NCBI GenBank assembly: GCA_963785035.1
Contig: CAWATG010000011.1
Span: 382,553-446,552 of the forward strand
Direction of reading: 5' to 3'
Origin: an uncultured Acidimicrobiia bacterium
GTDB taxonomy: Bacteria; Actinomycetota; Acidimicrobiia; IMCC26256; CAWATG01
Length of the DNA: 64,000 nt
Numbering within the stretch: the stretch's first letter is position 1; each line of letters opens with the position of its first letter. Below the pieces are notes generated by a model. That model saw only the letters and a program-made list of their open reading frames with translations, was not told the DNA's origin and ran no database searches. Shown one piece after another: positions 1 to 64,000 of the stretch. The position numbers were made by a program, and so were the translations under genes.

Positions 1-2612
1 CTCCTTCCTGCGGGAGCTGGTGACCGAAGGAGCCAAAGATCGCTACGGGACGACGCCGCGGGCCGATGTGATCGAACGCATCGAATACGAACTTGATGTC
101 ATCAAGCGGATGGGCTTCTCGGCATATTTCCTCGTTGTGTGGGACCTGGTCCAGTACGCGCGGAGTCGAGGCATTCGGGTGGGTCCTGGCAGGGGAAGCG
201 CGGCGGGCTCGGCGGTCGCCTATTGCCTGCGGATCGTCGACATCGACCCGATTGCCTACGACTTGCTCTTCGAGCGGTTTCTCAACCCGGGGCGCAAGCA
301 GATGCCCGACGTCGACATGGACTTCGACTCGCGATACCGCTCGGAGATGATCAAATACGCCGCAGAGCGATACGGGTGGGATCGTGTTGCGCAGATCGTG
401 ACGTTCTCAACGATCAAAGCGCGAGCTGCTGTTCGGGACTCGGCACGCGTGCTCGGGTATCCCTACGCGGTTGGCGACAAGATTGCCAAGCTCATGCCAC
501 CGCTCATCATGGGTCGCGACACGCCGCTCGCCGGGTGTTTCGAGAAGCTGCCCAAGCACGAAGACGGATACAAGATGGCCTCCGAGCTGCGAGCGCTGTA
601 CGACGTCGACCCCGATGCGCGGCGCGTGCTCGACGTCGCGCGGGGTCTCGAAGGTCTTCGCCGCCAGGACGGCATCCACGCAGCCGCGGTCGTGATCACG
701 CGTGAGCCGCTCACCGATTATCTCCCGATCCAACGCAAGCCGATCGCGGGCGGGGAGATCGAGGACGCGCCGATCGTTACCCAGTACGAGATGCACGGTG
801 TCGAAGAGCTGGGTCTGTTGAAGATGGACTTCCTGGGTCTTCGCAACCTCGACGTGATGGAGATGACGCGCGACCTGGTCGAATCGTCCGTCGGCCGCCG
901 TCCTGATATCGACAACATTGTCCTGGACGACCCCTTGACCTTCGAACTCTTGCGCGCCGGAGACACGATCGGGGTGTTCCAGCTCGAAGGCGGTCCAATG
1001 CGCGCGCTGATCCGCAGCCTCGCGCCGACGACGTTCAAAGACGTCGCCGCGCTCGTCGCGTTGTACCGCCCAGGTCCTATGGCAGCCAACATGCACAACG
1101 ACTACGCGGATCGCAAGAACGGCCGCAAGGAGGTCGTGTACTACCACGAGGACGTTGCCGAAATCTTTGAGGACACCTTCGGACTCTGTATCTACCAAGA
1201 GCAGATGATGCGAATGTCTCAGAAGCTTGCGGGCTACACCCTCGAAGAGGCTGACAATCTGCGCAAGGCAACCGGCAAGAAGAACCGTGAGCTCATCCGC
1301 AAGGAACGATCCAAGTTCGTCGATGGTTGCGAGACGCAGGGATATGCGAAGCAGTTCGGCGAGCAGATGTTCGACATCATCGAGCCGTTCGCCGACTACT
1401 CCTTCAACAAGAGCCATTCCGTAGGGTATGGATTCATTGCGTATCAGACGGCCTATCTCAAGGCGAACTACCCGAAGGAGTATCTGGCTGCACTCCTGAC
1501 CTCGGTCAAGGGCGACAAGGACAAGTCGGCGATCTACCTCAACGAGTGTCGGCAAATGGGCATCGCCGTTCTCGTCCCCGATGTGAACGAATCTTTGTCC
1601 GACTTCTCGGTGTGTGACGGTGCTGTCAGGTTCGGTCTCTCCGCTGTCCGCAATGTCGGTGAGGGACTCGTGTGCGCTTCTGGTCGCTGAACGCGATGAA
1701 GGAGGACCGTTCAGTGACTTTTACGACTTCACCGACCGCGTGGATCTTGCGGTTCTGAACAAGCGAACGGTCGAGTCGTTGATCAAGGCGGGCGCCTTCG
1801 ACTCCATGGGGTATTCCCGCGCCGGCTTGTTCCAGGTGTTCGAGCAGATTGTGGATCTTGCCGTATCGCGGCGACGAGAGCGTGACGCCGGTGTGATGAG
1901 CCTCTTCGGCGATGAGACCGGTGTTGCCGAGGTTGCGGCCGGTTCCGTGTTCAGCGAACGTCCGCAGATCGCAGACACCGAGTTCGGGAAGTCCCAACGC
2001 CTGGCATTCGAGAAGGAGATGCTGGGCCTGTACGTGAGTGACCATCCGATGATGGGCGCGGAGCGTGCGCTGCGTCGGTATATCGACTGCACATTGGCGG
2101 AGTTCCGTGACGCCCGCGAGGGTGAGATGCGCACCGTTGGTGGGGTCGTTACGGCCTTGTCGCGCAAGTACACCAAGCGCGGTGATCTGATGGCGACGTT
2201 CGTCCTCGAGGACCTGGCTTCTGCGACTGAGGTGATGGTCTTCCCGAAGACCATGGCGCTCTACGGTGAACGCCTCGCCGAGGACGTCATCGTGTGTGTG
2301 AAGGGGCGTCTCGACTCTCGTGATGACGAAGCAAAGATCATTGCGATGGAGATTTCCTGTCCTGAGCTCGTGCTGGACGGGGGACCGCCTGTCCGCCTGC
2401 GTGTCAAGGCCGGCGGGCTGACCGAGTCCAAGGTGGCGAACCTCGCGCAGCTGCTCAGAAAGTCGCCAGGCGACAGCGCCGTCTTTGTTCACCTCGATGG
2501 GCCGGATAAAACGACGGTCCTACGCCTGGGCGATGACCTTTGCGTCGACGCTCGCGACGGACTGTTTGCCGAGTTGCGACTCCTGTTCGGCGGCGACTGC
2601 ATCATCACCTGA
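1..2612 (+). CDS. dnaE: DNA polymerase III alpha subunit (5' truncated by window; frameshift ~1672)
   Basis: GPGRGSAAGS, FERFLNP, MPDVDMDF, GLLKMDFLGL, YSFNKSH motifs in ORF 20..1690; C-terminal OB domain (EKEMLGLYVSDHP) continues in ORF 1614..2612; frame is open from position 2. Confidence 0.97.
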
Positions 2613-2670
2613 CCTCGTTCGGTCCCCGCCGCGTGCGCGGACGGCTCGGCGCGCGTGTCAAGCTCTCGGG

Positions 2671-3321
2671 ATGCGAATAGGGATAGTTGGTGCGACGGGG
2701 CCGGCAGGGAGGGGACTCGCCGCCAGGCTTGGCGCAGTGGGTCATGATGTGGTGCTCGGCTCACGTGACGCAGCAAAGGCCGCCGCCGTGGTCGCCGAGT
2801 TACGTGAGGCCTGGCGGGATCGCGCGGCGACGCTCGTTCCGGCAGATAACGATGGCGCCTGCGACGCGCCGATCGTCATCCTTGCAGTGAGTGCCGAGGC
2901 AGCGATCCCGACGGCGAAGCAGCATGCGCGACATTTGGCGGGCAAGATCGTGGTTTCGATGGCCAACAACCTCGTCAAGAACGGTCGCGAGTTCAATGCG
3001 GTGTTGCCCCCACATGGATCGGTCGCTGCCGAGATGCAGTCACTGCTGTGGGACTCGAAGGTCGTGACCGCTTTTCACCTGGTACCGGCGGTCGAGTTCG
3101 GCGAACTCGACCATGACATGCATAGTGACGTGGTCGTGCTTGGCGACGATCCCGACGCCGTGGCCACCATCATGGAGCTCGTGCGCAGCATCCCCGACAT
3201 GCGTGCCCTCGACGGCGGGTCACTCCTCAATGCAGTCGGAATGGAAGCGTTCGCTGCAGTCCTCTTGACGATCAACATCCGGCATAAAGGTCGTGCGAGC
3301 CTTCGGCTCGTCGGAATCTGA
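2671..3321 (+). CDS. npdG: NADPH-dependent F420 reductase
   Basis: MRIGIVGATGPAGRGLAARL Rossmann start, LGSRDAAKA, VVTAFH and SDVVVLGDD motifs typical of NpdG/F420 oxidoreductases. Confidence 0.8.
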   Translation: MRIGIVGATGPAGRGLAARLGAVGHDVVLGSRDAAKAAAVVAELREAWRDRAATLVPADNDGACDAPIVILAVSAEAAIPTAKQHARHLAGKIVVSMANNLVKNGREFNAVLPPHGSVAAEMQSLLWDSKVVTAFHLVPAVEFGELDHDMHSDVVVLGDDPDAVATIMELVRSIPDMRALDGGSLLNAVGMEAFAAVLLTINIRHKGRASLRLVGI

Positions 3322-3335
3322 GGGCGGGCGAAAAC

Positions 3336-4514
3336 GTGTCCATGTCTTTGTATGACACTGCACGACGCGCCGTGGTTCCTTTCGAACCCGGACCAACGGT
3401 CACGATGTACATCTGCGGGATTACCCCGTATGACTCGACGCATCTCGGTCACGCTGCGACGTATCTCACCTACGACCTGCTCATTCGTCGTCTCGAGAGC
3501 CTTGGTCACGAGGTGAGGATGGTCCGGAACATTACGGATGTGGACGACTCGATCCTTCCAAAGGCGCGATCGTTGGGCATCGGATATCTCGAACTCGCAG
3601 AACGCGAGATCACGAGGTTTCGCGCGGACATGGAGGCCCTGGACATGCGACCGCCGATCGCGGAGCCGCGCGCGACCGAATCGATACCCGAGATCATCGA
3701 GATGGTCGCCACATTGCTCGAGCGCGGCCACGCATATCTCACAGCGGGCACGGTGTACTTCGATGTCTCGACCTTCGAGAGATTCGGCGAACTGTCGCAC
3801 TATTCGCGTGATCGCATGTTGAAACTGGCCGAGGCACGCGGCGGGCGTCCCGACGATCCGCATCGGCGCGATCCGATTGATTTCGTGTTGTGGCAACCGT
3901 CGTTGGCTGACGAACCCGCGTGGCGCGCGCCCTTTGGGGTAGGTCGTCCCGGGTGGCATATCGAGTGCTCGGCGATGGCGATGGCAGCACACGGTCCGAC
4001 AATCGACCTCCATGGCGGTGGAACCGACCTGATCTTCCCGCACCATGAATGTGAGATCGCGCAGAGCGAATCGATCACGGGCAAGCCGTTCGTCAGGCAT
4101 TGGCTGCACTCGGCGACGGTCAACTACGAGGGCGAGAAGATGAGCAAGTCGCTCGGGAATCTCGTGTTCGTCAGCGACCTGGTGAAGGTGGCTGATCCCC
4201 GAGCAATTCGCCTTGCCTTGATGCATCACCACTACCGCTCGGGTTTCGAGTGGTACGACACTGATCTCGACGACGGGGTGGCGCTCCTGCGCCGGCTCGT
4301 CGCTGCCGCCGGGGCCGGCGGCGGACCCGACCCGCAGCCGTATGTCGCTCGTGTCGGCGCTGCGCTGGATCACGACCTGGATGCGCCTCGCGCATTGGAG
4401 GCGCTTGGGGAGATGGCCGATGCAATCCTCTCGGGAGGCAGCGATCCAACTGCTCCCGGTGTGCTCTGTGATGTCGCCGCATCCCTGGGCGTTGATCTCA
4501 GGAGAGCGCTCTAG
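3336..4514 (+). CDS. mshC: Cysteine--1-D-myo-inosityl 2-amino-2-deoxy-glucopyranoside ligase (mycothiol synthesis; CysRS paralog)
   Basis: CGITPYDSTHLGHAATY, GRPGWHIEC, HGGGTDLIFPHHE, KMSKS; short (392 aa) with no CysRS anticodon domain. Confidence 0.8.
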   Translation: MSMSLYDTARRAVVPFEPGPTVTMYICGITPYDSTHLGHAATYLTYDLLIRRLESLGHEVRMVRNITDVDDSILPKARSLGIGYLELAEREITRFRADMEALDMRPPIAEPRATESIPEIIEMVATLLERGHAYLTAGTVYFDVSTFERFGELSHYSRDRMLKLAEARGGRPDDPHRRDPIDFVLWQPSLADEPAWRAPFGVGRPGWHIECSAMAMAAHGPTIDLHGGGTDLIFPHHECEIAQSESITGKPFVRHWLHSATVNYEGEKMSKSLGNLVFVSDLVKVADPRAIRLALMHHHYRSGFEWYDTDLDDGVALLRRLVAAAGAGGGPDPQPYVARVGAALDHDLDAPRALEALGEMADAILSGGSDPTAPGVLCDVAASLGVDLRRAL

Positions 4515-4576
4515 CAGATGTCGGTTCCGAAGTCGTCGGGTCAGGATGCAGCGGCGCGGGTAACGTCGGCCGTTCT

Positions 4577-6589
4577 ATGAGTAGTCACATCACGATCACA
4601 CTCCCCGATGCAACGACGAGGGAGTTCCAAGCCGGTGTGACCGGTGCCGAGATCGCCGCCTCGATCGGTGCCGGCCTGGCGAAGGCGGCCCTGGGCATCG
4701 TCGTCGATGGCGTTGCACGCGACCTGTCCACGCCAATCGATGAGGACGCAACGGTTGCGATTGTCACCGGCACGTCCGAGCAGGGTCGAGAGATGCTGCG
4801 CCATTCGACAAGCCATTTGCTGGCACAGGCCGTCGTGGACCTGTTCCCGGGCACGAAATACGCAATCGGACCGGCGATAACCGACGGCTTCTACTACGAC
4901 TTCGAGCTCCCGGGCGGCGCGCATTTCTCCGACGGCGATCTCGAGCGAATCGAGGCACGGATGCGCGCGTTCGTTGCCGAAGATCAGCGCTTCGAGCGCG
5001 CGGAGTACGACGTCGCTTCCGGGACTGCGCTCTTCGCACATCAGCCGTACAAGGTCGATATCATCGAACGCGCCGCGGCCGGCGACGTCAGTTCCGAAGA
5101 GGCACACGACGCGGCAGGTGGGGCATCTGCGGTCTCGGTCTACCGCAACGTCGTCGCAGACGGATCGGTCGCCTATATCGACCTGTGTCGCGGTCCCCAT
5201 GTCCCATCGACAGGCAAGCTCGGCGCGTTCAAACTCACCAAGGTCGCGGGCGCGTATTGGCGTGGCGACGAGAAGCGCCCGATGCTCCAGCGAATCTATG
5301 GAACGGCGTGGGAGAGCAAGGCGGCGCTCGCCGAGCATCTCCAGCGGGTCGAAGAGGCCGAGCGTCGCGATCATCGCAAGCTCGGCACCGAACTCGACCT
5401 CTTCTCGTTTCCCGAGGAGCTCGGCGGAGGTCTCGCGGTGTGGCACCCGAAGGGCGCTGCGATACGTCGGGTGATGGAGGACTACTCGCGCGGTGCACGA
5501 CGAAGCCGGATACGAGTTGGTGTTCACCCCGCATCTGGCCAAGGCCGGTCTCTGGGAGACCAGTGGACATCTTGATTTCTACGCGGACGGTATGTATCCG
5601 CCGATGGAGCTCGACAACGGCACGTACTACCCCAAGCCGATGAACTGTCCGTTCCACATCATGATCTTCAAGAGTCACCAACGGTCGTACCGCGTGCCTG
5701 CCGTTGCGATTCTTCGAACTCGGAACGGTCTATCGGTACGAGCGCTCCGGTACCCTCCACGGACTTTTTCGGATTCGCGGCTTCACGCAGGACGACAGCC
5801 ATATCTTCTGCACGCGTGAACAGGCCGCCGATGAGCTCGCGAGCCTGTTGGCGTTCGTCCTTCGCGTGCTGACGAACGTTCGGCTTCGAGGATTTCGAGG
5901 CACAACTCGCGACCCGTCCCCCGGAGAAGTCCGTTGGGGCCGATGCCGACTGGGACCTTGCGACCGAGGCGTTGCGATCTGCCATTGTCGCGAGCGGATT
6001 GAAGTTCGCCGTCGACGAGGGCGGCGGGGCGTTCTACGGGCCGAAGATCGATGTGAAGGTACGTGACGCCATCGGACGGGTCTGGCAACTCTCGACCATC
6101 CAGGTCGACTTTCAGCTCCCTGCGCGGTTCGACTTGGAGTACGTCGGAGCCGACAACGATCGACACCAGCCGATCATGATTCATCGTGCACTCTTCGGAT
6201 CGGTCGAGCGATTCTTCGGAATCCTGCTCGAGCACTTCGCCGGCGCCTTTCCGTTCTGGCTTGCGCCGGTGCAGGTCACGGTTCTCTCGGTTGCGGACCG
6301 TCACGACGAGTACGCGCGAAGTGTCGTCGCAACCTTGAAAGGCGGGGGTTACCGAGTCGAGTTCGGCAGCGCTGCCAACGACACGCTCGGTGCTCGAGTT
6401 CGTCGCGCCAAGCTCGAGAAGATCCCGTTCGTGCTCGTGGTAGGCGATGACGACGCGCGCGACACAACGGTCGGTGTCAATGAGCGGGGTTCGGAGCGAC
6501 CAGAACGTGCCGTGCCCGTTGCGGATTTCGTGGCGCGCCTGGCCGTGCTACGTGACTCGACCGATGCCACACTGCACGGTGTCCGATGA
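4577..6589 (+). CDS. thrS: Threonine--tRNA ligase (three apparent frameshifts, ~5490, ~5697, ~5876)
   Basis: TGS domain, [43 protein letters not shown] spread over consecutive ORFs. Confidence 0.96.
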
Positions 6590-7109
6590 GCCTCGATCGT
6601 TTGTGGGCCGGCTGGCGCTCGGCGTACGTCGAGACGGTGGCGAACAAGCCGCCGGTTGGGCGCAATGGCTGCGTGTTGTGCCGTCTTGCCGACAGCAGCG
6701 ACGACGAGGGTCTCGTGCTCGAGCGAGGCGAGTCGACGTTCGCAGTTATGAACGCCTATCCCTACACGTCGGGGCACCTCATGGTGGCACCGGTGCGCCA
6801 TGTCGGCGAGATCGACGAGCTGACATCGGGCGATGCGGCCGGGTTCGGGGAGTTGATGGAATTGGCGGCGATGGTGCAGCACGCGCCGTGCGAGCGATGC
6901 GAGCTGCTTACGCACCCGACGGCATGAATGTCGGTGTGAACCTCGGCCGCGCTGGAGGGGCTGGGGTCCCGGGCCACGTGCACGTTCATGTGCTGGCGCG
7001 GTGGAGTGGGGATACCAACTTTATGACCGCGGTCGGTGAGGTGAGGGTCATTCCCGAGGACCTTGCGCATTCGTATCAGAAGCTGCTCGACGCCTGGCCG
7101 GCCCAGTAG
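6586..7109 (+). CDS. HIT family hydrolase (frameshift ~6885)
   Basis: LWAGWR..Y, CVLC, NAYPYTSGHLM, then HVHVH histidine triad in the second frame; follows thrS as is usual in actinobacteria. Confidence 0.9.
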
Positions 7110-7166
7110 CTGCACGCGGATGCTCGGTCGGGCGCTTCTCGCGTCTGCGGGCTACCGTCGCGTGCG

Positions 7167-7763
7167 ATGAGCGATTCTGAACCACTCGGCGACGGACCCA
7201 ACGAAGCTACGGGGAATGGCGCCGCAGGGCACGGCGCACCAGGAAATGGCGTTGCGGACGTGAGCAAGCCAGGCGGGCCCGCGCCACGCGATGTGCTTCC
7301 TGCGGACCTCGACGTGACCGCCAACGTCGGCGTCTACCAGTTTCCCGACATCACGCGCCGGAGAATTCCGGCAGTGCTGTACTTGGTTGTCGCCGCCGCC
7401 TGTCTCGGCGGCTGGTTGTATTCGGACAACACCGGACTGTTAGGCGTCGCGGTCATGCTGGTCGCGTTCTCCGCGTATCACTTCGCGTGTTCATGGTCGC
7501 TGAACATCGACCAGACCGAAGCGTTGGTCGTAGCGTCGCGTGCCGTTGGTTTTCCCGTGGGGCATGCCGGCGCGCAGCTCGCTTGGCGGGGTCTGAGAAG
7601 CCGTCCTGCGTGGCGCATATTGCTGTACAGCGCGGACGAGCCCCCGAGCATGCGAGGCTTGGTGGAACTCGACGCTGTCGACGGTCACGTGCTGGGCGAG
7701 TACACCGAACTCAACCCGGAGGACTGGTCCTCCTTTGGTGTGACGCCGCCGTCGGCGAACTGA
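7167..7763 (+). CDS. Hypothetical membrane protein (2 TM, PepSY-like C-terminus)
   Basis: 198-aa ORF with two hydrophobic segments; TACCGT -10-like hexamer 8 nt before the ATG. Confidence 0.7.
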   Translation: MSDSEPLGDGPNEATGNGAAGHGAPGNGVADVSKPGGPAPRDVLPADLDVTANVGVYQFPDITRRRIPAVLYLVVAAACLGGWLYSDNTGLLGVAVMLVAFSAYHFACSWSLNIDQTEALVVASRAVGFPVGHAGAQLAWRGLRSRPAWRILLYSADEPPSMRGLVELDAVDGHVLGEYTELNPEDWSSFGVTPPSAN

Positions 7764-7772
7764 CGACAGGCA

Positions 7773-9816
7773 TCACGCCCGTACCGGAACCGGCGGTCTG
7801 GGCAGCGTGGTGATCTTTTCCATCTGTGACAACGGTACGGGATCGTAATGCGCATGATCGGCGGTGAACCGTGCTCGCCCACCCGTGATCGCTCGTAGAT
7901 CAATCGCATACCGGACGAGTTCGGATCGCGGGACGAACGCCGTGATCTCGACCGTTCCGTCGCCGCACGCTACCGAACCGTGAATACGGCCGCGCCGGAC
8001 TCGCAGGTCACCCATGACGTCGCCAAGGTGTCGCTCAGGACAGATGATCACAACCTCGCTCACCGGTTCCAGCAACAGCGGAGCAGCCTTGGTCATCGCT
8101 TCACGCAACGCGAGGGAGCCGGCCATCTTGAAACTCATTTCGGAACTGTCGACGGAGTGGTACTTGCCGTCGAAGCATGTGACGCGCAGATCCACCACCG
8201 GATGGCCGAAGACGCCACCTCGTGCCATGGCCTCGGCGATGCCCTTCTCCACGGCGGGGATGAACTGGCGGGGGATCGCGCCCCCGACGATCGCATCGAC
8301 AAAGGTGAATCCTGCTCCACGATCGTTCGGCTCAACGCGAACCGAGGCAACACCGAACTGACCGTGCCCGCCCGTCTGCTTCTTGTATCGGCCTTCGGCG
8401 ACGGCGCACTGTGTCACGGTCTCCCGGTACGGGATCTTGATCTCCTCGATCGAGACCTCAACGCCATACTTGGTTGACAACCGCTCCGTGGCGATGTTGA
8501 GATGCGTTTCACCGAGGCCCACCAGGAGGGTCTGACCCGTCTCGACCTCACGTTTCGACCGGATGGACGGGTCCTCGAAACACAGTTTGTGGAGGGCGCT
8601 CGTCAGCTTCTCTTCGTCATGGGTGGACTTCGGACGGATCGCGATGCTCAGCATCGGTGACGGGATCTCCAACGGTTCGACGGCAACGCCGACGCCGACG
8701 CCGGCACCGCGCGCGCCCAGCAGGTCGCCGACGCGTGAGTCGTTGAGTTTCGCGGCAGCGCCGATGTCGCCTGCAGAGATTTCCGTAATGGAATCGAGTT
8801 CCTTACCGCGCACGATGGCGAGTTGATGTAAACGTTCGTCTGTCAACGTGCGACCGTTGGTGAGCGCCGCGTTCGCCGACACGGTGCCTTGGAGCACCTT
8901 GAACAGAGCGACACGTCCGACATAGGCGTCGATCAGTGTCTTGAACACGAACGCCACCGGCGGTCCATCGTTCATTTGGGGCGGGGGTCCCTCGGTCACG
9001 ATGAACGAGGCGAGGCGGTCGATGCCGATGAGTTTCGTCGCACTGCCGCACAGCACGGGGAACACCGAAGCCGAAGCAATGCCGTTCGCGACGAGCAGTG
9101 GCAAGCTCCTTGGTCTCGATGTGTTCGTCCTCGAGATACCGCTCCATCAGATCGTCGTCGCCGACGACGATCCCCTCGACGAGCGCGTCGTGAATCGCAT
9201 GCTCTTCGAGCGCCATCTCAGGCGGGATCGGTTCGTCGAGGCCTCGAATCGCACCGTGCGCGTAGATTGTGGCGTGGTCGTCCAGTAGGTCGATGACGCC
9301 GCGGAAGTCGCCTTCCTCGCCGATGGGAATCTCGAGTGGCGCGATACCGGCGCCGAGCTTTTCCTTGAGTTCTTCGAGTGTCCGGGTGAAGGATGCTCGT
9401 TCGCGGTCCAGCTTGTTGACGAAAACGACGCGCGGCGTGCCGAGTCGTTCGGCAATCGCCCAGATGATCTCGGTGCCGACTTCGACGCCTTCGACGGCGG
9501 AGACGACGAAGATTGCGAGGTCGGCAACGCGAAGGGCCGTCATGACGTCGCAGACGAAGTCGGCGTACCCCGGCGTGTCGATGAGGTTGATCTTGTATCC
9601 CTCGAACTCGAGCGGCGCCAGTGCCAACGAGATGGACATTCGATGGCGGACCTCGAGCGGGTCGAAATCGCAGACCGTTGAGCCGTCCTCGACGCGCCCA
9701 GGTCGGGAAGTCGCCGGGCTCAGCGCGAGCAGGGCTTCGGCGAGCGTGGTCTTGCCGGTGCCGACGTGGCCCACCAGGGCGATGTTGCGAATCTTCTCGG
9801 ACGGATAGGCCTTCAT
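7773..9816 (-). CDS. Elongation factor G-like protein EF-G2 (frameshift ~9105)
   Basis: IRNIALVGHVGTGKTT, DTPGYADF, NKLD, IPYRET, KKQTGGHGQF, DGKYHSVDSSEMSF, LLEP. Confidence 0.93.
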
Positions 9817-9962
9817 CGGACCCCCTGTCGTGAAACGCTGCCATGATCGTAAAGAGATTCGACAGCTTTGGAAAGGGGGTGGCGAGGGTATCGGTTGCCC
9901 GGCCGAATTTCGGTGCCGTGCTATCCTGGCGGGCACGTCCACAAGCGCGAAGGAGCGCCACC

Positions 9963-10721
9963 ATGCTCGATCGCCGTTGGCGCGCGCGGGTCGAGAAGGG
10001 ACTCACCCCTCTGGGCAACGGCCTGGGGCGCCTAGGGGTCACTGCTGACCTGCTCACCATTGTCGGCCTCGTATGTTCTGCGATCACCGCCGTGCTCGTG
10101 GCGCGAGGCCACCTCCTGTGGGGGGTCCTCGGCCTTCTTGCGACCGGCGTTCCGGACATTCTCGACGGAACTGTTGCGCGCAACAGCGGCAAGGCCGGCC
10201 CGCGTGGTGCCTTTTTCGACTCGGTCAGTGACCGTCTCTCCGATGCGTTGCTCCTCGGCGGTGTGGCCTGGTACCTCGGCGTCGGTGATTCGAAAGCCCC
10301 AATCCTGGTGCTCGCCGTGACGGCATTGTCGATGACGATTTCCTACGAACGCGCGAAGGCCGATGCGTTGGGCTTCGATGCGCGCGGAGGCCTGATCGAA
10401 CGCGCCGAGCGGCTGATCCTGATCGGTGTAGGCCTTGCGTTCGACATCCTCGTTCCGGTGATGTGGATCATGTTGGCGCTCAGCATCGCGACGGTTGGGT
10501 ACCGATTCTGGAAGGTGTGGCGTCAGGCCACACCGACCCTTGGAAGGCTGACTCCCGGGTGGAAGGGTGTGCGGCATTCCCGCCGCGGTTGGCGTGATCG
10601 CATGGATGCGCCCGCCGAGCCGCGGAGGCTGGCGGTTTGGTGGGAAGCGCGTCGCCCGAACTCCGAACGTCGTCGCGCTCGCCAGCAAACTCGTTCGATT
10701 CGCCGACGTACTCGCCCTTGA
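9963..10721 (+). CDS. pgsA: CDP-alcohol phosphatidyltransferase (phosphatidylinositol phosphate synthase)
   Basis: DILDGTVAR...GAFFDSVSDR motif; first gene of pgsA-patA-pimA. Confidence 0.9.
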   Translation: MLDRRWRARVEKGLTPLGNGLGRLGVTADLLTIVGLVCSAITAVLVARGHLLWGVLGLLATGVPDILDGTVARNSGKAGPRGAFFDSVSDRLSDALLLGGVAWYLGVGDSKAPILVLAVTALSMTISYERAKADALGFDARGGLIERAERLILIGVGLAFDILVPVMWIMLALSIATVGYRFWKVWRQATPTLGRLTPGWKGVRHSRRGWRDRMDAPAEPRRLAVWWEARRPNSERRRARQQTRSIRRRTRP

Positions 10722-10772
10722 CCGTTGGAGTCAGAGAAGCGGTTTACGACACCGTCGGCTGTGGGTGGGGCC

Positions 10773-11654
10773 ATGACGCTGCATGCGTACCGGATCGGTT
10801 CGCGTCTTGCTCAGCGTGTTCCTGCACGGATGGCCGAGCCTGCAGCGACTGCTCTCGGACGGGTATTCGCGACTGCGATGCGGGGCCGACGGAGGATGAT
10901 CAGGCGGCACCTGCGGCGTGCGGGTGTTCACGAGGATGCGCTCGATCAGGCTGTGCGCGACGCATTCGCATCGTATGGTCGTTACTGGATGGAGTTGTTC
11001 CGTCTTGGGGGTCAGACGCCCGCCGAGATCATCGAACGGTTCGACGTGGTTGGCTATGAACGCATCGACGACGCCTTGGAACGCGGGAAGGGCGCGATAC
11101 TCGCCCTTCCACATCTGGGCGGCTTCGACTTCGCCGGCGCATTTCTGGCCGCGCGCGGGGCGGCGCCGATTGTGGTCGTCGAGGCTCTCGAACCGCCGGC
11201 GCTGTTCGACTGGTTCGTGAGCGTTCGCGACAAGGTCGGTATGACCGTGATAGGCCTCGATGAGAACGCGGGAACTCGTGTCGCTCAAGCGCTGCGCGAC
11301 AACCGCGTCGTATGCCTCCTGGCCGATCGCGATATCGCCGGTGATGGAGTGGAGGTCGATTTCTTTGGGGAGCGGACGACGATGCCCGCGGGTCCGGCGG
11401 TGCTTGCGTTGCGGACGGGTGCGGCACTGATGACGGTGGCTTGTTACTTCACGCCACACGGTGGCCACAACGCAACGATTTCGACGCCGATCGTCGTGCA
11501 GCGTGAAGGGACGTTGCGTGCAGACGTGGCACGCATTACACAGCAACTCGCGGATGAGTTCGAGGAACTCATCCGCGCTTCACCGGAGCAGTGGCACCTG
11601 ATGCAACCGAACTGGCCTTCGGACTTCCTGGCCGTCGAAGGCTGGCGAACGTGA
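10773..11654 (+). CDS. Phosphatidylinositol mannoside acyltransferase
   Basis: LPHLGGFD, LLADRD, VDFFG, PEQWHLMQPNW; lies between pgsA and pimA. Confidence 0.88.
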   Translation: MTLHAYRIGSRLAQRVPARMAEPAATALGRVFATAMRGRRRMIRRHLRRAGVHEDALDQAVRDAFASYGRYWMELFRLGGQTPAEIIERFDVVGYERIDDALERGKGAILALPHLGGFDFAGAFLAARGAAPIVVVEALEPPALFDWFVSVRDKVGMTVIGLDENAGTRVAQALRDNRVVCLLADRDIAGDGVEVDFFGERTTMPAGPAVLALRTGAALMTVACYFTPHGGHNATISTPIVVQREGTLRADVARITQQLADEFEELIRASPEQWHLMQPNWPSDFLAVEGWRT

Positions 11655-12778
11655 ATGCGACCGAGGACGAAGAGCGAGCGATTCGCGTGATGCTGGCGTC
11701 GCCCTATTCGCTTTCGACACCGGGCGGCGTGCAGGGACAAGTGTTGGGCTTGGCACGTGCTCTGCAGGATCTCGGCGTCTCTGCACGCGTCATCGGGCCC
11801 TGTGACGGACCGCCGCCGGAGCCACACGTGATCAGCGTCGGTCCGAGCACGAAGATGTCGAGTAACGGTTCAATTGCGCCCATTGCGACGAGCAATACGG
11901 TGCGTGTTCGAACGCTGGAGGCGTTGCAGTCGTATCGCCCTGACGTCGTACACCTCCATGAGCCATTCGTTCCTGGCCCAACGCTGGCAACGTTGCTGGG
12001 AGCGAACGTGCCGATTGTGGGCACCTTCCATGCTGCGTTCAAGTCCGGGCGCAACCGTTGGTACTCGGCTTTGCGCCCAGCGACGCGTCGTGTCGCAAAC
12101 GAGATCACCATACGAACAGCGGTGTCCGAGTCTGCGCGTGGCGATGCGGAGGCCGCGCTCGGTGGTTCGTATCTGGTCGTTCCCAACGGCGTCGATCGAG
12201 AGCGATTCGCCGGCGCTGTGCCATGGCCGAAAGCGCGCCCGGCCATTCTGTTCGTGGGACGTCATGAGGAGCGCAAGGGTCTTGCCGTCTTGTTGGATGC
12301 CTTCGAGGGGCTCGAACGCGACGCCGAACTCTGGGTCGTCGGCGATGGTCCCGAAACCGAGGAGATGGAGGCGAGGGGGATCCCGAATGTTCGTTGGCTG
12401 GGTCGGGTCAACGATGTCGAACTGGCGCGGCGGCTCCGGGGTGCGACGACGTTCTGCGCGCCGTCGCTGTACGGGGAGTCGTTCGGGATCGTCCTGCTGG
12501 AGGCGATGAGCGCGTCGGTGCCGGTCGTCGCTTCCGATATCGCCGGGTATCGCGCCGTTGCGCGCCCGGATGTCGAAGCCATCCTGGTCGAACCGGGTGA
12601 CAGCGCGGCACTGCGGATCGCGCTGCGGCGGGTTCTTGACGAACCGGCGACGGTCGAGCGCCTTGTCGAAGCCGGAAATCGGCGTGCGTCGGAGTTTTCG
12701 CTCCATCGTCTGGCCGAGCGGTATCTGCTGATTTACCAGGACGCGATCGACCTCTTCCAAGCCCAGGCGCGAGAGTAG
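11651..12778 (+). CDS. pimA: GT4 phosphatidyl-myo-inositol alpha-mannosyltransferase
   Basis: PYSLSTPGGVQGQV, HLHEP, GESFGIVLLEAM; operon context. Confidence 0.88.
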   Translation: MNATEDEERAIRVMLASPYSLSTPGGVQGQVLGLARALQDLGVSARVIGPCDGPPPEPHVISVGPSTKMSSNGSIAPIATSNTVRVRTLEALQSYRPDVVHLHEPFVPGPTLATLLGANVPIVGTFHAAFKSGRNRWYSALRPATRRVANEITIRTAVSESARGDAEAALGGSYLVVPNGVDRERFAGAVPWPKARPAILFVGRHEERKGLAVLLDAFEGLERDAELWVVGDGPETEEMEARGIPNVRWLGRVNDVELARRLRGATTFCAPSLYGESFGIVLLEAMSASVPVVASDIAGYRAVARPDVEAILVEPGDSAALRIALRRVLDEPATVERLVEAGNRRASEFSLHRLAERYLLIYQDAIDLFQAQARE

Positions 12779-12824
12779 GGCGTTGCGCGCAGCGCGTGCG
12801 CGTACGCGAGCAAGAGGAGAGCAC

Positions 12825-13209
12825 ATGCTGACAGAGAAGGTTCGCGACATTTTCTCGATGCCGACGTTCGGGCACCTCGCGGTGGTCGATGAGCAGGGTC
12901 GTCCGCACGTCACGCCCGTCTGGGTGGACGTCGCCGGCGATCAGGTGCTCGTCAATACCGCGGTGGGACGCGTGAAGGACCGGTTGTTGGCCGTCGGTGC
13001 ACCGGTCGCGATCTCGGCGGTGAACGTCGAGAACCCGTACGAATACGTCCAGGTGACGGGGTCGCGTGGCCGAACGTCGCCTGGACGGCGCCGATGCGGT
13101 GATCGATGGTCTCGCCAAGAAGTACCTCAACCAGGACACCTACCCGTTCCGTCAAGAGGGCGAACAGCGCGTGACCGTCCTGATCGATGTGGAGTCCACA
13201 ACGACCTAG
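12825..13209 (+). CDS. PPOX-class F420-dependent oxidoreductase (frameshift ~13060)
   Basis: GRPHVTPVWVD, NTAVGRVK, NPYEYVQV, then LAKKYLNQDTYPFR in the shifted frame; RBS GAGGAG. Confidence 0.8.
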
Positions 13210-13298
13210 CCTGTCGGGCGCTAAGCCGTGGATGTGCCAGGTCTGAGGAGCCGTGACCGGTACAATGTGGCCCGTTCGTCTACCGAGGGAGCCCATCG

Positions 13299-13862
13299 AT
13301 GAGCGCACCGGTCGTGGTTGGCATCGTCGTTGTCGCCCTCCTTGTTTTGTGGCTCGTTATGTCCTACAACGGGCTGGTTCGCGCTCGGAATCAGATCGGC
13401 AACGCGTGGTCGCAGATTGACGTGCAGCTCAAGCGCCGTTACGACCTGATCCCGAATCTGGTCGAGACGGTGAAGGGCTACGCGGCGCACGAAAAGGGTG
13501 TTTTCGAGTCGGTGACCGCTGCTCGAAATTCGGCGATCACGGCGCAGCAGACGGGATCGGTCCATGACGTTGCGCAGGCCGAAAACGTGCTTTCGGGTAC
13601 CTTGAAAAGCCTGTTCGCCGTCGCTGAGGCGTATCCGGATCTGAAGGCCAACCAGAACTTCCTCAGTTTGCAGGAAGAACTCACATCGACCGAAGACCGC
13701 GTGGCCTACGCTCGGCAGTTCTACAACGACTCCGTGCTCAAGTACAACAACAAACTCCAGACGTTCCCGCGCAACATGATCGCCGGGCCATTCGGATTCA
13801 CGGCCAAAGAGTTCTTCGAAGGTGATCCAGAGGCAACGGGAGCGGTCAAAGTTCAGTTCTGA
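13299..13862 (+). CDS. lemA: LemA family protein
   Basis: [46 protein letters not shown]. Confidence 0.95.
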
Positions 13863-13962
13863 GGTCGACACGCACATCGTTGTCGTGTCACCACCCTGTC
13901 TGAACCATCGAGACCCTGCTGAACCATCGAGCCAGTCGGCTCTCGACTTCGAGGATCTGACC

Positions 13963-14866
13963 CTGTACGAACAAATCGCGGCCAACAAGCGCCGAACGTT
14001 TGCGATGCTGGCGGCCTTCGTCGCGCTGATCGTGCTGACAGGGATGGCGTTCAACTGGCTGCTCGGTGGCGGTCCGACCGGCGTCGTCATCGCGGTGGTC
14101 GTCGTGGGCGCGATGGCCTTCATGTCGTACTTTTCGTCGGATCGCATTGCGCTGGCGGCGAGTGGGGCGCGCCCGCGCCGATGGCCCGGAGTTCAAGCGG
14201 TACCACAACCTTGTCGAGGGCCTGTGCATCGCAGCCGGGTTGCCCAAGCCGAAGCTCTACGTCGTCGAGGATCCGTCCCCGAACGCTTTCGCGACAGGGC
14301 GTAATCCGCAACACGCGGCGCTTGCGGTGACGACGGGCCTGCTGGACCAGCTGACACGCGTCGAACTTGAAGGCGTGCTCGCGCACGAACTGTCCCATGT
14401 CAAGAACTACGACATCCTGGTCACCACGCTTGCGGTGACGGCGGTTGGCGCGATTGCGCTGCTCGCCGACGTGGGTTTCAGGTTCATGTTCTGGGGTGGT
14501 CGGCGGTCGAACGACAATGAACGCTCCGGTGGTCCTGGCGCGATTTTGGCGATCCTGTCACTCGTGCTGGTGGTTCTCGCCCCGCTTGTCGCTCGAATGA
14601 TGCAGTTCGCGATGAGTCGTAACCGTGAGTATCTCGCCGACGTGAGCGCGGTCGCGCTCACGAGGTATCCGCCGGGTCTGTGCTCGGCGTTGGAAAAGCT
14701 GCGTGGCGATCAGGCCGTGGTCCGCAAGGGCACCCGGGCAACTGCGCAGATGTGGATCGAATCCCCCCTCGATCGAGCTGACGGAAACAAGGGCTCATGG
14801 CTCAATCGGGCATTCGATACGCACCCCCCGCTCGAAGACCGAATTCGTCGCCTCAAGGAGATGTAG
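13963..14866 (+). CDS. htpX: Zinc metalloprotease HtpX (M48); start uncertain, frameshift ~14175
   Basis: YEQIAANKRRT N-terminus, PNAFATG, AHELSH, SRNREYLAD, THPP; downstream of lemA. Confidence 0.9.
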
Positions 14867-15967
14867 TGCAAAAACGTCGACGTGTTCTCGCCGGATCGGC
14901 CGTCGTCCTCGTGGCAGGTTTGCTCGCGACTGCATGTGGCGGCTCTGACGAGAGCGCAGCCACCTCCAAGCCGGTGCGATCGGTCAAGAAGAAGGCGCCG
15001 GTCGCTGCCGAGGCCAAGCGCGCGCCGCTGACGGGGCTCCCTGATACGTCGGGACGCGCGGCAACGCGTGCAGCGTTGGTGGTCAAGACGGGAAACAACC
15101 CCGAGGCGCGCCCGCAGGTCGGGCTCGATGTCGCCGATGTCGTGTTCGAAGAAATCGTCGAGGGCGGGATCACGCGTTTTGCGGCGGTGTACCAGTCCGA
15201 TGCGCCCGTGCAGGTTGGGCCGGTCCGCTCGGTGCGTGGCATGGACCCGAACCTTGCATTGAGCGTCGGTGGGATTTTTGCGTACTCGGGAGGGACGCCA
15301 CCCAACGTCTCGAAGATCCGCTCCACTCGAGGTGTGATCTCGGTCGATGAGACACAGGCGCGTGGCGCGATGGTGCGCGACAGCTCCGGTGGCCGAGGCG
15401 CGCCCAACAACCTGTTCGTACGGACCGAAGAGATGTGGGCGAAGGGCGGCGCTCCGATACCGCCACATTCGTTGTTCGAATTCCTCGCATCGGGTGGGGA
15501 GTTCGCCGGCGAGCCGGTCGCCTCCTTCACCGTGCGGTTCGGTGGCTCCTTCGACACGACCTACACCTACGACGCAGCGACGAAGACGGTTCTTGCGGAC
15601 CAACGCCGGTCGGCCGTTTGTCGCTTCGAGCGGTGCACAGATCGCCCCAACCAATGTGATCGTGCAGTTCATCCAGTATCCGCGTGACAGTGAAGGCGTC
15701 ACTGTCGGTAGTGGTGCGGCATGGGTCTTCTCGGCGGGCAAGCTGGTTCGCGGTACCTGGCAACGACCGGACCCGGCGGTACCGCCGGTGTTCCTCGACA
15801 ACGCGGGGAAGGAGATTCTCCTGACGCCGGGTCGAACATGGGTCGAGTTGGCCAAGACCCAGATGCGTGTCGACGTTGTCGCGGCCCCTCCTACGCCGAC
15901 CACGGCCAAGCCACAGGCCACGACGACACCGACGACGGTCAAGTCACAAACGACCGCCAAGCGATAA
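14866..15967 (+). CDS. DUF3048-family lipoprotein (frameshift ~15589)
   Basis: Lipobox LLATAC, APLTGL, ARPQVGL..ADVVFEEIVEGGITR, GPVRSVR, APNNLF, LTPGRTWV. Confidence 0.82.
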
Positions 15968-16063
15968 GGCACGGCGGACCGGAAAGGCCCCAGACGCCAC
16001 CCTGGTGCTCAGCGCGGAATATCCTTCGAGGTGCTCAACGGCAGCGTCGATACACTGTTGAGC

Positions 16064-16951
16064 ATGTCGGAGACGAGGTCCACGGGAAGTGCGCGGGTCA
16101 AACGTGGCCTCGCCGAGATGTTGCGCGGCGGCGTCATCATGGATGTCGTCAATGCGGAGCAGGCCAAGATCGCTGAGGACGCCGGTGCGGTCGCCGTGAT
16201 GGCTCTCGAGCGTGTCCCATCCGATATTCGCCGCGATGGCGGAGTCGCACGGATGAGTGATCCTGCGATGATCGAGGAAATCCAGACGGCGGTCACGATC
16301 CCCGTGATGGCCAAGTGCCGGATCGGCCACTTCGGCGAGGCGCAGGTGCTGGCAGCGCTCGGCGTCGACTACATCGACGAGTCCGAGGTTCTGACGCCCG
16401 CCGACGAGGCCAACCACGTCAACAAATGGGATTTCACCGTTCCGTTCGTGTGCGGGGCGACGAATCTTGGGGAGGCACTGCGCCGGATCAGTGAGGGTGC
16501 GTGCCTGATCCGTTCGAAGGGCGAAGCGGGGACCGGCAACATCGTCGAAGCGGTCCGTCATCTCCGCTCGATCCTTGGTGATGTTCGCAAGATCACCCAA
16601 GCCGACAGCGCCGAGCTCTTCGCGTGGGCCAAGGAGTTGCGCGCGCCGTTGGACCTGGTTCAGGAGATCGCCGAGCGCGGTGAGCTTCCCGTTCCGTTGT
16701 TCTGTGCCGGAGGTATCGCCACTCCGGCCGATGCGTCGCTCGTCATGCAGTTGGGCGCGCAGGCAGTGTTTGTGGGAAGCGGGATCTTCAAGAGCGAAGA
16801 CCCGGCGCCACGAGCAAAGGCGATTGTCGAGGCGACTGCGCACTTCCTTGACGCTGCGATCGTGGCGAAGGTCTCTCGAAACCTTGGCGATGCGATGCGA
16901 GGCGAGGGTTCCGAGGAGCTGTCGGTCAAACTCGCTGAGCGCGGCTGGTAA
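16064..16951 (+). CDS. pdxS: Pyridoxal 5'-phosphate synthase lyase subunit
   Basis: [41 protein letters not shown]. Confidence 0.97.
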
Positions 16952-16975
16952 TCGTCGTCGTTCGGTGGCGAGGGA

Positions 16976-17552
16976 ATGAAGATCGGCGTGTTGGCTCTCC
17001 AGGGGGCATTCCGCGAGCAGTGCGCGGCGTTTGACGCCCTCGGGGTCGAGTCGGTCGAACTCCGCTCGGTCGACCAGCTCGCCGGACTCGACGCGGTCGT
17101 CCTGCCCGGTGGCGAGTCGACTGCCATCACCAAGCTTCTCGACGGCGCTGGTCTCTGGGAGCCGTTGGCCGATCGTACTCCGCGATGGAATGCCCGCCTT
17201 CGGGACCTGCGCGGGACTGATTCTCATGGCCGCTGATGTGGTCGACGGTCTCGGCGTCCAGCGCTCCTTCGGCGTGCTGGATTGCTCGGTGCGTCGCAAT
17301 GCCTATGGCACGCAGGCAGCGTCGTTCGAGGCCGACCTGATGATCACCGACCTTGGCGGGGGGCCATTTCCGGGCGTCTTCATCCGGGCTCCCGTCGTCG
17401 AGGCCACGGGTCCGGATGTGAAAGTTCTCGCCACCTATGGTGGTAGCCCCGTGTTGTGCCACCAGGGCTCGGTGATGGCAGCCACATTCCATCCCGAGCT
17501 TTCCGGTGATCTGCGCATTCATCAACGGTTCCTTCAGGAGGTCGCCACATGA
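16976..17552 (+). CDS. pdxT: PLP synthase glutaminase subunit (frameshift ~17177)
   Basis: IGVLALQG, PGGEST, FGTCAG, FIRAP, FHPEL. Confidence 0.95.
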
Positions 17553-18301
17553 GCGGACATTCGAAGTGGCATTCGATCAAGCACGCCAAAGGTGCGGCAG
17601 ACGCCGCGCGCGGGCGAGTCTTCGCTCGCTTGGCACGCCAGATCGAGGTTGCCGCCCGCTCCGGTGGTGGCGATGTCGAGGGCAATCCCACCTTGCGTTC
17701 AATGGTCCAGAAGGCCCGCGATTCATCCATGCCCAAGGACAACATCGAACGTGCCATCAAACGGGGAACGGGCGAACTCGAAGGTGTCACCTACGAGTCC
17801 ATCAACTATGAGGGCTACGCACCCAATGGCATTGCGGTGTTTGTGGAGGTCCTCACGGACAATCGAAACCGCACGGGTGCTGAGATCAAGAACATCTTCT
17901 CCCGCAACGGCGGGTCGATGGCGGAGCCGGGTGCAGTCGCATGGCAGTTCGAAAGGAAGGGCCTCATCACCCTTCCCAAGTCCGCAGGCTCCGAGGACGA
18001 TGTGATGCTCGCCGCGCTCGAGGCTGGAGCCGAAGATGTGACCGACCTGGGCGAGACGTGGCAGATCACCACACCTGCGACCGAGACCGCAGCCGTGCGT
18101 GATGCCCTCAGCGCGGCCGGGATGGAGGTGGGCAGTGTCGATCTGACGCTGTTGGCCAGCACGACGATCGAAATCGCCGACGAAGGCAGCGCCAAACAGG
18201 TGCTCCGGGTCATCGACGCGCTCGAGGATCACGACGACGTCCAGAATGTGTATGCCAACTTCGACATTCCAGACGACGTGCTGCAAGCCGTCGTGGGATG
18301 A
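17549..18301 (+). CDS. yebC: YebC/PmpR family protein
   Basis: MSGHSKW, MPKDNIERAI, YEGY, DNRNRT, DDVQNVYAN. Confidence 0.96.
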   Translation: MSGHSKWHSIKHAKGAADAARGRVFARLARQIEVAARSGGGDVEGNPTLRSMVQKARDSSMPKDNIERAIKRGTGELEGVTYESINYEGYAPNGIAVFVEVLTDNRNRTGAEIKNIFSRNGGSMAEPGAVAWQFERKGLITLPKSAGSEDDVMLAALEAGAEDVTDLGETWQITTPATETAAVRDALSAAGMEVGSVDLTLLASTTIEIADEGSAKQVLRVIDALEDHDDVQNVYANFDIPDDVLQAVVG

Positions 18302-18394
18302 TCCGCACGACGAGGGTGCTTTGCGGCAACCGATCGCGAGGCCGTGGCAGGCGATAGCCTGCGCGCGACAGGCATCGAGGTGGGGGGAGCGTTC

Positions 18395-18871
18395 GTGCAG
18401 GTTGCAATTACCGTCAATGGTCAGGTCACCAGGCACGAGATCGAGCCGAGGCTGTTGCTTGTGCAGTACCTGCGCGAGAACCTCGAGCAGACCGGCACGA
18501 AGATCGGCTGCGACACGTCCTCGTGCGGCGCGTGCACCGTGCTCGTCGACGACGAGTCCGTCAAGAGTTGCACGATGCTCGCGGCACAGGCCGACGGCCG
18601 CTCCGTTGTCACGATCGAGGGTCTCGCCGGCGAGGATGGGACCCTGCATCCAGTGCAGGCGGCATTTCAGGAACACCACGGCCTGCAGTGCGGATTCTGC
18701 ACTGCAGGAATGGTGATGGCCACGATCTCCCTGCTTGATGAGAATCCGAATCCAACGGAACGAGACGTACGGCTCGGACTCGAGGGAAACCTCTGCCGTT
18801 GCACCGGGTACCACAACATTGTTCAGGCAGTGCTTGGCGCGTCACGAGGCAGGATCGGGAGCGACGCATGA
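18395..18871 (+). CDS. CoxS/CutS-like 2x[2Fe-2S] subunit of a xanthine/CO dehydrogenase-family enzyme
   Basis: [30 protein letters not shown]. Confidence 0.92.
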
Positions 18872-19686
18872 TCCCGGCAGCTTTCGAGTACGAGCGAGCG
18901 GACTCGGTCGACGCGGCGCTCGCGGCGCTTGGCGAGCATGGCGACGAAGCGAAGCTCATTGCCGGGGGCATGTCGTTGCTCCCGCTGATGAAATTGCGTC
19001 TTGCCACGCCGACCGTGCTGATCGATGTCGGTCGCTGCGAGGGATTGTCCTATGTGCGCGACGGTGGCGACCATCTTGCTCTCGGTGCGCTGACCCGCCA
19101 CCGTGACATCGAGACGAGTGAACTCCTCGCGCGTGAATGCGGTGTCCTGCGCGCCGTTGCCGCCGAAGTTGGCGACAACCAGGTGCGCCATCGTGGCACG
19201 ATCGGTGGATCGGTGGCGCATGGCGACCCAGCGTCGGATCTTCCAGCGGTGCTGCTTGCGCTCGATGCAACGATGGTTGCGCGATCAGCCGGGGGAGAGC
19301 GAACGATCGCTGCGGGCGAGTTCTTCCTGGGCTTTCTCGAGACGGCTCTCGAACCCGACGAGTTGCTCACCGAGATCCGTGTGCCGAAGACAGGTCCGAC
19401 GGGGTTCTCGTACCAGAAGTTCAACCGGCGGGCGCAGGACTGGGCAATTGTCGGCGCGATTGCGGTCAGGAACGGCAGAACACGGGTCGCGCTCGTGAAT
19501 ATGGGTAGCACGCCGCTGCGTGCAGAGGCCGTGGAAGCGGCACTCGAGGGCGGGGCGAGCGTTGCCGATGCGAGCGAACTCGCTGCGCGCGACACCGAAC
19601 CACCAACCGACCTGAACGCGACGCCCGAGTTTCGCGAGCATCTCGCACGCGTCTTGGTGCGGCGTGCGCTCGACGGCGCCGCTTGA
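18868..19686 (+). CDS. CoxM/CutM-like FAD-binding subunit
   Basis: [37 protein letters not shown]. Confidence 0.92.
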
Positions 19687-19689
19687 ACC

Positions 19690-20298
19690 TTGGCCATTGC
19701 CATCGCGTTACTCGCTGCGGGCAGGGGCGCCAGATTCGGCGACGGCGTTGCAAAGCCGCTGCTCGAACTGTGCGGCGTGACCCTGCTCGAGCGGGCGCTC
19801 AGCGCAGCGATCGGCAGCGGGCTGGCGCCGATTCTCGTCGTCGTCGGCCACCGCGGCGATGAGGTCGCAACAGCAGTGCCCGCATCGGTCGAGGTCGTGC
19901 ACGCCGCTGACTGGGACGATGGGATCTCGTGCACGCTGCGGCGTGCGTTGGAGGCGCTCGATCACAAACTCGACGTCGAGGCTGTGATCGTCGGTCTCGC
20001 GGATCAGCCCCTGATCGGCGCCCAGAGTTACCAGCGTCTGGCGGCCGCCTACCATGGCGGTGCGGAATTCGCTGTGGCGACCTACAACGGCGAGCGGGCC
20101 AATCCCGTGCTGCTGGCTCGGCGGTTGTGGCCGGAGGCACGCTCGCTCGTTGGTGACGTGGGAGCGCGCGCCCTGCTGCGCACACGAGCGGCATTCGAGG
20201 CCGACTGCACCGATACCGGTGATCCGATCGATGTTGACACACCCGACGACCTGGCGAGCCTGGAGGAACGATGCAGATCCAAGATGAGTTCAGGGTAA
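19690..20298 (+). CDS. Molybdenum cofactor cytidylyltransferase-like nucleotidyltransferase (MocA/CoxF-like)
   Basis: LLAAGRGARFG..KPL, LADQP, NPVL, GDVGAR, DVDTPDDL. Confidence 0.85.
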   Translation: MAIAIALLAAGRGARFGDGVAKPLLELCGVTLLERALSAAIGSGLAPILVVVGHRGDEVATAVPASVEVVHAADWDDGISCTLRRALEALDHKLDVEAVIVGLADQPLIGAQSYQRLAAAYHGGAEFAVATYNGERANPVLLARRLWPEARSLVGDVGARALLRTRAAFEADCTDTGDPIDVDTPDDLASLEERCRSKMSSG

Positions 20299-21014
20299 AC
20301 CTGCCTCTCGAGCAGGCGTGGCTGGTGCTGCTCGATGTCGAACGCATTGCTCCGTGCCTGCCAGGCGCACAGCTCCAGGAGATCGAAGGTGATGAGTACC
20401 GCGGAATTGTGAAGGTCAAAGTCGGTCCCATCACCGCGCAGTACAAAGGGACGGCCAAGATCGAGGTTGCCGATGTCGACGCTCGGCGCGTCGTGATTCG
20501 CGCATCGGGGCGCGACACGCGCGGCCAGGGCAACGCATCTGCGACGGTCACGCTCGACATGCGCGCCGATGGCGAAGGAACCGCGATCACCGTCGACACC
20601 GATTTGTCGATCACGGGCAAGGTTGCGCAGTTCGGGCGGGGAGTTCTTGGCGACGTATCGGCCAAACTCCTCGGCCAGTTCGTCGAGAATCTCGAGCGCG
20701 ACGTGCTGAACGGCGCGGACGTGGAGATGCCGGTCGATCCCGTCGTCGACCTCGAGGACAATGGCGCCGATCCGGCGATCGCCAAACCGGCCGCCGCCGC
20801 GGACGCCGCTGAAGCGAAGGGCGGCGGTGTCCGCCAGATTTCCTCGGTTGAGGCCGAACCGGTGGATCTGTTGGCAATGGGTGGACAGCCCGTCGCACGT
20901 CGACTTGGCCCGCTCTTCGCCGTCGCGGGCGTCACGCTCGTCATGTGGCGCCTGATGCGTCGGCGGTCGCGGTGCGCATCCAGGGTCCACCGGTCGGGTA
21001 AGGGTGCGATCTAG
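20271..21014 (+). CDS. coxG: CoxG family SRPBCC protein with C-terminal membrane anchor
   Basis: LLDVERIAPCLPGA, KVGPI, TGKVAQFGRG, C-terminal TM followed by RRR. Confidence 0.88.
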   Translation: MQIQDEFRVNLPLEQAWLVLLDVERIAPCLPGAQLQEIEGDEYRGIVKVKVGPITAQYKGTAKIEVADVDARRVVIRASGRDTRGQGNASATVTLDMRADGEGTAITVDTDLSITGKVAQFGRGVLGDVSAKLLGQFVENLERDVLNGADVEMPVDPVVDLEDNGADPAIAKPAAAADAAEAKGGGVRQISSVEAEPVDLLAMGGQPVARRLGPLFAVAGVTLVMWRLMRRRSRCASRVHRSGKGAI

Positions 21015-21024
21015 AGTCGAACTC

Positions 21025-21673
21025 ATGTTCGATGTGCACGAGGTTGGTCCGTTACGAAATGACGCGCCTGTGCTCGGGATCGACCCGGGCGTATCGCGTT
21101 GTGGCTATGGCGCGGTTCGCCGTCACCGGATCGACGATGGAGGCCGTCGCCTACGGGGTGATCCGTACCGCGGCCGGCGATTTGCTCCCAGATCGGCTTG
21201 CGCAACTCCTCGCCGAACTCGAAACGTTGGTTCGTGAGTTGCGTCCAGGTGCCATGGCTGTGGAGCGAGTGCTGTTCCAGAACAACGCACGTACCGCGAT
21301 GTCGGTTGGCCAGGCCAGTGGCTTGGCGTTGGTTGTGGCGGCGCGCGCGGGGATACCCGTCATCCAATACAGCCCGAATGAGGTCAAGCTCGGAATCTGT
21401 GGATACGGAAACGCCGAGAAGGAACAAGTGCAGCAGATGGTGACGCGCCTGTTGCGTCTGGCTGAGGTGCCGCGACCTCCCGACGCTGCCGATGCGCTTG
21501 CCTTGGCGGTGTGTCACCTTTGGGGTTCATCGTTGCAGGACGCAATCGCAGCCTCCGGTGGACGCTCGAAGTCTCAGACGCATCCGAGTGCGGGCAACGG
21601 CGTCAACATGGGCGCGAACATCGGACTCTCGCGTGCGATTGATGCGGCACTGGCCAAGGAGACCCAACGATGA
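21025..21673 (+). CDS. ruvC: Crossover junction endodeoxyribonuclease RuvC (frameshift ~21117)
   Basis: VLGIDPG, VERVLFQNN, YSPNEVK, PDAADALALA. Confidence 0.94.
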
Positions 21674-22260
21674 TCGGTTCTGTACGCGGCACGGTGATCG
21701 AGCGCGACGCCACTGGCGAAGCGCTGGTCGAGGTGAATGGAATCGGGTATCGCGTGCTCGTGCCGACCGGTGTGCTGCCGACACTCGATCCGGGCATGCC
21801 GACCTTTCTGTTCACACATCTGCACGTTCGTGAAGACGCCATGGTGCTGTACGGCTTTCCTTCCCGAGACGAACGTGACACATTCGAGGTCTTGATCTCT
21901 GCCAACGGCGTCGGCCCGAGACTGGCGCTGGCAGTGCTGTCGGTGCATTCGCCGAACAGTCTCCGTCGGGCGCTTTTTGATGACGACCTCGGAGCGCTCA
22001 CATTGGTACCGGGAGTCGGCAAGCGCACAGCGCAGCGGTTGCTCGTCGACCTCAAGTCCCGACTCGATGTACCGGATTTGGATCTGGTCGAGGGTACGCC
22101 CAGTGGAACCGCTGCTCCGCGTGCCGAGGTGCGTGCAGCGCTCACCGAGTTGGGCTACGGCGCCGATGAGGTGCGTGACGTGTTAGCCCGTCTCGGCGAG
22201 GAGGGCACCGTCGAGGCCCTCTTACGCGAAGCGCTGAAGATGCTCTCGGTGCGTGCCTGA
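21670..22260 (+). CDS. ruvA: Holliday junction branch migration protein RuvA
   Basis: [36 protein letters not shown]. Confidence 0.96.
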
Positions 22261-23312
22261 TGAGCCGTGAGGAGCTGCTCCGAGCCGAAGCGGATCCCGT
22301 CGAGGTTGCCGAGGAGACGAGCCTGCGGCCACGACACCTCGATGAGTTCGTCGGTCAGCAACTCCTCAAGGAACATCTGCAGATCCTGATCGAGGCCGCT
22401 AAACGCCGCGGGCAGGCCGTTGATCATGTGCTCTTTGCGGGGCCTCCGGGGCTCGGAAAGACCACGATGTCGGGGATCATGGCCGCAGAGATGGGTGTGG
22501 CGTTGCGCGTGACGAGCGGTCCAGCGCTCGAGCGTGCCGGGGATCTCGCCGCGATCCTCACCAACCTCGATGACGGCGACGTCCTGTTCATCGATGAGAT
22601 CCACCGTTTGCCCCGCGCCGTCGAAGAGGTCCTGTACCCGGCAATGGAGGATTTCGAGCTCGACATCGTGATCGGCAAAGGCCCCTCGGCGCGTTCGATC
22701 CGTCTCGACCTTCCGCGCTTCACGCTCGTCGGCGCAACGACTCGGACGGGCCTCATCACAGGACCCTTGCGTGATCGTTTCGGCTTCGTGGCGCGCCTGG
22801 ACTACTACGAAGTCGCCGATCTCATCGCGATCCTCTTGCGGGCGAGTCGCATCTTCGGGGTTCCTCTCGCCGATGATGCCGCGCACGAAATAGCGCAGCG
22901 TTCAAGAGGAACGCCGCGAATCGCGAATCGCCTCCTCAAACGTGTCCGGGACTTCGCAGAGGTTCGCGGCAACGGATCGGTCACGACCGAGTCGGCACGG
23001 GCGGCCCTGACGTTGTTCGAGGTCGACGCACGGGGCCTCGACAAGGTCGACCGCGCAATCCTGGGTGCGCTGTGCCGGACCTTCGCTGGTCGCGCAGTCG
23101 GCCTGTCGACCTTGGCAATCGCGGTCGGTGAGGAGACCGAGACGGTGGAAGATGTGTACGAGCCCTACCTCCTCAAGCAGGGTCTGATCGAGCGGACCCC
23201 ACGGGGTCGGATTGCGAGTGCCGCCGCATTCGCGCATCTCGGACTGGTCATGCCGGCCAGCCGGGCTGTGGAGCACGTGCTGTTCGACCCCGAGCTGGGC
23301 GCGACGCCGTGA
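22260..23312 (+). CDS. ruvB: Holliday junction DNA helicase RuvB
   Basis: [40 protein letters not shown]. Confidence 0.97.
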
Positions 23313-23463
23313 ACTCGGTGGCAGGTTCCGGATACTCGGGACGCCACTACGCCAAGAAGCTCGAAATTCGCGCAGGTCGTGGGCGGTCCTGTCCATCCTG
23401 CCGCAGGCTGGAAGACTCCAACCGCTACCATCACCCCGTTTACGTCCGCCGGCAAGGATCCCA

Positions 23464-23772
23464 ATGGCAGCATCGCTCATCTACCTGGTTCTCCTCGTCG
23501 CCGGGTTCTTCTTCTTCCTTGTGCGCCCCCAACGTCGTCAGGCGCTGGCGCACAAGATATTGGTCGACGGACTTCGTAGCGGCGACGCGGTCGTCCTGTC
23601 ATCCGGGATCCACGGCACGATTCACAGCCTTGACGACGAGGACATGCGGGTGGAAATCGCCAGTGGTGTCATCGTCACCGTCGCACGCGGTGCGGTAACC
23701 CGGGTCGTATCACCGTCTGGTCTCGATGACCCACCACGGGTCGACCCGTCTCCGGGTTCCAACGGCAACTGA
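23464..23772 (+). CDS. yajC: Preprotein translocase subunit YajC
   Basis: TM followed by RPQRRQ, GDAVVLSSGIHGTI; between ruvB and secD. Confidence 0.9.
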   Translation: MAASLIYLVLLVAGFFFFLVRPQRRQALAHKILVDGLRSGDAVVLSSGIHGTIHSLDDEDMRVEIASGVIVTVARGAVTRVVSPSGLDDPPRVDPSPGSNGN

Positions 23773-23790
23773 GAACCGACGGGAGTCAAG

Positions 23791-25426
23791 GTGACGCGAA
23801 GGTACGTGTGGCTGTTTTCGATCACGGTGCTGATCGTGCTGGTCACGTTCGTCGGAACGCTATTTTCGGGCAAATCGCCGATTCTGGGGCTCGACCTCCA
23901 GGGTGGAATCTCCGTTGTCCTTGCTCCAGTCGGCGAGTCGACCACCGAATCACTCGATGTCGCGAAGACCATCATCGAACAGCGCGTGAACTCCCTTGGT
24001 GTCGGTGAACCCGAGATCAGCCGACAGGGAAAGACCATCGTGGTGGACCTGCCAGGTGTGAAGAACCGTGACAAGGCGCGCCGACTTGTCGGTCAGACGG
24101 CGGAGGTTCGGTTCAGGCCGGTTCTGGGGTCGTTGCCCGTTTCGGCGGCGGCGAAGCCACGCCCATCCACGACGTCCCCGAAGACGTCGACCACGACAAC
24201 GACGAATTCCGGGTCGAGTACCACCGTGGGCAGCTCGACGACCGTTGCCACGAACACCACGGGCACGTCGGGGGGCGGCGCCGGTGGCGGTCAATCCCGA
24301 GCCGCTCAGGCGACCGGGTCAACGACAACTGCGCAGGAGACAACTTCGACGGCGGCCGCGACGCCTTCGACCTCATCGACGGCAGCGCCGGTCGCGGGAC
24401 CACAGCCTCCGCCGACGTTGCCCGCGTTGACCACACGGGATGAGGACAAGGCCGACGCAACCGTGATCCTTGCCGGACCGAAAGGGCGAGGTCTACTACG
24501 AGCTGGGTCCGACACCGGCGAATCTCAAGGGAGACGCGGTGAGTTCTGCGACCGCGTCGCTCGATCCCGCCACGAGCGAATGGGTTGTCAACGTCGAGCT
24601 GACCTCCGCAGGAAGCACGGCGTTCAACCAGCTCGCTGCCGCATCTTTTGGCAAACCGCCGCCGCAGAATGCGGTGGCAATTGTGCTCGACAGTGTGGTG
24701 CAGTCGGCGCCGGCCTTTCAGACCTCGTCGTTTGCCGGTGGCAACGTGCAGATCTCGGGAGATTTCAGCTCGAGCGAAGCGGAAGACCTGGCGCGTGTCC
24801 TGAAGTTCGGGTCGCTTCCCGTTGCGCTCGAACAGCTCACGAGCGAAAGCGTCTCGGCGTCGCTCGGTAAGGACCAACTCCATGCCGGAATCATCGCCGG
24901 TGCGCTCGGGCTCGGGCTCGTGGCGTTGTACATGTTGTTGTACTACCGGCTGCTCGGCATGGTCGTCATCAGCGGTGTCCTGTTGACTGCCGCAGCCTTG
25001 TACACGCTCGTGGTGTGGCTTGGCCAAGGGATCAGCCTCACGCTGACCCTTTCGGGCGTCACCGGCATCATCGTCTCGGTCGGTATCACCGTCGACTCCT
25101 ACGTGGTGTATTTCGAGAAGTTGAAGGACGAGGTCCGGATGGGTAAGACCGTGCGTAGCTCGGTGGACCGCGCCTTCGTGAAGTCGTTCCGAACGATCGT
25201 CGCCGCTGACCTGGTGTCCCTCCTTGGAGCGATCGTGCTGTATGTCTTCGCAATCGGATCGGTTCGCGGCTTCGCGCTGTACCTGGGAATGTCAACGGCA
25301 CTCGACCTGATCGTCGCCTACTTCTTCATGCACCCGTTGGTTTCGATCCTGGCGCGCCGACCGGCCTTGGTACGCGGCCGCTTCGGCATCGCGCGAGGTC
25401 TCGATGTCGCGGAGGTCGTGGCATGA
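23791..25426 (+). CDS. secD: Protein translocase subunit SecD (frameshift ~24483; S/T-rich insert)
   Basis: LGLDLQGG, RVNSLGVGEP, AIVLD, LKFGSLP, GITVDSYVVYFE, VRGFA. Confidence 0.94.
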
Positions 25427-26505
25427 GTCCTCGCCTCGATGGCAAGCGCCACACCTTCGCCGACCTCTACCACGAGCGCACGAACTTTCAGTTCATCAAG
25501 CGCTCGTGGCGCTGGGTTGTGCTCTCCGGCGTGATCTTGCTGATCGGGTTGGTCGGTTTCGTCGCGAACGGCGGTCTCAAACTCGGCATCGATTTCGAAG
25601 GCGGTACGTCCTGGCAGGTCACAACCGTCGGCAAAGCCCCCGATTCGGGTGATGTTCGGGACGTCTTGGCCCCACTCGATGTCAAGAACGTCAGGATTCT
25701 GATCGTCGGTGGACAGACGCTTCGGGTGCAAACCGAAACGTTGAGCGAGGCTCGTCAGACGAAGGTCACTGGGGCGCTCGCGAAGTACAGCGGCGTCGAC
25801 CCTACGGATGTGAGCGTCAGCTCGATCGGGCCGACCTGGGGTGATGAGGTTTCGAAGAAGGCGATTCAGGCGCTGCTCGCGTTCGTCGTGATCGTGATTG
25901 CCGGATACCTGACAATCCGCTTCGAGTGGAAAATGGCCGGTTCGGCCTTCTTGGCCGTCATCCACGACATCCTCGTCACAGCTGGTGTCTATGCGGCAAC
26001 ACAGGTCGAGGTCACGCCAGGAACGATCGTGGCATTTCTGACGATTCTGGGTTTCTCCCTTTATGACACCGTCGTCGTGTTCGACAAGGTCAAGGAGAAC
26101 ACGGCAAGCATGGTGTCCCGTACCAACGAGACCTATGGCGAGATGGTGAATGTCTCCCTGAACCAGGTGTTGATGCGTTCGATCAACACGTCGTTCGTGG
26201 CGTTGTTGCCCGTTGCCTCGCTCCTGGTCGTCGGGAGTTGGTGGCTTGGCGCAGTCAGCTTGCGTGACTTTGGGTTCGCGTTGTTCGTGGGGTTGATGTC
26301 TGGCGCGTATTCGTCGATCTTCGTCGCTGCGCCGGTCTTGGTCTGGTGGAAGGAACGCGAGCCTCGCTATCGTGCGCTTGCCGAACGCAGCGCGACCCGG
26401 GCGCCCGTTTTCGCCGGCGCCGAGGCGGGAGGCGCGGGCGGGATCGATGCCATTGCGGCGCAGCGCGAGCCGCGTCCTCGCAAGCAGCGCCGTCGCAAGA
26501 GCTGA
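25423..26505 (+). CDS. secF: Protein translocase subunit SecF
   Basis: LGIDFEGG, IGPTWG, IRFEW, HD, GFSLYDTVVVFDK, RSINT. Confidence 0.96.
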   Translation: MSPRLDGKRHTFADLYHERTNFQFIKRSWRWVVLSGVILLIGLVGFVANGGLKLGIDFEGGTSWQVTTVGKAPDSGDVRDVLAPLDVKNVRILIVGGQTLRVQTETLSEARQTKVTGALAKYSGVDPTDVSVSSIGPTWGDEVSKKAIQALLAFVVIVIAGYLTIRFEWKMAGSAFLAVIHDILVTAGVYAATQVEVTPGTIVAFLTILGFSLYDTVVVFDKVKENTASMVSRTNETYGEMVNVSLNQVLMRSINTSFVALLPVASLLVVGSWWLGAVSLRDFGFALFVGLMSGAYSSIFVAAPVLVWWKEREPRYRALAERSATRAPVFAGAEAGGAGGIDAIAAQREPRPRKQRRRKS

Positions 26506-26618
26506 CCCACGAACCCTCGAGGCGGCGGATGTCGGCGGATTCATGCCCCTTTGAAGCGTGAATCGAACGCACAAGCGCGCCCGGATCGTCTACTACCCTT
26601 GTTGTGGGTGGTGAGCCG

Positions 26619-28874
26619 ATGAGCGCGCTTGAACTGCGTCCCGACCAGGTTGGTAGCGACCGGCGTTCCGTGCTGCCGTGGCGCCGCCAACATGTCGATG
26701 CGGCGGTCGCTCCACTGATCGGAGCCTTTCGGGAACACCACAAGCGAGCTGATATCCAGCGCATACTGCGCGCTTTCCAAGTCGCAAAGACCGCACATGC
26801 CGATCAGGTCCGTCGCTCGGGCGAGCAGTACATCGCGCACCCTCTCGGTGTTGCGCTGATCCTCGCCGACCTCGGCCTCGACGACGTGACGATCGCCGGC
26901 GCTCTGCTGCATGACGCTGTCGAGGATACCAGCGTCACTCGTGGCGATATCGAGCGGGACTTCGGATCCGAAGTCGCCGCCATCGTCGAGGGTGTCACGA
27001 AGTTGGATCGACTCCAGTTCGATTCACGCGAGGCCCAACAGGCCGCCACGTTACGCAAGATGTTCGTGGCGATGGCGAAGGACATTCGCGTCCTGTTGAT
27101 CAAGCTCGCCGATCGGCTGCACAACATGCGCACGATTGCGTCGCTCCCCGAGGCGAAACAGCGGCGCATCGCGCAGGAGACGCTCGATATCTATGCACCG
27201 CTCGCGCACCGGCTCGGAATAGCCGAGGTGAAGTGGCAACTCGAGGATCTGTCGTTCGCGGTGCTGCATCCGAAGCGATACGCGGAGATCGAGCAGATGG
27301 TCGCGACGCGCAATCCCGGACGCGCGCAGGTCATCGATTCCATTCTCGAGACGCTCAAGGCTCGCCTTGGTGAGTTGAATATCGACGCCGAAGTCCGGGG
27401 TCGGCCCAAGCACTACTGGTCGATCTACGAGAAGATGATCACCCGGAACAAGCAGTTCGATGACGTGCAAGACCTCTTGGGTGTTCGCGTCGTCGTGGAC
27501 TCGGTGAAGGACTGCTATGGGGCGCTGGGTTCGATCCACGCGTTGTGGAAACCGGTGACCGGTCGCTTCAAGGATTACATCGCAATGCCGAAGTTCAACC
27601 TGTACCAGTCCCTTCACACCACGGTCGTCGGACCTGGCGGCAAGACCGTGGAGGTGCAGATTCGGACCCGCGAAATGCACCGCCGCGCCGAGCACGGCGT
27701 TGCGGCTCACTGGGGCTACAAGGATCAAGGGTCGAGCGTGCAAGACCTGCTGTGGCTTCAGCGAATGGTCGATTGGCAACAGGACACCGATGATCCAGCC
27801 GAGTTCATGGAGTCGCTCAAGATCGACCTCGAGCAAGACGAGGTGTTCGTTTTCACGCCCAAGGGCAAGGTCGTGACCTTGGTGACGGGAGCGACGCCCG
27901 TCGACTTCGCCTACGCGATCCATACCGAGGTCGGTCATCGCTGTATCGGTGCGCGAGTCAATGGACGGCTTGTCCCGTTGGAGTCGAAGCTCGCGACGGG
28001 TGACACGATCGAGATCTTCACCAGCAAGGTCGAAGGCGCCGGACCGAGCCGCGATTGGTTGCAGTTCGTCGATACGCCGCGTGCACGGACGAAGATCCGT
28101 CAGTGGTTCTCACGCGAGCGTCGCGTCGACTCGATCGATGCCGGGCGCGAAGAGCTCACCAAGGCGCTGCGACGCGAAGGCATCTCTGTTCAGAAGGTCC
28201 ACGGCTCAGCCATGCTCACCGCCGTAGCCGTCGCACTGCACTATGCCGATATCGACACGATGCTCGCGGCGATCGGCGAAGGCCATGTTTCGGCACGCGC
28301 TGTCGCTCAGCGCGTGGACCGCGAGCTACGCGGCGGAGAGGAACAGCTCAGCGTCACGACGAGCCGCCCACCACGCGCTGCGCGGGCAACGAGTCGGCGT
28401 ACCGTCGGTATTCATGTCGAGGGTCTCGATGACCTGATGGTTCGCCTGTCGCGTTGTTGCACACCCGTTCCGGGCGACGACATCATCGGTTTCGTCACGC
28501 GCGGCCGTGGCGTATCGGTCCATCGAGCCGACTGCGCCAATGCGGCGGGGCTGGTCAGCCAGTCGGAGCGTCTCATCGAGGTGGAATGGGACCATGACCA
28601 ACCGGCCACCTATTTCGTGTCGGTGACGGTCGAGGCGCTCGATCGGTCTCGGCTCTTACGGGATGTGGCACAGGTCCTTGCCGAGCACCATGTGAACATC
28701 CTGGCAAGCAGTACCCAGACTTCGAGCGACCGGGTGGCGCGCCTCCGGTTCGATTTCGAGCTTGCCGATCCAAATCACCTGAATTCGCTCATCAATGCGA
28801 TGAAAAGGGTCGATTCGGTCTATGACGCGTACCGGGTGTTGCCCGGGCACTCGGCGAGTTCGTCGAAATCCTGA
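26619..28874 (+). CDS. relA: Bifunctional (p)ppGpp synthetase/hydrolase
   Basis: HD domain (LLHDAVED), KLADRLHNMRT, YQSLHT, TGS and ACT domains. Confidence 0.97.
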   Translation: MSALELRPDQVGSDRRSVLPWRRQHVDAAVAPLIGAFREHHKRADIQRILRAFQVAKTAHADQVRRSGEQYIAHPLGVALILADLGLDDVTIAGALLHDAVEDTSVTRGDIERDFGSEVAAIVEGVTKLDRLQFDSREAQQAATLRKMFVAMAKDIRVLLIKLADRLHNMRTIASLPEAKQRRIAQETLDIYAPLAHRLGIAEVKWQLEDLSFAVLHPKRYAEIEQMVATRNPGRAQVIDSILETLKARLGELNIDAEVRGRPKHYWSIYEKMITRNKQFDDVQDLLGVRVVVDSVKDCYGALGSIHALWKPVTGRFKDYIAMPKFNLYQSLHTTVVGPGGKTVEVQIRTREMHRRAEHGVAAHWGYKDQGSSVQDLLWLQRMVDWQQDTDDPAEFMESLKIDLEQDEVFVFTPKGKVVTLVTGATPVDFAYAIHTEVGHRCIGARVNGRLVPLESKLATGDTIEIFTSKVEGAGPSRDWLQFVDTPRARTKIRQWFSRERRVDSIDAGREELTKALRREGISVQKVHGSAMLTAVAVALHYADIDTMLAAIGEGHVSARAVAQRVDRELRGGEEQLSVTTSRPPRAARATSRRTVGIHVEGLDDLMVRLSRCCTPVPGDDIIGFVTRGRGVSVHRADCANAAGLVSQSERLIEVEWDHDQPATYFVSVTVEALDRSRLLRDVAQVLAEHHVNILASSTQTSSDRVARLRFDFELADPNHLNSLINAMKRVDSVYDAYRVLPGHSASSSKS

Positions 28875-28922
28875 GATTTCCGGCTCGCTCCATCGCCAAA
28901 GGGCACCAGAAATACCGGAAAG

Positions 28923-28951
28923 TTAAGTAGTAACCCCTTTTCTGCCGATAT
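28923..28951 (+). promoter_or_regulatory. Putative sigma-28 (FliA/WhiG-type) promoter of the minor-pilin operon
   Basis: TTAAG-N16-GCCGATAT in the relA/minor pilin intergenic region. Confidence 0.7.
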
Positions 28952-29025
28952 ATGCAGCGACTTGGTCTCAAGTCGGTTTCGTCTATCGAGGGCGCCCATA
29001 AGGTGCGGAAGTCGAGCAGTCAGGG

Positions 29026-30405
29026 ATGAAGCGATGCTCTCCTCGTCATGAGGGTCGGCGACGTCATGCTCCTCGCGTGCCTTTCGTCGGTGGATGCGAT
29101 GCAGCCGCGCGTGACGGTGGCTTCAGCATCGTTGAGGTCATCGTGGCGATCAGTGTGTTCGCGATCCTGGCGACCGGTGTCGCAACCACGGTTGGCGGCG
29201 GACTGGACCTGGCTCGTACCAACCGGAACCGCGATGTTGCGGCGAACCTTGCGAGCCAGGAGATGGACAGGATTCGCAGCATGCCGTTTGCCTCGCTCGT
29301 TGTTGGCCAGACGGTGAGCACCGAGACCGTCCAAGGGGTGGCGTACACCGTGACACGTGATGCGACCTGGGTGGCGTCGAACGCGACCGTTGGCGCGTGC
29401 GACTCGGCCGGTGGGATTCCCAGCCTCCTTCGGGTGGATGTCTTGCTGCGGTGGGCCAGCATGGGGACCATTACTCCGGTGAAGTCATCAACGGTGTTGA
29501 GCCCGCCGGTCGGCGCGTACGACGCGGACACGGGCCACATCGCGGTGAAGATCAGGGACCGCAATGCGCTTCCGGCATCGGGAATTCCGGTCACGATTTC
29601 GCCTGCGCCGCCCGTTCCACGGCCCGCGACGATCACTACCACCACCGACGGGTGCGCATTCTTCGACCATCTCCCGGCCGGTACCTATTCGGTGTCGGTG
29701 AACTCTTCAGGATGGGTGGATCGTCAGTCGATCGTGGGTCCGGCGCAGAGCGCCGGAGTGCTCACAGGGGCGACCGTCGCAGTCGGCTTCGATTATGACC
29801 AGGCGGCGGCGTTGTCGGTGACCATCGCGCCCGCCGGTGGCGGAGTCATCCCGAGCGACATTCCCATTTCTGTGGGAAACACTGCGCTCTTGCCCAACGG
29901 GATCAAGGTCTATGCCGGAACCGGTGCGACCCGGACGATCGCGAATCTCTTCCCTGCGGCGGATGGCTACGACCTGTGGGCGGGCTCGTGTTTCGACGCG
30001 GATCCTGCTGCGAACGATGGTGTCAGCGATGTCTGGCCGGGTGGTCAGCGGACGGTCAAGGGTGAGACCGATCCGCTCGCGACAGGGATCGTGACATTGC
30101 CGATTTCGAGCGTCAGCGTCCTGGTGACCGAGCCCGATCCGCTTCCCGGCCCGCCGGTTCCGCCTCCGTTGCCCGTTGCCGGCGCCACGGTGATCGCGAC
30201 ACATGCGCCGGACGCCGAGTGCCCATCGGGACAGACCTTCACCTTGGGCGTCACCGACGCCACTGGGAGCATCGTGGCGGGGCTTCCCTATGGCGAGTGG
30301 CAGATCGAGGTTGTGGGGAGTCCGACACCCCTTTCCGGCTGGCCAACTGCGACGCTCGACCCGACTGGCGCCACGGTGGTCTCGGCAACGGTGGAACTCT
30401 CATGA
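29026..30405 (+). CDS. Large minor pilin (PilV-like) with beta-sandwich (carboxypeptidase-regulatory-like) repeats
   Basis: Prepilin site G|FSIVEVIVA (E5) near 29122; TTDGCAFF..LPAGTYSV and TDATGSIVAGLPYGEWQI repeats. Confidence 0.8.
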   Translation: MKRCSPRHEGRRRHAPRVPFVGGCDAAARDGGFSIVEVIVAISVFAILATGVATTVGGGLDLARTNRNRDVAANLASQEMDRIRSMPFASLVVGQTVSTETVQGVAYTVTRDATWVASNATVGACDSAGGIPSLLRVDVLLRWASMGTITPVKSSTVLSPPVGAYDADTGHIAVKIRDRNALPASGIPVTISPAPPVPRPATITTTTDGCAFFDHLPAGTYSVSVNSSGWVDRQSIVGPAQSAGVLTGATVAVGFDYDQAAALSVTIAPAGGGVIPSDIPISVGNTALLPNGIKVYAGTGATRTIANLFPAADGYDLWAGSCFDADPAANDGVSDVWPGGQRTVKGETDPLATGIVTLPISSVSVLVTEPDPLPGPPVPPPLPVAGATVIATHAPDAECPSGQTFTLGVTDATGSIVAGLPYGEWQIEVVGSPTPLSGWPTATLDPTGATVVSATVELS

Positions 30406-31082
30406 CGAGGATGCAGCGCTTGGCGCGGCGAGCGATCCGCAACGCGCACGACGACAGCGGAACCTCCTTGGCGGAACTCGCAGTGACGATGCTGTTGTTG
30501 TCGGTGATCCTGGCTGTGTCCTACCAATCGGTTGGCTCGTTGTCCAAGGCCGTCGCCGGGACCGACCGGCGCGTGGAGAACCTCGGCGAAGCACGTCACC
30601 TGATGAAGGTCACCAGCCGTGATCTTCGGACAGCGACGCGACTCCAGGCCGGTACAGCCGCGTTCGTCACGGCGGACGCCAAGAACGTGATCTTTTACGC
30701 GAACCTCAACAACCCGACGAGCGGTCCGCGACGCGTTCGGATCTATGTCGACACGCAGACGCGCCTCATCGAGGAGGTGACTCCGCCGGACGCTTCCTCG
30801 GTGCCACCGAACTACACCTACCTGGTCGGGCCGGTCACTACTCGCCTCGTTGGAAGGTTCGTCGCGAACGCGCCGAGCCAGCCGATCTTCACCTATTACG
30901 ACGTGAACGGCACCCAACTGACCTCGGTTCCACTCAATGCCGCGGATCGGTTGGCCGTTCGACAGGTCAAGGTCGCACTGTCGATTCGCAGATCAACGGT
31001 GCTCAATGTCGGTCTGACGACACTCGAGAACCGGGTACGCCTTCCGAATCTCGACTACCAGACCGCACTGGCAGGCCCGTGA
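30402..31082 (+). CDS. Minor pilin (PilW/PulJ-like)
   Basis: DDSG|TSLAELAVTMLLL prepilin motif, RDLRTA helix, FTYYD; ATGA overlap with the upstream gene. Confidence 0.8.
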   Translation: MTRMQRLARRAIRNAHDDSGTSLAELAVTMLLLSVILAVSYQSVGSLSKAVAGTDRRVENLGEARHLMKVTSRDLRTATRLQAGTAAFVTADAKNVIFYANLNNPTSGPRRVRIYVDTQTRLIEEVTPPDASSVPPNYTYLVGPVTTRLVGRFVANAPSQPIFTYYDVNGTQLTSVPLNAADRLAVRQVKVALSIRRSTVLNVGLTTLENRVRLPNLDYQTALAGP

Positions 31083-32801
31083 TGTTGTACCGATGGGTCC
31101 GAAGTCGTGTCGATCCGGGAGTGCCCGGCGAGCCAAATCATGGCGAGGGTGGTATCGCACTGGTCGTGGTGATGCTCATGGTGGTCGCGCTGTTCACGCT
31201 TGCCGCCGCAACGGTGAGCTTCGCCGAGGGATCGCTCAACCTGTCCAAACAGGATCAGGACTGGAACGCGTCGCTGGCGGCCGCGGAGGCGGGCATCGAC
31301 GACTACATCCATCGCATCAACGAGAACGGGAACTACTGGATCTATTCGGCGTCGAGTCCGCCGCCCGACGGTAACGGGGCGTTCTCGGGATATGTGCCGG
31401 TCCCGGGAAGTTCGAGCAGCTCCAAGTTCCGTTACAGCGTTGACAGTTCCAAGATCACGGTCGACGGCACGCTCAAACTCACGTCGACCGGCAACGTCGG
31501 TGGTGTGAAGCGGACCGTTGGAGCGACGCTGCGTCGGCGTAGTTTCATCGACTATCTGTGGTTCACCGATTTCGAGACGCTCGACCCTGCGCTCTACGTC
31601 GGGTCGTCGTCGTCGTTCACCCCGGGCGGAGGCGCAGACCCGCTGTGCTCGCTATTACTACGGCCCGGTGGGTACTCGTCGCGATGTGAGCGGGGTCTCG
31701 GACTACTCCGGTGACACCAACACCAAGAACTGCGTCGACATCAACTTCATCACGGCCGACACCATCAACGGGCCTGCCCACAGCAACGACGCGTACTTGC
31801 GTTGCGGCGCACCGCGGTTCAACGGCGACACCTCGACGAGCTGGAACACGAGCGCACCTCGATACCGCACGAACACCAGCTGCTCGACTTCGCCGGCTCC
31901 GATATTCGCGAATGCCGGCGATCCGAGATACCTCCCAACGCTTCCGATCCCGCCGTCGAACTCCGCGATCAAGGTTGAGACGGCACCGTTGACCGCCGGC
32001 GGCTCCTACGGTGGATGTCTCTATACGGGCCCCACAAGTATCGTGCTCAATGCGGCGGGAACGATGACGGTGACCAGCCCGTTCTCGAAACAGACGAACA
32101 ATGGCTGCGTCACCTCCGGCACCGGTCCTCTTCCGGTCAACGGCGTGATCTATGTGCAGAACGTGCCTGCAGGGTCGAGCGATCCGAACTACACGGCGGG
32201 CTGTCCCTACAGCGTGCGATACGGCGGTATCGCGACCAATCCGCTGCGGGCGCATCCGCTCGGGTATCCGACGGCCAACGACACGGCATCGTATGACTGT
32301 CGTGCGGGGGACCTGTTCGTGGAGGGCACCCTCAAAGGCCAGCTCACGATCGCGGCGGACAACAACATCGTGGTGACCTGGCACCTCACGTACAACGGCG
32401 GTTCGACCGGTACCGATCTGCTCGGCCTCGTCGCGAACAACACCGTGCAGGTGTATCACCCGGTCAACAGCAGCGGCACCCTCCTCGATGTCCGGCCCGC
32501 CACGGGCGGGACGCAGACATTCTCCAATGCGCAGATCTTTGCCGCGCTTCTCTCGGTCCAACACTCCTTCTTCGTGCCGCGATGGGACAAGGGAGGCTCG
32601 CTCGGCGACCTGATCGTCACAGGCGCTATCGCGCAACGCTTCCGTGGTCCGGTCGGAACCACCGGTGGCAACGGCTACGAAAAGACGTACACCTACGACC
32701 AACGCCTGAAGTATCTCTCACCGCCGCGGTTCCTCAATCCGATCGCGTCGGCCTGGGCCGTCGCCGTCTGGGTCGAGCAGAAGACACCCGCTGGGCTCTG
32801 A
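31079..32801 (+). CDS. PilX-like minor pilin with large Cys-containing C-terminal domain (frameshift ~31625)
   Basis: EGG|IALVVV (no E5), AAAEAGI PilX motif, C-terminal YDQRL..SPP.F; ORFs 31079..31714 and 31518..32801 join into one protein. Confidence 0.78.
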
Positions 32802-32869
32802 ATCCCACTCTTGGATCGGCCAGGCCACGAGTGAGGCCGCGAGGGCCTGCCCGGTAGCATGCCCATCGC

Positions 32870-34168
32870 ATGAACGAATCCAAGGCTGGCGCCGACGTGT
32901 TCCGCGCGCCCATCGGCACCCACGACGTGCTGGCCCCGGCATCGAATCGGTGGATCGAGCTCGTCAGCCGATTTGCCGGCCTGGCGGCTCGTTATGGCTT
33001 CGGCTTGGCGATCACGCCCCTGTTCGAGCACCGCGAGGTCTTTGCCCGGGTTGGTGAAACGACCGACGTCGTACGCAAGGAGATGTACGACTTCGAGGAC
33101 AAGGGTGGCCGGGCGCTGGCGTTGCGCCCCGAAGGTACAGCGCCGATCGTGCGCGCCTATGTGCAGCACCGCCCGACGCCACCGTGGAAAGCCTGGTACC
33201 TCGCACCCAACTTTCGCTACGAACGCCCGCAGAAGGGCCGGTACCGACAGCACTACCAGCTCGGCGCGGAGGTCCTCGGCATCGACGATCCCGAAATCGA
33301 CGTCGAGATCATCGCGCTCGCGCATGCCTTCTATCGTGAGCTCGGTCTGACGGGTGTGCGGCTCCTGCTCAACTCGATGGGTGACGAACACAGCCGTCCG
33401 CGTTATCACGGCGCGCTGCGTGCCTACCTGCTTGACCACTGTGCCGAACTGGGCGAGGAGTTCGCCGCTCGCGTCGAGGCAAACCCGCTGCGGATTCTCG
33501 ATTCGAAGAATCCCGACTGGCGTGCAGTCACCGAAGGCGCGCCTGTCATCACCGACTTTCTCTCGGACGAATCGGCGGCGCATTTGGCGTCGGTCCAAGC
33601 CGGACTCGCCGAGCTGGGTATCGACTACGAGCCTGCGCCACGGCTCGTTCGCGGCTTCGACTACTACACGCGCACGGTCTTCGAGTTCGCTGCCGATGCC
33701 CTCGACGCCGCACAGAACGCGATCGGTGGCGGTGGTCGCTATGACCGGTTGGCAGAGGAGATGCACGGCCCACCAACGCCTGGTATCGGCTTCGGAATCG
33801 GTATCGAACGAGTGCTCCTGGCTTGTGATGCCGAGGAGGTGCTCGCGCCGCCGACAGCGACCGTCGACGCATTCGTCATCGATGCGCTGGAGCCTGATGC
33901 GCCCGTCGGCATGTCTTCGGCACTGGTGCTCGCTGCATTGCGATCACGGGGTATCGCCGCGGATCGTGCCTACGGCGGCCGTTCGGTGAAGGCGCAATGG
34001 AAGGTCGCCGACCGGTCCGGCGCACGATTCGGCGTGATGCTCGGCACCGCCGAGGCCGAGCGCGGCGCGGTTGGTGTCAAGGACCTGCGCAATGGTCGCC
34101 AGGTTGAAGTACGCCAGGAGGACGTTGTCTCCTGGATCGCCACTCGTCTCGAGGAGCAACGCCCGTGA
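32870..34168 (+). CDS. hisS: Histidine--tRNA ligase
   Basis: KEMY.F.D, LRPEGTA, FRYERPQKGRYRQH, LVRGFDYY, GGGRYD. Confidence 0.97.
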   Translation: MNESKAGADVFRAPIGTHDVLAPASNRWIELVSRFAGLAARYGFGLAITPLFEHREVFARVGETTDVVRKEMYDFEDKGGRALALRPEGTAPIVRAYVQHRPTPPWKAWYLAPNFRYERPQKGRYRQHYQLGAEVLGIDDPEIDVEIIALAHAFYRELGLTGVRLLLNSMGDEHSRPRYHGALRAYLLDHCAELGEEFAARVEANPLRILDSKNPDWRAVTEGAPVITDFLSDESAAHLASVQAGLAELGIDYEPAPRLVRGFDYYTRTVFEFAADALDAAQNAIGGGGRYDRLAEEMHGPPTPGIGFGIGIERVLLACDAEEVLAPPTATVDAFVIDALEPDAPVGMSSALVLAALRSRGIAADRAYGGRSVKAQWKVADRSGARFGVMLGTAEAERGAVGVKDLRNGRQVEVRQEDVVSWIATRLEEQRP

Positions 34169-35920
34169 TGCGCACCCACATGGCCGGCAAACTCGGCGCC
34201 ACCGACATCGGTACCGATGTCACGCTGTGCGGATGGGTCGCCAGCCGACGTGATCACGGTGGCGTCGTGTTCCTTGACGTGCGTGATGTCTCGGGCATCG
34301 TGCAGGTCGTCGTCGATCCGTCTCAGGCAGGCGGTGAGGACGCGCACCGTGTGCGTGATGAGTTCGTCGTTCGCATCACCGGCACGGTCCGGTCCCGACC
34401 CGACGGCACGCGTAATCCCGATCTTGCAACCGGTGACATCGAGGTGAGCAGCGTCGCCCTCGAGGTCCTTTCCGAGTCGGATCCGTTGCCGTTCCAACTC
34501 TCCCAAGCCGACGATGTCGACGAAGTCCTCCGACTGCGGCACCGTTATCTCGATCTCCGGCGTCCGCGACTCGCAGGCAACCTTCGGTTGCGCGCGAACG
34601 GTGAATCACGCGCTGCGCACGTCGATGGCCGCCCAGGACTTCACCGAGGTCGAGACGCCGATGCTGATCGCCTCGACTCCCGAGGGTGCGCGTGACTTCA
34701 TCGTGCCGTCACGGCTGACCCCCGGATCGTTCTACGCGCTTCCGCAGAGCCCACAACTGTTCAAGCAGCTCCTGATGGTCGGCGGGATCGATCGTTACTT
34801 CCAGATCGCCCGATGCCTACGCGACGAGGACCTGCGCGCAGATCGTCAATTCGAATTCATGCAGTACGACGCCGAGATGAGCTTCGCCGACCAGGAAGAT
34901 GTCATGGAGGTCGTGACTCGAGCCGTCGGCGATGCTGTCGAGGCGGCGACAGGCACTCGCCCGAATCCGTTCGCGACGATGACCTGGCGTGAGGCCATGG
35001 AGCGGTTCGGTTCGGACAAGCCCGATGTTCGATTCGCCATGGAGCTTGTCGAGCTCACCGAGGTGTTCGCGACGACGGAGTTCAAGGCATTCCAAAGTGA
35101 GGCCGTCAAAGGAATCCTCGTCTCGGGCGAGGGCGGTGTCTCACGCTCGAAGCTCGACAACCTCACCGATCGCGCCAAGCAACTCGGTGCGGCAGGCCTG
35201 GTCTGGATGCGTGTCGAGGCTGGTGGAACCCTCAATTCCCCGGTGGCCAAGTTCTGCTCCGAGGACGAGCAGCGCGGCATTGTCGAAGCGCTTGGTGCAC
35301 GCGAAGGCGATCTTGCGCTCCTGGTGGCGGGGGAGCGCCGCGTGTGCAATCACGTGTTGGGAGTGCTTCGCCTCGATCTGGGACGGCCTCCGGTCAATGA
35401 GGGCGGCCTCCACTTCCTGTGGGTCGTCGACTTTCCGTTGTTCGAGGGTCTGGCCAGTGACGGCGCGCCGATTCCTGCGCATCACCCGTTCACGATGCCG
35501 CACCCCGACGATCTTGCGATGCTTGAAACCGCGACCGGCCCAGAACTGCTGGCGGTCCGCTCACAGGCCTATGACCTCGTCCTCAACGGCTGGGAGCTCG
35601 GTTCGGGCAGTGTTCGAATCCACCGTGGGGATCTCCAGGCGAGAATCTTTGCGCTGTTGGGTATCGGGGCGGAGGAGGCACAGGCGCGGTTCGGATTCCT
35701 GCTCGACGCCTTCCGCTTCGGTGCGCCACCACATGCCGGTTTTGCCTTCGGCGTCGACCGACTCGTCGCGCTCCTCGCCGGTGAGGAGAACATTCGCGAG
35801 GTCATCGCCTTCCCGAAGACGCAGTCGGGCCATGACCCGCTCACGGGCGCGCCGACCGTCGTCGACCCCACACTCCTGCGGGACGTCGGTATCAGCGTGT
35901 TGGCGCCCCGCAAGAAGTAG
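34165..35920 (+). CDS. aspS: Aspartate--tRNA ligase (frameshift ~34597)
   Basis: MRTH, RDHGG, RYLDLRR, TPEGARDF, LPQSPQLFKQ, HHPFT, GAPPHAG, VIAFPK. Confidence 0.97.
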
Positions 35921-35948
35921 CAATCGGTGCGCTCGCTAACCTTGGCGC

Positions 35949-37298
35949 ATGGCCGAAAACCTCTTCGCGAGTGCGGTCGAAACGCGCCTGGCGCAGCGCG
36001 CGCCGCTCGCTGCGCGCATGCGGCCTCGAGCACTCGATGAGATCGTCGGCCAACGACATCTGATCGGACCGGGTCAGCCTCTTCGGACGTTGATCGAATC
36101 GGACCGGCTGTTCTCCGTGGTCCTGTGGGGGCCGCCCGGGACCGGGAAGACCACGATCGCGCGCGTTGTCGCAGGAGTATCGGAACGGTATTTCGAACCG
36201 CTCTCGGCCGTCACCGCCGGCGTGAAGGACGTCCGCGATATCGCCGAACGTGCGCGGGCGCGTCTGGGTGAGCACGGGCGAGGAACGATCCTGTTTCTCG
36301 ATGAGGTGCACCGCTTCAGTCGTACGCAACAGGATGCGCTGTTGCCCCATGTCGAGGAAGGCTTGTTCGTCCTGATCGGTGCGACGACCGAGAATCCGTT
36401 CTTCTCGTTGACGGCGCCGTTGCTCTCTCGCTCGACGTTGTTTCGTCTGGAGCCCATCGTCGCGGAAGACCTCGCGAGGCTGGTGCGGGCAGCGCTGGAG
36501 GAGGAACGCGGCCTGGGCGCCGACAAACTCAGCATCGACGACGACAGCCTGGCCCACCTTGTCGACCAGGCCGAGGGCGACGCTCGCCACCTCCTGACCT
36601 CGCTCGAAGTCGCCGCGGCACTTGCGCTCGAAGCGGAACGCAGCACGATCAGCGTCGGCGACGCGGAGGCCGCGTTGGCGATGCGCGTCATCCGTTACGG
36701 CGCCGATGACCACTACGACGTCGTCTCGGCGTTCATCAAGAGCATCCGTGGTTCCGATGTCGACGCGGGTCTGTACTGGTTGGCTCGGATGCTCGAAGCG
36801 GGCGAGGACGCTCGCTTCATCGCGCGTCGGCTCGTCATCCTGGCGTCGGAGGACATCGGAATGGCCAACCCGCTGTCGTTGCTGATCGCCGAGTCAGCCG
36901 CGCGTGCGGTCGAGTTCGTCGGACTCCCCGAGGCGCAACTGAATCTCGCGCAGGCGGTGATCCATCTTGCGACCGCCGCAAAATCCAACTCTGTCACGAC
37001 CGCACTTGGCGCCGCGTTCGCGGATGTGCGCGATCGTCCCTCGGGTGCGGTGCCTGCTCACCTTCGGGACGCGCATTTTGCCGGCGCAGCGAAACTTGGC
37101 CACGGCAAGGGTTACCAGTACCCTCACGACGCGCCCGGCGGCTGGGTCGACCAGCAGTACCGGCCCCCGGAGTTGGCGGGCAGGCGGTATTACCAACCTG
37201 GTCCACACGGGGCCGAAGCTGCGATTGCCGCAGCGTGGTCGCAGCGCCGCTCCGCTGGATTGGCGATGGATGCAAGCATCGAAGAACCGGAGCGCTGA
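35949..37298 (+). CDS. rarA: Replication-associated recombination protein A
   Basis: PLAARMRP, GPPGTGKTT, DEVHRF, GATTENP, SAFIKSIRGSD. Confidence 0.96.
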   Translation: MAENLFASAVETRLAQRAPLAARMRPRALDEIVGQRHLIGPGQPLRTLIESDRLFSVVLWGPPGTGKTTIARVVAGVSERYFEPLSAVTAGVKDVRDIAERARARLGEHGRGTILFLDEVHRFSRTQQDALLPHVEEGLFVLIGATTENPFFSLTAPLLSRSTLFRLEPIVAEDLARLVRAALEEERGLGADKLSIDDDSLAHLVDQAEGDARHLLTSLEVAAALALEAERSTISVGDAEAALAMRVIRYGADDHYDVVSAFIKSIRGSDVDAGLYWLARMLEAGEDARFIARRLVILASEDIGMANPLSLLIAESAARAVEFVGLPEAQLNLAQAVIHLATAAKSNSVTTALGAAFADVRDRPSGAVPAHLRDAHFAGAAKLGHGKGYQYPHDAPGGWVDQQYRPPELAGRRYYQPGPHGAEAAIAAAWSQRRSAGLAMDASIEEPER

Positions 37299-37660
37299 TG
37301 GATGATTCGGATGTCGCAATCACGGTGATCGTGATCGGTTCGGCGATGATCGTCGGCGGGCTCTGTGTCGTTCTGGTCATGTTGGTTCGTACGTTACGGG
37401 CGTTGCGCGCCACCGTCGATGAGCTCCAACGCGAGACGCTCAGCACGGTGCGCGAGCTGCATGACGGCGCGCGGCTTGCCGCCACGGACCTGGACAATCT
37501 GGATACGTTGCTCTCGACGGCCGACACCGCATCACGTCTGGCGTATAGGACCGTGACCAACCCAGTGGTGAAGACCGTCGCTGCAGGAGCCGGTGCAAAG
37601 AAGGCAATCTGGCGTTTACGCCATCCACGCGGCACGCCTCCCGGCAACGGACCCCGGTAG
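37298..37660 (+). CDS. Hypothetical membrane/coiled-coil protein (DUF948-like)
   Basis: N-terminal TM then amphipathic helix; position upstream of alaS matches actinobacterial DUF948 synteny. Confidence 0.6.
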   Translation: MDDSDVAITVIVIGSAMIVGGLCVVLVMLVRTLRALRATVDELQRETLSTVRELHDGARLAATDLDNLDTLLSTADTASRLAYRTVTNPVVKTVAAGAGAKKAIWRLRHPRGTPPGNGPR

Positions 37661-37675
37661 GAGCAGAAGGTAGCG

Positions 37676-37951
37676 ATGTTCAGGCGTACGACGGGGTTCG
37701 TCTTCGGATATGTGTTCGGTTTGGCGTCGTCGTGGTACGTCGTGCGCCGGCTACGTCTCCGTTTGCAGCGTTATCGGCCACCGCAGGTGGCCACGCGGCT
37801 GACTGATGGCATCGACGCGGCTCGACGAACGGTCGGAGTGGCCGTGAGCGAGGGACGCGCCGCTATGCGTGAGCGCGAGGCCGAACTGCGAAGCGACTTC
37901 GCTGCCGAGCCCGGCCATGAGACCGGGAGTCCAAAAGGCCTTGTGAGGTGA
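37676..37951 (+). CDS. Small hypothetical membrane protein
   Basis: MFRR..GF.FG, EGRAAMREREAELR; typical small gene before alaS. Confidence 0.7.
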   Translation: MFRRTTGFVFGYVFGLASSWYVVRRLRLRLQRYRPPQVATRLTDGIDAARRTVGVAVSEGRAAMREREAELRSDFAAEPGHETGSPKGLVR

Positions 37952-38040
37952 GGTTGGGGCAGCAGCGGTGGAGCCATGGATCCGCCGAGGTCGCGGAGCG
38001 GGTGTCGGGGATCGGGGGTTTCTGGCGGTAGCCTGAACCT

Positions 38041-40683
38041 ATGCGTCCCCTGACGGCGGAAGAGTTGCGTCGCGCCTTCATCGACTTCTTCGTGGCGCGC
38101 GACCACACGGCCGTGCCGTCGGCGAGCGTCCTCCCCGTCGATCCGTCGCTGTTGTTCACAGTCGCGGGGATGGTGCCGTTCAAGGCCTATTTCGTCGGTG
38201 ACGAGACCCCACCCTACGCACGGGCTGTATCCGTGCAGCGATGTATCCGGGCTGGTGGCAAACACAACGATCTCGACGACATCGGGCGCACGAATCGCCA
38301 CTTCAGCTTCTTCGAGATGTTGGGAAACTTCAGCTTCGGTGACTATTTCAAGGCCGAGGCGATTCCGTGGGCGTGGGAGTTCTACACCGAGGTGCTCGGT
38401 CTCGATCCCGAACGCCTGTGGGTCACGGTCCACGAAACCGACGACGAGGCCGCGTTGATCTGGCGTGATGTCGTGGGTGTGCCCGAGCGGCGTATTCAGC
38501 GACTTGGCGACGACAACTTCTGGCGGATGGCCGATACCGGCCCATGCGGTCCGAGTTCGGAGATCTTCTGGGACCTCGGGCCCGAGTTCGGCGCCGACGG
38601 AGGACCGGCGTTCGGCGACTCGGATCGATTCATCGAACTGTGGAACCTCGTGTTCATGCAGTTCGACGCACAGGCCGACGGAACCATGGTGGCGTTGCCG
38701 AGACCGAGTGTCGACACGGGTGCAGGGCTCGAACGAAATCTCACCGTTCTTGCCGGTGCGGCGTCGGTGTGGGACATCGATGTCTTTGCTCCGATGCTCG
38801 CAGCAGCAGAAGCAATCACCGGCCGTACCTACGGTGGATTCCCTGGGGCCGAAGCAGACGTGTCGTTGCGGATCCTCGCAGAGCACGGTCGCACGATGAC
38901 CGTCCTGGCGAGCGACGGCGTGGTTCCCAGCAATGAGGAACGTGGCTACGTGATGCGCCGAATCATCCGCCGAGCGGTCCGTCACGCGTATCTTCTCGGT
39001 GTCGAGCAGCTCGTGACGCCGGCAATGGTCGACGCCACGGTCGCGACGATGGGCGACGCGTATCCCGATCTGGTCCGCAATCACTCGTCGATCCGGACGA
39101 TCATCGCGCGGGAGGAGGAACGCTTCCGTGCGACCTTGCAGCGTGGGCTCGACCTACTGGATGAGCTGATCGCCAAGGGGAACATCACCGGCGACGACGC
39201 CTTCTTCCTGCATGACACGCTCGGGTTCCCGATCGATCTCACTCGGGAGATCGCCGGTGAGCGTCGGCGATCGACTGATCTCGACGGTTTCAAGGCGCGA
39301 ATGGCCGAACAGCGGACCCGCGCGCAAGATGCACACAAGGCGGCCGGCGGTAAAGTCGCTGCGCCGATCGAGCTCTACCGTGAACTCCTCGAAGTGCACG
39401 GAACGACCACCTTCACGGGTCGCCAGGAAACGATCACCAAGAGCGCGACCGTGCTGGCATTGATCAACGGTCGTGAGCGTGTCGCGCGCGCTGGTGTGGG
39501 CGAGGTCGTTGACCTCATACTCGACATGACCCCGTTCTATGCGGAGTCCGGTGGTCAGATCGGCGATACGGGCACGATCACGTCCGCTTCTGGAGCGGTG
39601 ATCGTCGTGAATGACACGCAGCTTGGACTGCCGGGGATGCATGTACACCGGGCAGTGGTGACCGAGGGGTCGATCGAAGAGGGCCAGACGGTCACGGCTG
39701 AGATCGATGCCGTGCGCCGCGACTGCATCCGGCGGAATCACACGGCGACGCACATCTTGCATTGGGCCCTGCGCCAAGTCCTTGGCGACCACGTCGCGCA
39801 GGCTGGTTCATGGGTTGGGCCCGAGCGTTTGCGGTTCGACTTCAGTCACCATGAAGCACTCACACCCGCCCAATTGGACCGCATCGAAGAACTCGCCAAC
39901 ACCGAGGTGCTCAGCGACGCGCCGGTGCGGCACTACGAGACCACCAAGGACCATGCAACGAGCCTGGGTGCGATTGCGTTCTTTGGTGACAAGTACGGCG
40001 ATCTCGTGCGTGTTCTCGAAGCGGGCGAGCATTCGATCGAGTTGTGCGGTGGTACGCACGTCCATGCGCTCGGTTTCATCGGGCCGATCAAGATCGTCAG
40101 TGAAGGGTCGATCGGCGCGAACCTGCGCCGCGTCGAGGCCATGACCGGAACCGGCGCTTTGGCCCGAATCCATGACGACAATCTGCAACTTCGCAGGGTG
40201 TCGGAACTCCTCAAAGTCAAGCCAACCGAGGTTGCAGAGCGCGTCGAGAAGCTGCTTTCCCAGGTGAAGGCACTCAATGACGACCTGAGTGCCGTACGTT
40301 CCCAACAGATGGCGGTTGCAGCCCGCGAGTTGGTTGCAACGTCGGAGGGACCGGTCGTGGTCGTGCGACGAGATGGGCTCACCTCCGATGAGATGCGCGC
40401 GCTGACGCTGGCTGCGCGTGACGCACTGGGTTCGGGCATCGTCGCGGTCATCGGACTCGGCGCCAATGGCGACAAAGCGGCGTTGGCGGTTGCGATCACC
40501 GCGGACGTGCGAGAAGCAGGTGTCTCTGCCGCGGAGATCGCTGCGCCTGCTGCCAAACTCTTGGGCGGTGGCACAGCCAAGAACCCCGATTTCGTACAAG
40601 GTGGCGGTCCTCGGATCGAAGGACTTGATGAGGCAGTGCGGTTGGTGACCGAGCAGGCGGCGCACGCCATGGTGGCGCCCTGA
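38041..40683 (+). CDS. alaS: Alanine--tRNA ligase
   Basis: LLFTVAGMVPFK, FFEMLGNFSFGDYFK, GPCGPSSEI, RNHTATH, ELCGGTH. Confidence 0.98.
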   Translation: MRPLTAEELRRAFIDFFVARDHTAVPSASVLPVDPSLLFTVAGMVPFKAYFVGDETPPYARAVSVQRCIRAGGKHNDLDDIGRTNRHFSFFEMLGNFSFGDYFKAEAIPWAWEFYTEVLGLDPERLWVTVHETDDEAALIWRDVVGVPERRIQRLGDDNFWRMADTGPCGPSSEIFWDLGPEFGADGGPAFGDSDRFIELWNLVFMQFDAQADGTMVALPRPSVDTGAGLERNLTVLAGAASVWDIDVFAPMLAAAEAITGRTYGGFPGAEADVSLRILAEHGRTMTVLASDGVVPSNEERGYVMRRIIRRAVRHAYLLGVEQLVTPAMVDATVATMGDAYPDLVRNHSSIRTIIAREEERFRATLQRGLDLLDELIAKGNITGDDAFFLHDTLGFPIDLTREIAGERRRSTDLDGFKARMAEQRTRAQDAHKAAGGKVAAPIELYRELLEVHGTTTFTGRQETITKSATVLALINGRERVARAGVGEVVDLILDMTPFYAESGGQIGDTGTITSASGAVIVVNDTQLGLPGMHVHRAVVTEGSIEEGQTVTAEIDAVRRDCIRRNHTATHILHWALRQVLGDHVAQAGSWVGPERLRFDFSHHEALTPAQLDRIEELANTEVLSDAPVRHYETTKDHATSLGAIAFFGDKYGDLVRVLEAGEHSIELCGGTHVHALGFIGPIKIVSEGSIGANLRRVEAMTGTGALARIHDDNLQLRRVSELLKVKPTEVAERVEKLLSQVKALNDDLSAVRSQQMAVAARELVATSEGPVVVVRRDGLTSDEMRALTLAARDALGSGIVAVIGLGANGDKAALAVAITADVREAGVSAAEIAAPAAKLLGGGTAKNPDFVQGGGPRIEGLDEAVRLVTEQAAHAMVAP

Positions 40684-41108
40684 TGGGTCGAGTGCTCGGA
40701 GTCGATCTCGGGAGTCGCCGGATCGGCGTTGCGCTCTCAGACCCCAGTGGTGTGATTGCCGGCCCGCTTGTCGTTCTCGAACGCAGTGGCGATCGGGCGT
40801 TGGACCACCAGGCGATACTTCGCCTCGCTCGTGAGCACGAAGCGGACCGGATCGTGGTCGGGATGCCGACAACGCTCTCGGGTGAACAGGGTCCTGCGGC
40901 AACCGCAGCGCTCGAGGAGATCGAAGCCTTGCAGATGCTCGCCGGTGACGCGCTCGAGGTCGAGGCCTTCGATGAACGGCTCACGACGGCAATAGCGCAG
41001 CGAGCGCTGCTGCACGGCAACGTCAAGCGCGCACAGCGCAAGCAGACGGTCGACAAGATTGCTGCTGCAGTGCTGTTGCAGTCATACCTGGAGCAACAAC
41101 GTGGTTGA
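40683..41108 (+). CDS. ruvX: YqgF/RuvX family nuclease
   Basis: VLGVDLGSRRIGVALSD, VGMP, DERLTT, DKIAAAVLLQSYL. Confidence 0.95.
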   Translation: MGRVLGVDLGSRRIGVALSDPSGVIAGPLVVLERSGDRALDHQAILRLAREHEADRIVVGMPTTLSGEQGPAATAALEEIEALQMLAGDALEVEAFDERLTTAIAQRALLHGNVKRAQRKQTVDKIAAAVLLQSYLEQQRG

Positions 41109-42285
41109 TGAGCACGATGCACACGAGCGCGCCGTCGATGCGCTCGATGCAATCGATGAGCAGGATGCTGCAATTGATCATGATGCGGAGATCGGCGAGC
41201 CTGCTGAGGATCGCACATCTCGAGCCTCGGCGCGCGAACTCCGGCGTTCACAACGCAGGCGTGCGCGACGTCGGCGCCGGACGGTTATAGCGATCCTGGT
41301 CCTGGTCCTGTTGCTACCGGTGTTCGTCGTCGGCGGCTGGGTATGGGTTCAAATCGATCCTCCCGGGAGTCCGGGAAGTCGCGTGAGTGTCGTCGTGCAG
41401 GATGGCTGGAACGTCAGTGAGATAGGTGACGAGTTGCAGGCGAAAGGAGTCGTCGGATCGTCGCTTGTGTTCCGGCTCTACTCGCGTGCGACAAAGGCCG
41501 GACCATTTCGCGCCGGCCGCTTCGACCTGCGCCGTGATATCGGCGCGCGTGCAGCGGTCACTGCGCTCGAGAAGAAGCCGAAGTTGGTGTTTCGCAAGCT
41601 GGCACTTCCACCTGGACTGACGCTCGAGATGATCGCCGCGCGTGTTGGTGAGCTTCCTGGCTTGTCGGCAGAGCGATTCTTGGAGGTCGCCGGCGGAAAC
41701 CTGGTTCGGTCTGCATTTCAACCCGGTTCGGTGAGCTCCCTGGAGGGGTTGACATGGCCCGATACGTATTTCGTCGACCCGGCGCAGGATGAACGGTCGA
41801 TTTTGGCGATGATCGTTGCTCGGTTCGACGACCAACTCCAAAAGCTCGGGGTGAGTTCGCTGCCTCCACCCGCGGGCGTGAGCGCCTACGAGGCGCTGGT
41901 TGCGGCGTCCCTGATCCAAACCGAGGCGAAGGTCCAGGAGGACCGACCGTTGATCTCCGCGGTGATCTACAACCGGATCCGAGCCGGAATGCTCCTGCAG
42001 ATCGACGCGACGGTCCTCTATGCACGCGGGAGCCGTGAGGGCGCCATCACGAAGTCCGATCTCGCGTTGGCCTCGCCGTATAACACGTATGCGACAAAGG
42101 GTTTGCCGCCGACACCGATCGCCACGCTTTCGAGCGCTTCGATCATGGCGGCATTCCAACCGGACGACGTGCCCTATCTGTTCTACGTCTTGGCCGACGC
42201 GAATGGCAAGCACGCGTTTGGCGTGACCGCCGAGGACCATGAGCGCAATGTTGCAGCGGCACGTGCAAAGGGTTTGCTCGGGTGA
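41101..42285 (+). CDS. mltG: Endolytic transglycosylase MltG
   Basis: LEGLTWPDTY, ASLIQTE, VIYNRI, LQIDATV, SPYNTY..GLPPTPI, YLFYV. Confidence 0.93.
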   Translation: MVDEHDAHERAVDALDAIDEQDAAIDHDAEIGEPAEDRTSRASARELRRSQRRRARRRRRTVIAILVLVLLLPVFVVGGWVWVQIDPPGSPGSRVSVVVQDGWNVSEIGDELQAKGVVGSSLVFRLYSRATKAGPFRAGRFDLRRDIGARAAVTALEKKPKLVFRKLALPPGLTLEMIAARVGELPGLSAERFLEVAGGNLVRSAFQPGSVSSLEGLTWPDTYFVDPAQDERSILAMIVARFDDQLQKLGVSSLPPPAGVSAYEALVAASLIQTEAKVQEDRPLISAVIYNRIRAGMLLQIDATVLYARGSREGAITKSDLALASPYNTYATKGLPPTPIATLSSASIMAAFQPDDVPYLFYVLADANGKHAFGVTAEDHERNVAAARAKGLLG

Positions 42286-43148
42286 GCGAACGATCCTCGA
42301 TCACCGCGCGCACGAACGTCGTCGCACTCATTGGTGACCCGATCGGACATTCGTTGTCGCCAACGATCTTCAACGCGGCCTTTGACGCCGCACAACTGGA
42401 TTGGGTGTGCGTCGCGCTGCCGGTACCGGCAGGCAACGGTGAGGCAGCGGTCGCTGCAATGCGCCTGTTCGGGATCCGGGGACTCGCGGTGACAATGCCC
42501 CATAAGGAGGCCGTCGTCGCAGGCTGCGACGAGCTGACCCCCGACGGTCAAGCCCTCGGAGCCGTCAACTGTCTGACGCTCCTCGAGGACGGTCGAATCC
42601 AGGGGGATTCCACCGATGGCCGGGGGTTCGTCCGGTCGCTGGGCAACGAGGGCGTCGATGTTTCGGGCCGGCGTGTCCTCGTTCTCGGTGCGGGTGGTGC
42701 CGCGCGGTCGATCATCCTGGCACTCGGGCGTGGCGGTGCGCGGGTCACGGTCGCGGCTCGCCGCGTCGAGGCCGCCCGTGCGGCGGGCTCACTCGCTCGC
42801 GAATCACGGGCGGTATCGATGCTCGAACTGGACTCGGCTGCGAGCGACGCCGATGTCATCGTGAACGCGACGCCGTTGGGTATGAACGGGGAGATTCCGC
42901 CGCTGTCCGTGGAAATGTTGCACACGGGGCAGTTCGTGGCGGACACGGTGTATCACCCGTTGGAGACGCCGCTGCTCGCGGCCGTGCGATCTCGCGGAAT
43001 CCCGGCGGTCAATGGTGTGGGGATGCTGATCGAACAGGCCGTGCCGATCTTCGAACGTTGGACGGGACGCCAGGCGCCCGTCTCGGCCATGTACGGCGCG
43101 GCGCAGGACGTACTCCGGCGCGCCGCGGCGCGGCGCGCCGGACACTGA
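42282..43148 (+). CDS. aroE: Shikimate dehydrogenase
   Basis: GDPIGHSLSP, VTMPHK, GAVN, GAGGAAR, NATPLGM, GMLIEQA. Confidence 0.95.
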   Translation: MSERSSITARTNVVALIGDPIGHSLSPTIFNAAFDAAQLDWVCVALPVPAGNGEAAVAAMRLFGIRGLAVTMPHKEAVVAGCDELTPDGQALGAVNCLTLLEDGRIQGDSTDGRGFVRSLGNEGVDVSGRRVLVLGAGGAARSIILALGRGGARVTVAARRVEAARAAGSLARESRAVSMLELDSAASDADVIVNATPLGMNGEIPPLSVEMLHTGQFVADTVYHPLETPLLAAVRSRGIPAVNGVGMLIEQAVPIFERWTGRQAPVSAMYGAAQDVLRRAAARRAGH

Positions 43149-43192
43149 ACCCCGGGCCGGCGGGCCCGCACCCGGGTGTGCAGAGGTTTCGC

Positions 43193-43221
43193 TCAAGGTG
43201 CACCCTTCAGGATGCCGATCA
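43193..43221 (+). promoter_or_regulatory. Putative sigma-28-type promoter of the DUF4388 gene
   Basis: TCAAG-N16-GCCGATCA; RBS AGGAGG at 43231. Confidence 0.72.
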
Positions 43222-43245
43222 CCATGTGTTAGGAGGTATCCGTCA

Positions 43246-44292
43246 GTGGCCCTTATGGGAACTCTGGACACAATTGCACTGGATGACGTGTTCGGTCTCC
43301 TGGAGCATGCCAGGAAGACGGGCGCGCTCCATGTGAATGCCCCGCATTTCGCCGGATTGCTGTTCTTCGTCGACGGTCAGATCTCGGCCGGGCAGAGCGA
43401 CCTCGCCTCCATGGCGGTGGAAAGGACCCCTGAGGAGTTCTCGAACCACATCGTCGATCTCATGTGTGAGCTGCTGCTCCTCAGCGAGGGAGACTTCGAG
43501 TTTCGCACCGAAGAAGTGTTCGACGCAGGCGGTGTTCAACCGGTGTCGACCCAGGCAATGCTGGGGCACGTCCGTTCGATCCTCGCAGACTGGCCGACGG
43601 TCGAGACGGTGATCCCGTCGAACACCGTGCAGCCACGCCTGGTCGATGAGCCCTACTACGAAACCGTGACGGTCGATCGTGCGGCATGGCGGGTGCTCTT
43701 CGCCGTCGACGGCGTTCGTACGGTTCGCGAGATCGCATTGGCGGTCAATTCCGGCATCGTTGCGACGAGTTTCGCATTACGTGACCTGGTTCATGTCGGC
43801 GCCGTGGAGATCTTGGGGTCCGATGGGAGCGTGATCGCGGACGTTCATTCGGTGGACGTGGCCTCGCCAGACGTCCAACGAGTGGGTCGAAACGCCGGCC
43901 CGCCCTCGGAGGTGGTGGAGGACATGGGCGACGACGATTCGGCGCTCGATGCGCCATTGGACGACGATCCCACGACCGACCATGACGCGCTCTTGGCATC
44001 CCTGCACGACCTTTCTTCGTATGGGACTGCGGGATCGAAAACTGCAGGCGCCTCGGTCTTCGACCAGACCGGCGAAGGTCGGTCCGGCAGGCTCGGCCTT
44101 ACCGACCTGAGCAGATATCCACGGATTCCTGCGGCACGGGAGATCGAGGCGCAGGGCGAGGTACAGGGCGACGGGCCGGGTTGGGGGCCGGGGGAGTTCC
44201 CAGCCGACATGACGAACGCCGAGGACGCCTCCTCTCAAACCGAGGAGCGGGGTGTCCTGATGCGGATGTTCGCCACCCTCCGCGAGAGCTGA
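43246..44292 (+). CDS. DUF4388 (PATAN-like) domain protein with winged-helix-like segment and acidic disordered tail
   Basis: GTG start after AGGAGG; MALMGTLDTIALDDVFGLL..RKTGALHV, EGDFEF, WRVLFAVDGVRTVREIA. Confidence 0.78.
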   Translation: MALMGTLDTIALDDVFGLLEHARKTGALHVNAPHFAGLLFFVDGQISAGQSDLASMAVERTPEEFSNHIVDLMCELLLLSEGDFEFRTEEVFDAGGVQPVSTQAMLGHVRSILADWPTVETVIPSNTVQPRLVDEPYYETVTVDRAAWRVLFAVDGVRTVREIALAVNSGIVATSFALRDLVHVGAVEILGSDGSVIADVHSVDVASPDVQRVGRNAGPPSEVVEDMGDDDSALDAPLDDDPTTDHDALLASLHDLSSYGTAGSKTAGASVFDQTGEGRSGRLGLTDLSRYPRIPAAREIEAQGEVQGDGPGWGPGEFPADMTNAEDASSQTEERGVLMRMFATLRES

Positions 44293-44342
44293 CCGAAGCC
44301 TCACGGCGTTTCGACGGCAGGGGTGGTCGCCAGATCCAAGGG

Positions 44343-44370
44343 TTCAGACGCGCCCGGACAACGCCGATAA
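44343..44370 (+). promoter_or_regulatory. Putative sigma-28-type promoter of pilB
   Basis: TTCAG-N15-GCCGATAA (perfect -10 element). Confidence 0.62.
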
Positions 44371-44379
44371 ATGGGGAAA

Positions 44380-46854
44380 ATGCGGCTCTCTGTGCGTCTG
44401 GAGGAAACGCTGTCCACGAGCCAAAGCCTGGGAGCACTGCTCCGTGCAGAGGGCTTGCTAACGCAGGCCCAGCTCGACGCGGCAATTTCCGACCAGGAAG
44501 GCAGCGCCAAACCGCTCGGACGGATTCTTATCGACCGTGGTCTGATCACCGAAGTGGAGCTTGTTCGGACACTTGCTCGACAGCTCGGCATGGAGTTCGT
44601 CGACCTCGACGGCGTCGAGATCGACGCTTCGGCTGCCAACACGATTCCCGAAATGTTGGCGCGTCGCTACCAGGCATTGCCGATCGGCTGGGAAGGCGAA
44701 TTCTTGGTCCTCGCCGTCGCCGATCCCGCCAACGTGTTCGCCGTTGACGACATTCGTGCGATTGCGGGCGTCGAGCTCAAGACCGTGGTGGCGACCAGTT
44801 CCCAGGTTCTCGACGCCATCAGTCGAACATATCGCGCCGGCGGTGAATCGCCGACCGCCGGTCTCGTCGATGAATCTGAGCTGGTGCCCGACGCCGAGGT
44901 GGCCGACGCCGCTCACGCTGCGGATCGCGATGGCGAGAACGGAAGTTCGCTGGATGTTGCCAGGGCGATCTTCGACCAGATCTCGGACTTCGATGCGCCC
45001 GCCGAGCCGGAGCGCGGCGACAGCGTCGAACCAACGACCGCCGAAACGGCCGACGCAACGGCCGATGCAACGGTCGACGTAACGGCCGAAGCCGATGCCG
45101 TCGTTGCGGGGAGCGAGGTCGTCGAACCTGCGCCTGAACCGCCCAAGTCGCGGCGCCGGTCGAAGAAGGCTGCGATTGAACCCGAAGCGCTCGCCGACCT
45201 CGACGTGATCGCACAGGCAGCATCCGAAGCTGCGGCCGTCCTCGAATCCCCACCCGAGGAGGTGAAGGCCCCTGAGTCTGCGCGTGAAGGTCGTGGCGTC
45301 GGTGATGGCGTCAACGCCGAGATCGACCGTCAGCGCGAGCGCGCCGCGAAAATTGGAATGCCATTCGTTGACCTGACCGAGTGGCAGATCGACGCGAGCG
45401 TGGTGTCGCTCATTCCCGAGGCTGTCGCTCGTCGATACCAGGTGCTCCCGATTGGATGGGACGACGACCGTCTCGTCATCGCGATGTTCGACCCGACGAA
45501 CGTGTTCGCGATCGACGACATCCGCGCGATCACGAAAAGGGAGGTCAAGACCGTCGTCGTTGCGGGGTCGCAGCTTGGTGATGCGATCGACCGTGTCCAC
45601 CGTCTCGATTCCGAAGTCGACACCGTGGCGCAGGCCGCGGCGACCGAATTCGACACGCCCGACGACATCGCATCATTGCGTGAGGTCGTCGAGGATGCCC
45701 CGATCGTCAAGTTCGTCAACCTCTTGATCGCGCAGGCTGTGTCGGATCGGGCGTCGGACATCCATGTCGAGCCCACCGAACGTGACCTGCGGATCCGGTT
45801 CCGCATCGACGGTGTGCTGCACGAGGTGATGCACTCGCCCAAATCGATCCAGGCTGGTGTGATCAGCCGCCTCAAGATCATGGCTGAGATCGACATCGCC
45901 GAGCGCCGGATCCCCCAGGATGGACGCATCTCGCTGTCGATCGGCGGCAAGCCGGTCGATCTTCGTGTCGCAACGCTTCCCACGGTGTACGGCGAGAAGA
46001 TCGTCATGCGAATCCTCGACAAGAGCACCGCGCTGTTGCGGCTCGACGATCTGGGCTTCCTTCCCGAAGCGGGAAAGCGTTTCGAACAGTCCTACCGCAA
46101 GCCGTACGGAACCATTCTCGTAACCGGTCCCACCGGGTCGGGAAAGTCGACCACGCTGTACGCGACGCTGAACATTCTCAATGAACCGGATCGGAACGTC
46201 ATCACCGTTGAAGACCCGGTTGAGTATCGACTGGCCGGGATCAACCAGGTCCAGATCAATCCCAAGGCCGGGCTCTCGTTTGCGGCGGCCCTGCGATCGA
46301 TCCTCCGGTCGGATCCCGACATCGTCCTCGTCGGCGAGATCCGCGACCGGGAAACTGCGGTGATCGCTGTGGAGGCAGCGTTGACCGGTCACCTCGTGCT
46401 CTCGACCTTGCACACCAACGATGCCGCCTCGACACCGATGCGACTGGTCGAAATGGGTGTGGAGCCGTTCCTCGTGACGAGCGCGCTCGACTGCGTCGTC
46501 GCCCAGCGGCTGGCTCGGCGCCTCTGCGAGCGCTGCCGCGAGCCGTTCCAGCCGACGGAGGCGGATCTGCTCGCTGCGTCCTGGCACGTCGAGGATCTCG
46601 ACGAGCTGCCGACGCTGTATCGGGCGGCGGGATGCGCCACCTGTGGGCGGACGGGCTATAAGGGGCGTTTCGGTATTCATGAGGTGATGACGCTTTCCGA
46701 GGAGATCGAGCGGGCGATCATCGAGCGCAGGTCGACCGAGGACATCAAGAAGATCGCGACCATGCAGGGGATGGTCCCGATGCGAGATGACGGCCTCCGT
46801 AAGGTTGCGGCAGGGCTGACGAGCCTCGAGGAAATCTTCCGAGTCGTCGCCTGA
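44380..46854 (+). CDS. pilB: Type IV pilus extension ATPase with MshEN motif and two T2SSE_N domains
   Basis: ASDIH.EP, RIPQDGR, GPTGSGKSTTLY, EDPVEY, GEIRDRET, tetra-Cys (CERC...CATC); start could be 44371 or 44380. Confidence 0.95.
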   Translation: MRLSVRLEETLSTSQSLGALLRAEGLLTQAQLDAAISDQEGSAKPLGRILIDRGLITEVELVRTLARQLGMEFVDLDGVEIDASAANTIPEMLARRYQALPIGWEGEFLVLAVADPANVFAVDDIRAIAGVELKTVVATSSQVLDAISRTYRAGGESPTAGLVDESELVPDAEVADAAHAADRDGENGSSLDVARAIFDQISDFDAPAEPERGDSVEPTTAETADATADATVDVTAEADAVVAGSEVVEPAPEPPKSRRRSKKAAIEPEALADLDVIAQAASEAAAVLESPPEEVKAPESAREGRGVGDGVNAEIDRQRERAAKIGMPFVDLTEWQIDASVVSLIPEAVARRYQVLPIGWDDDRLVIAMFDPTNVFAIDDIRAITKREVKTVVVAGSQLGDAIDRVHRLDSEVDTVAQAAATEFDTPDDIASLREVVEDAPIVKFVNLLIAQAVSDRASDIHVEPTERDLRIRFRIDGVLHEVMHSPKSIQAGVISRLKIMAEIDIAERRIPQDGRISLSIGGKPVDLRVATLPTVYGEKIVMRILDKSTALLRLDDLGFLPEAGKRFEQSYRKPYGTILVTGPTGSGKSTTLYATLNILNEPDRNVITVEDPVEYRLAGINQVQINPKAGLSFAAALRSILRSDPDIVLVGEIRDRETAVIAVEAALTGHLVLSTLHTNDAASTPMRLVEMGVEPFLVTSALDCVVAQRLARRLCERCREPFQPTEADLLAASWHVEDLDELPTLYRAAGCATCGRTGYKGRFGIHEVMTLSEEIERAIIERRSTEDIKKIATMQGMVPMRDDGLRKVAAGLTSLEEIFRVVA

Positions 46855-46878
46855 GAGCGGCCGGGCCGACTTGGCTCA

Positions 46879-46906
46879 TCAAGGTTTGGGCTCCGATCGC
46901 CGATAT
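46879..46906 (+). promoter_or_regulatory. Putative sigma-28-type promoter of pilT-pilC (probably leaderless transcript)
   Basis: TCAAG-N15-GCCGATAT, ATG 6 nt downstream. Confidence 0.75.
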
Positions 46907-46912
46907 GTGGGC

Positions 46913-48451
46913 ATGTTGGCTGGTCAGGCGCGACGCCTGGGTGAGTTCCTTGTGGATCGTCACGTGCTCTCGCGCGACGACCTCGAGGTGGCGGTTGCCG
47001 AGTCCCGCCAGTCGGGCGACGCCCTGCCCAAGATCCTGCTGCGTGCAGGTCTGGTGGCGGAGAAGGATCTCACCGCGGCGATTGCCGAGTCGCTCAGTCT
47101 TCGCTTCATCGACTTCAGTGCCACCCCGTTGCATCCCGATGCCGCGTCGATCATTCCGGCCGACGTCGCTCGACGGCATCTTGCAATCGGGGTGCACTTC
47201 GAGGGTGACAAGTTGGTTGTGGCGTTTGCGGAGCCCAACGACGACGAGGCGGTCGCTGCGGTTGCGGCCTCGACAGCATTCGAGATCATCGCGGTGGCAG
47301 CGGGTCGCCTCGAGCTGAGCAACGTCGTGAAAGCGGTATACGGCGCGGGTGCTCACTCGGCCGATGATGTGGCCGGCAGCGATGGGGTTCCGCTCGACAT
47401 CAACGAGCTCCTCGAATGCGTCCTCCAGCGAAAAGGATCGGACCTCCACCTGACGGCGGGTTCACCCCCGGTCGTGCGCGTGCACGGCCAGCTCGTGCCA
47501 CTTCGTGAGTTCCCGGTGCTCAACGGCTCCCAGATCCGCGAGATGATCTACGCCGTGCTGTCCCAGAAGCAGCGCGAGAAGTTCGAGAACGAGCACGAAC
47601 TCGACACGTCGTACTCGATGCCCGGTCGCAGTCGCTTCCGCGTCAATGTGTTTCTGCAGCGCGACTCGGTCGGATGCGTCATGCGTGTGATCCCATACGA
47701 GATCGTCGACTTCGACACGCTGGGTGTTCCGCCGACGGTTCGCCCCTTTGCCGAACTCCCGCGGGGGCTGGTGCTGGTCACCGGTCCGACCGGTTCGGGA
47801 AAGTCGACGACCCTCGCGTCGCTCATCGACATCGTGAATCGGACGAAGCCCGTTCACATCATGACGGTCGAGGACCCGATCGAGTTCCTGCACCAACACA
47901 AGCGCGCGATCGTGAATCAGCGCGAGGTGGGGGAGGACACGTATTCGTTCGCAGCGGCGCTCAAGCATGTGTTGCGCCAGGATCCAGACGTCATCCTCGT
48001 CGGCGAGATGCGTGACCTCGACACCATCACCACGGCGTTGACGGCTGCCGAGACCGGTCACCTCGTCTTCGCGACCCTGCACACGCAGGACGCGCCGCAG
48101 TCCATCGACCGCATCATCGACGTGTTCCCGTCGGCGCAGCAGCAGCAGGTTCGGGTGCAGCTCGCATCGTCATTGCAGGGAATCGTGACGCAACAGCTCC
48201 TACCGACGCCTGACGGTACGGCCCGGGTCATTGCGTGCGAGGTACTGGTCGCCACCCCGGCGATCCGGAACCTGATCCGCGAAGGCAAGGTCCATCAGAT
48301 CTATTCCTTGATGCAGGCAGGCGGCAAGTTCGGAATGATCACGATGGATCAGTCGCTTGCGAGCTTGGTGACCGCCGGACGCATCACTTTTGATGTCGCT
48401 GCCGAGCGTTGTGCGAACGAAGGCGATCTCCAGCGCCTCTTGGGCCGGTAA
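46913..48451 (+). CDS. pilT: Type IV pilus retraction ATPase with N-terminal MshEN/T2SSE_N domain
   Basis: GSDLHL, RFRVNVF, GPTGSGKSTT, VNQREVG, GEMRD and the PilT hallmark AIRNLIRE; ~155-aa N-terminal extension starting RLGEFL. Confidence 0.93.
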   Translation: MLAGQARRLGEFLVDRHVLSRDDLEVAVAESRQSGDALPKILLRAGLVAEKDLTAAIAESLSLRFIDFSATPLHPDAASIIPADVARRHLAIGVHFEGDKLVVAFAEPNDDEAVAAVAASTAFEIIAVAAGRLELSNVVKAVYGAGAHSADDVAGSDGVPLDINELLECVLQRKGSDLHLTAGSPPVVRVHGQLVPLREFPVLNGSQIREMIYAVLSQKQREKFENEHELDTSYSMPGRSRFRVNVFLQRDSVGCVMRVIPYEIVDFDTLGVPPTVRPFAELPRGLVLVTGPTGSGKSTTLASLIDIVNRTKPVHIMTVEDPIEFLHQHKRAIVNQREVGEDTYSFAAALKHVLRQDPDVILVGEMRDLDTITTALTAAETGHLVFATLHTQDAPQSIDRIIDVFPSAQQQQVRVQLASSLQGIVTQQLLPTPDGTARVIACEVLVATPAIRNLIREGKVHQIYSLMQAGGKFGMITMDQSLASLVTAGRITFDVAAERCANEGDLQRLLGR

Positions 48452-48468
48452 GGCGAGGAGTCCACGAC

Positions 48469-49689
48469 ATGGCAACGACATTTGCATACAAGGTTCGGGA
48501 TCGCAACGGCAAGATCGTCGAAGGCGAGCTCGAGGGCGACAGCTTGGTCCTCGTGACCGGAAAGCTTCGGACGATGGGCTACACGCCCATTTCGATCCAG
48601 CAGCAGGACGCCTCGAAACTCAAGACCGAAATCAAGATCCCCGGATTTTCCAACCGGATCAAGCTCAAGGACGTGGCCGTCTTCTCGCGTCAGTTCGCGA
48701 CGATGATCAACTCCGGCCTCTCGATGCTGCGTGCGCTGACAATCCTCTCGGAACAGACCGAGAACAAGGAGCTTGGCAGGGTTGCCGGTGAGGTCCGCCT
48801 CGACGTTGAGCGCGGCAGTTCCCTGTCAGGCGCGCTGTCTCGCCACCCGAAGGCGTTCAACCGGCTCTATGTCTCGATGGTCAAGTCGGGCGAGGCCGGC
48901 GGTGTGTTGGACTCGGTGCTGATGCGTCTCGCCGACACGATCGAGAAGCAGGTGGAGCTTCGCCGCAAGATCAAATCCGCGATGACCTACCCGGTCGTTG
49001 TGGGCTTCCTCGTGTTCGCCATCGCAGGCGCGATGATCGTCTTCGTGGTCCCGATGTTCGGGAACATCTACAAGGATCTCGGCGGCACGCTGCCGTTACC
49101 GACACGGGTGCTGCTGAAGGTCTCCGAGATCGTGCGCAAGTTCGTGATTCTGTTGGTGATGGCCGGAATCGGAATTGTCGTCGGGCTGCGGAAGTGGGTC
49201 AACACCCCGTCGGGTCGTCGTCAGTGGGATGCGTTGAAGTTGCGCATTCCGGTGTTCGGCGGACTCGTGCGAAAGACCGCGTTGGCTCGTTTCTCTCGCA
49301 CGCTCGCCGCATTGACGCGCTCGGGCGTTCCGATTCTGGAGTCGCTCGAGATCGTTGCCGATACAGCCGGCAACGAGGTCGTCGCCGACGCGGTGCGCGA
49401 TACCCAGGCTGCGGTGAAGGGCGGCGAGTCACTCGCGAAGCCGTTGGAGCGCCATGAGGTCTTCCCGCCGATGGTTGTGCAGATGATGGCGGTGGGTGAG
49501 GAGACCGGTGCGCTCGACGAGATGCTCGACAAGATCGCGGACTTCTACGACCAGGAGGTCGAGGCGACCGTTGACGCGCTGACCTCGCTGATCGAACCGC
49601 TACTGATCGTGGTGATGGGTCTCACCGTCGGAGGCATGATCATCAGTTTGTACATGCCGATGTTCAACATCGTGAAGCTCATCGAATAG
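48469..49689 (+). CDS. pilC: Type IV pilus platform protein (T2SS F family)
   Basis: FSRQFATMINSG, GEAGGVLD, KSAMTYP, GEETGALDEML, LIEP; RBS GAGGAG. Confidence 0.96.
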   Translation: MATTFAYKVRDRNGKIVEGELEGDSLVLVTGKLRTMGYTPISIQQQDASKLKTEIKIPGFSNRIKLKDVAVFSRQFATMINSGLSMLRALTILSEQTENKELGRVAGEVRLDVERGSSLSGALSRHPKAFNRLYVSMVKSGEAGGVLDSVLMRLADTIEKQVELRRKIKSAMTYPVVVGFLVFAIAGAMIVFVVPMFGNIYKDLGGTLPLPTRVLLKVSEIVRKFVILLVMAGIGIVVGLRKWVNTPSGRRQWDALKLRIPVFGGLVRKTALARFSRTLAALTRSGVPILESLEIVADTAGNEVVADAVRDTQAAVKGGESLAKPLERHEVFPPMVVQMMAVGEETGALDEMLDKIADFYDQEVEATVDALTSLIEPLLIVVMGLTVGGMIISLYMPMFNIVKLIE

Positions 49690-49710
49690 CGGCGAGGCCC
49701 GCCTCGAGTA

Positions 49711-50929
49711 TCACGGGGCGCCCTGGTGGAGGCGGTGACTGTGAAACAGGCCGCGCTCAGCCGATGTGAGCACGCTCGCCGCGCAGATGATGATGAACCA
49801 GGGGGCGAGGCCGGCGCCGAAAACCTCTGCGCCCATCACCACGCACGCGATCGGTGTGTTGGCTGCCCCGGCGAAGACCGCGACGTAGCCGAGCATGGCG
49901 AACAGCGGAATCGGTGCACCGAGCCAATCGCCGAGCGTGACACCCGCCGTCGCGCCCATGACGAAGAGCGGGGTGACCTCGCCTCCCTGAAAGCCGCTTC
50001 CGAGGGTCACTGCGGTGAGGACGAGCTTCCACGCGAAGGCGAACGTAGCGATGCCGACGCCGCCTGCGAGCGACGCCTCCACCAGATCGGTCGAGGCGCC
50101 GAGATATTCGCGAGTTCCGACGATTCCGGTCAGGGCGATGATCGCCAAACCGCCGATTGCCAAACGGAGCGGCGGGTACTGCAGGAGGTGGCCGAGCACC
50201 TTCTGGATCCGATGGGTGAGGCCGACGAACGAAGCCGCAAGGAGCCCGCACGCCAGCCCGGCGAGCGCGACCTTCACAACGAGCAGCGCTGATACGTCGA
50301 AGTCGGGCCGAGTGCTGAGCACGTCCTCGTGGAGCCCGAATCCGCGCACGATGCGAGCGGCGACGAACGCCGCCGCGAGCGCAGGAACAAAAGCGCCGTA
50401 GCGGCGGTGTCCGCGTGCCTGGACCTCGAGAGCGAATACCGCGCCCGCGACAGGCGTACCGAACGCGCCGCCGAAAGCACCGGCCACGGCCGTGACCAAG
50501 ACCAGGCGCCGGTCGTCGCGGTCGAGTCGCAGCATGCGGGCCATCGCGTCGCTGAGGCTCCCCGCCATCTGTATCGCGACGCCCTCACGTCCGGCCGAAC
50601 CGCCGAAGAGATGCGTACTCACGGCTGCTACCAGCACGAAGGGCGCCATGCGACGCGGCACCCACGCGCGGCTCGTGGATCTCGTCGATGATCAGGGCGT
50701 TGCCATGGCGCGCGTCGCCCGCGAAGTGGTGGTAGATCGCCCCCATCGTCAACCCGGCCACCGGCAGGATCCACAACATCCAGGAATGCGCGAGGCGGGT
50801 TCGGGTCGCCCAGGAGAGGCCCTCGAGGAAGGCCGAGACGGCGAGACCGGAGACGGCGCCGACCAGTACACCGAGCCCGATGCCCCGAGCGGTGCGCCGA
50901 GCGGCACGCGCCGGGAACCATCGCCACAT
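49711..50929 (-). CDS. CLC-family channel, CLC-F-type fluoride/proton antiporter (frameshift ~50665)
   Basis: GNALII, GGSAGREGVA, GGEVTP, ANTP motifs; ORFs 50585..50941 and 49711..50661 join. Confidence 0.85.
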
Positions 50930-51004
50930 CCCGAAAGTCACGTTATCGGCCGTATCGGGGTGAAATGCGCAGGTTCAAATAGCCCGAAGGTTCCCAACGA
51001 GTAC

Positions 51005-51033
51005 TCAAGGTCCCCTCGGGAACTGGCCGATAG
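51005..51033 (+). promoter_or_regulatory. Putative sigma-28-type promoter of pilA
   Basis: TCAAG-N16-GCCGATAG. Confidence 0.75.
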
Positions 51034-51039
51034 GGATTT

Positions 51040-51136
51040 TGACGGATCGGAGCCTGCCTTTACGCGAATCGTCGAGCGGTCCCGACGCCCCAAGGTCGAG
51101 GTCACTCGTACCAACTGAGGCAGGGTCGAGACGTCA
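51040..51136 (+). ncRNA. Candidate structured cis-regulatory RNA in the pilA 5' UTR
   Basis: Nested complementary segments TGACG/CGTCA, TCGG/TCGA, CCTGCCT/AGGCAGG, inner CGTCG/CGACG and CGAG/CTCG. Confidence 0.4.
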
Positions 51137-51181
51137 CTGACATCACTATCAACCAAACCTACCCAGCTAGAGGAGCACCAG

Positions 51182-51714
51182 ATGATTGACACCCTGCGAG
51201 CCATTCGGGCGAAGCGGGATTCCGAGGACGAGGGTTTCACCCTCATCGAGCTCATGGTGGTCGTACTCATTATTGCGATTCTCATCGCGATCGCCATCCC
51301 GACCTTCCTCGGCGCCCGTACCAAGGCCAACGACCGCGCTGTGCAGTCCAACCTGCGCAACGCACACTCCAACGCAAAGACCGTGTTCACCGACTCGGAG
51401 GACTACGGCACCACCGCCGCCCTCGTGACGGCGCTGGGTGCTGCTGAGCCTGCGTTGACCTATTCAGGGACTGCTGACACCGCATCCACGGCACCGAAGG
51501 AGGTCTCGGTGAACGTTCCGGCGTCGTGGCTCCCGCTGTCGGCGACCACCGTCTACATGGCGGGTCTTTCGAAGAGCGGCGACTGCTTCGCCGTCCGCTC
51601 GCAAGACGGCACCGGTGGGTTGGGCACCAAATTCGCCAAGGTTCCCTCCGGGTCGGCCTGCACCGGTGCGGTTGCTGCCGGCTTGGCCGCGAGTCGTGGT
51701 CGGACAAGTGGTAG
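51182..51714 (+). CDS. pilA: Major type IV pilin (probable frameshift ~51690; called ORF runs to 51739)
   Basis: EG|FTLIELMVVVLIIAILIAIAIPTF, RBS GAGGAG, C-terminal Cys pair (GDCF...SACT). Confidence 0.93.
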
Positions 51715-51767
51715 ACGCACGGGCGTGATCAGCGTTTGATCACGAGCTGTGTGCGAACTGCGAAACA

Positions 51768-51808
51768 CGTCGGCGCCCGGGATGGAACGTTCCTCCCGGG
51801 CGCCGACG
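51768..51808 (+). terminator. Strong hairpin downstream of pilA (terminator or mRNA stabiliser)
   Basis: Perfect 15-bp inverted repeat CGTCGGCGCCCGGGA / TCCCGGGCGCCGACG; no U-tract; a second hairpin CGTGATCA/TGATCACG at 51724-51744. Confidence 0.7.
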
Positions 51809-51871
51809 CGATCGCACCACGCAGCTGGACGGATCGCCGTCTCCCACAGCATCGCTGCCTAGCCTTCGATC

Positions 51872-52654
51872 ATGGATCCCAACACCTTCCTCACCATCGC
51901 CGCGGGAATCCTCGGGCTCCTCGTCGGATCGTTTCTCAACGTCGTGATCTGGCGTGTCCCGCGTGGCGAATCGGTGGTCGCGCCCCGCTCGCAATGTCCC
52001 GTCTGCGCCGCGCAGCTCCGCGCCATCGACAACGTTCCTGTCATCTCGTGGCTCGTGCTGCGGGCGCGGTGTCACCATTGCGGTGCGCACATCTCTCTTC
52101 GCTACCCGCTCGTCGAGCTCGGATGTGGCGCCCTGTTCGCCGCCGTCGGCGCCGAGTATGCAGAGTCCTGGGCCATGCCGGCGTACCTCGTGTTCGCCGG
52201 CGCGCTGCTTGCGCTGTCGGTCATCGACATCGAGCACTATCGGTTGCCGAACAGGATCGTCTACCCGCTCTCGATCGTTCTGCCCGTATTGGTCGGTGTC
52301 GCTGCGATCGCGGATCACGATCTCGGCGGGTGGGGGAGAGCCCTCGCTGCAGGGGCGGCGGCATTCACGGGAATGCTGGTGCTGCATCTCATCTCGCCCA
52401 AGGGCATGGGACTCGGCGACGTCAAGCTCGCGTTCTCGCTCGGTGTCGCGCTCGGGTGGCTCGGATGGGTCGAGCTCATGCTCGGGCTGGTGCTCGGATT
52501 CCTCTACGGAGCGGTGATCGGCGTGTTCCTGATTGCCACGAAGCTGCGGGGCCGGCGCGATCCCGTTCCGTTCGGTCCGTTCCTCGCCGCCGGCGCGATG
52601 ACCATGGTGCTCTGGGGTGCGCCCATCGTCGATTGGTACACGGGGCGCGGATAG
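51872..52654 (+). CDS. pilD: Prepilin peptidase (A24)
   Basis: GSFLNVVIWRVP, two CxxC motifs, RYPLVE, GMGLGDVKL, VPFGPFL. Confidence 0.96.
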   Translation: MDPNTFLTIAAGILGLLVGSFLNVVIWRVPRGESVVAPRSQCPVCAAQLRAIDNVPVISWLVLRARCHHCGAHISLRYPLVELGCGALFAAVGAEYAESWAMPAYLVFAGALLALSVIDIEHYRLPNRIVYPLSIVLPVLVGVAAIADHDLGGWGRALAAGAAAFTGMLVLHLISPKGMGLGDVKLAFSLGVALGWLGWVELMLGLVLGFLYGAVIGVFLIATKLRGRRDPVPFGPFLAAGAMTMVLWGAPIVDWYTGRG

Positions 52655-52684
52655 CACGACGCCCCATCTCTGCAAACGGGAGAT

Positions 52685-52801
52685 GTTGCGCAAGGGGAAT
52701 AAGTTGCGCATTATGACCAAAGTGCAAAAGAGTCGCTTTGAGTCGCTCAAACACTCAATTTGAGCGTCAGATTGACGATTGTTGTCAGTGAAGCCTACTG
52801 T
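52685..52801 (+). promoter_or_regulatory. AT-rich regulatory region with repeats and a sigmaA-like promoter
   Basis: GTTGCGCA x2, GAGTCGCT x2 at 10-bp spacing, TTTGAG-N3-CTCAAA palindrome, TTGACG-N18-TACTGT. Confidence 0.6.
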
Positions 52802-52829
52802 TGACCGAGTTGCTTGAAGGGCGGGGGTC

Positions 52830-53033
52830 GTGACTCCTGAGCATCGTCTACTCACCGTTAGTGAGGTCGCTGATGCGATGCGGGTTTCGACGATGACTAT
52901 TTATCGGTTGATCAGGGCCGGGGAAATCGGGGCAATACGCGTGGGGCGCCATTTTCGGATTCGTGAGGCGGACCTTTCCGCGTATCTCGACGCGCAGACC
53001 GTGAAAGGAGACGGATCATGGCCCGCCGCCTGA
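52830..53033 (+). CDS. Excisionase/BldC-like HTH DNA-binding protein
   Basis: LLTVSEVADAMRVSTMTIYRLIRAGEIGAIRVGRHFRI; overlaps the pilM start. Confidence 0.88.
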   Translation: MTPEHRLLTVSEVADAMRVSTMTIYRLIRAGEIGAIRVGRHFRIREADLSAYLDAQTVKGDGSWPAA

Positions 53034-54790
53034 TCGGTCTCGACATCGGCACGAATGCCGTCACGGTCACCGAGGTCGAGGTCGGCAATCCGGCGACGCT
53101 GCGAGTGTTCGGCCAGGTCGCGCTGCCTCGCGACGTCATGCGCGAAGGCGAGATCGTCGACGTCGAGGTCGTCGCGAGCGCAATTCGTCGCCTCTGGCGC
53201 GAGGTCGGTCTGAAGAAGGGCGCGGTCCGCGTTGGCATCGGTACGCCGCGTCTGATCGTTCGTCCGGTCGAGCTTCCCGAGATGAACGAGGCCGATCTTG
53301 CAGGCGCGCTGCAGTTCCAAGCGCAAGATCTGATCCCGATACCGCTCGATGACGCGTACTTCGATTTTCAGGTGCTCGGCGCTGGCATCGATCCCGAAGG
53401 CAATGCCACCACGCGGGTCTTGCTTGCAGCAGCGCCACGAGAAACGATCACGCGCATCGTCGCGGCGGTCGAGTCCGCCGGGCTGAGTGTCGAAGCCGTC
53501 GACCTCGTCCCTCTCGCGCTCGTGCGCAGCCTCGCGACACCGGTCGATCCTGGCGCCGAACCCAGCGCCGAGGCGATTGTCTGCGTCGGTGCGGGTGTCA
53601 CGGTCGTCGTCGTGCACGAGTCGGGGAGCCCACGCTTCGCGCGAGTGTTGGGCTCCGGCGGGCGTGCCCTGACCGAAGCAATCGCAACCGACCTCGACCT
53701 CGCGTTCGAGGCGGCAGAGGCGCTGAAACGTCAAGGGATCAACACCGATGACGAGATCGGCGCTCGTGCACGCAGTGCAATCGAGGGTCCGCTCAACTCT
53801 TTGCTCGAAGATGTCCGCAGCTCGCTCGAGTTCTACCGCGCCCAGTCGGGCGGCGCCGAGGTCAAATCGGTGCTCCTCAATGGCGGTGGTTCACAACTGG
53901 TCGGTCTCGCCGACCGTCTCGAGACGGTGCTCGGTCTTCCCGTTACTCGGGCACATTGTCGATCACGGCTCGCGATCGGTGACATCGGCTTTGCTCCTGA
54001 CGAGTACGAGATGCTGGACCCGTACCTCTCCGTACCGGTTGGACTGGCATTCGGCGCAACGTCGACGGGACGAGCGATCGACCTGTCCCCGCCGAAGGAC
54101 CGGGGCGCGGCTGATCGGCGCAAGTTGGTGGCCGTCGTCGTGGTGATCGCACTTCTCTTGTTGGGCGGTCTGGGTTTCCTCACTGCGTCGCAACGAACGA
54201 AGCGGTCCGACCAACAAGCGCTCCTCGATCAGGAACGCGACACGAATGCCGCGGTCCAGGCAAAGATCGACGAGCTCGCGACCTTCGAAGCCCAACAGGC
54301 GCAGATCGACGTGATTCAAGGTCAGATCGCGGCGCTGTTGGCAACGGACGTCTCGTGGTCCCGCTTGCTCGAGGACATCGCGATGAAGATGCCGCAGAAC
54401 GATTGGTTGAGTTCGTTCCAGGGTACGGTCACCGCGGCGGCTCCCGCTGCTCCAGCGCCGGTTGCTCCTGCGCCAAGTGACGAAGGCTCGACGAGCACGA
54501 CGGGTACGACGAGCACGACGGTCCCTGCCGTTCCGGCACCAGCGGCCGCTGGGCTGTCCGGAACGGTGAGTATGACGCTCACCGGGAGAGACTTCACCGA
54601 CGTCTCGCAATGGCTCCTTCGGATGGCAGAGATCCCATCCCTGACCGATGTTTGGGTCCCAACTTCGACGAAGTCGGTGTCCGATGGTGGTTCCCAACAG
54701 ACGGTGTCGTTCTCCTCGACGGCGAAGATCACACCTCAGGCGAAGGCAACACGCAGTGAGCTCCGACAGAAGCTGAAGGTCGGACAATGA
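53018..54790 (+). CDS. pilM: Fused type IV pilus PilM-PilN protein
   Basis: IGLDIGT actin-like start, LNGGGSQL, PVGLAFG, then IDLSP + TM + coiled coil + VSWSRLL..MP..WL PilN domain. Confidence 0.88.
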   Translation: MARRLIGLDIGTNAVTVTEVEVGNPATLRVFGQVALPRDVMREGEIVDVEVVASAIRRLWREVGLKKGAVRVGIGTPRLIVRPVELPEMNEADLAGALQFQAQDLIPIPLDDAYFDFQVLGAGIDPEGNATTRVLLAAAPRETITRIVAAVESAGLSVEAVDLVPLALVRSLATPVDPGAEPSAEAIVCVGAGVTVVVVHESGSPRFARVLGSGGRALTEAIATDLDLAFEAAEALKRQGINTDDEIGARARSAIEGPLNSLLEDVRSSLEFYRAQSGGAEVKSVLLNGGGSQLVGLADRLETVLGLPVTRAHCRSRLAIGDIGFAPDEYEMLDPYLSVPVGLAFGATSTGRAIDLSPPKDRGAADRRKLVAVVVVIALLLLGGLGFLTASQRTKRSDQQALLDQERDTNAAVQAKIDELATFEAQQAQIDVIQGQIAALLATDVSWSRLLEDIAMKMPQNDWLSSFQGTVTAAAPAAPAPVAPAPSDEGSTSTTGTTSTTVPAVPAPAAAGLSGTVSMTLTGRDFTDVSQWLLRMAEIPSLTDVWVPTSTKSVSDGGSQQTVSFSSTAKITPQAKATRSELRQKLKVGQ

Positions 54791-55527
54791 ATCGCCGGCC
54801 GCTCTTCATTGCGCTCGGGGTTCTTGTTGCCGTTTCGGTCGCGTGGTACTTCCTGGTGATCAAGCCCGTCAGCTCCGACGTCACCGAGCTCAAGGACAAC
54901 GTGGCCATCGCGAAGGCCGAGGGGCAGGAACAACGTGTTCGGCTCGGTCGCCTCGAGAATCTGCGCAACGCCGCAGGTACCGCAACCGACATCAACCGGG
55001 TCATCGATCAGCTCGTGCCTGCGCAAGCCGACCTCGCGAACTTCTTGAATGCGGCAACGTCAATTCAATACGACACCGGCGTCGACTGGCTTTCGATCAG
55101 CCCGGCGCCGCCGGCAGCCAATCCGGCGGGTGGTCCGAGCGTGATTGGATTGTCGATCTCCATCGAGGGGACGTTCTACGACCTGCTCCAGTACCTCGAC
55201 GCTCTCCAAGATCCCAAGCAGATGCCGCGATTGGTCGTTGTCGAAGGCTTGAGCATCAGCGCGGCCGGTGGGACCGAGACGGCGGCGGCGGGCGTGTCGC
55301 CGACGCTGTCGGTTTCGCTGAGCGCCAAGATGTTCACGCGCTCACCGGCAGCAGGGCTCGGTGGAGCCGCCTCGGGTTCCACCGCAGCGCCGGGTGCAAC
55401 GACGCCGGGAACCTCCACCTCTTCACCGGGAGCATCGACGTCTTCGCCGGGAGCCTCGACACCGGCGACAGCCGTCCCGCCGGCATCGAGTTCGAGTTCC
55501 ACGAGCAGCGGAGCAGCGCCGTCATGA
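54787..55527 (+). CDS. pilO: Type IV pilus PilO-like protein
   Basis: TM (WYFLVIKP), coiled coil, VP..A..FL, GTFYDLLQYL, PRLVVV; S/T-rich tail. Confidence 0.82.
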   Translation: MNRRPLFIALGVLVAVSVAWYFLVIKPVSSDVTELKDNVAIAKAEGQEQRVRLGRLENLRNAAGTATDINRVIDQLVPAQADLANFLNAATSIQYDTGVDWLSISPAPPAANPAGGPSVIGLSISIEGTFYDLLQYLDALQDPKQMPRLVVVEGLSISAAGGTETAAAGVSPTLSVSLSAKMFTRSPAAGLGGAASGSTAAPGATTPGTSTSSPGASTSSPGASTPATAVPPASSSSSTSSGAAPS

Positions 55528-56180
55528 CCCCCGAACGCCGCCGCCTCACCATTCTGCTCAGTGTGCTGGGCGTCGTCATCGCCGCGGTCGGGGCATTTGT
55601 GCTCTTCTCCGGAAGCGATGACACGGACTCGACTGCTCCGACGCTGAACCCGAGCGGTGGCCCGTCGACGATCAGCACCAATCCAGGGAGTCCGCTGTCG
55701 TCGCAGGTCCCCACGACGACGACGCTTCCGGTTCGGGTCGTGACGGGCAACATCGCAGATCCGTTTGCTCCGAAGTTCGTTCCCATGTCGGCGTCACCCG
55801 CGGTGCCGGGCACGCCGGCGCCGACCGGTACGAGCACGACGTCGACGACGACCACGACAGGCCCAACCGGGGGAACGTCCGTCACGACCACGACGACGGG
55901 TGCTCCGGCGACGACAGCGCCGCCTACGTCGATCCCGGCAACCCAGGGCAAGGCGGCGCCGATTCCGGTGCCGACCATGTCGATCGCACTCATCGACATC
56001 TATGGCCAGGATGGGACGCTCCACGCGCAAGTGCGCGTGTCCAACAAGACCTACACCCTTGTCGCAGGCGACGCCTTTGCCACGAGTCTCAAGCTCGTTG
56101 CTCTTGACGGAAGCTGTGGGCAATTCCTCTTCGGCGACTCGCCCTTCAAGTTGTGCAAGGGCGAGGAGGCGTTCAAGTAG
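55524..56180 (+). CDS. Membrane-anchored Thr/Pro-rich protein, PilP-like position
   Basis: N-terminal TM, DPFAP motif, T/P linker, small beta domain with a Cys pair; ATGA overlap with pilO. Confidence 0.7.
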   Translation: MTPERRRLTILLSVLGVVIAAVGAFVLFSGSDDTDSTAPTLNPSGGPSTISTNPGSPLSSQVPTTTTLPVRVVTGNIADPFAPKFVPMSASPAVPGTPAPTGTSTTSTTTTTGPTGGTSVTTTTTGAPATTAPPTSIPATQGKAAPIPVPTMSIALIDIYGQDGTLHAQVRVSNKTYTLVAGDAFATSLKLVALDGSCGQFLFGDSPFKLCKGEEAFK

Positions 56181-56258
56181 ACCGATCGTGTGGATCCGCC
56201 TCGGGGTCACGAGGCGGGCGCCGGTATCCTGTGGCATTGCTCCCGAGGAGGTCGAGGC

Positions 56259-57413
56259 GTGCTGCGCTTCCTGACCGCCGGGGAATCCCATGGCCCGGCC
56301 CTCACGGTCGTCGTCGAAGGGCTCCCCGCCGGTCTTCCCATCTTGATCGACGACATTGCCTCTGAGCTGGCACGCCGCCGGCTCGGCTACGGGCGCGGTC
56401 CGCGCATGCGTTTCGAGCAGGACGACATCGAGATCCTCGGTGGGATTCGCCACGGCGTGACGCTCGGCTCGCCGGTGTCGATCATGATCCGCAACACCGA
56501 GTGGCCGAAGTGGGTCGACGAAATGTCGGCCGCTCCGGGTCTCACAGCTTCGCCGCTGCGCAGGCCACGTCCCGGCCACGCAGATCTCGTCGGTATGCAG
56601 AAGTACGGCTTCGACGACGCACGCAACGTGCTCGAACGAGCGAGCGCCCGTGAGACCGCCGCGCGGGTTGCCGCGGGAGCCCTCGCCAAGGTCTTGCTCC
56701 GCGAGTTCGGTACCACGGTGATCAGTCACGTGGTGCAGATGGGAGCGGTCCGTGCGTCCGTCGAGCAACGGCCCGGTCCCGACGATCTTGACGCGGTCGA
56801 TGCTTCCGAGGTTCGGTGTTTCGACGGCAGTGCCGACGCCGAGATGATTACCGCGATCAAGGCAGCTGCCAAGGAGGGTGACTCACTGGGCGGCGTCGTC
56901 GAGGTCCTCGGCTACGGCGTACCACCGGCGCTCGGGTCGTACGTGCATTGGGACCGCCGCATCGACGCGTTGCTCGCCCAGGCGCTCATGAGTATTCAAG
57001 CGATCAAAGGCGTCGAGATCGGCGACGCCCTCGAAACGGCAGGGCTTCCGGGAAGCCTTGCGCACGACGAGATCTTCTGGGATGAGGACAACGCCCAGTA
57101 CTCCCGCGAAACCGTGCGCGCGGGCGGAATCGAGGGTGGCATGACAACCGGTGGGCTCCTCGCTGCCCGTGTGGCAATGAAACCGTTGGCCACACTGAAT
57201 CGTCCTGTGCTGCGAACCGTTGACACCGAGACGAAAGAACAGGTGGTGTCGTTCAAGGAGCGCACCGACGTGACAGCGGTTCCCGCTGCAGGTGTCGTCG
57301 CCGAGACGATGGTCGCGCTGGTGATCGCGTCGGAGGCGTTACGAAAGTTCGGCGGTGACACCCTCGCCGAGGTCACCAGGAACTTCCGGTCGTTCCTGAA
57401 CACCCTGCGGTGA
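56259..57413 (+). CDS. aroC: Chorismate synthase
   Basis: LRFLTAGESHG, RPGHAD, LERASARETA, GGIEGGMT, MKP. Confidence 0.97.
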   Translation: MLRFLTAGESHGPALTVVVEGLPAGLPILIDDIASELARRRLGYGRGPRMRFEQDDIEILGGIRHGVTLGSPVSIMIRNTEWPKWVDEMSAAPGLTASPLRRPRPGHADLVGMQKYGFDDARNVLERASARETAARVAAGALAKVLLREFGTTVISHVVQMGAVRASVEQRPGPDDLDAVDASEVRCFDGSADAEMITAIKAAAKEGDSLGGVVEVLGYGVPPALGSYVHWDRRIDALLAQALMSIQAIKGVEIGDALETAGLPGSLAHDEIFWDEDNAQYSRETVRAGGIEGGMTTGGLLAARVAMKPLATLNRPVLRTVDTETKEQVVSFKERTDVTAVPAAGVVAETMVALVIASEALRKFGGDTLAEVTRNFRSFLNTLR

Positions 57414-57425
57414 GACGGCGGTGAG

Positions 57426-59156
57426 ATGGCGGTGAATCCGTCCGATCCACATTCAGCCGCGCCACGGCATCTCGTCCTCGTCGGGATGATGGGAGCGGGG
57501 AAATCCACCATTGGTCGGCTGTGCGCGGTGCGTCTTGGACGCACCTTTCTCGACACCGACGAAATGGTCGAGGGCCTTGCCGGAACTTCGGTCGCGGAGG
57601 TGTTCGCCGCCGAGGGTGAGGAGGCCTTTCGCGCCTTGGAACGAAGGGCGCTGGCCGACGCGTGCGCACGAGCCGAGCCGTTGGTCATCGCGTGCGGCGG
57701 TGGTGCGGTGTTGGAACCGGCAAATCGCGAGGCATTGCTCGCGACCGGTTTCGTCGTGTGGTTACAGGCGCCCGCTGCGATTCTGGCGGCGCGTGTCGGG
57801 CAAACGGGTGGTAGGCCCCTGCTTGACACCACCTCGGCCGGTCCCGACACGGCTCGGGCAAGGGCCGCCTCCAACCCGGACATCACCGAAGTCCTGAGAC
57901 GGATCGCCGAGGAACGAGAGCCGATCTACAGCGCTGTCTCCGACATTGTTCTCGACGCCACCGATGGCAACGCCGAAGAGATCGCCGCGACGGTTGTGCG
58001 TGCCTATGAGGATGCACAGCTCTTCGCGACACCGCGCAGCGCTGTTCAGGACCGGGAATTGCCGACGAGCCGATCCACTCGGCGGATACCCGTCGCGCTC
58101 GGCGAGCGCAGCTACGAGATCACGGTTGGGACGCACGCGCTGGACCATCTCGCGGTGCTGCTCGCCGGCCGGCGAAGGGTCGCGATCGTGACGCAGCAGG
58201 CGGTCGCCGACGCGCATATCCACCAGGTCGTCGAACCGCTCGAGCGAGTGGGTGTGACCTCCGAGGTTTTCGTCATGGGCGATGGTGAGGGCGCCAAGAC
58301 AATGGCGACCGTGGAAGCGCTCTGCAGCGATCTCGTCGCATGGGGTCTACTGCGCGACGACGCACTGGTCGCGTTCGGCGGCGGAATCGTCGGCGATACC
58401 GCTGGGTTTGCCGGGGCCATTTACCACCGCGGGATCGCAGTCGTGCAGGCGCCGACGACACTGCTCGCGCAGGTCGATGCGGCAATCGGTGGAAAGACCG
58501 CCGTCAACCTCCCCGAAGGAAAGAACCTGCTCGGAGCGTTTCACCAGCCAATCGGTGTCGTCGCCGATGTGTCGACCCTTCGGACGTTGCCCGAGCGCGA
58601 GTACCACGCCGGGCTCGGTGAGGTCGCCAAGTACGCACTGATGGGTGACCGGCCGCTCCTCGAGTTACTCGAGACGCGCGCTCCGGAGGTTCGTTCTCGA
58701 GATCTGGATGTGCTCGTCGAGTTGGTCGCGCACTGCGCCGAGGCGAAGGCCGCAGTGGTGACATCGGACGAGACCGAACGGACCGGCCTTCGCGCGACGT
58801 TGAACTACGGGCACACACTCGCGCACGCGCTCGAAACGGCAAGCGAACACGAACTGCTCCACGGCGAAGCGGTGGCGATCGGGCTTGTCTTCGCAGCCGC
58901 GCTCGCCGCCGAACTCGGTCGTGTCCCTGCTGCATTTGTCGACCGCACCGAGGCCATGCTCGCGGGAATGGGTCTGTGCACCCGCGCGCCCAAGGGACTG
59001 CAGGTGCCGGCGCTGGTCGCGCTCATGCAGCGGGACAAAAAGGCCCGTGGAGGTCTGACGTTCATCCTTGCCGACAACGATGGACTCACACGGGTCGATG
59101 ACCCGCCGATGAGGGCTATAGAACGCGCGTGCGCGGTCGTCGGCGTGGGAGGCTAG
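57426..59156 (+). CDS. aroB: Bifunctional shikimate kinase / 3-dehydroquinate synthase (AroK-AroB)
   Basis: GMMGAGKST, CGGG, RPLL followed in frame by GGGIVGD, PTTLLAQVDAAIGGK, LNYGHT, HGEAV. Confidence 0.93.
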   Translation: MAVNPSDPHSAAPRHLVLVGMMGAGKSTIGRLCAVRLGRTFLDTDEMVEGLAGTSVAEVFAAEGEEAFRALERRALADACARAEPLVIACGGGAVLEPANREALLATGFVVWLQAPAAILAARVGQTGGRPLLDTTSAGPDTARARAASNPDITEVLRRIAEEREPIYSAVSDIVLDATDGNAEEIAATVVRAYEDAQLFATPRSAVQDRELPTSRSTRRIPVALGERSYEITVGTHALDHLAVLLAGRRRVAIVTQQAVADAHIHQVVEPLERVGVTSEVFVMGDGEGAKTMATVEALCSDLVAWGLLRDDALVAFGGGIVGDTAGFAGAIYHRGIAVVQAPTTLLAQVDAAIGGKTAVNLPEGKNLLGAFHQPIGVVADVSTLRTLPEREYHAGLGEVAKYALMGDRPLLELLETRAPEVRSRDLDVLVELVAHCAEAKAAVVTSDETERTGLRATLNYGHTLAHALETASEHELLHGEAVAIGLVFAAALAAELGRVPAAFVDRTEAMLAGMGLCTRAPKGLQVPALVALMQRDKKARGGLTFILADNDGLTRVDDPPMRAIERACAVVGVGG

Positions 59157-59161
59157 GGGCT

Positions 59162-59608
59162 ATGGCAACGATTCTGCTCATTTCAGGACCGAACCTGAAC
59201 CTGTTCGGGCAGCGTGATCCTGCGGTGTACGGCACCGACACCCTCGAGGACATGGTCGCCGATGTGGCTGCAGTGTTGGAGCCTGCCGGCCATCAGGTAC
59301 GTCATGTCCAAAGCAGCTCCGAAGGTGTCATCGTCGATGCCATCCACGACGCGCGAAACGACTGTGCGGCGATCATCATCAACCCAGGCGCGTTCGGCCA
59401 TTACGCGTATGCGATCGCCGACGCGCTCTCGATGTTCGACGGTCCGAAAATCGAATTGCATGTCTCGAACCCGTTGGCGCGCGAAGCGTGGCGGCATCAG
59501 TCGGTCATAGCGGGTGTCGTCGACGCCGGCATTGCAGGATTCCGCCGTCTCGGCTATCGCCTTGCGGCGATCGCGGTCGTCGAACAATTGGGAGGCAAGA
59601 GCGTATGA
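59162..59608 (+). CDS. aroQ: Type II 3-dehydroquinate dehydratase
   Basis: GPNLNLFGQRDP.VYG, IINPGA, ELHVSN, REAWRH.S. Confidence 0.95.
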   Translation: MATILLISGPNLNLFGQRDPAVYGTDTLEDMVADVAAVLEPAGHQVRHVQSSSEGVIVDAIHDARNDCAAIIINPGAFGHYAYAIADALSMFDGPKIELHVSNPLAREAWRHQSVIAGVVDAGIAGFRRLGYRLAAIAVVEQLGGKSV

Positions 59609-60744
59609 GCACGACCAACGCACCCGGCGAGACTCGACCGCTCCAGTTGTCACCGATGCAGCACGGAGCACGGCTCCCGCGCGTGCATGCGGCGATCGAC
59701 GAGGCCGACGTCGACGCGCTCTTGGTCACGAACCTCGTCAACATTCGTTACCTCACGGGATTCACCGGTTCTGCTGCGATGTTGCTCGTCGCCAACTCGG
59801 GCCTGTTGCTGGTGACCGATGGTCGCTATGCCACACAGGCAGCTGAACAGCTCGCGGCGGCGGGCGTGGCGGCACGGCTCGAGATCCACGCAACGGCGTC
59901 AGCGCAACTCGACGCGATCGCCAGTGCGCTCACGGCCGAGGGTGTCGGACGCCTCGGCCTCGAAGCAGGCAACATCACCTGGGCTCGGCAGCGCAGCTTC
60001 ACCGAGCGGTTCGTTCCCATCGAGATGGTGGCGACGTCGGACCTTGTCGAGGACCTCCGACGATGCAAGGATCCCGAAGAGGTCGCAAGAATCCGTGCCG
60101 CCTGCGCGATTGGTGATGAGGCGCTCGCAGCGGTGGCGCCGACCTTGGCGCAGCGGCCGCGAGAGCGTGACGTCGCGTTGGCCCTGGAGGTCGAGATGCG
60201 CCGCCGCGGCGCGAGCGGCACGAGCTTCGAGACCATCGTGGCGTCCGGGCCGAACGCGGCGAAGCCACACCATCGTCCGACGGACCGCCAGATCGAACAC
60301 GGTGAACTCGTGGTGCTCGACTTCGGTTGCGTCGTCGACGGGTATTGCTCGGACATGACCAGAACGCTGAGCGTCGGCGATCCCGGTACCGAAGCAACCC
60401 GCATCTACGAAGTGGTTCGTGCCGCGCAACAGGCTGGGCGCGATGCGCTCAAGGCCGGAGTGACCTGTGCAGAGGTGGACGAGGCATGCCGGGAGGTGAT
60501 CGCTGCTGCCGGTTGGGCGGAGGCATTCAGCCACGGCACCGGCCACGGTGTGGGCCTCGACATTCATGAGGCGCCGAGGGTCGGCGCGACGGTCCGTGAT
60601 ACTTTGGCCGTTGGCCACGTCGTAACCGTCGAGCCGGGCGTGTACCTCCCGGGCCTCGGCGGCGTCCGAATCGAGGACACGCTCGTCGTCACCGGTGAGG
60701 GTGCAGACGTCCTCACCACATCCCCGAAGGGACTGCTCTTGTGA
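59605..60744 (+). CDS. Xaa-Pro aminopeptidase (M24)
   Basis: YLTGFTGS, TDGRY, DFG...GYCSDMTRT, HGTGHGVG, EPGVY, GVRIED. Confidence 0.93.
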   Translation: MSTTNAPGETRPLQLSPMQHGARLPRVHAAIDEADVDALLVTNLVNIRYLTGFTGSAAMLLVANSGLLLVTDGRYATQAAEQLAAAGVAARLEIHATASAQLDAIASALTAEGVGRLGLEAGNITWARQRSFTERFVPIEMVATSDLVEDLRRCKDPEEVARIRAACAIGDEALAAVAPTLAQRPRERDVALALEVEMRRRGASGTSFETIVASGPNAAKPHHRPTDRQIEHGELVVLDFGCVVDGYCSDMTRTLSVGDPGTEATRIYEVVRAAQQAGRDALKAGVTCAEVDEACREVIAAAGWAEAFSHGTGHGVGLDIHEAPRVGATVRDTLAVGHVVTVEPGVYLPGLGGVRIEDTLVVTGEGADVLTTSPKGLLL

Positions 60745-61301
60745 GCATCTCCACCAATGATCTGAAGAACGGCATGTCACTTGACCTTCCCGAGGGGTTG
60801 GTCTGTGTGGTGGAGTTCCAGCATGTCAAGCCGGGCAAGGGCGGCGCGTTCGTGCGGACCAAGCTCAAGAACTGGCGTACGCACAACGTGCTCGAACGGA
60901 CCTTCCGTGCTGACGAGAAGGTCAAGCTGGCAATGATCGACAAGCGTGAAATGCAGTACCTCTACCGTGAGGGCACCGCGTATGTCTTCATGGACAACTC
61001 CACCTATGACCAGATCAACGTCGAGACAGCGGATCTGGGCAGCGCCGTGAAGTACCTCAAGGAGGGCGACTCGGCGATCCTGCCGATCTACGACGACCAG
61101 GTGATCGGTGTGGATCTGCCCGCCTCCGTTGAGCTGACCGTGACCGAAACCGAGCCCGGACTCCAAGGAGACCGCGTCTCGGGTGCACGCAAGCCTGCCA
61201 CGATGGAGACTGGGCTTGTCGTGCAGGTGCCGCTGTTCGTCGAGGTCGGTGAGCGCATCAAGGTTGACACGCGCACCGGGGAATACCTGACGCGCGCGTA
61301 A
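60741..61301 (+). CDS. efp: Elongation factor P
   Basis: HVKPGKGGAF, KPATMETG, VPLF, DTRTGEY. Confidence 0.97.
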   Translation: MSISTNDLKNGMSLDLPEGLVCVVEFQHVKPGKGGAFVRTKLKNWRTHNVLERTFRADEKVKLAMIDKREMQYLYREGTAYVFMDNSTYDQINVETADLGSAVKYLKEGDSAILPIYDDQVIGVDLPASVELTVTETEPGLQGDRVSGARKPATMETGLVVQVPLFVEVGERIKVDTRTGEYLTRA

Positions 61302-61314
61302 GCGTCCGACACGG

Positions 61315-61719
61315 ATGGCGACACGACGCGAAGCGCGAGAGTGGGCACTCGGACTGTGTTACGAACTCGAGATCCGTAACGCCGACGCGGAGTCTGTGTT
61401 GGCAGACCTTCCGGCCGAACCGGATCCTTTTGGTGAGCACCTCGTGCGCGGTGTCAGCGAGCACCAGGAAACCATCGACGCGCTCATCCGCAAATACTCC
61501 GAACACTGGTTGCTCGAGCGGATGCCGTTGGTTGATCTGGCGATCCTGCGGATCGGGACCTTCGAGCTCGGCTGGGACCAAGAGGTCTCCGCGGGAGTCG
61601 TAATTTCCGAGGCGGTGGAGCTCGCGAAGGCGTATTCCACGGAGAACTCGAGTCGTTTCGTCAACGGCTTGTTGGCGCGCATCGCCGAGGACGTGCGGGT
61701 GCGCGACCGAGCGCCATGA
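61315..61719 (+). CDS. nusB: Transcription antitermination factor NusB
   Basis: RREARE, W.LERM..VD.AILR, EAVELAK.YS, FVNGLL. Confidence 0.95.
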
Positions 61720-62039
61720 ACGCAGGTGCGCCGGCAGCGCCCGCGAAGGAGGAAGTCGAGGAGGTCGAGGTCGGCGAGCCCGTCGAGGATCTCTCGATCA
61801 TCACCGACCGACCGTGGGTCGTGATCGTCTGGAACGACCCGGTGAACCTGATGTCCTATGTCGTGCTCGTCTTGCAGCGGCTCTTCGGGTACTCCCGCGA
61901 GAAGGCAACCCGGTTGATGCAACAGGTCCACCAAGAGGGGAAGGCAGCAGTGTCCCACGGGACGCGCGAGAAGGCGGAGGCCGATGTCGCCCGTCTTCAC
62001 GCGAATGGGCTGTGGGCGACGATGGAACGCGACTCATAG
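61716..62039 (+). CDS. clpS: ATP-dependent Clp protease adaptor ClpS
   Basis: [30 protein letters not shown]. Confidence 0.94.
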
Positions 62040-62048
62040 GCCCCTGTG

Positions 62049-62555
62049 ATGGCACGAAGATTCCGATCCAACCGTGACGGGCTCCTGGTCAGGCTCCACG
62101 AAGACGAGCTCGAACTGCTCCGGCGTATGCCAGAGGAGCTGCGTGAGCTGCTGGCGAGCAGGGGTGCCGATGCGGATGACGCGATCACGGCCCGCCTGTT
62201 TCCCCGCGCATATCTGGACCCGACCGAGGAGGCAGCCGAACAGGTCTGGAGCGAGATTGTCGTTCCGGACCTTTTGAAGGATCGTCTCGCGGCATTGGAG
62301 CTGGTGACTGCGACGCTGCAGCGTGCACGGCCGGCCAAACGCGAGATGTTCGACGTCGTGCTCAATGACGACGAGGTCAGCGCGTGGCTGGGCGTGCTCA
62401 ACGACCTTCGTCTCGCGTTGGGCTCTCGCCTCGGAATCGCTGAGGACACCGACTACACCAACCTGGATCCCGAGGATCCGGCGACCCCGGCTCTGCGAAT
62501 CTACGCATGGTTGACCTGGTTCCAGGGGGACCTGGTCGAGACGCTCCTGCGCTGA
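62049..62555 (+). CDS. DUF2017 family protein
   Basis: RLFPRAY, WLGVLNDLRLALG, YAWLT; follows clpS as in other actinobacteria. Confidence 0.85.
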   Translation: MARRFRSNRDGLLVRLHEDELELLRRMPEELRELLASRGADADDAITARLFPRAYLDPTEEAAEQVWSEIVVPDLLKDRLAALELVTATLQRARPAKREMFDVVLNDDEVSAWLGVLNDLRLALGSRLGIAEDTDYTNLDPEDPATPALRIYAWLTWFQGDLVETLLR

Positions 62556-62683
62556 TCAGCGCAGTGGCGCCGTCCGTGACGGCTGGCCTGCGGCGCCTTC
62601 TCCAGATGGAGCTCTCGGTCGTGACTTGGCTAGGGTCTCGGGCGGTTCGACACCAAGATCAGACAGATGACGGAGGCGACACG

Positions 62684-63583
62684 GTGGGATATCTCGACGG
62701 AAAAGCCATCGCGGTGACGGGTTCGGGTCGGGGAATCGGCCGTGCCGTTGCGATGGCATGCGCGGCGGAAGGCGCCTCAGTGGTCGTCAACGACTACGGG
62801 GTGGCAATGGACGGCAGCGAGCCGACCAGCGAGATCGCGAACGAGGTCGTTGCAGAGATCAAGGCTGCCGGCGGCAACGCGGTGGCCAACGCCAACTCCG
62901 TGACCACCATGGAGGGCGGTGCGTCGATCGTTCAGAGCGCCATTGACGCGTTCGGTCGCATCGACGGTGTGGTGTGTGTCGCCGGAATCCTGCGCGAGCG
63001 GATGCTGTTCAACATGACCGAGGCCGAATGGGATCCGGTTATCGAAACGCACCTCAAGGGTACCTTCACCGTTTTCAGGGCGGCTGCGCCGATCTTCCGG
63101 GAGCAGAAGTCGGGCACGTTCATCGGATTCACCTCGGGCGCGTTCGCCGCGTCGGTGGCGCAGGCCAACTACTCGGCTGCCAAGGGTGGAATCGTGTCGC
63201 TGGTTCGCAGCGCAGCTGCGGGCATGTACAAGTACGGCGCCACGGCAAACTGCATCGCCCCGGTAGCCAAGAGCCGAATGTCTGGCCAGGTGCCGTTCGG
63301 TCTCGAGATGGGCGAGCCCGAAGATGTCGCGCCGCTGGTTGTGTACCTGTTGGGCGAGCACGCCCGTCAGATCACCGGCCAGGTCTACACCGCGAACGGC
63401 GGCAAGGTTGCGGTCTACAACCAGCCGGTCGAGGTCCGCGAGATGCACAAGGACGGTCGCTGGACACCTCAGGAGCTCGAAACCCGCCTGCTGACCGAGG
63501 TCGGCCAGGAGCCGATGCCGATCCTGGCGATGCTCGCTGCGCGTGAGGCGGCCGCCAAGGAAGGCACCAAGCCCAACGCCTGA
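62684..63583 (+). CDS. SDR family oxidoreductase
   Basis: VTGSGRGIG, VVVND, AGILR, NYSAAK; RBS GGAGG. Confidence 0.92.
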   Translation: MGYLDGKAIAVTGSGRGIGRAVAMACAAEGASVVVNDYGVAMDGSEPTSEIANEVVAEIKAAGGNAVANANSVTTMEGGASIVQSAIDAFGRIDGVVCVAGILRERMLFNMTEAEWDPVIETHLKGTFTVFRAAAPIFREQKSGTFIGFTSGAFAASVAQANYSAAKGGIVSLVRSAAAGMYKYGATANCIAPVAKSRMSGQVPFGLEMGEPEDVAPLVVYLLGEHARQITGQVYTANGGKVAVYNQPVEVREMHKDGRWTPQELETRLLTEVGQEPMPILAMLAAREAAAKEGTKPNA

Positions 63584-63626
63584 CAGTGTCGGTAACGACC
63601 GCAATCGCGGTCTAGACTGACTTCAG

Positions 63627-63657
63627 CCGTCAAAGGGATCCCGTGAGGTCCCTACGG
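63627..63657 (+). promoter_or_regulatory. PyrR-binding RNA stem-loop overlapping the pyrR RBS
   Basis: CCGT-CAAAGGGATCCCGTGAGGTCCCT-ACGG resembles the PyrR binding-loop pattern (UCC-NGNGAGG); GGAGGAG overlaps the 3' arm; TAGACT -10 hexamer at 63613. Confidence 0.75.
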
Positions 63658-63667
63658 AGGAGCAACG

Positions 63668-64000
63668 ATGGGTAACCCGAACGCGGGCGTCTCGCCCGCG
63701 GTGCAGCCGCCTGTAACGGATGTGCCGCCTGTGCCGGTCGTGCGTTCCTCCGTGGTCGAACCGCCTGCTCGACAAGTAGGCAAACAAGTAGGCGAAGTAG
63801 ACGACGAAATCGACGTTGCAGTGCCCCCTTCTGGGGGCATTGCACTTTCCAGACGGGCTGTGGTGTTCACCGCGCCTGACCTGCGTCGTGCGATCTCGCG
63901 GATCGCCCATGAAATCGTCGAGCGCAATCGTGGCGCGGGCGATCTCGTGCTTGCAGGCTTGTACACACGAGGTGTTGCGATCGCCGGGCGACTTGCGGCC
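63668..64000 (+). CDS. pyrR: Pyrimidine operon regulator/uracil phosphoribosyltransferase (3' truncated; start uncertain)
   Basis: Own translation: DLRRAISRIAHEIVERNRGAGDLVLAGLYTRGV; ATG 63668 is in frame. Confidence 0.9.
   Translation, partial: MGNPNAGVSPAVQPPVTDVPPVPVVRSSVVEPPARQVGKQVGEVDDEIDVAVPPSGGIALSRRAVVFTAPDLRRAISRIAHEIVERNRGAGDLVLAGLYTRGVAIAGRLAA

Follow-up and report, generated by a model that had tools for sequence, protein, structure and literature searches.

Predicted sigma-28-type promoters upstream of type IV pilus genes in an uncultured Acidimicrobiia bacterium

Which RNA polymerase transcribes the type IV pilus genes of an uncultured Acidimicrobiia bacterium, and into how many units are these genes divided? 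The window, the whole 64,000-nt stretch of DNA that was analysed, contains five T(C/T)(A/C)AG-N15/16-GCCGAT(A/C) sites, which an earlier note on the sequence had read as promoters of a sigma-28 pilus regulon. Inspection of the sequence and the called genes confirmed the stated coordinates of all five, each on the + strand and in a gap between genes. By its closest named relatives the organism belongs to the Acidimicrobiia; it is flagellated, has a small genome (2.85 Mb) and is not an Actinoplanes-like sporangium former. The predicted promoters are as follows.

28923..28951, + strand: minor-pilin operon promoter (-35 TTAAG at 28923-28927, N16, -10 GCCGATAT at 28944-28951)
43193..43221, + strand: DUF4388 gene promoter (-35 TCAAG at 43193-43197, N16, -10 GCCGATCA at 43214-43221)
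44343..44370, + strand: pilB promoter (-35 TTCAG at 44343-44347, N15, -10 GCCGATAA at 44363-44370)
46879..46906, + strand: pilT-pilC promoter (-35 TCAAG at 46879-46883, N15, -10 GCCGATAT at 46899-46906)
51005..51033, + strand: pilA-pilD promoter (-35 TCAAG at 51005-51009, N16, -10 GCCGATAG at 51026-51033)

All five sites have GCCGAT followed by AT, CA, AA, AT or AG, which is a GCCGATAA-like -10 element with a central CGA. The local -35 consensus is TCAAG (equivalent to TCAA-N16) and not TAAA. A comparison with T(A/C)AA at 16 (or 17) nt showed TCAA at N16/N17 in three of the five sites and TTAA and TTCA in the other two. The corresponding elements, TTAAG and TTCAG, differ from the local consensus, and among relatives the pilT promoters carry TTCAG as a conserved -35. 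The genes behind the sites were assigned as follows.

29026..32801, + strand: minor-pilin-like operon comprising four ORFs (29026/29077-30405, 30420-31082, 31121-31714 and 31686-32801; Pfam and sequence)
43246..44292, + strand: DUF4388-domain protein, 348 aa (Pfam PF14332, E 1.4e-12)
44371..46854, + strand: pilB, coding for an extension ATPase of at most 827 aa (T2SSE E 1.1e-143, N-terminal MshEN E 1.9e-45)
46907..49689, + strand: pilT-pilC, with pilT at 46913-48451, carrying an N-terminal MshEN-like extension (T2SSE E 2.8e-47, MshEN E 2.7e-9), and pilC at 48469-49689 (T2SSF E 3.4e-68)
51182-51739, + strand: pilA, major pilin (N_methyl E 3.1e-7)
51872-52654, + strand: pilD, prepilin peptidase (A24_N_bact E 5.1e-34, Peptidase_A24 E 1.3e-14)
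53018..56180, + strand: block of a pilM/N fusion at 53018-54790 (PilM_2 E 1.6e-41), a pilO-like gene at 54787-55527 (PilO/T2SSM_b) and an ORF without known function at 55524-56180

Pfam searches of the called genes thus placed the sites upstream of the minor pilins, DUF4388, pilB, pilT and pilA, as had been proposed, with pilD after pilA. By the same measure PilB, PilT, PilC, the major pilin, the prepilin peptidase and PilM/N/O are all encoded (T2SSE twice, T2SSF, N_methyl, Peptidase_A24 with A24_N_bact, PilM_2 and PilO). In the minor-pilin-like operon, the first ORF has an N_methyl motif (E 1.7e-5) with G|FSIVE and the second a GTSLAE-type N-terminus; the third has a weak PilX_N match below the cut-off (E 0.009), and no Pfam family was assigned to the fourth. 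Tandem MshEN-type motifs were found at PilB residues 19-42 and 48-71, using what we take to be the MshEN motif pattern. A relaxed scan of the window revealed no sigma-28-type site in front of the pilM/N fusion, the pilO-like gene or the ORF at 55524-56180.

The distances between sites and genes vary. The relA stop (28874) is 49 nt 5' of the minor-pilin operon promoter. The DUF4388 promoter is followed by AGGAGG (43231-43236) and a GTG start at 43246, and this gene heads the aroE-DUF4388-pilB-pilT-pilC block, with the gene order kept in relatives. The pilB promoter is followed by in-frame ATG codons (44371, 44380) and a GTG (44392), suggesting that the pilB leader is absent or very short, and the start codon is uncertain because some metagenome contigs have an additional G after 44389. 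The conserved pilT start, ATG 46913, is 6 nt past the -10 element, which predicts a leaderless mRNA. A CLC channel gene (- strand) and pilA diverge from the gap that holds the pilA-pilD promoter, whose leader would be about 140 nt.

To estimate how often such sites arise by chance, the window was compared with 300 first-order Markov simulations. The five matches to T(C/T)(A/C)AG-N15/16-GCCGAT(A/C) on both strands of the window compare with 0.14 expected (sd 0.39, maximum 2), and five were reached in none of the 300 simulations. The 2.85-Mb genome is 14.4% intergenic, by labels that came from a simple home-made ORF caller run on an assembly with indel errors, two of which were corrected within the window by metagenome contigs. 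Genome-wide, the same pattern had 17 matches, 10 of them intergenic, and the window sites make up five of these 10. For exact TCAAG-N15/16-GCCGAT, 13 of 15 matches were intergenic and two were coding, in agreement with the intergenic enrichment that the earlier note had led us to expect. When all 5-mer/N15-16/6-mer dyads in intergenic DNA were counted, TCAAG/GCCGAT was observed 12 times where 0.91 were expected (Poisson p = 2.9e-10, or about 1e-3 once 4^11 dyads are corrected for) and ranked second after the CIRCE palindrome TTAGCA...TGCTAA.

It could be argued that the matches arose by chance, or that they serve a different regulator or sigma factor, for instance as a repressor operator or as the site of an ECF sigma or some other group-3 sigma, and that the housekeeping sigma transcribes the pilus genes. 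Two of the -35 elements are degenerate, and GCCGAT alone is common in this 63% G+C genome, with 116 copies in the window and no intergenic enrichment by itself. However, the enrichment of the full motif is tied to spacing: the intergenic to coding counts of exact TCAAG...GCCGAT were 10 to 1 at N15, 3 to 1 at N16 and 6 to 8 at N14, compared to 0 to 20 at N12, 13, 17, 18 and 19 pooled. A sigma-70-type consensus promoter was not found on the + strand of these gaps, although this is a weak test. The bipartite form also agrees with the published WhiG consensus T(A/C)AA-N16-GCCGATAA, as given in the text of PMC12871210.

The same explanation has to account for conservation, as in many relatives the motif stands at orthologous positions within otherwise diverged intergenic DNA. 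At the minor-pilin locus (~4.2 kb), each of the nine relatives whose upstream sequence spans 300 nt or more has exactly one T(C/T)(A/C)AG-N15/16-GCCGAT match, 35-90 nt 5' of the orthologous gene. Inspection by eye revealed a related motif at the equivalent position before DUF4388 in 9 of 9 Acidimicrobiia relatives, and gTTCAGg-N14-GCCGATAT upstream of pilT in 7 of 9. Sites directly 5' of pilB match in three loci (L061, L062 and L073), and equivalent sites are upstream of pilA in five (L063, L066, L074, L080 and L106). With a relaxed regular expression, chosen after the relatives' sequences had been inspected, matches were found before pilT in 14 of 44 loci (expected 0.34), before DUF4388 in 5 of the 11 loci with a start found (expected 0.08), before pilA in 3 of 16 loci (expected 0.12) and before pilM in none of 20 relatives.

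The motif is also present upstream of genes outside the window. The flagellin gene (C5:550940-552130), a classic sigma-28 target, has TCAAG-N15-GCCGATTG 120 nt upstream. With this site, the spacing and the conserved positions taken together, we regard chance or an unrelated regulator as very improbable. The motif further precedes a second pilT, a GAF protein gene, a GH114 hydrolase and five GGDEF/EAL genes (two PAS-GGDEF-EAL, one GGDEF-EAL and two HAMP-GGDEF), and one-mismatch sites are found before cheA as well as one HD-GYP and one HDOD gene. The earlier note had the motif missing before housekeeping genes; this was true in the window, where no other match was found, but did not hold genome-wide, as a perfect motif is 17 nt upstream of topA. 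Together with one-mismatch sites before glnA and pyk, this suggests that some matches are chance occurrences or unexpected targets. Likewise, the proposed sigma-28 pilus regulon was supported by the motif, the sigma gene and the flagellin site, but was not restricted to pili, as it took in flagellin, the second pilT, c-di-GMP enzymes and GH114.

A sigma-28-family gene is indeed present in the genome. The gene at G000:C11:176454-177128 scored 274 bits against TIGR02479 FliA_WhiG (cut-off 189.6) and 315 bits against Streptomyces venezuelae WhiG (6PFJ_A). Indirect pointers to a place in the WhiG2 branch are that sigma-28 bit scores form two groups, 267-286 and 135-240, and that the gene is in a xerC-whiG...rpsB-tsf-pyrH-frr neighbourhood, which is presumably also that of Streptomyces whiG. 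The three c-di-GMP contacts K57, G61 and R62 (S. venezuelae numbering) are all identical (PLVKFVAGRV versus PLVKYVAGRV), as are the five RsiG-contacting sigma-4 residues T235, L236, Y239, E240 and L242 (LTLYYYEGL versus VTLYYYEGL); both sets are named as WhiG contact residues in PMC12871210. By sequence comparison, this sigma factor is WhiG2-type and probably the orthologue of Streptomyces WhiG. A second, split copy, WhiG1 (C5:549902-550556), is directly 5' of flagellin within the che/flagellar cluster, and its translation has H, S and E at the K57, G61 and R62 positions. The whiG1 gene is frameshifted in the assembly, with two frames overlapping at C5:550170-550174, and the split may stem from an indel in the assembly, as with the two corrected in the window. 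No sigma-28-type site was found upstream of whiG2 or rsiG. A TCAAG-N16-GTCGAT site ~70 nt upstream of whiG1 suggests autoregulation of this gene.

The search for an anti-sigma gene led to an RsiG homologue (C5:521684-522208), which matched 6PFJ_T with a phmmer E-value of 3.7e-12 (residues 42-183 versus 28-165, covering both motif helices) and had weak matches to the Rubrobacter RsiG chains. Its motif 2, EAQTSETRRRLHRVLD, fits E(X)3S(X)2R(X)3[Q/H](X)3D with H where Q stands, a substitution accepted in PMC8325347. In motif 1, ENELSFVRRLSQARIE, the final D is replaced by E, and a six-frame translation of the genome gave no exact match to the strict motif. A model of WhiG2 and RsiG, with two c-di-GMP carried along as ligands outside the score, scored 0.76 compared to 0.00 for the best of three controls; for calibration, 51 of 78 solved complexes came up to the mark, as did 2 of 108 mismatched pairs. 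Contact agreement between runs was at least 75%, the partner pLDDT was at least 74, and the modelled interface takes in WhiG2 residues 36-41, 43-45 and 219-225. Since a like complex has already been solved, this result shows likeness only.

With two sigma factors present, the flagellar WhiG1 (FliA) alone might read the pil promoters as late genes of the flagellar hierarchy, without direct input from c-di-GMP and RsiG, as in Actinoplanes, which lacks RsiG. The organism is flagellated, the same motif is at flagellin, and whiG1 adjoins flagellin and has its own upstream site. Moreover, the WhiG1 and WhiG2 consensus sequences overlap according to PMC12871210, and in Actinoplanes flagellar and type IV pilus genes alike are under WhiG-like (FliA-family) sigma factors according to PMC8325347. 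The latter text also describes the control of WhiG by RsiG with c-di-GMP, so that both links made in the earlier note are in print. Against WhiG1 acting alone, a same-order sample of 31 genomes yielded a WhiG2-type sigma in all 31 and RsiG in 30, compared to FlhA in 10. Two of these relatives, G017 and G021, have no FlhA match and a single FliA/WhiG-class sigma of the WhiG2 type, but still have the motif before pilT and pilT2, and G017 has kept it before the minor pilins as well. In addition, whiG1 is frameshifted here, although this may be an assembly error. We therefore consider it unlikely that WhiG1 is the only sigma factor involved.

The likely explanation is that the five sites are promoters of a sigma-28-family (WhiG/FliA) RNA polymerase and belong to a motility regulon in which the pil genes are probably under c-di-GMP-RsiG-WhiG2 control. 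As part of this reading, five transcription units are predicted, namely the minor pilins, DUF4388, pilB, pilT-pilC and pilA-pilD. The regulon would comprise roughly 15-40 promoters, including the pil units, flagellin, the second pilT, at least five GGDEF/EAL genes, the GAF protein, the GH114 glycosidase and secreted repeat proteins, with WhiG2 and WhiG1 as candidate sigma factors. Homology suggests that RsiG, as a twin-motif anti-sigma, would sequester WhiG2 while c-di-GMP is high, leaving the pilus operons silent, and that when c-di-GMP falls, WhiG2 would be freed and transcribe pilus and c-di-GMP-turnover genes, the latter of which would provide feedback. During flagellar assembly, WhiG1 may read the same promoters. 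We infer the transcription starts, the acting paralogue and the c-di-GMP dependence in this scheme, and either paralogue may act at the pil promoters because WhiG1 is present and the published WhiG1 and WhiG2 consensuses overlap.

The late flagellar regulons of FliA/SigD in Escherichia coli, Salmonella and Bacillus subtilis have the promoter TAAA-N15-GCCGATAA and flagellin and chemotaxis genes as targets, and the present system shares this promoter architecture and these kinds of targets. To our knowledge, type IV pilus genes are outside these classical regulons. Their anti-sigma factor is FlgM, for which a search (PF04316) of this 92% complete genome gave no match. Compared to the S. venezuelae RsiG-(c-di-GMP)2-WhiG sporulation switch (6PFJ, 6PFV), the 315-bit sigma match comes with identical contact residues, and the two anti-sigma factors are homologous over both helices. 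In contrast, Streptomyces has no flagella, WhiG targets whiH and whiI for sporulation, and the cited literature, as far as its text goes, reports no type IV pilus targets.

In Actinoplanes missouriensis, flagella and pili coexist as they do here, both with sigma-28-type promoters, and there are several sigma-28 paralogues (PMC8325347, PMC12871210). According to the same texts, Actinoplanes differs in the absence of RsiG (PMC8325347), in expression tied to sporangium development and in being filamentous with a large genome, whereas the present organism has 2.85 Mb and is presumably unicellular. In Rubrobacter radiotolerans, an (RsiG)2-(c-di-GMP)2-WhiG switch governs type IV pili and the start sites were mapped (Schumacher et al. 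2021, PMC8325347). As described there, sigma-28-type promoters inside the pil cluster likewise divide it into several transcription units, DGC/PDE genes are among the targets, and a WhiG2-type sigma and an RsiG homologue occur together. The differences are that RsiG is of the twin-motif (monomer) type here compared to a single-motif dimer in Rubrobacter, that flagella and a second, flagellar sigma-28 are present here, that the -35 is TCAAG instead of TAAA, that there are five promoters instead of three, and that the start sites are predicted from sequence in a member of another class, the Acidimicrobiia.

Denis et al. 2026 (bioRxiv preprint, PMC12871210) describe a WhiG1/WhiG2 scheme that the genome also fits: WhiG1 is in the flagellar cluster and lacks the residues for RsiG contact, WhiG2 is linked to RsiG, and the predicted regulons contain genes for motility, chemotaxis, type IV pili and DGC/PDE enzymes. 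The preprint describes the two regulons as indistinguishable when both paralogues are present. Its main text has no mention of 'acidimicrobi', while its supplementary tables could hold such genomes, and the families with pilus targets in that text are Cellulomonadaceae, Cryptosporangiaceae, Sanguibacteraceae, Rubrobacteraceae and Jonesiaceae. The arrangement has been described before in Rubrobacter as well as Actinoplanes, the preprint predicts it for several families, and the present results would extend sigma-28 control of pili to a further class, the Acidimicrobiia.

The five sigma-28-like promoters that an earlier note had placed in front of pilus genes were all found on reading the sequence, on the + strand and between genes. 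The pattern T[CT][AC]AG-N15/16-GCCGAT[AC] had 5 matches in the window, compared to a mean of 0.14 and a maximum of 2 in 300 first-order Markov simulations. The same note had not seen the motif before housekeeping genes, and its absence there held in the window, where there was no sixth match, but not genome-wide: a perfect TCAAG-N16-GCCGATCG was located 17 nt ahead of the topA start (G000:C1:81997-82023, where G000 is the genome holding the window and C1 one of its contigs). The topA site could be due to chance, or else be a sigma-28 target that was not expected. The gene layout below was drawn from Pfam scans.

Predicted promoters and genes in the window (window coordinates)
26604-28874: relA
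28923-28951, + strand: minor-pilin promoter, TTAAG-N16-GCCGATAT
29026-32801: four minor-pilin-like ORFs
between the minor-pilin-like ORFs and DUF4388: hisS, aspS, mgsA, alaS, ruvX, mltG, aroE
43193-43221, + strand: DUF4388 promoter, TCAAG-N16-GCCGATCA
43246-44292: DUF4388
44343-44370, + strand: pilB promoter, TTCAG-N15-GCCGATAA
44371-46854: pilB
46879-46906, + strand: pilT promoter, TCAAG-N15-GCCGATAT
46913-48451: pilT
48469-49689: pilC
49711-50941, - strand: CLC channel gene, between pilC and pilA
51005-51033, + strand: pilA promoter, TCAAG-N16-GCCGATAG
51182-51739: pilA
51872-52654: pilD
53018-54790: pilM/N
54787-55527: pilO
after pilO: aroC, then aroK-aroB

The DUF4388 leader was normal, with AGGAGG at 43231-43236 and a GTG at 43246, and leaders of about 140 nt and 75-125 nt were predicted for pilA and the minor pilins, respectively. 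Only 6 nt separate the -10 of the pilT promoter from the conserved pilT start (MLAGQARRLGEFLV, ATG at 46913), so that the transcript is predicted to be leaderless; pilT leaders in relatives were 24-76 nt long. The -10 of the pilB promoter runs right up to in-frame ATG codons (44371 and 44380), and an additional G after 44389 in some metagenome contigs leaves the true start of pilB uncertain. Scans for Rfam families and tRNAs were empty across the window, so that no riboswitch reaching the gathering threshold was seen in the pil leaders. A search for a sigma-70-type consensus promoter on the + strand in the five gaps, which is a weak test, also found none. In a post hoc comparison, an A followed GCCGAT in 5/6 pilus promoters, counting that of a second pilT (pilT2), compared to 3/15 other exact intergenic sites. 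A terminator-like hairpin with 7 pairs and a weak T tail was seen at window positions 28958-28975, beginning 7 nt past the minor-pilin -10 and 84 nt past the relA stop. Since a sigma-28 transcript would miss part of its 5' arm, the hairpin might, speculatively, halt relA read-through only.

G000 comprises 2.85 Mb in 15 contigs with 63% G+C, and the window corresponds to G000:C11:382553-446552. Genes were called with a simple ORF picker based on codon usage, which yielded 2962 genes and left 14.4% of the DNA intergenic. The consensus -35 cited in the earlier note, TAAA, did not apply here: canonical TAAA-N15/16-GCCGATA had 0 matches in the whole genome, and the local -35 is TCAAG. GCCGAT alone showed no intergenic enrichment in G000 (density ratio 0.92). 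The bipartite motif, for which an enrichment check had been proposed, was enriched in intergenic DNA at N15 and N16.

Exact TCAAG/GCCGAT sites in G000 by spacing
N15: 10 intergenic, 1 coding
N16: 3 intergenic, 1 coding
N14: 6 intergenic, 8 coding
N12, N13, N17, N18 and N19 together: 0 intergenic, 20 coding

All 5-mer/N15-16/6-mer dyads in intergenic DNA were ranked by observed versus expected counts, because raw counts were dominated by GC-rich words. The TCAAG/GCCGAT dyad was observed 12 times versus 0.91 expected (p = 2.9e-10), and the next ten dyads after it were mostly its shifts or reverse complements. Only three shifted versions of the palindrome TTAGCA...TGCTAA ranked higher. This CIRCE-like palindrome was the strongest intergenic dyad in G000, with 6 copies versus 0.01 expected, and we take it to be CIRCE, implying HrcA-type heat-shock control. 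One-mismatch sites at N15 numbered 40 in intergenic and 131 in coding DNA, which places about 18 intergenic sites above the coding-rate prediction, and the regulon probably comprises some 15-40 promoters.

Among the candidate members, the flagellin gene at C5:550940 was preceded by an exact TCAAG-N15-GCCGATTG, and exact intergenic sites were located before the second pilT (C5, around 654.7 kb, with a frameshift in this assembly), before the neighbouring PAS-GGDEF-EAL genes C11:240600 and C11:243134 and, with N14 spacing, before the GGDEF-EAL gene C15:86398 and two HAMP-GGDEF genes on C4. Further exact intergenic sites preceded genes for a GAF protein, a CAP-domain repeat protein, a related repeat protein and a 184-aa protein without assignment. 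One-mismatch sites were found before cheA, an HD-GYP gene and an HDOD gene; those before glnA, pyk and other genes may be due to chance. An exact sigma-28-type site was also located upstream of a GH114 glycosidase with a lipoprotein-like N-terminus (C11:59958; G000:C11:59897-60842), which hints that matrix degradation is tied to motility. A likeness of this target to the Actinoplanes sporangium-matrix hydrolases was unsupported, as 'GH114' occurs 0 times in PMC12691653. The two PAS-GGDEF-EAL genes (G000:C11:240539-245536) are adjacent, with nearly identical C-terminal halves and TCAAGTGTC...GCCGATGTGA 36 nt before the start of each, and the pair looks like a recent tandem duplication, promoter included.

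A complete flagellar and chemotaxis cluster was present in G000 (C5, about 527-578 kb). A very relaxed scan of the flagellar cluster gave mostly noise, and the only credible sites were those upstream of flagellin, cheA and whiG1, the gene for the flagellar-cluster sigma-28 paralogue WhiG1. The last of these, TCAAG-N16-GTCGAT at G000:C5:549807-549833, about 70 nt upstream of whiG1, suggests autoregulation; the gene caller had labelled this spot as coding owing to a shadow ORF from the frameshift. The proposed sigma-28 pilus regulon was thus supported at the pil sites but not as a pilus-only regulon, since the flagellin and c-di-GMP-enzyme (GGDEF/EAL) targets, together with the flagellar/chemotaxis cluster, point to a regulon for motility and c-di-GMP.

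The window was compared with contigs of four metagenome runs at 90-99% identity. Both aspS (window 34165-35920) and the CLC gene (window 49711-50941, - strand) were split into two overlapping frames; in 4/4 runs the contigs lacked one base at 34596 and had CG inserted after 50664. With either difference the gene concerned becomes one frame again, and the two splits are therefore probably assembly indels. Split genes elsewhere in G000 (pyrH, fliM, flhB/flhA, pilT2 and whiG1), together with the differences seen in 4/4 runs, indicate indel errors in the assembly, and the whiG1 frameshift should not yet be taken as a pseudogene. Identical motif-bearing stretches were seen on the contig pairs C1/C2, C5/C9, C9/C13 and C11/C14 (for example, C1:16208 = C2:33694, C5:685632 = C9:10112 and C11:550574 = C14:34910), which points to duplicated or redundant contigs; the contamination estimate is 4.15%.

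Sigma-28 genes and a candidate anti-sigma gene, which the earlier note had left to be located, were present, with two FliA/WhiG-class genes (TIGR02479) and one RsiG homologue.

Sigma-28-family and anti-sigma genes in G000
C11:176364-177146: WhiG2 candidate, 260 aa, 274 bits to TIGR02479
C5:549902-550556: WhiG1 candidate, directly before flagellin, split by frameshift
C5:521684-522208: RsiG homologue, 175 aa

The C11 sigma matched Streptomyces venezuelae WhiG in 6PFJ, the solved structure of RsiG-(c-di-GMP)2-WhiG, at 315 bits (E 2.5e-93). The WhiG contact residues listed in PMC12871210, both those for c-di-GMP (K57, G61, R62) and those for RsiG (T235, L236, Y239, E240, L242), were identical in the C11 sigma, whose gene lies between an xerC-like gene and rpsB-tsf-pyrH-frr. 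By these features it fits the WhiG2 clade. The C5 sigma, in which H, S and E take the place of the three c-di-GMP contact residues, fits WhiG1. A six-frame regex search of G000 with the strict RsiG motif gave no match; the RsiG candidate came from a one-mismatch motif search and was confirmed against solved structures, matching S. venezuelae RsiG (6PFJ chain T) over both helices (E 3.7e-12). Its motif 1 ends in E, not D, and its motif 2 has H, an accepted variant (PMC8325347). The modelled complex of WhiG2, RsiG and two c-di-GMP scored 0.76, the best of three controls scored 0.00, and in the calibration the mark was reached by 51/78 solved complexes and 2/108 mismatched pairs. At least 75% of contacts agreed, the partner had a pLDDT of 74 or higher, and the interface contained the expected sigma-2 and sigma-4 residues. 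Because the homologous complex has already been solved, the model is best read as showing likeness and not binding. A search of G000, which is 92% complete, for FlgM (PF04316) gave no match. The PilB N-terminus (window 44371-44590) showed two tandem 24-residue motifs, presumably of the MshEN type (residues 19-42 and 48-71, 5 residues apart), and the PilT N-terminus (window 46913-47400) an MshEN-like domain (Pfam E 2.7e-9), unusual for PilT. With such N-termini, the pilus motors may bind c-di-GMP directly.

The closest PilB relatives were Acidimicrobiia metagenome-assembled genomes (MAGs) with 71-79% identity, which share the gene order aroE-DUF4388-pilB-pilT-pilC. Upstream of pilT, gTTCAGg-N14-GCCGATAT was found in 7/9 relatives inspected, within intergenic DNA that had diverged; TCAA(G/C/T)-N15/16-G(C/T)CGA(T/G/C) was found upstream of DUF4388 in 9/9, and a matching site upstream of pilA in 5/5. 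The minor-pilin loci of about 4.2 kb contained the original pattern exactly once, 35-90 nt before the gene, in 9/9 relatives with enough upstream sequence (one truncated locus and the paralogous or partial loci L151-L157 were left out). Hits to T[CT][AC]A[GC]-N15/16-G[CT]CGAT, a regex chosen after the relatives' sequences had been viewed, were counted up to 200 nt upstream, with a background of 0.037 matches/kb over all 80 loci.

Relatives' loci with an upstream hit
pilT: 14/44, expected 0.34
DUF4388: 5/11, expected 0.08
pilA: 3/16, expected 0.12
pilC: 4/60, expected 0.46
aroE: 2/44, expected 0.34
pilM: 0/20, expected 0.15

TCAAG-N16-GCCGAA sites were present in pil clusters of many Thermoleophilia and Gaiellales loci, and sigma-28-type pil promoters would therefore appear widespread beyond Acidimicrobiia. 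Some 8 kb downstream of where pilB starts, a highly conserved gcTCAAGCC(C/G)GTTTTCGAAC(C/G)TGCCGAAgata was seen in Thermoleophilia, Gaiellales and other actinobacterial MAGs (loci L079, L082, L084-L090, L093, L094, L097, L098, L100, L102, L103 and L107), and some 9.5 kb upstream of it there was another conserved site, TCAAG...GCCGAA/T.

Among 31 genomes sampled from the order, counting G000, a WhiG2-type sigma (267-286 bits) was found in 31/31, an RsiG homologue in 30/31 (the exception is 89% complete) and FlhA in 10/31. The pilT check left out G009 and G027, whose PilT matches begin only at residue 150 or beyond and so do not mark the upstream region; G011, G016 and G022 gave only pilT paralogues and G026 no match. 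G017 and G021 have no FlhA match and one FliA/WhiG-class sigma each, and their pilT orthologues are preceded by TCAAG-N15-GCCGATAT and TACAG-N15-GCCGATAG, respectively. The motif also precedes pilT2 in both, and G002 and G014, again with no FlhA match, carry it too. These findings argue for WhiG2 as the sigma that reads pil promoters in this lineage. For G000, WhiG1 could be a second reader of these promoters; the published WhiG1 and WhiG2 consensus sequences overlap, and the regulons were inseparable for the preprint authors too (PMC12871210). Because WhiG2 and RsiG are so much more frequent in the sample than FlhA, and the pil motif persists where flagellar genes were not found, one might tentatively, and at less than even odds, see the order-wide RsiG-(c-di-GMP)-WhiG2 system as primarily a flagella-independent pilus switch with two-key piliation. 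Transcription of pil genes would need low c-di-GMP, releasing WhiG2, and piliation would be limited to a transient window while c-di-GMP rises again; in the flagellated G000, the pil promoters would answer to either WhiG1 (flagellar assembly) or WhiG2 (c-di-GMP), as an OR gate.

Acidimicrobiia are a largely uncultured class, common in groundwater, soil and water. Our literature searches found no regulon study for Acidimicrobiia and WhiG, and no paper treating type IV pili, flagella and c-di-GMP jointly in this class. The analysis yields a concrete operon map of the pilus cluster and a list of candidate regulon members, with promoter motif, WhiG2 and RsiG conserved across the 31-genome sample. 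By uniting WhiG1, WhiG2, RsiG, flagella and pili, G000 is a test case for whether sigma-28 paralogues share promoters, and for how monoderm bacteria coordinate swimming with pilus-based behaviour through c-di-GMP.

An early dispersal role for WhiG was proposed by Chandra and Chater in 2014, by whose account no WhiG analysis in simple motile actinobacteria existed (PMC4255298). For Rubrobacter, Schumacher et al. 2021 combined a promoter search with start-site mapping and reported WhiG control of three pil transcription units and of five DGC/PDE genes; the same paper has pilus and flagellar genes directed by WhiG-like sigma factors in Actinoplanes and a twin-motif RsiG in 3/4 Acidimicrobiales species (PMC8325347). 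The preprint of Denis et al. 2026 defined WhiG1 and WhiG2, gave the consensus T(A/C)AA-N16-GCCGATAA and predicted that, in several families, the targets include pilus, chemotaxis and DGC/PDE genes, with no mention of Acidimicrobiia in its main text (PMC12871210). Judged from sequence, the earlier interpretation of the five sites appears essentially right. The system is of a known kind and new only in taxon and some details, namely the five promoters, the TCAAG -35, the combination of a twin-motif RsiG with the two sigma-28 paralogues, and the order-wide conservation. The WhiG-to-pilus circuit, experimentally mapped in Rubrobacter and Actinoplanes, would appear to reach Acidimicrobiia.

Follow-up and report, generated by a model that had tools for sequence, protein, structure and literature searches.

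An MshEN domain on a retraction-type PilT ATPase in a type IVa pilus operon of the Acidimicrobiia

Introduction

How bacteria choose between extending and retracting a pilus is an open question, and where c-di-GMP is known to exert direct control, it does so at the extension motor or by way of adaptors. Extension ATPases of the MshE/PilB type, among them Vibrio cholerae MshE (5HTL) and Thermus PilF (GSPII-B, 8pdk), carry MshEN domains that are c-di-GMP receptors, and excerpts of a 2024 review treat the GSPII/MshEN-type N-terminal domain as what separates extension from retraction motors (PMC11656802). Domains of this kind can also serve as docking modules: the N-domain of Xanthomonas citri PilB binds PilZ (7lkm, 7lko), and GspE N1 binds GspL (2bh1, 4pht). 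The canonical PilTs of solved structure (Geobacter metallireducens 6ojx and 5zfq; Aquifex aeolicus 2ewv/2gsz; Pseudomonas aeruginosa 3jvu), by contrast, begin at the ATPase core and are ~345 to 390 residues long.

Here we describe a pilT gene in a 64,000-nucleotide stretch of an Acidimicrobiia genome (hereafter the window) whose product joins the two, an MshEN domain at the N terminus and a retraction-type PilT core behind it. Both parts are known separately; we found no description of their combination in the literature searched.

Results

The pilT gene occupies positions 46913..48451 of the plus strand, as defined by its open reading frame and a TIGR01420 match; it encodes 512 residues and ends in a TAA stop codon (48449-48451). 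The frame is continuous from 46871/46913 to 48451, with no interruption. Its first in-frame start codon is TTG 46871, which gives the 526-residue reading used below for HMM coordinates, and we dropped this codon as the gene's start because homologues start with the Met encoded at 46913. ATG 46913, the start chosen in the initial annotation, is likely the correct one and is common to 17 of 19 aligned relatives. An assembly artefact fusing two genes was likewise ruled out, because the same single frame recurs in hundreds of independent records. The fusion of an N-domain to PilT in one unbroken frame, as the initial annotation had described it, is genuine, confirmed by profile HMMs, predicted fold and homologues. 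The annotation had proposed checking it by HMM, AlphaFold model and a survey of the architecture, and the results of each, given in turn below, bear the description out.

Profiles for both halves scored above their cut-offs on the one protein. Pfam MshEN (PF05157) matched residues 76-160 of the 526-residue reading with 37.3 bits (cut-off, 23.1; E = 2.7e-9), and the complete MshEN/GSPII domain covers residues 1-146 of the 512-residue PilT. AlphaFold2 modeled this N-domain with a mean pLDDT of 90.4 as four helices followed by an alpha/beta unit, the latter being the MshEN_C/T2SSE_N1 subdomain (residues 62-146; 47096..47350, plus strand; PF05157; pLDDT 92-98). When the model was used as a Foldseek query, the top 19 matches were all MshE, PilF-GSPII, PilB-N or XpsE-N chains, headed by MshE with c-di-GMP (5HTL; E = 4e-10; TM-scores, 0.58/0.67), which indicates an MshEN-type fold. 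The domain is joined to the core by a putatively flexible linker (47351..47398, plus strand) whose sequence and length differ between relatives. Model confidence drops there, to a pLDDT of 58-73 in the N-domain model and to less than 50 in the 526-residue model (residues 160-172). The full-length model, for which the alignment was shallow (20 rows), was poor, with a mean pLDDT of 66.8, a pTM of 0.37 and low confidence at residues 1-16 and 160-172 of the 526-residue reading, and it is uninformative about the placement of the N-domain relative to the core.

The PilT core (N2D and CTD; 47399..48418, plus strand) gave 484.7 bits with TIGR01420, the NCBIfam model for PilT/PilU (cut-off, 319.1; match at residues 177-516 of the 526-residue reading), and Pfam T2SSE matched residues 252-447 of the same reading. 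On the plus strand, it contains what we take to be the Walker A motif (47783-47809), the Walker B motif with the catalytic Glu (47987-48016), the His box (48053-48082) and AIRNLIRE (48260-48283), the last already recognized in the initial annotation; all four are invariant across 20 aligned sequences. PilT 6ojx is the closest solved relative (432.5 bits), and the core scored 302-432 bits with PilT chains versus 95-114 bits with PilB/GspE chains. The family models for PilB and GspE stayed below cut-off on this protein (TIGR02538, 195.6 bits versus 675.65; TIGR02533, 148.9 bits versus 630.25), and the paired CxxC zinc motif of PilB was not found in the PilT translation, whereas the adjacent PilB has it. 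By these measures, the core is an orthodox PilT, a predicted hexameric ATPase of the retraction type. The initial annotation held that canonical PilT lacks the MshEN domain, which agrees with the excerpted review (PMC11656802), where absence of GSPII/N1 serves as a criterion for retraction motors; in the window PilT, an MshEN domain is present. The HMM-defined family TIGR01420 has no requirement that an N1/GSPII domain be absent.

The surrounding genes form a type IVa pilus operon of PATAN, pilB, pilT and pilC, all on the plus strand. Directly upstream of pilT lies pilB (44371..46854), which encodes an 827-residue extension ATPase (TIGR02538, 715.7 bits) with two MshEN domains; its product has two PF05157 stretches, scores 53.1 bits with NF053729, the NCBIfam model of the MshE-type c-di-GMP motif, and bears a near-canonical c-di-GMP motif in its first MshEN domain. 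Just upstream of pilB is a gene for a stand-alone PATAN (DUF4388) protein (43255..44292; PF14332, 48 bits), the genome's sole PF14332 match; synteny in relatives extends to this gene, and a peptide at the C terminus of its product is conserved. The platform protein gene pilC (48469..49689; two T2SSF domains, 228 bits) follows pilT, and pilM (53018..54790, plus strand) encodes a 590-residue protein that matches PilM_2 at residues 7-314 (142.8 bits) and has a long C-terminal extension. The genome contains 13 GGDEF matches and therefore makes c-di-GMP, and its known receptors for this messenger are few (one PilZ match and three MshEN matches).

The MshEN_N subdomain has motif I at residues 8-31 (46934..47005) and motif II at residues 37-60 (47021..47092), with a five-residue spacer between them (47006..47020; all on the plus strand) that matches the description of MshEN in an excerpt of PMC5013675. 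Motif I keeps R-L-G, with His10 replacing Gly and Ser24 replacing Gln. Motif II is degenerate: it begins A-L-P, with Ala at position 1 and, where Gly is required, Pro at position 3, and it ends in Ser at position 24. Gly at position 3 is thus found in motif I only, and Gln at position 24 in neither motif. Compared by eye with the relaxed 24-residue search motif of Wang et al. 2016, neither motif fits, the mismatches being His at position 10 of motif I and Ala and Pro at positions 1 and 3 of motif II. NF053729 nevertheless passed, marginally, at residues 22-73 (cut-off, 38; 40.0 bits for the full protein, 41.6 bits for the N-domain alone). The initial annotation had reported that RLG is kept in motif I and that both terminal Gln are Ser, and the motif coordinates bear this out. 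Its emphasis on the Ser-for-Gln changes holds in that they are real, but they are a lesser problem than the Pro at the Gly position of motif II. That Pro and the motif I His10 went unremarked there.

We compiled motif statistics over 156 full-length relatives, a set that includes the window's own protein twice. In motif I, Gly3 and Glu4 are invariant, His10 is likewise present in 156/156, and Gln24 is found in none (0/156). Position 3 of motif II is Pro in 144 relatives, Thr in 7, Ala in 4 and Ser in 1, with Gly in 0, and Gln24 of motif II is present in 32 of the 156. All six guanine-stacking hydrophobic positions are kept (L/F, L and L/I/M/T/V in motif I; L, L and L/I in motif II), and the sequence around both motifs is almost invariant. 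Of 11 related loci, 6 encode a PilB that likewise has Pro at position 3 of motif II, so the residue may be one that this clade tolerates and not a disabling one.

To survey the architecture, we called a fusion only if the N-domain match shared one open frame with a PilT core immediately downstream of it, because outside the window's order the N-domain score fails to separate PilT from PilB. Among 300 other genomes sampled from the phylum, at least 40, spread over nine families, had an N-extended PilT. The best 120 homologues listed all had PF05157 and PF00437 (120/120; 512-539 residues), and relatives were 53-72% identical to the window protein in the N-domain and 75-81% in the core. The same gene and operon are present in the cultured relative "Actinobacteria bacterium IMCC26256," whose N-domain shares 53% identity with that of the window protein. 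A search of protein representatives with the N-domain returned, as best matches, mostly short fragments or multi-MshEN PilB-type proteins, along with one distant full-length PilT-type protein (P0257, 521 residues). Long PilT clusters of the ESM Atlas in Myxococcota, Lentisphaerota and Hydrogenedentota had no Pfam MshEN match.

Families within the phylum differ in what they retain. All 14 PilTs of one family (f20) have a strong canonical c-di-GMP motif (NF053729, 61-72 bits), five genomes of another (f18) keep MshEN_C only, the four-helix bundle being gone, and a third (f24) and others lack the whole N-terminal extension. MshEN_C is kept in all 38 N-extended PilTs read from the phylum. These comparisons show a fusion that is, by its distribution, old in the phylum and evidently under constraint, with the N1-type subdomain as its apparently constant part and a predicted ligand site that is eroded in the window's lineage and intact in some other lineages. 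We claim neither a root nor a number of gains and losses, because our tree (59 PilT cores with a PilB outgroup) was a quick one and the outgroup sat on a very long branch.

Discussion

The presence of a complete MshEN/GSPII domain on a retraction-type motor raises the potential that the N-domain is a handle by which the motor docks to the pilus platform or to a regulator, a reading to which we give about an even chance (roughly 0.5). The four-helix bundle and N1-type alpha/beta subdomain, tethered to PilT by a flexible linker, would in the window's copy act mainly to bind protein. Such a handle could place the retraction motor at PilB's cytoplasmic platform (PilM/PilC), and PilM may be considered a candidate partner of the N1-type subdomain. 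Alternatively, it could expose PilT to the regulators of PilB, such as the neighboring PATAN protein. A single site might then serve for switching between extension and retraction or for regulating both. In Synechocystis, according to excerpts of a preprint (bioRxiv 10.1101/2021.06.11.447907), PATAN domains bind the N-terminal half of PilB1 and not PilT1 or PilT2, which lack an N-domain. A predicted complex of the window's PATAN protein with the PilT N-domain (residues 1-150; 7 + 33 alignment rows), run without controls, scored 0.00 in both runs, a result we regard as neutral. The initial annotation had offered two options, gating of retraction by a cyclic dinucleotide or by an N-domain partner; the partner fits the evidence better, while c-di-GMP gating is unsupported for the window's copy, with its Pro at the required Gly of motif II.

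It is also possible, although we are doubtful, that the N-domain is a working nucleotide sensor, in which c-di-GMP or another guanine nucleotide at the motif I half-site would switch retraction; direct gating of the window's copy by c-di-GMP is, in our estimate, similarly unlikely. If the domain is a sensor, both motors of a single pilus would be direct targets of the second messenger. Several observations favor this possibility or count against docking: NF053729 is still passed, if barely; the R/x-L-G-E of motif I, with its invariant Gly3 and Glu4, and all six stacking positions are conserved within motif regions that are nearly invariant in the 156 relatives; the motif II Pro is perhaps tolerated, as the related PilBs suggest; and the genome pairs its 13 GGDEF matches with few known receptors. 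Hydrophobic first residues are, moreover, compatible with very tight binding (PMC11731258). Against sensing stand the loss of both ribose-phosphate-binding Gln, the His in place of the motif I turn Gly, the failure of both motifs to fit the search motif of Wang et al., and the absence of motif II Gly3 from every relative, for which the MshE variants are instructive: in the excerpted study (PMC5013675), neither G40I nor G11L showed ligand-dependent stabilization. PilF GSPII-A, which has the same pattern, did not bind c-di-GMP by ITC or NMR, and binding was still absent once the consensus was restored, as excerpted from PMC12002112; motifs read by themselves are therefore a poor guide both to binding and to its absence.

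For the fused architecture in general, c-di-GMP gating is plausible, as other lineages of the phylum have a strongly canonical motif on PilT. Given the canonical motif in 14 of 14 PilTs of f20, the ancestral fused PilT may well have bound c-di-GMP. The PilTs of the phylum might thus have been gated ancestrally through the fused MshEN domain, with some, such as f20, gated still and the window's copy keeping a working half-site or Pro-tolerant site for c-di-GMP or a different guanine nucleotide. We think this rather improbable as a complete account; if true, one messenger would act directly and oppositely on both motors of the same pilus. That the window's domain is instead a decaying remnant of such a sensor, with no function of its own, would accord with the eroded c-di-GMP signature and with the lineages that lost the four-helix bundle or the whole extension. 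Yet the domain has its full length and a confidently predicted fold (pLDDT 90.4), identity across the lineage is 53-72%, many residues are invariant, and both motif regions persist in all 156 full-length aligned relatives. This is unlike the behavior of a useless 150-residue domain and makes a remnant very unlikely. We give slim odds to a bifunctional motor, in which a PilT-type ATPase with a PilB-like N-domain would also, or instead, drive extension. For the MSHA pilus of V. cholerae, PilT has been reported to promote extension as well as retraction (PMC9815625, in excerpt), and in the excerpted review (PMC11656802) the N1 domain is presumed to contact the platform while the pilus extends, but the gene directly upstream encodes a full PilB, MshEN domains included, and the core, 62-70% identical to the phylum's N-domain-less PilTs, shows no departure from PilT.

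The locus reveals a large natural group of retraction-type motors bearing the domain used as the mark of extension motors. Within this group lies a graded series, from a canonical motif through an eroded motif to the N1-type subdomain alone, and the series opens two ideas to direct testing: a general role of the N1-type subdomain as a platform-docking handle for either motor, and a capacity of c-di-GMP to act directly on retraction.

Set beside the known systems, the window PilT shares with the MshEN domains of MshE and PilB the same two-subdomain fold, the two 24-residue motifs with their five-residue spacer, and the R-L-G and stacking hydrophobic positions of motif I. It differs from them in sitting on a retraction-type core, in passing NF053729 only marginally, and in its substitutions (Pro for the motif II Gly, Ser for both terminal Gln and His for the motif I turn Gly). 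A close parallel is PilF GSPII-A, the third-ranked Foldseek match; as described in excerpts of PMC12002112, it too has one good and one degenerate motif, both terminal Gln replaced, a small residue for Arg at position 1 of motif II and a non-Gly residue at position 3. However, GSPII-A belongs to an extension ATPase with three such domains, and its failure to bind, according to the same excerpts, also depends on an N-cap helix and inter-subdomain contacts. Among the docking precedents, X. citri PilB gave the highest TM-score on the query (7lkm, 0.63), and the GspE N1 structures 2bh1 and 4pht are both among the fold matches, although these are extension and secretion ATPases with only 14-17% identity to the window's N-domain. 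From the canonical PilTs, which residues 163-512 match over their full length (E = 8e-129 to 9e-107) and with which the window protein shares its core motifs and a place in a pilB-pilT-pilC operon, it is set apart by ~160 extra N-terminal residues, the MshEN domain and its linker.

A full MshEN domain on an orthodox retraction ATPase

The window's PilT (46913-48451, plus strand) is a real, constrained fusion, in which a full MshEN domain stands in front of an orthodox PilT. The initial annotation had proposed such a fusion in a single frame, and this was borne out: the plus-strand frame runs without interruption to the stop at 48451, whether it is read from a TTG at 46871 (526 aa) or from an ATG at 46913 (512 aa). 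In the 526-aa reading, Pfam places MshEN (PF05157) at residues 76-160 (37.3 bits; cutoff, 23.1) and T2SSE at residues 252-447, while NCBIfam places the PilT/PilU model TIGR01420 at residues 177-516 (484.7 bits; cutoff, 319.1) and NF053729, a curated model of the MshE-type c-di-GMP motif, at residues 22-73 (40.0 bits; cutoff, 38). Both halves were thus matched above their cutoffs, and the NCBIfam model for PilB, TIGR02538, was not passed (195.6 versus 675.65 bits). We took the ATG at 46913 as the start of pilT because its Met is the first residue in 17 of 19 relatives aligned with the window's PilT and the residues before it lack conservation in that alignment; motifs, N-domain, and core are numbered from it in the 512-aa reading. 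AIRNLIRE is present in the core, as first remarked, and Walker A, Walker B, and the His box were all located there.

Searched by sequence against solved chains, the core (residues 166-512) scored 432.5 bits with Geobacter metallireducens PilT (6ojx), 379 bits with Aquifex aeolicus PilT, and 360 bits with Pseudomonas aeruginosa PilT, and PilB and GspE chains came far below these (95-114 bits). The N-domain (residues 1-165) instead matched Thermus PilF, Geobacter PilB, and Vibrio cholerae MshE (5htl; E, 3.8e-11). Its AlphaFold2 model, built from a 33-row alignment, has a mean pLDDT of 90.4 and consists of four helices and then an alpha/beta unit, with a low-confidence tail from about residue 145; a model of the full-length PilT was of poor quality. 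The best 19 Foldseek matches shown for the N-domain model against the PDB were all MshE, PilF-GSPII, PilB N-terminal, or XpsE N-terminal structures, with 5HTL (MshE with c-di-GMP) ranked first (E, 4.1e-10; TM, 0.58/0.67), and the predicted fold therefore agrees with the MshEN assignment. A recent copy of the first MshEN domain of the adjoining PilB was rejected as the origin of the N-domain, since the two are only 30% identical (E, 1e-18).

Operon, genome, and close relatives

The operon comprises a gene for a PATAN (DUF4388) protein (43255-44292), pilB (827 aa), pilT, and pilC, and downstream of pilC follow a pilin gene, a prepilin peptidase, a long PilM, and a PilO-like gene. The pilus cluster lies in its entirety within an aro gene cluster (42282-43148 and 56190-61301), with alaS, mltG/yceG, and aroE before the pil genes and aroC, aroK-aroB, aroQ, pepP, and efp after them. 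A CLC chloride-channel gene (49711-50661, minus strand) lies between pilC and the pilin gene. The window's PilB (44371-46854) has two MshEN domains, kept apart by about 150 acidic, low-complexity residues; in related loci, PilB is about 560 aa long and has one MshEN domain. PilM (53018-54790; 590 aa) has a PilM_2 domain at residues 7-314 and then a long extension, and it could represent a GspL-like fusion of PilM and PilN. The genome contains 13 GGDEF matches, three MshEN matches (both MshEN domains of PilB plus that of PilT), one PilZ match, and one PATAN match, the gene beside pilB. A second PilT paralogue, on another contig (contig 5 of the window's genome, G000, 653723-654752, minus strand; loci L002/L004), begins at the core, has no N-domain, and is divided between two frames, which points to a frameshifted pseudogene or else to an assembly error.

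Among 8000 homologues scored, the best 120 all carried PF05157 and PF00437, were 512-539 aa long, and, where named, were called PilT and came from Acidimicrobiia or Actinomycetota MAGs; scoring on the N-domain alone recovered the same family as the full-protein search. A scan of species genomes gave 12 related loci, one of them in the complete genome of "Actinobacteria bacterium IMCC26256," and 10 of the titles were Acidimicrobiia, Actinomycetes, or Actinobacteria records. Three of the loci (L016, L017, and L020) are in MAG records titled Burkholderiales, Bifidobacterium breve, and Bordetella parapertussis; given their Acidimicrobiia-type locus, these are probably mislabelled bins. The order aroE, PATAN-domain gene (where detectable), pilB, pilT, pilC was found in 11 of the 12 loci, and the N-domain is in frame with the core in every record but one, which has apparent frameshifts.

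Distribution across the phylum

The initial annotation had raised the question of how this architecture is distributed, and we surveyed 300 other Actinomycetota genomes, drawn evenly, keeping the best 150 matches per search, so that all counts are lower bounds. Among the matches listed, the alignment with the window's PilT began no later than residue 21 in at least 22 genomes, at residues 62-64 in at least 5, and at residue 99 in at least 1. Cross-matching the full-PilT and N-domain searches by contig, strand, and frame length added at least 10 further genomes, again among the matches listed, in which an N-domain match immediately precedes the PilT core and shares its open frame. Two more had a stretch resembling MshEN_C, the N1-type subdomain, within the last 120 upstream residues of PilTs first taken as plain. 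Given that at least 40 of the 300 genomes, in nine families, have an N-extended PilT in addition to the window's own, the architecture is widespread in the phylum. Of these PilTs, 38 were read as sequence and one lies at a contig edge; an unpublished genome (G001) was counted from coordinates only, and the count without it is 39. Unpublished genomes in the tallies number four in the full-PilT search and three in the N-domain search.

PilTs without the domain are also common in the phylum. For 19 of 22 further PilT genes, no MshEN sequence was present upstream of the core in the residues read (at most the last 120). These 19 share 62-70% identity with the window's core; 13 have at most 27 open-frame residues before their own core, and 6 have 62-241, of which the part read is low-complexity or upstream of the likely start. 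In a quick tree of 59 PilT cores, which has a very long PilB outgroup branch and was read as unrooted, most major clades contain fused forms, and branches with good support require the "full domain" label to change at least four times. In the ESM Atlas, clusters of 511-546 aa combining T2SSE and MshEN are commonest in Actinomycetota.

We scored NF053729 (cutoff, 38) on the N-extensions of 36 relatives. All 14 from family f20 passed with a strongly canonical motif (61.0-71.7 bits), and three others also passed (51.3, 48.2, and 42.0 bits); four were near the cutoff (38.0-39.9 bits; the window's N-domain scored 41.6), and 15 failed or had no match, 2 of them scored on incomplete sequence. In family f18, none of seven passed, and five (L030 and L056-L059) keep only the MshEN_C subdomain. 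Judged from these scores, the c-di-GMP signature on PilT is graded, with some copies exceeding the window's PilB and others having none, and the N1-type subdomain is the constant part of N-extended PilTs across the phylum. One PilT of family f16 (L071, genome G122) has a helix resembling motif II and, after it, a Pro-rich linker, with no MshEN_C visible in the 120 upstream residues read.

In the literature we searched on MshEN, retraction ATPases, and actinobacterial or Acidimicrobiia PilT, we found no description of an MshEN domain on PilT. A 2024 review (PMC11656802) states that the GSPII domain sets extension apart from retraction ATPases. Supplementary Table 4 of Wang et al. 2016 has an "MshEN - T2SSE" entry in which PilT and PilB are not separated, and "PilT" appears in that supplementary file only within a reference title. 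Given that public annotation names these proteins PilT and that Pfam marks both their MshEN and T2SSE domains, the architecture is present in databases, although not in print as far as the literature searched extends.

Ligand sensing or docking

The published MshEN consensus is a 24-residue motif occurring twice around a five-residue spacer (PMC11731258, PMC5013675). In the window's PilT, motif I (residues 8-31) still has R-L-G as its first three residues and retains the hydrophobic positions, with His at position 10 and Ser at position 24; the spacer (residues 32-36) has the consensus length; and in motif II (residues 37-60), positions 1, 3, and 24 are Ala, Pro, and Ser. The RLG of motif I and the two terminal Gln-to-Ser replacements reported initially are thus confirmed. 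In 156 full-length relatives (a 157-row alignment in which the window's own protein is present twice), motif I has Gly at position 3, Glu at position 4, and His at position 10 without exception and Gln at position 24 in none. Motif II position 3 is Pro in 144, Thr in 7, Ala in 4, Ser in 1, and never Gly, and position 24 is Gln in 32. The six hydrophobic guanine-stacking positions are retained in this alignment. At the level of residues, the c-di-GMP signature is eroded in the window's lineage, in contrast to the window's own PilB, which has near-perfect motifs (NF053729, 53.1 bits). In related loci, PilB has Pro at motif II position 3, with a canonical motif I, in 6 of 11 (L012-L016 and L023); the other five and the window have Gly.

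In the rival reading, which we regard as less likely than docking, the N-domain of the window's PilT would still function as a sensor of c-di-GMP or of some other guanine nucleotide. In MshE, according to Wang et al. 2016 (PMC5013675), backbone amides of the position-3 Gly and the next residue bind guanine, and Gln residues bind ribose and phosphate; binding is lost on changing Gly11, variants G11L and G40I lack ligand-dependent stabilization, and Arg9 or Gln32 changes reduce binding less than five-fold. Neither motif of the window's PilT satisfies the relaxed search motif described there. The closest measured analogue is GSPII-A of Thermus PilF, in which two Gln are replaced by His and Arg, the motif II Arg by Ser, and the motif II Gly by Ala; the results reported in PMC12002112 include no c-di-GMP binding by ITC and NMR, and binding still absent when the domain was put back to consensus. 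That same work shows that motif reading alone is a poor predictor of binding, which leaves room for a sensor, as do the narrow pass of NF053729, the intact stacking residues and motif I, and the occurrence of the motif II Pro in PilB as well.

We favor, with a probability of roughly 0.5, the reading in which the MshEN domain would serve mainly to dock the retraction motor, either at the platform or on regulators that PilB uses as well. This proposal is drawn by analogy with GspE N1 and GspL, with Xanthomonas citri PilB-N and PilZ, and with PATAN and the N-terminal half of PilB1 (bioRxiv 10.1101/2021.06.11.447907).

The PATAN protein encoded beside pilB (43255-44292; also in L012-L016, L021, and L023) has a folded N-terminal region of about 190 aa and then a long acidic disordered linker, and it ends in a conserved peptide, roughly D-R-G-x-L-L-R-M-F-S-x-L-R, that looks like a docking motif. 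Deinococcus/Thermus PilF-type ATPases of about 885 aa (database proteins P0324-P0371) have a precomputed PF14332 (PATAN) match beside MshEN, which fits the preprint's remark likening PATAN helical repeats to those at the start of N1 domains. As the preprint describes, Synechocystis PATAN domains bind the PilB1 N-terminal half and the PilC N-terminal domain and do not bind PilT1 or PilT2, which are without the N-domain; given this difference, the PATAN protein beside pilB is a candidate partner of the window's PilT.
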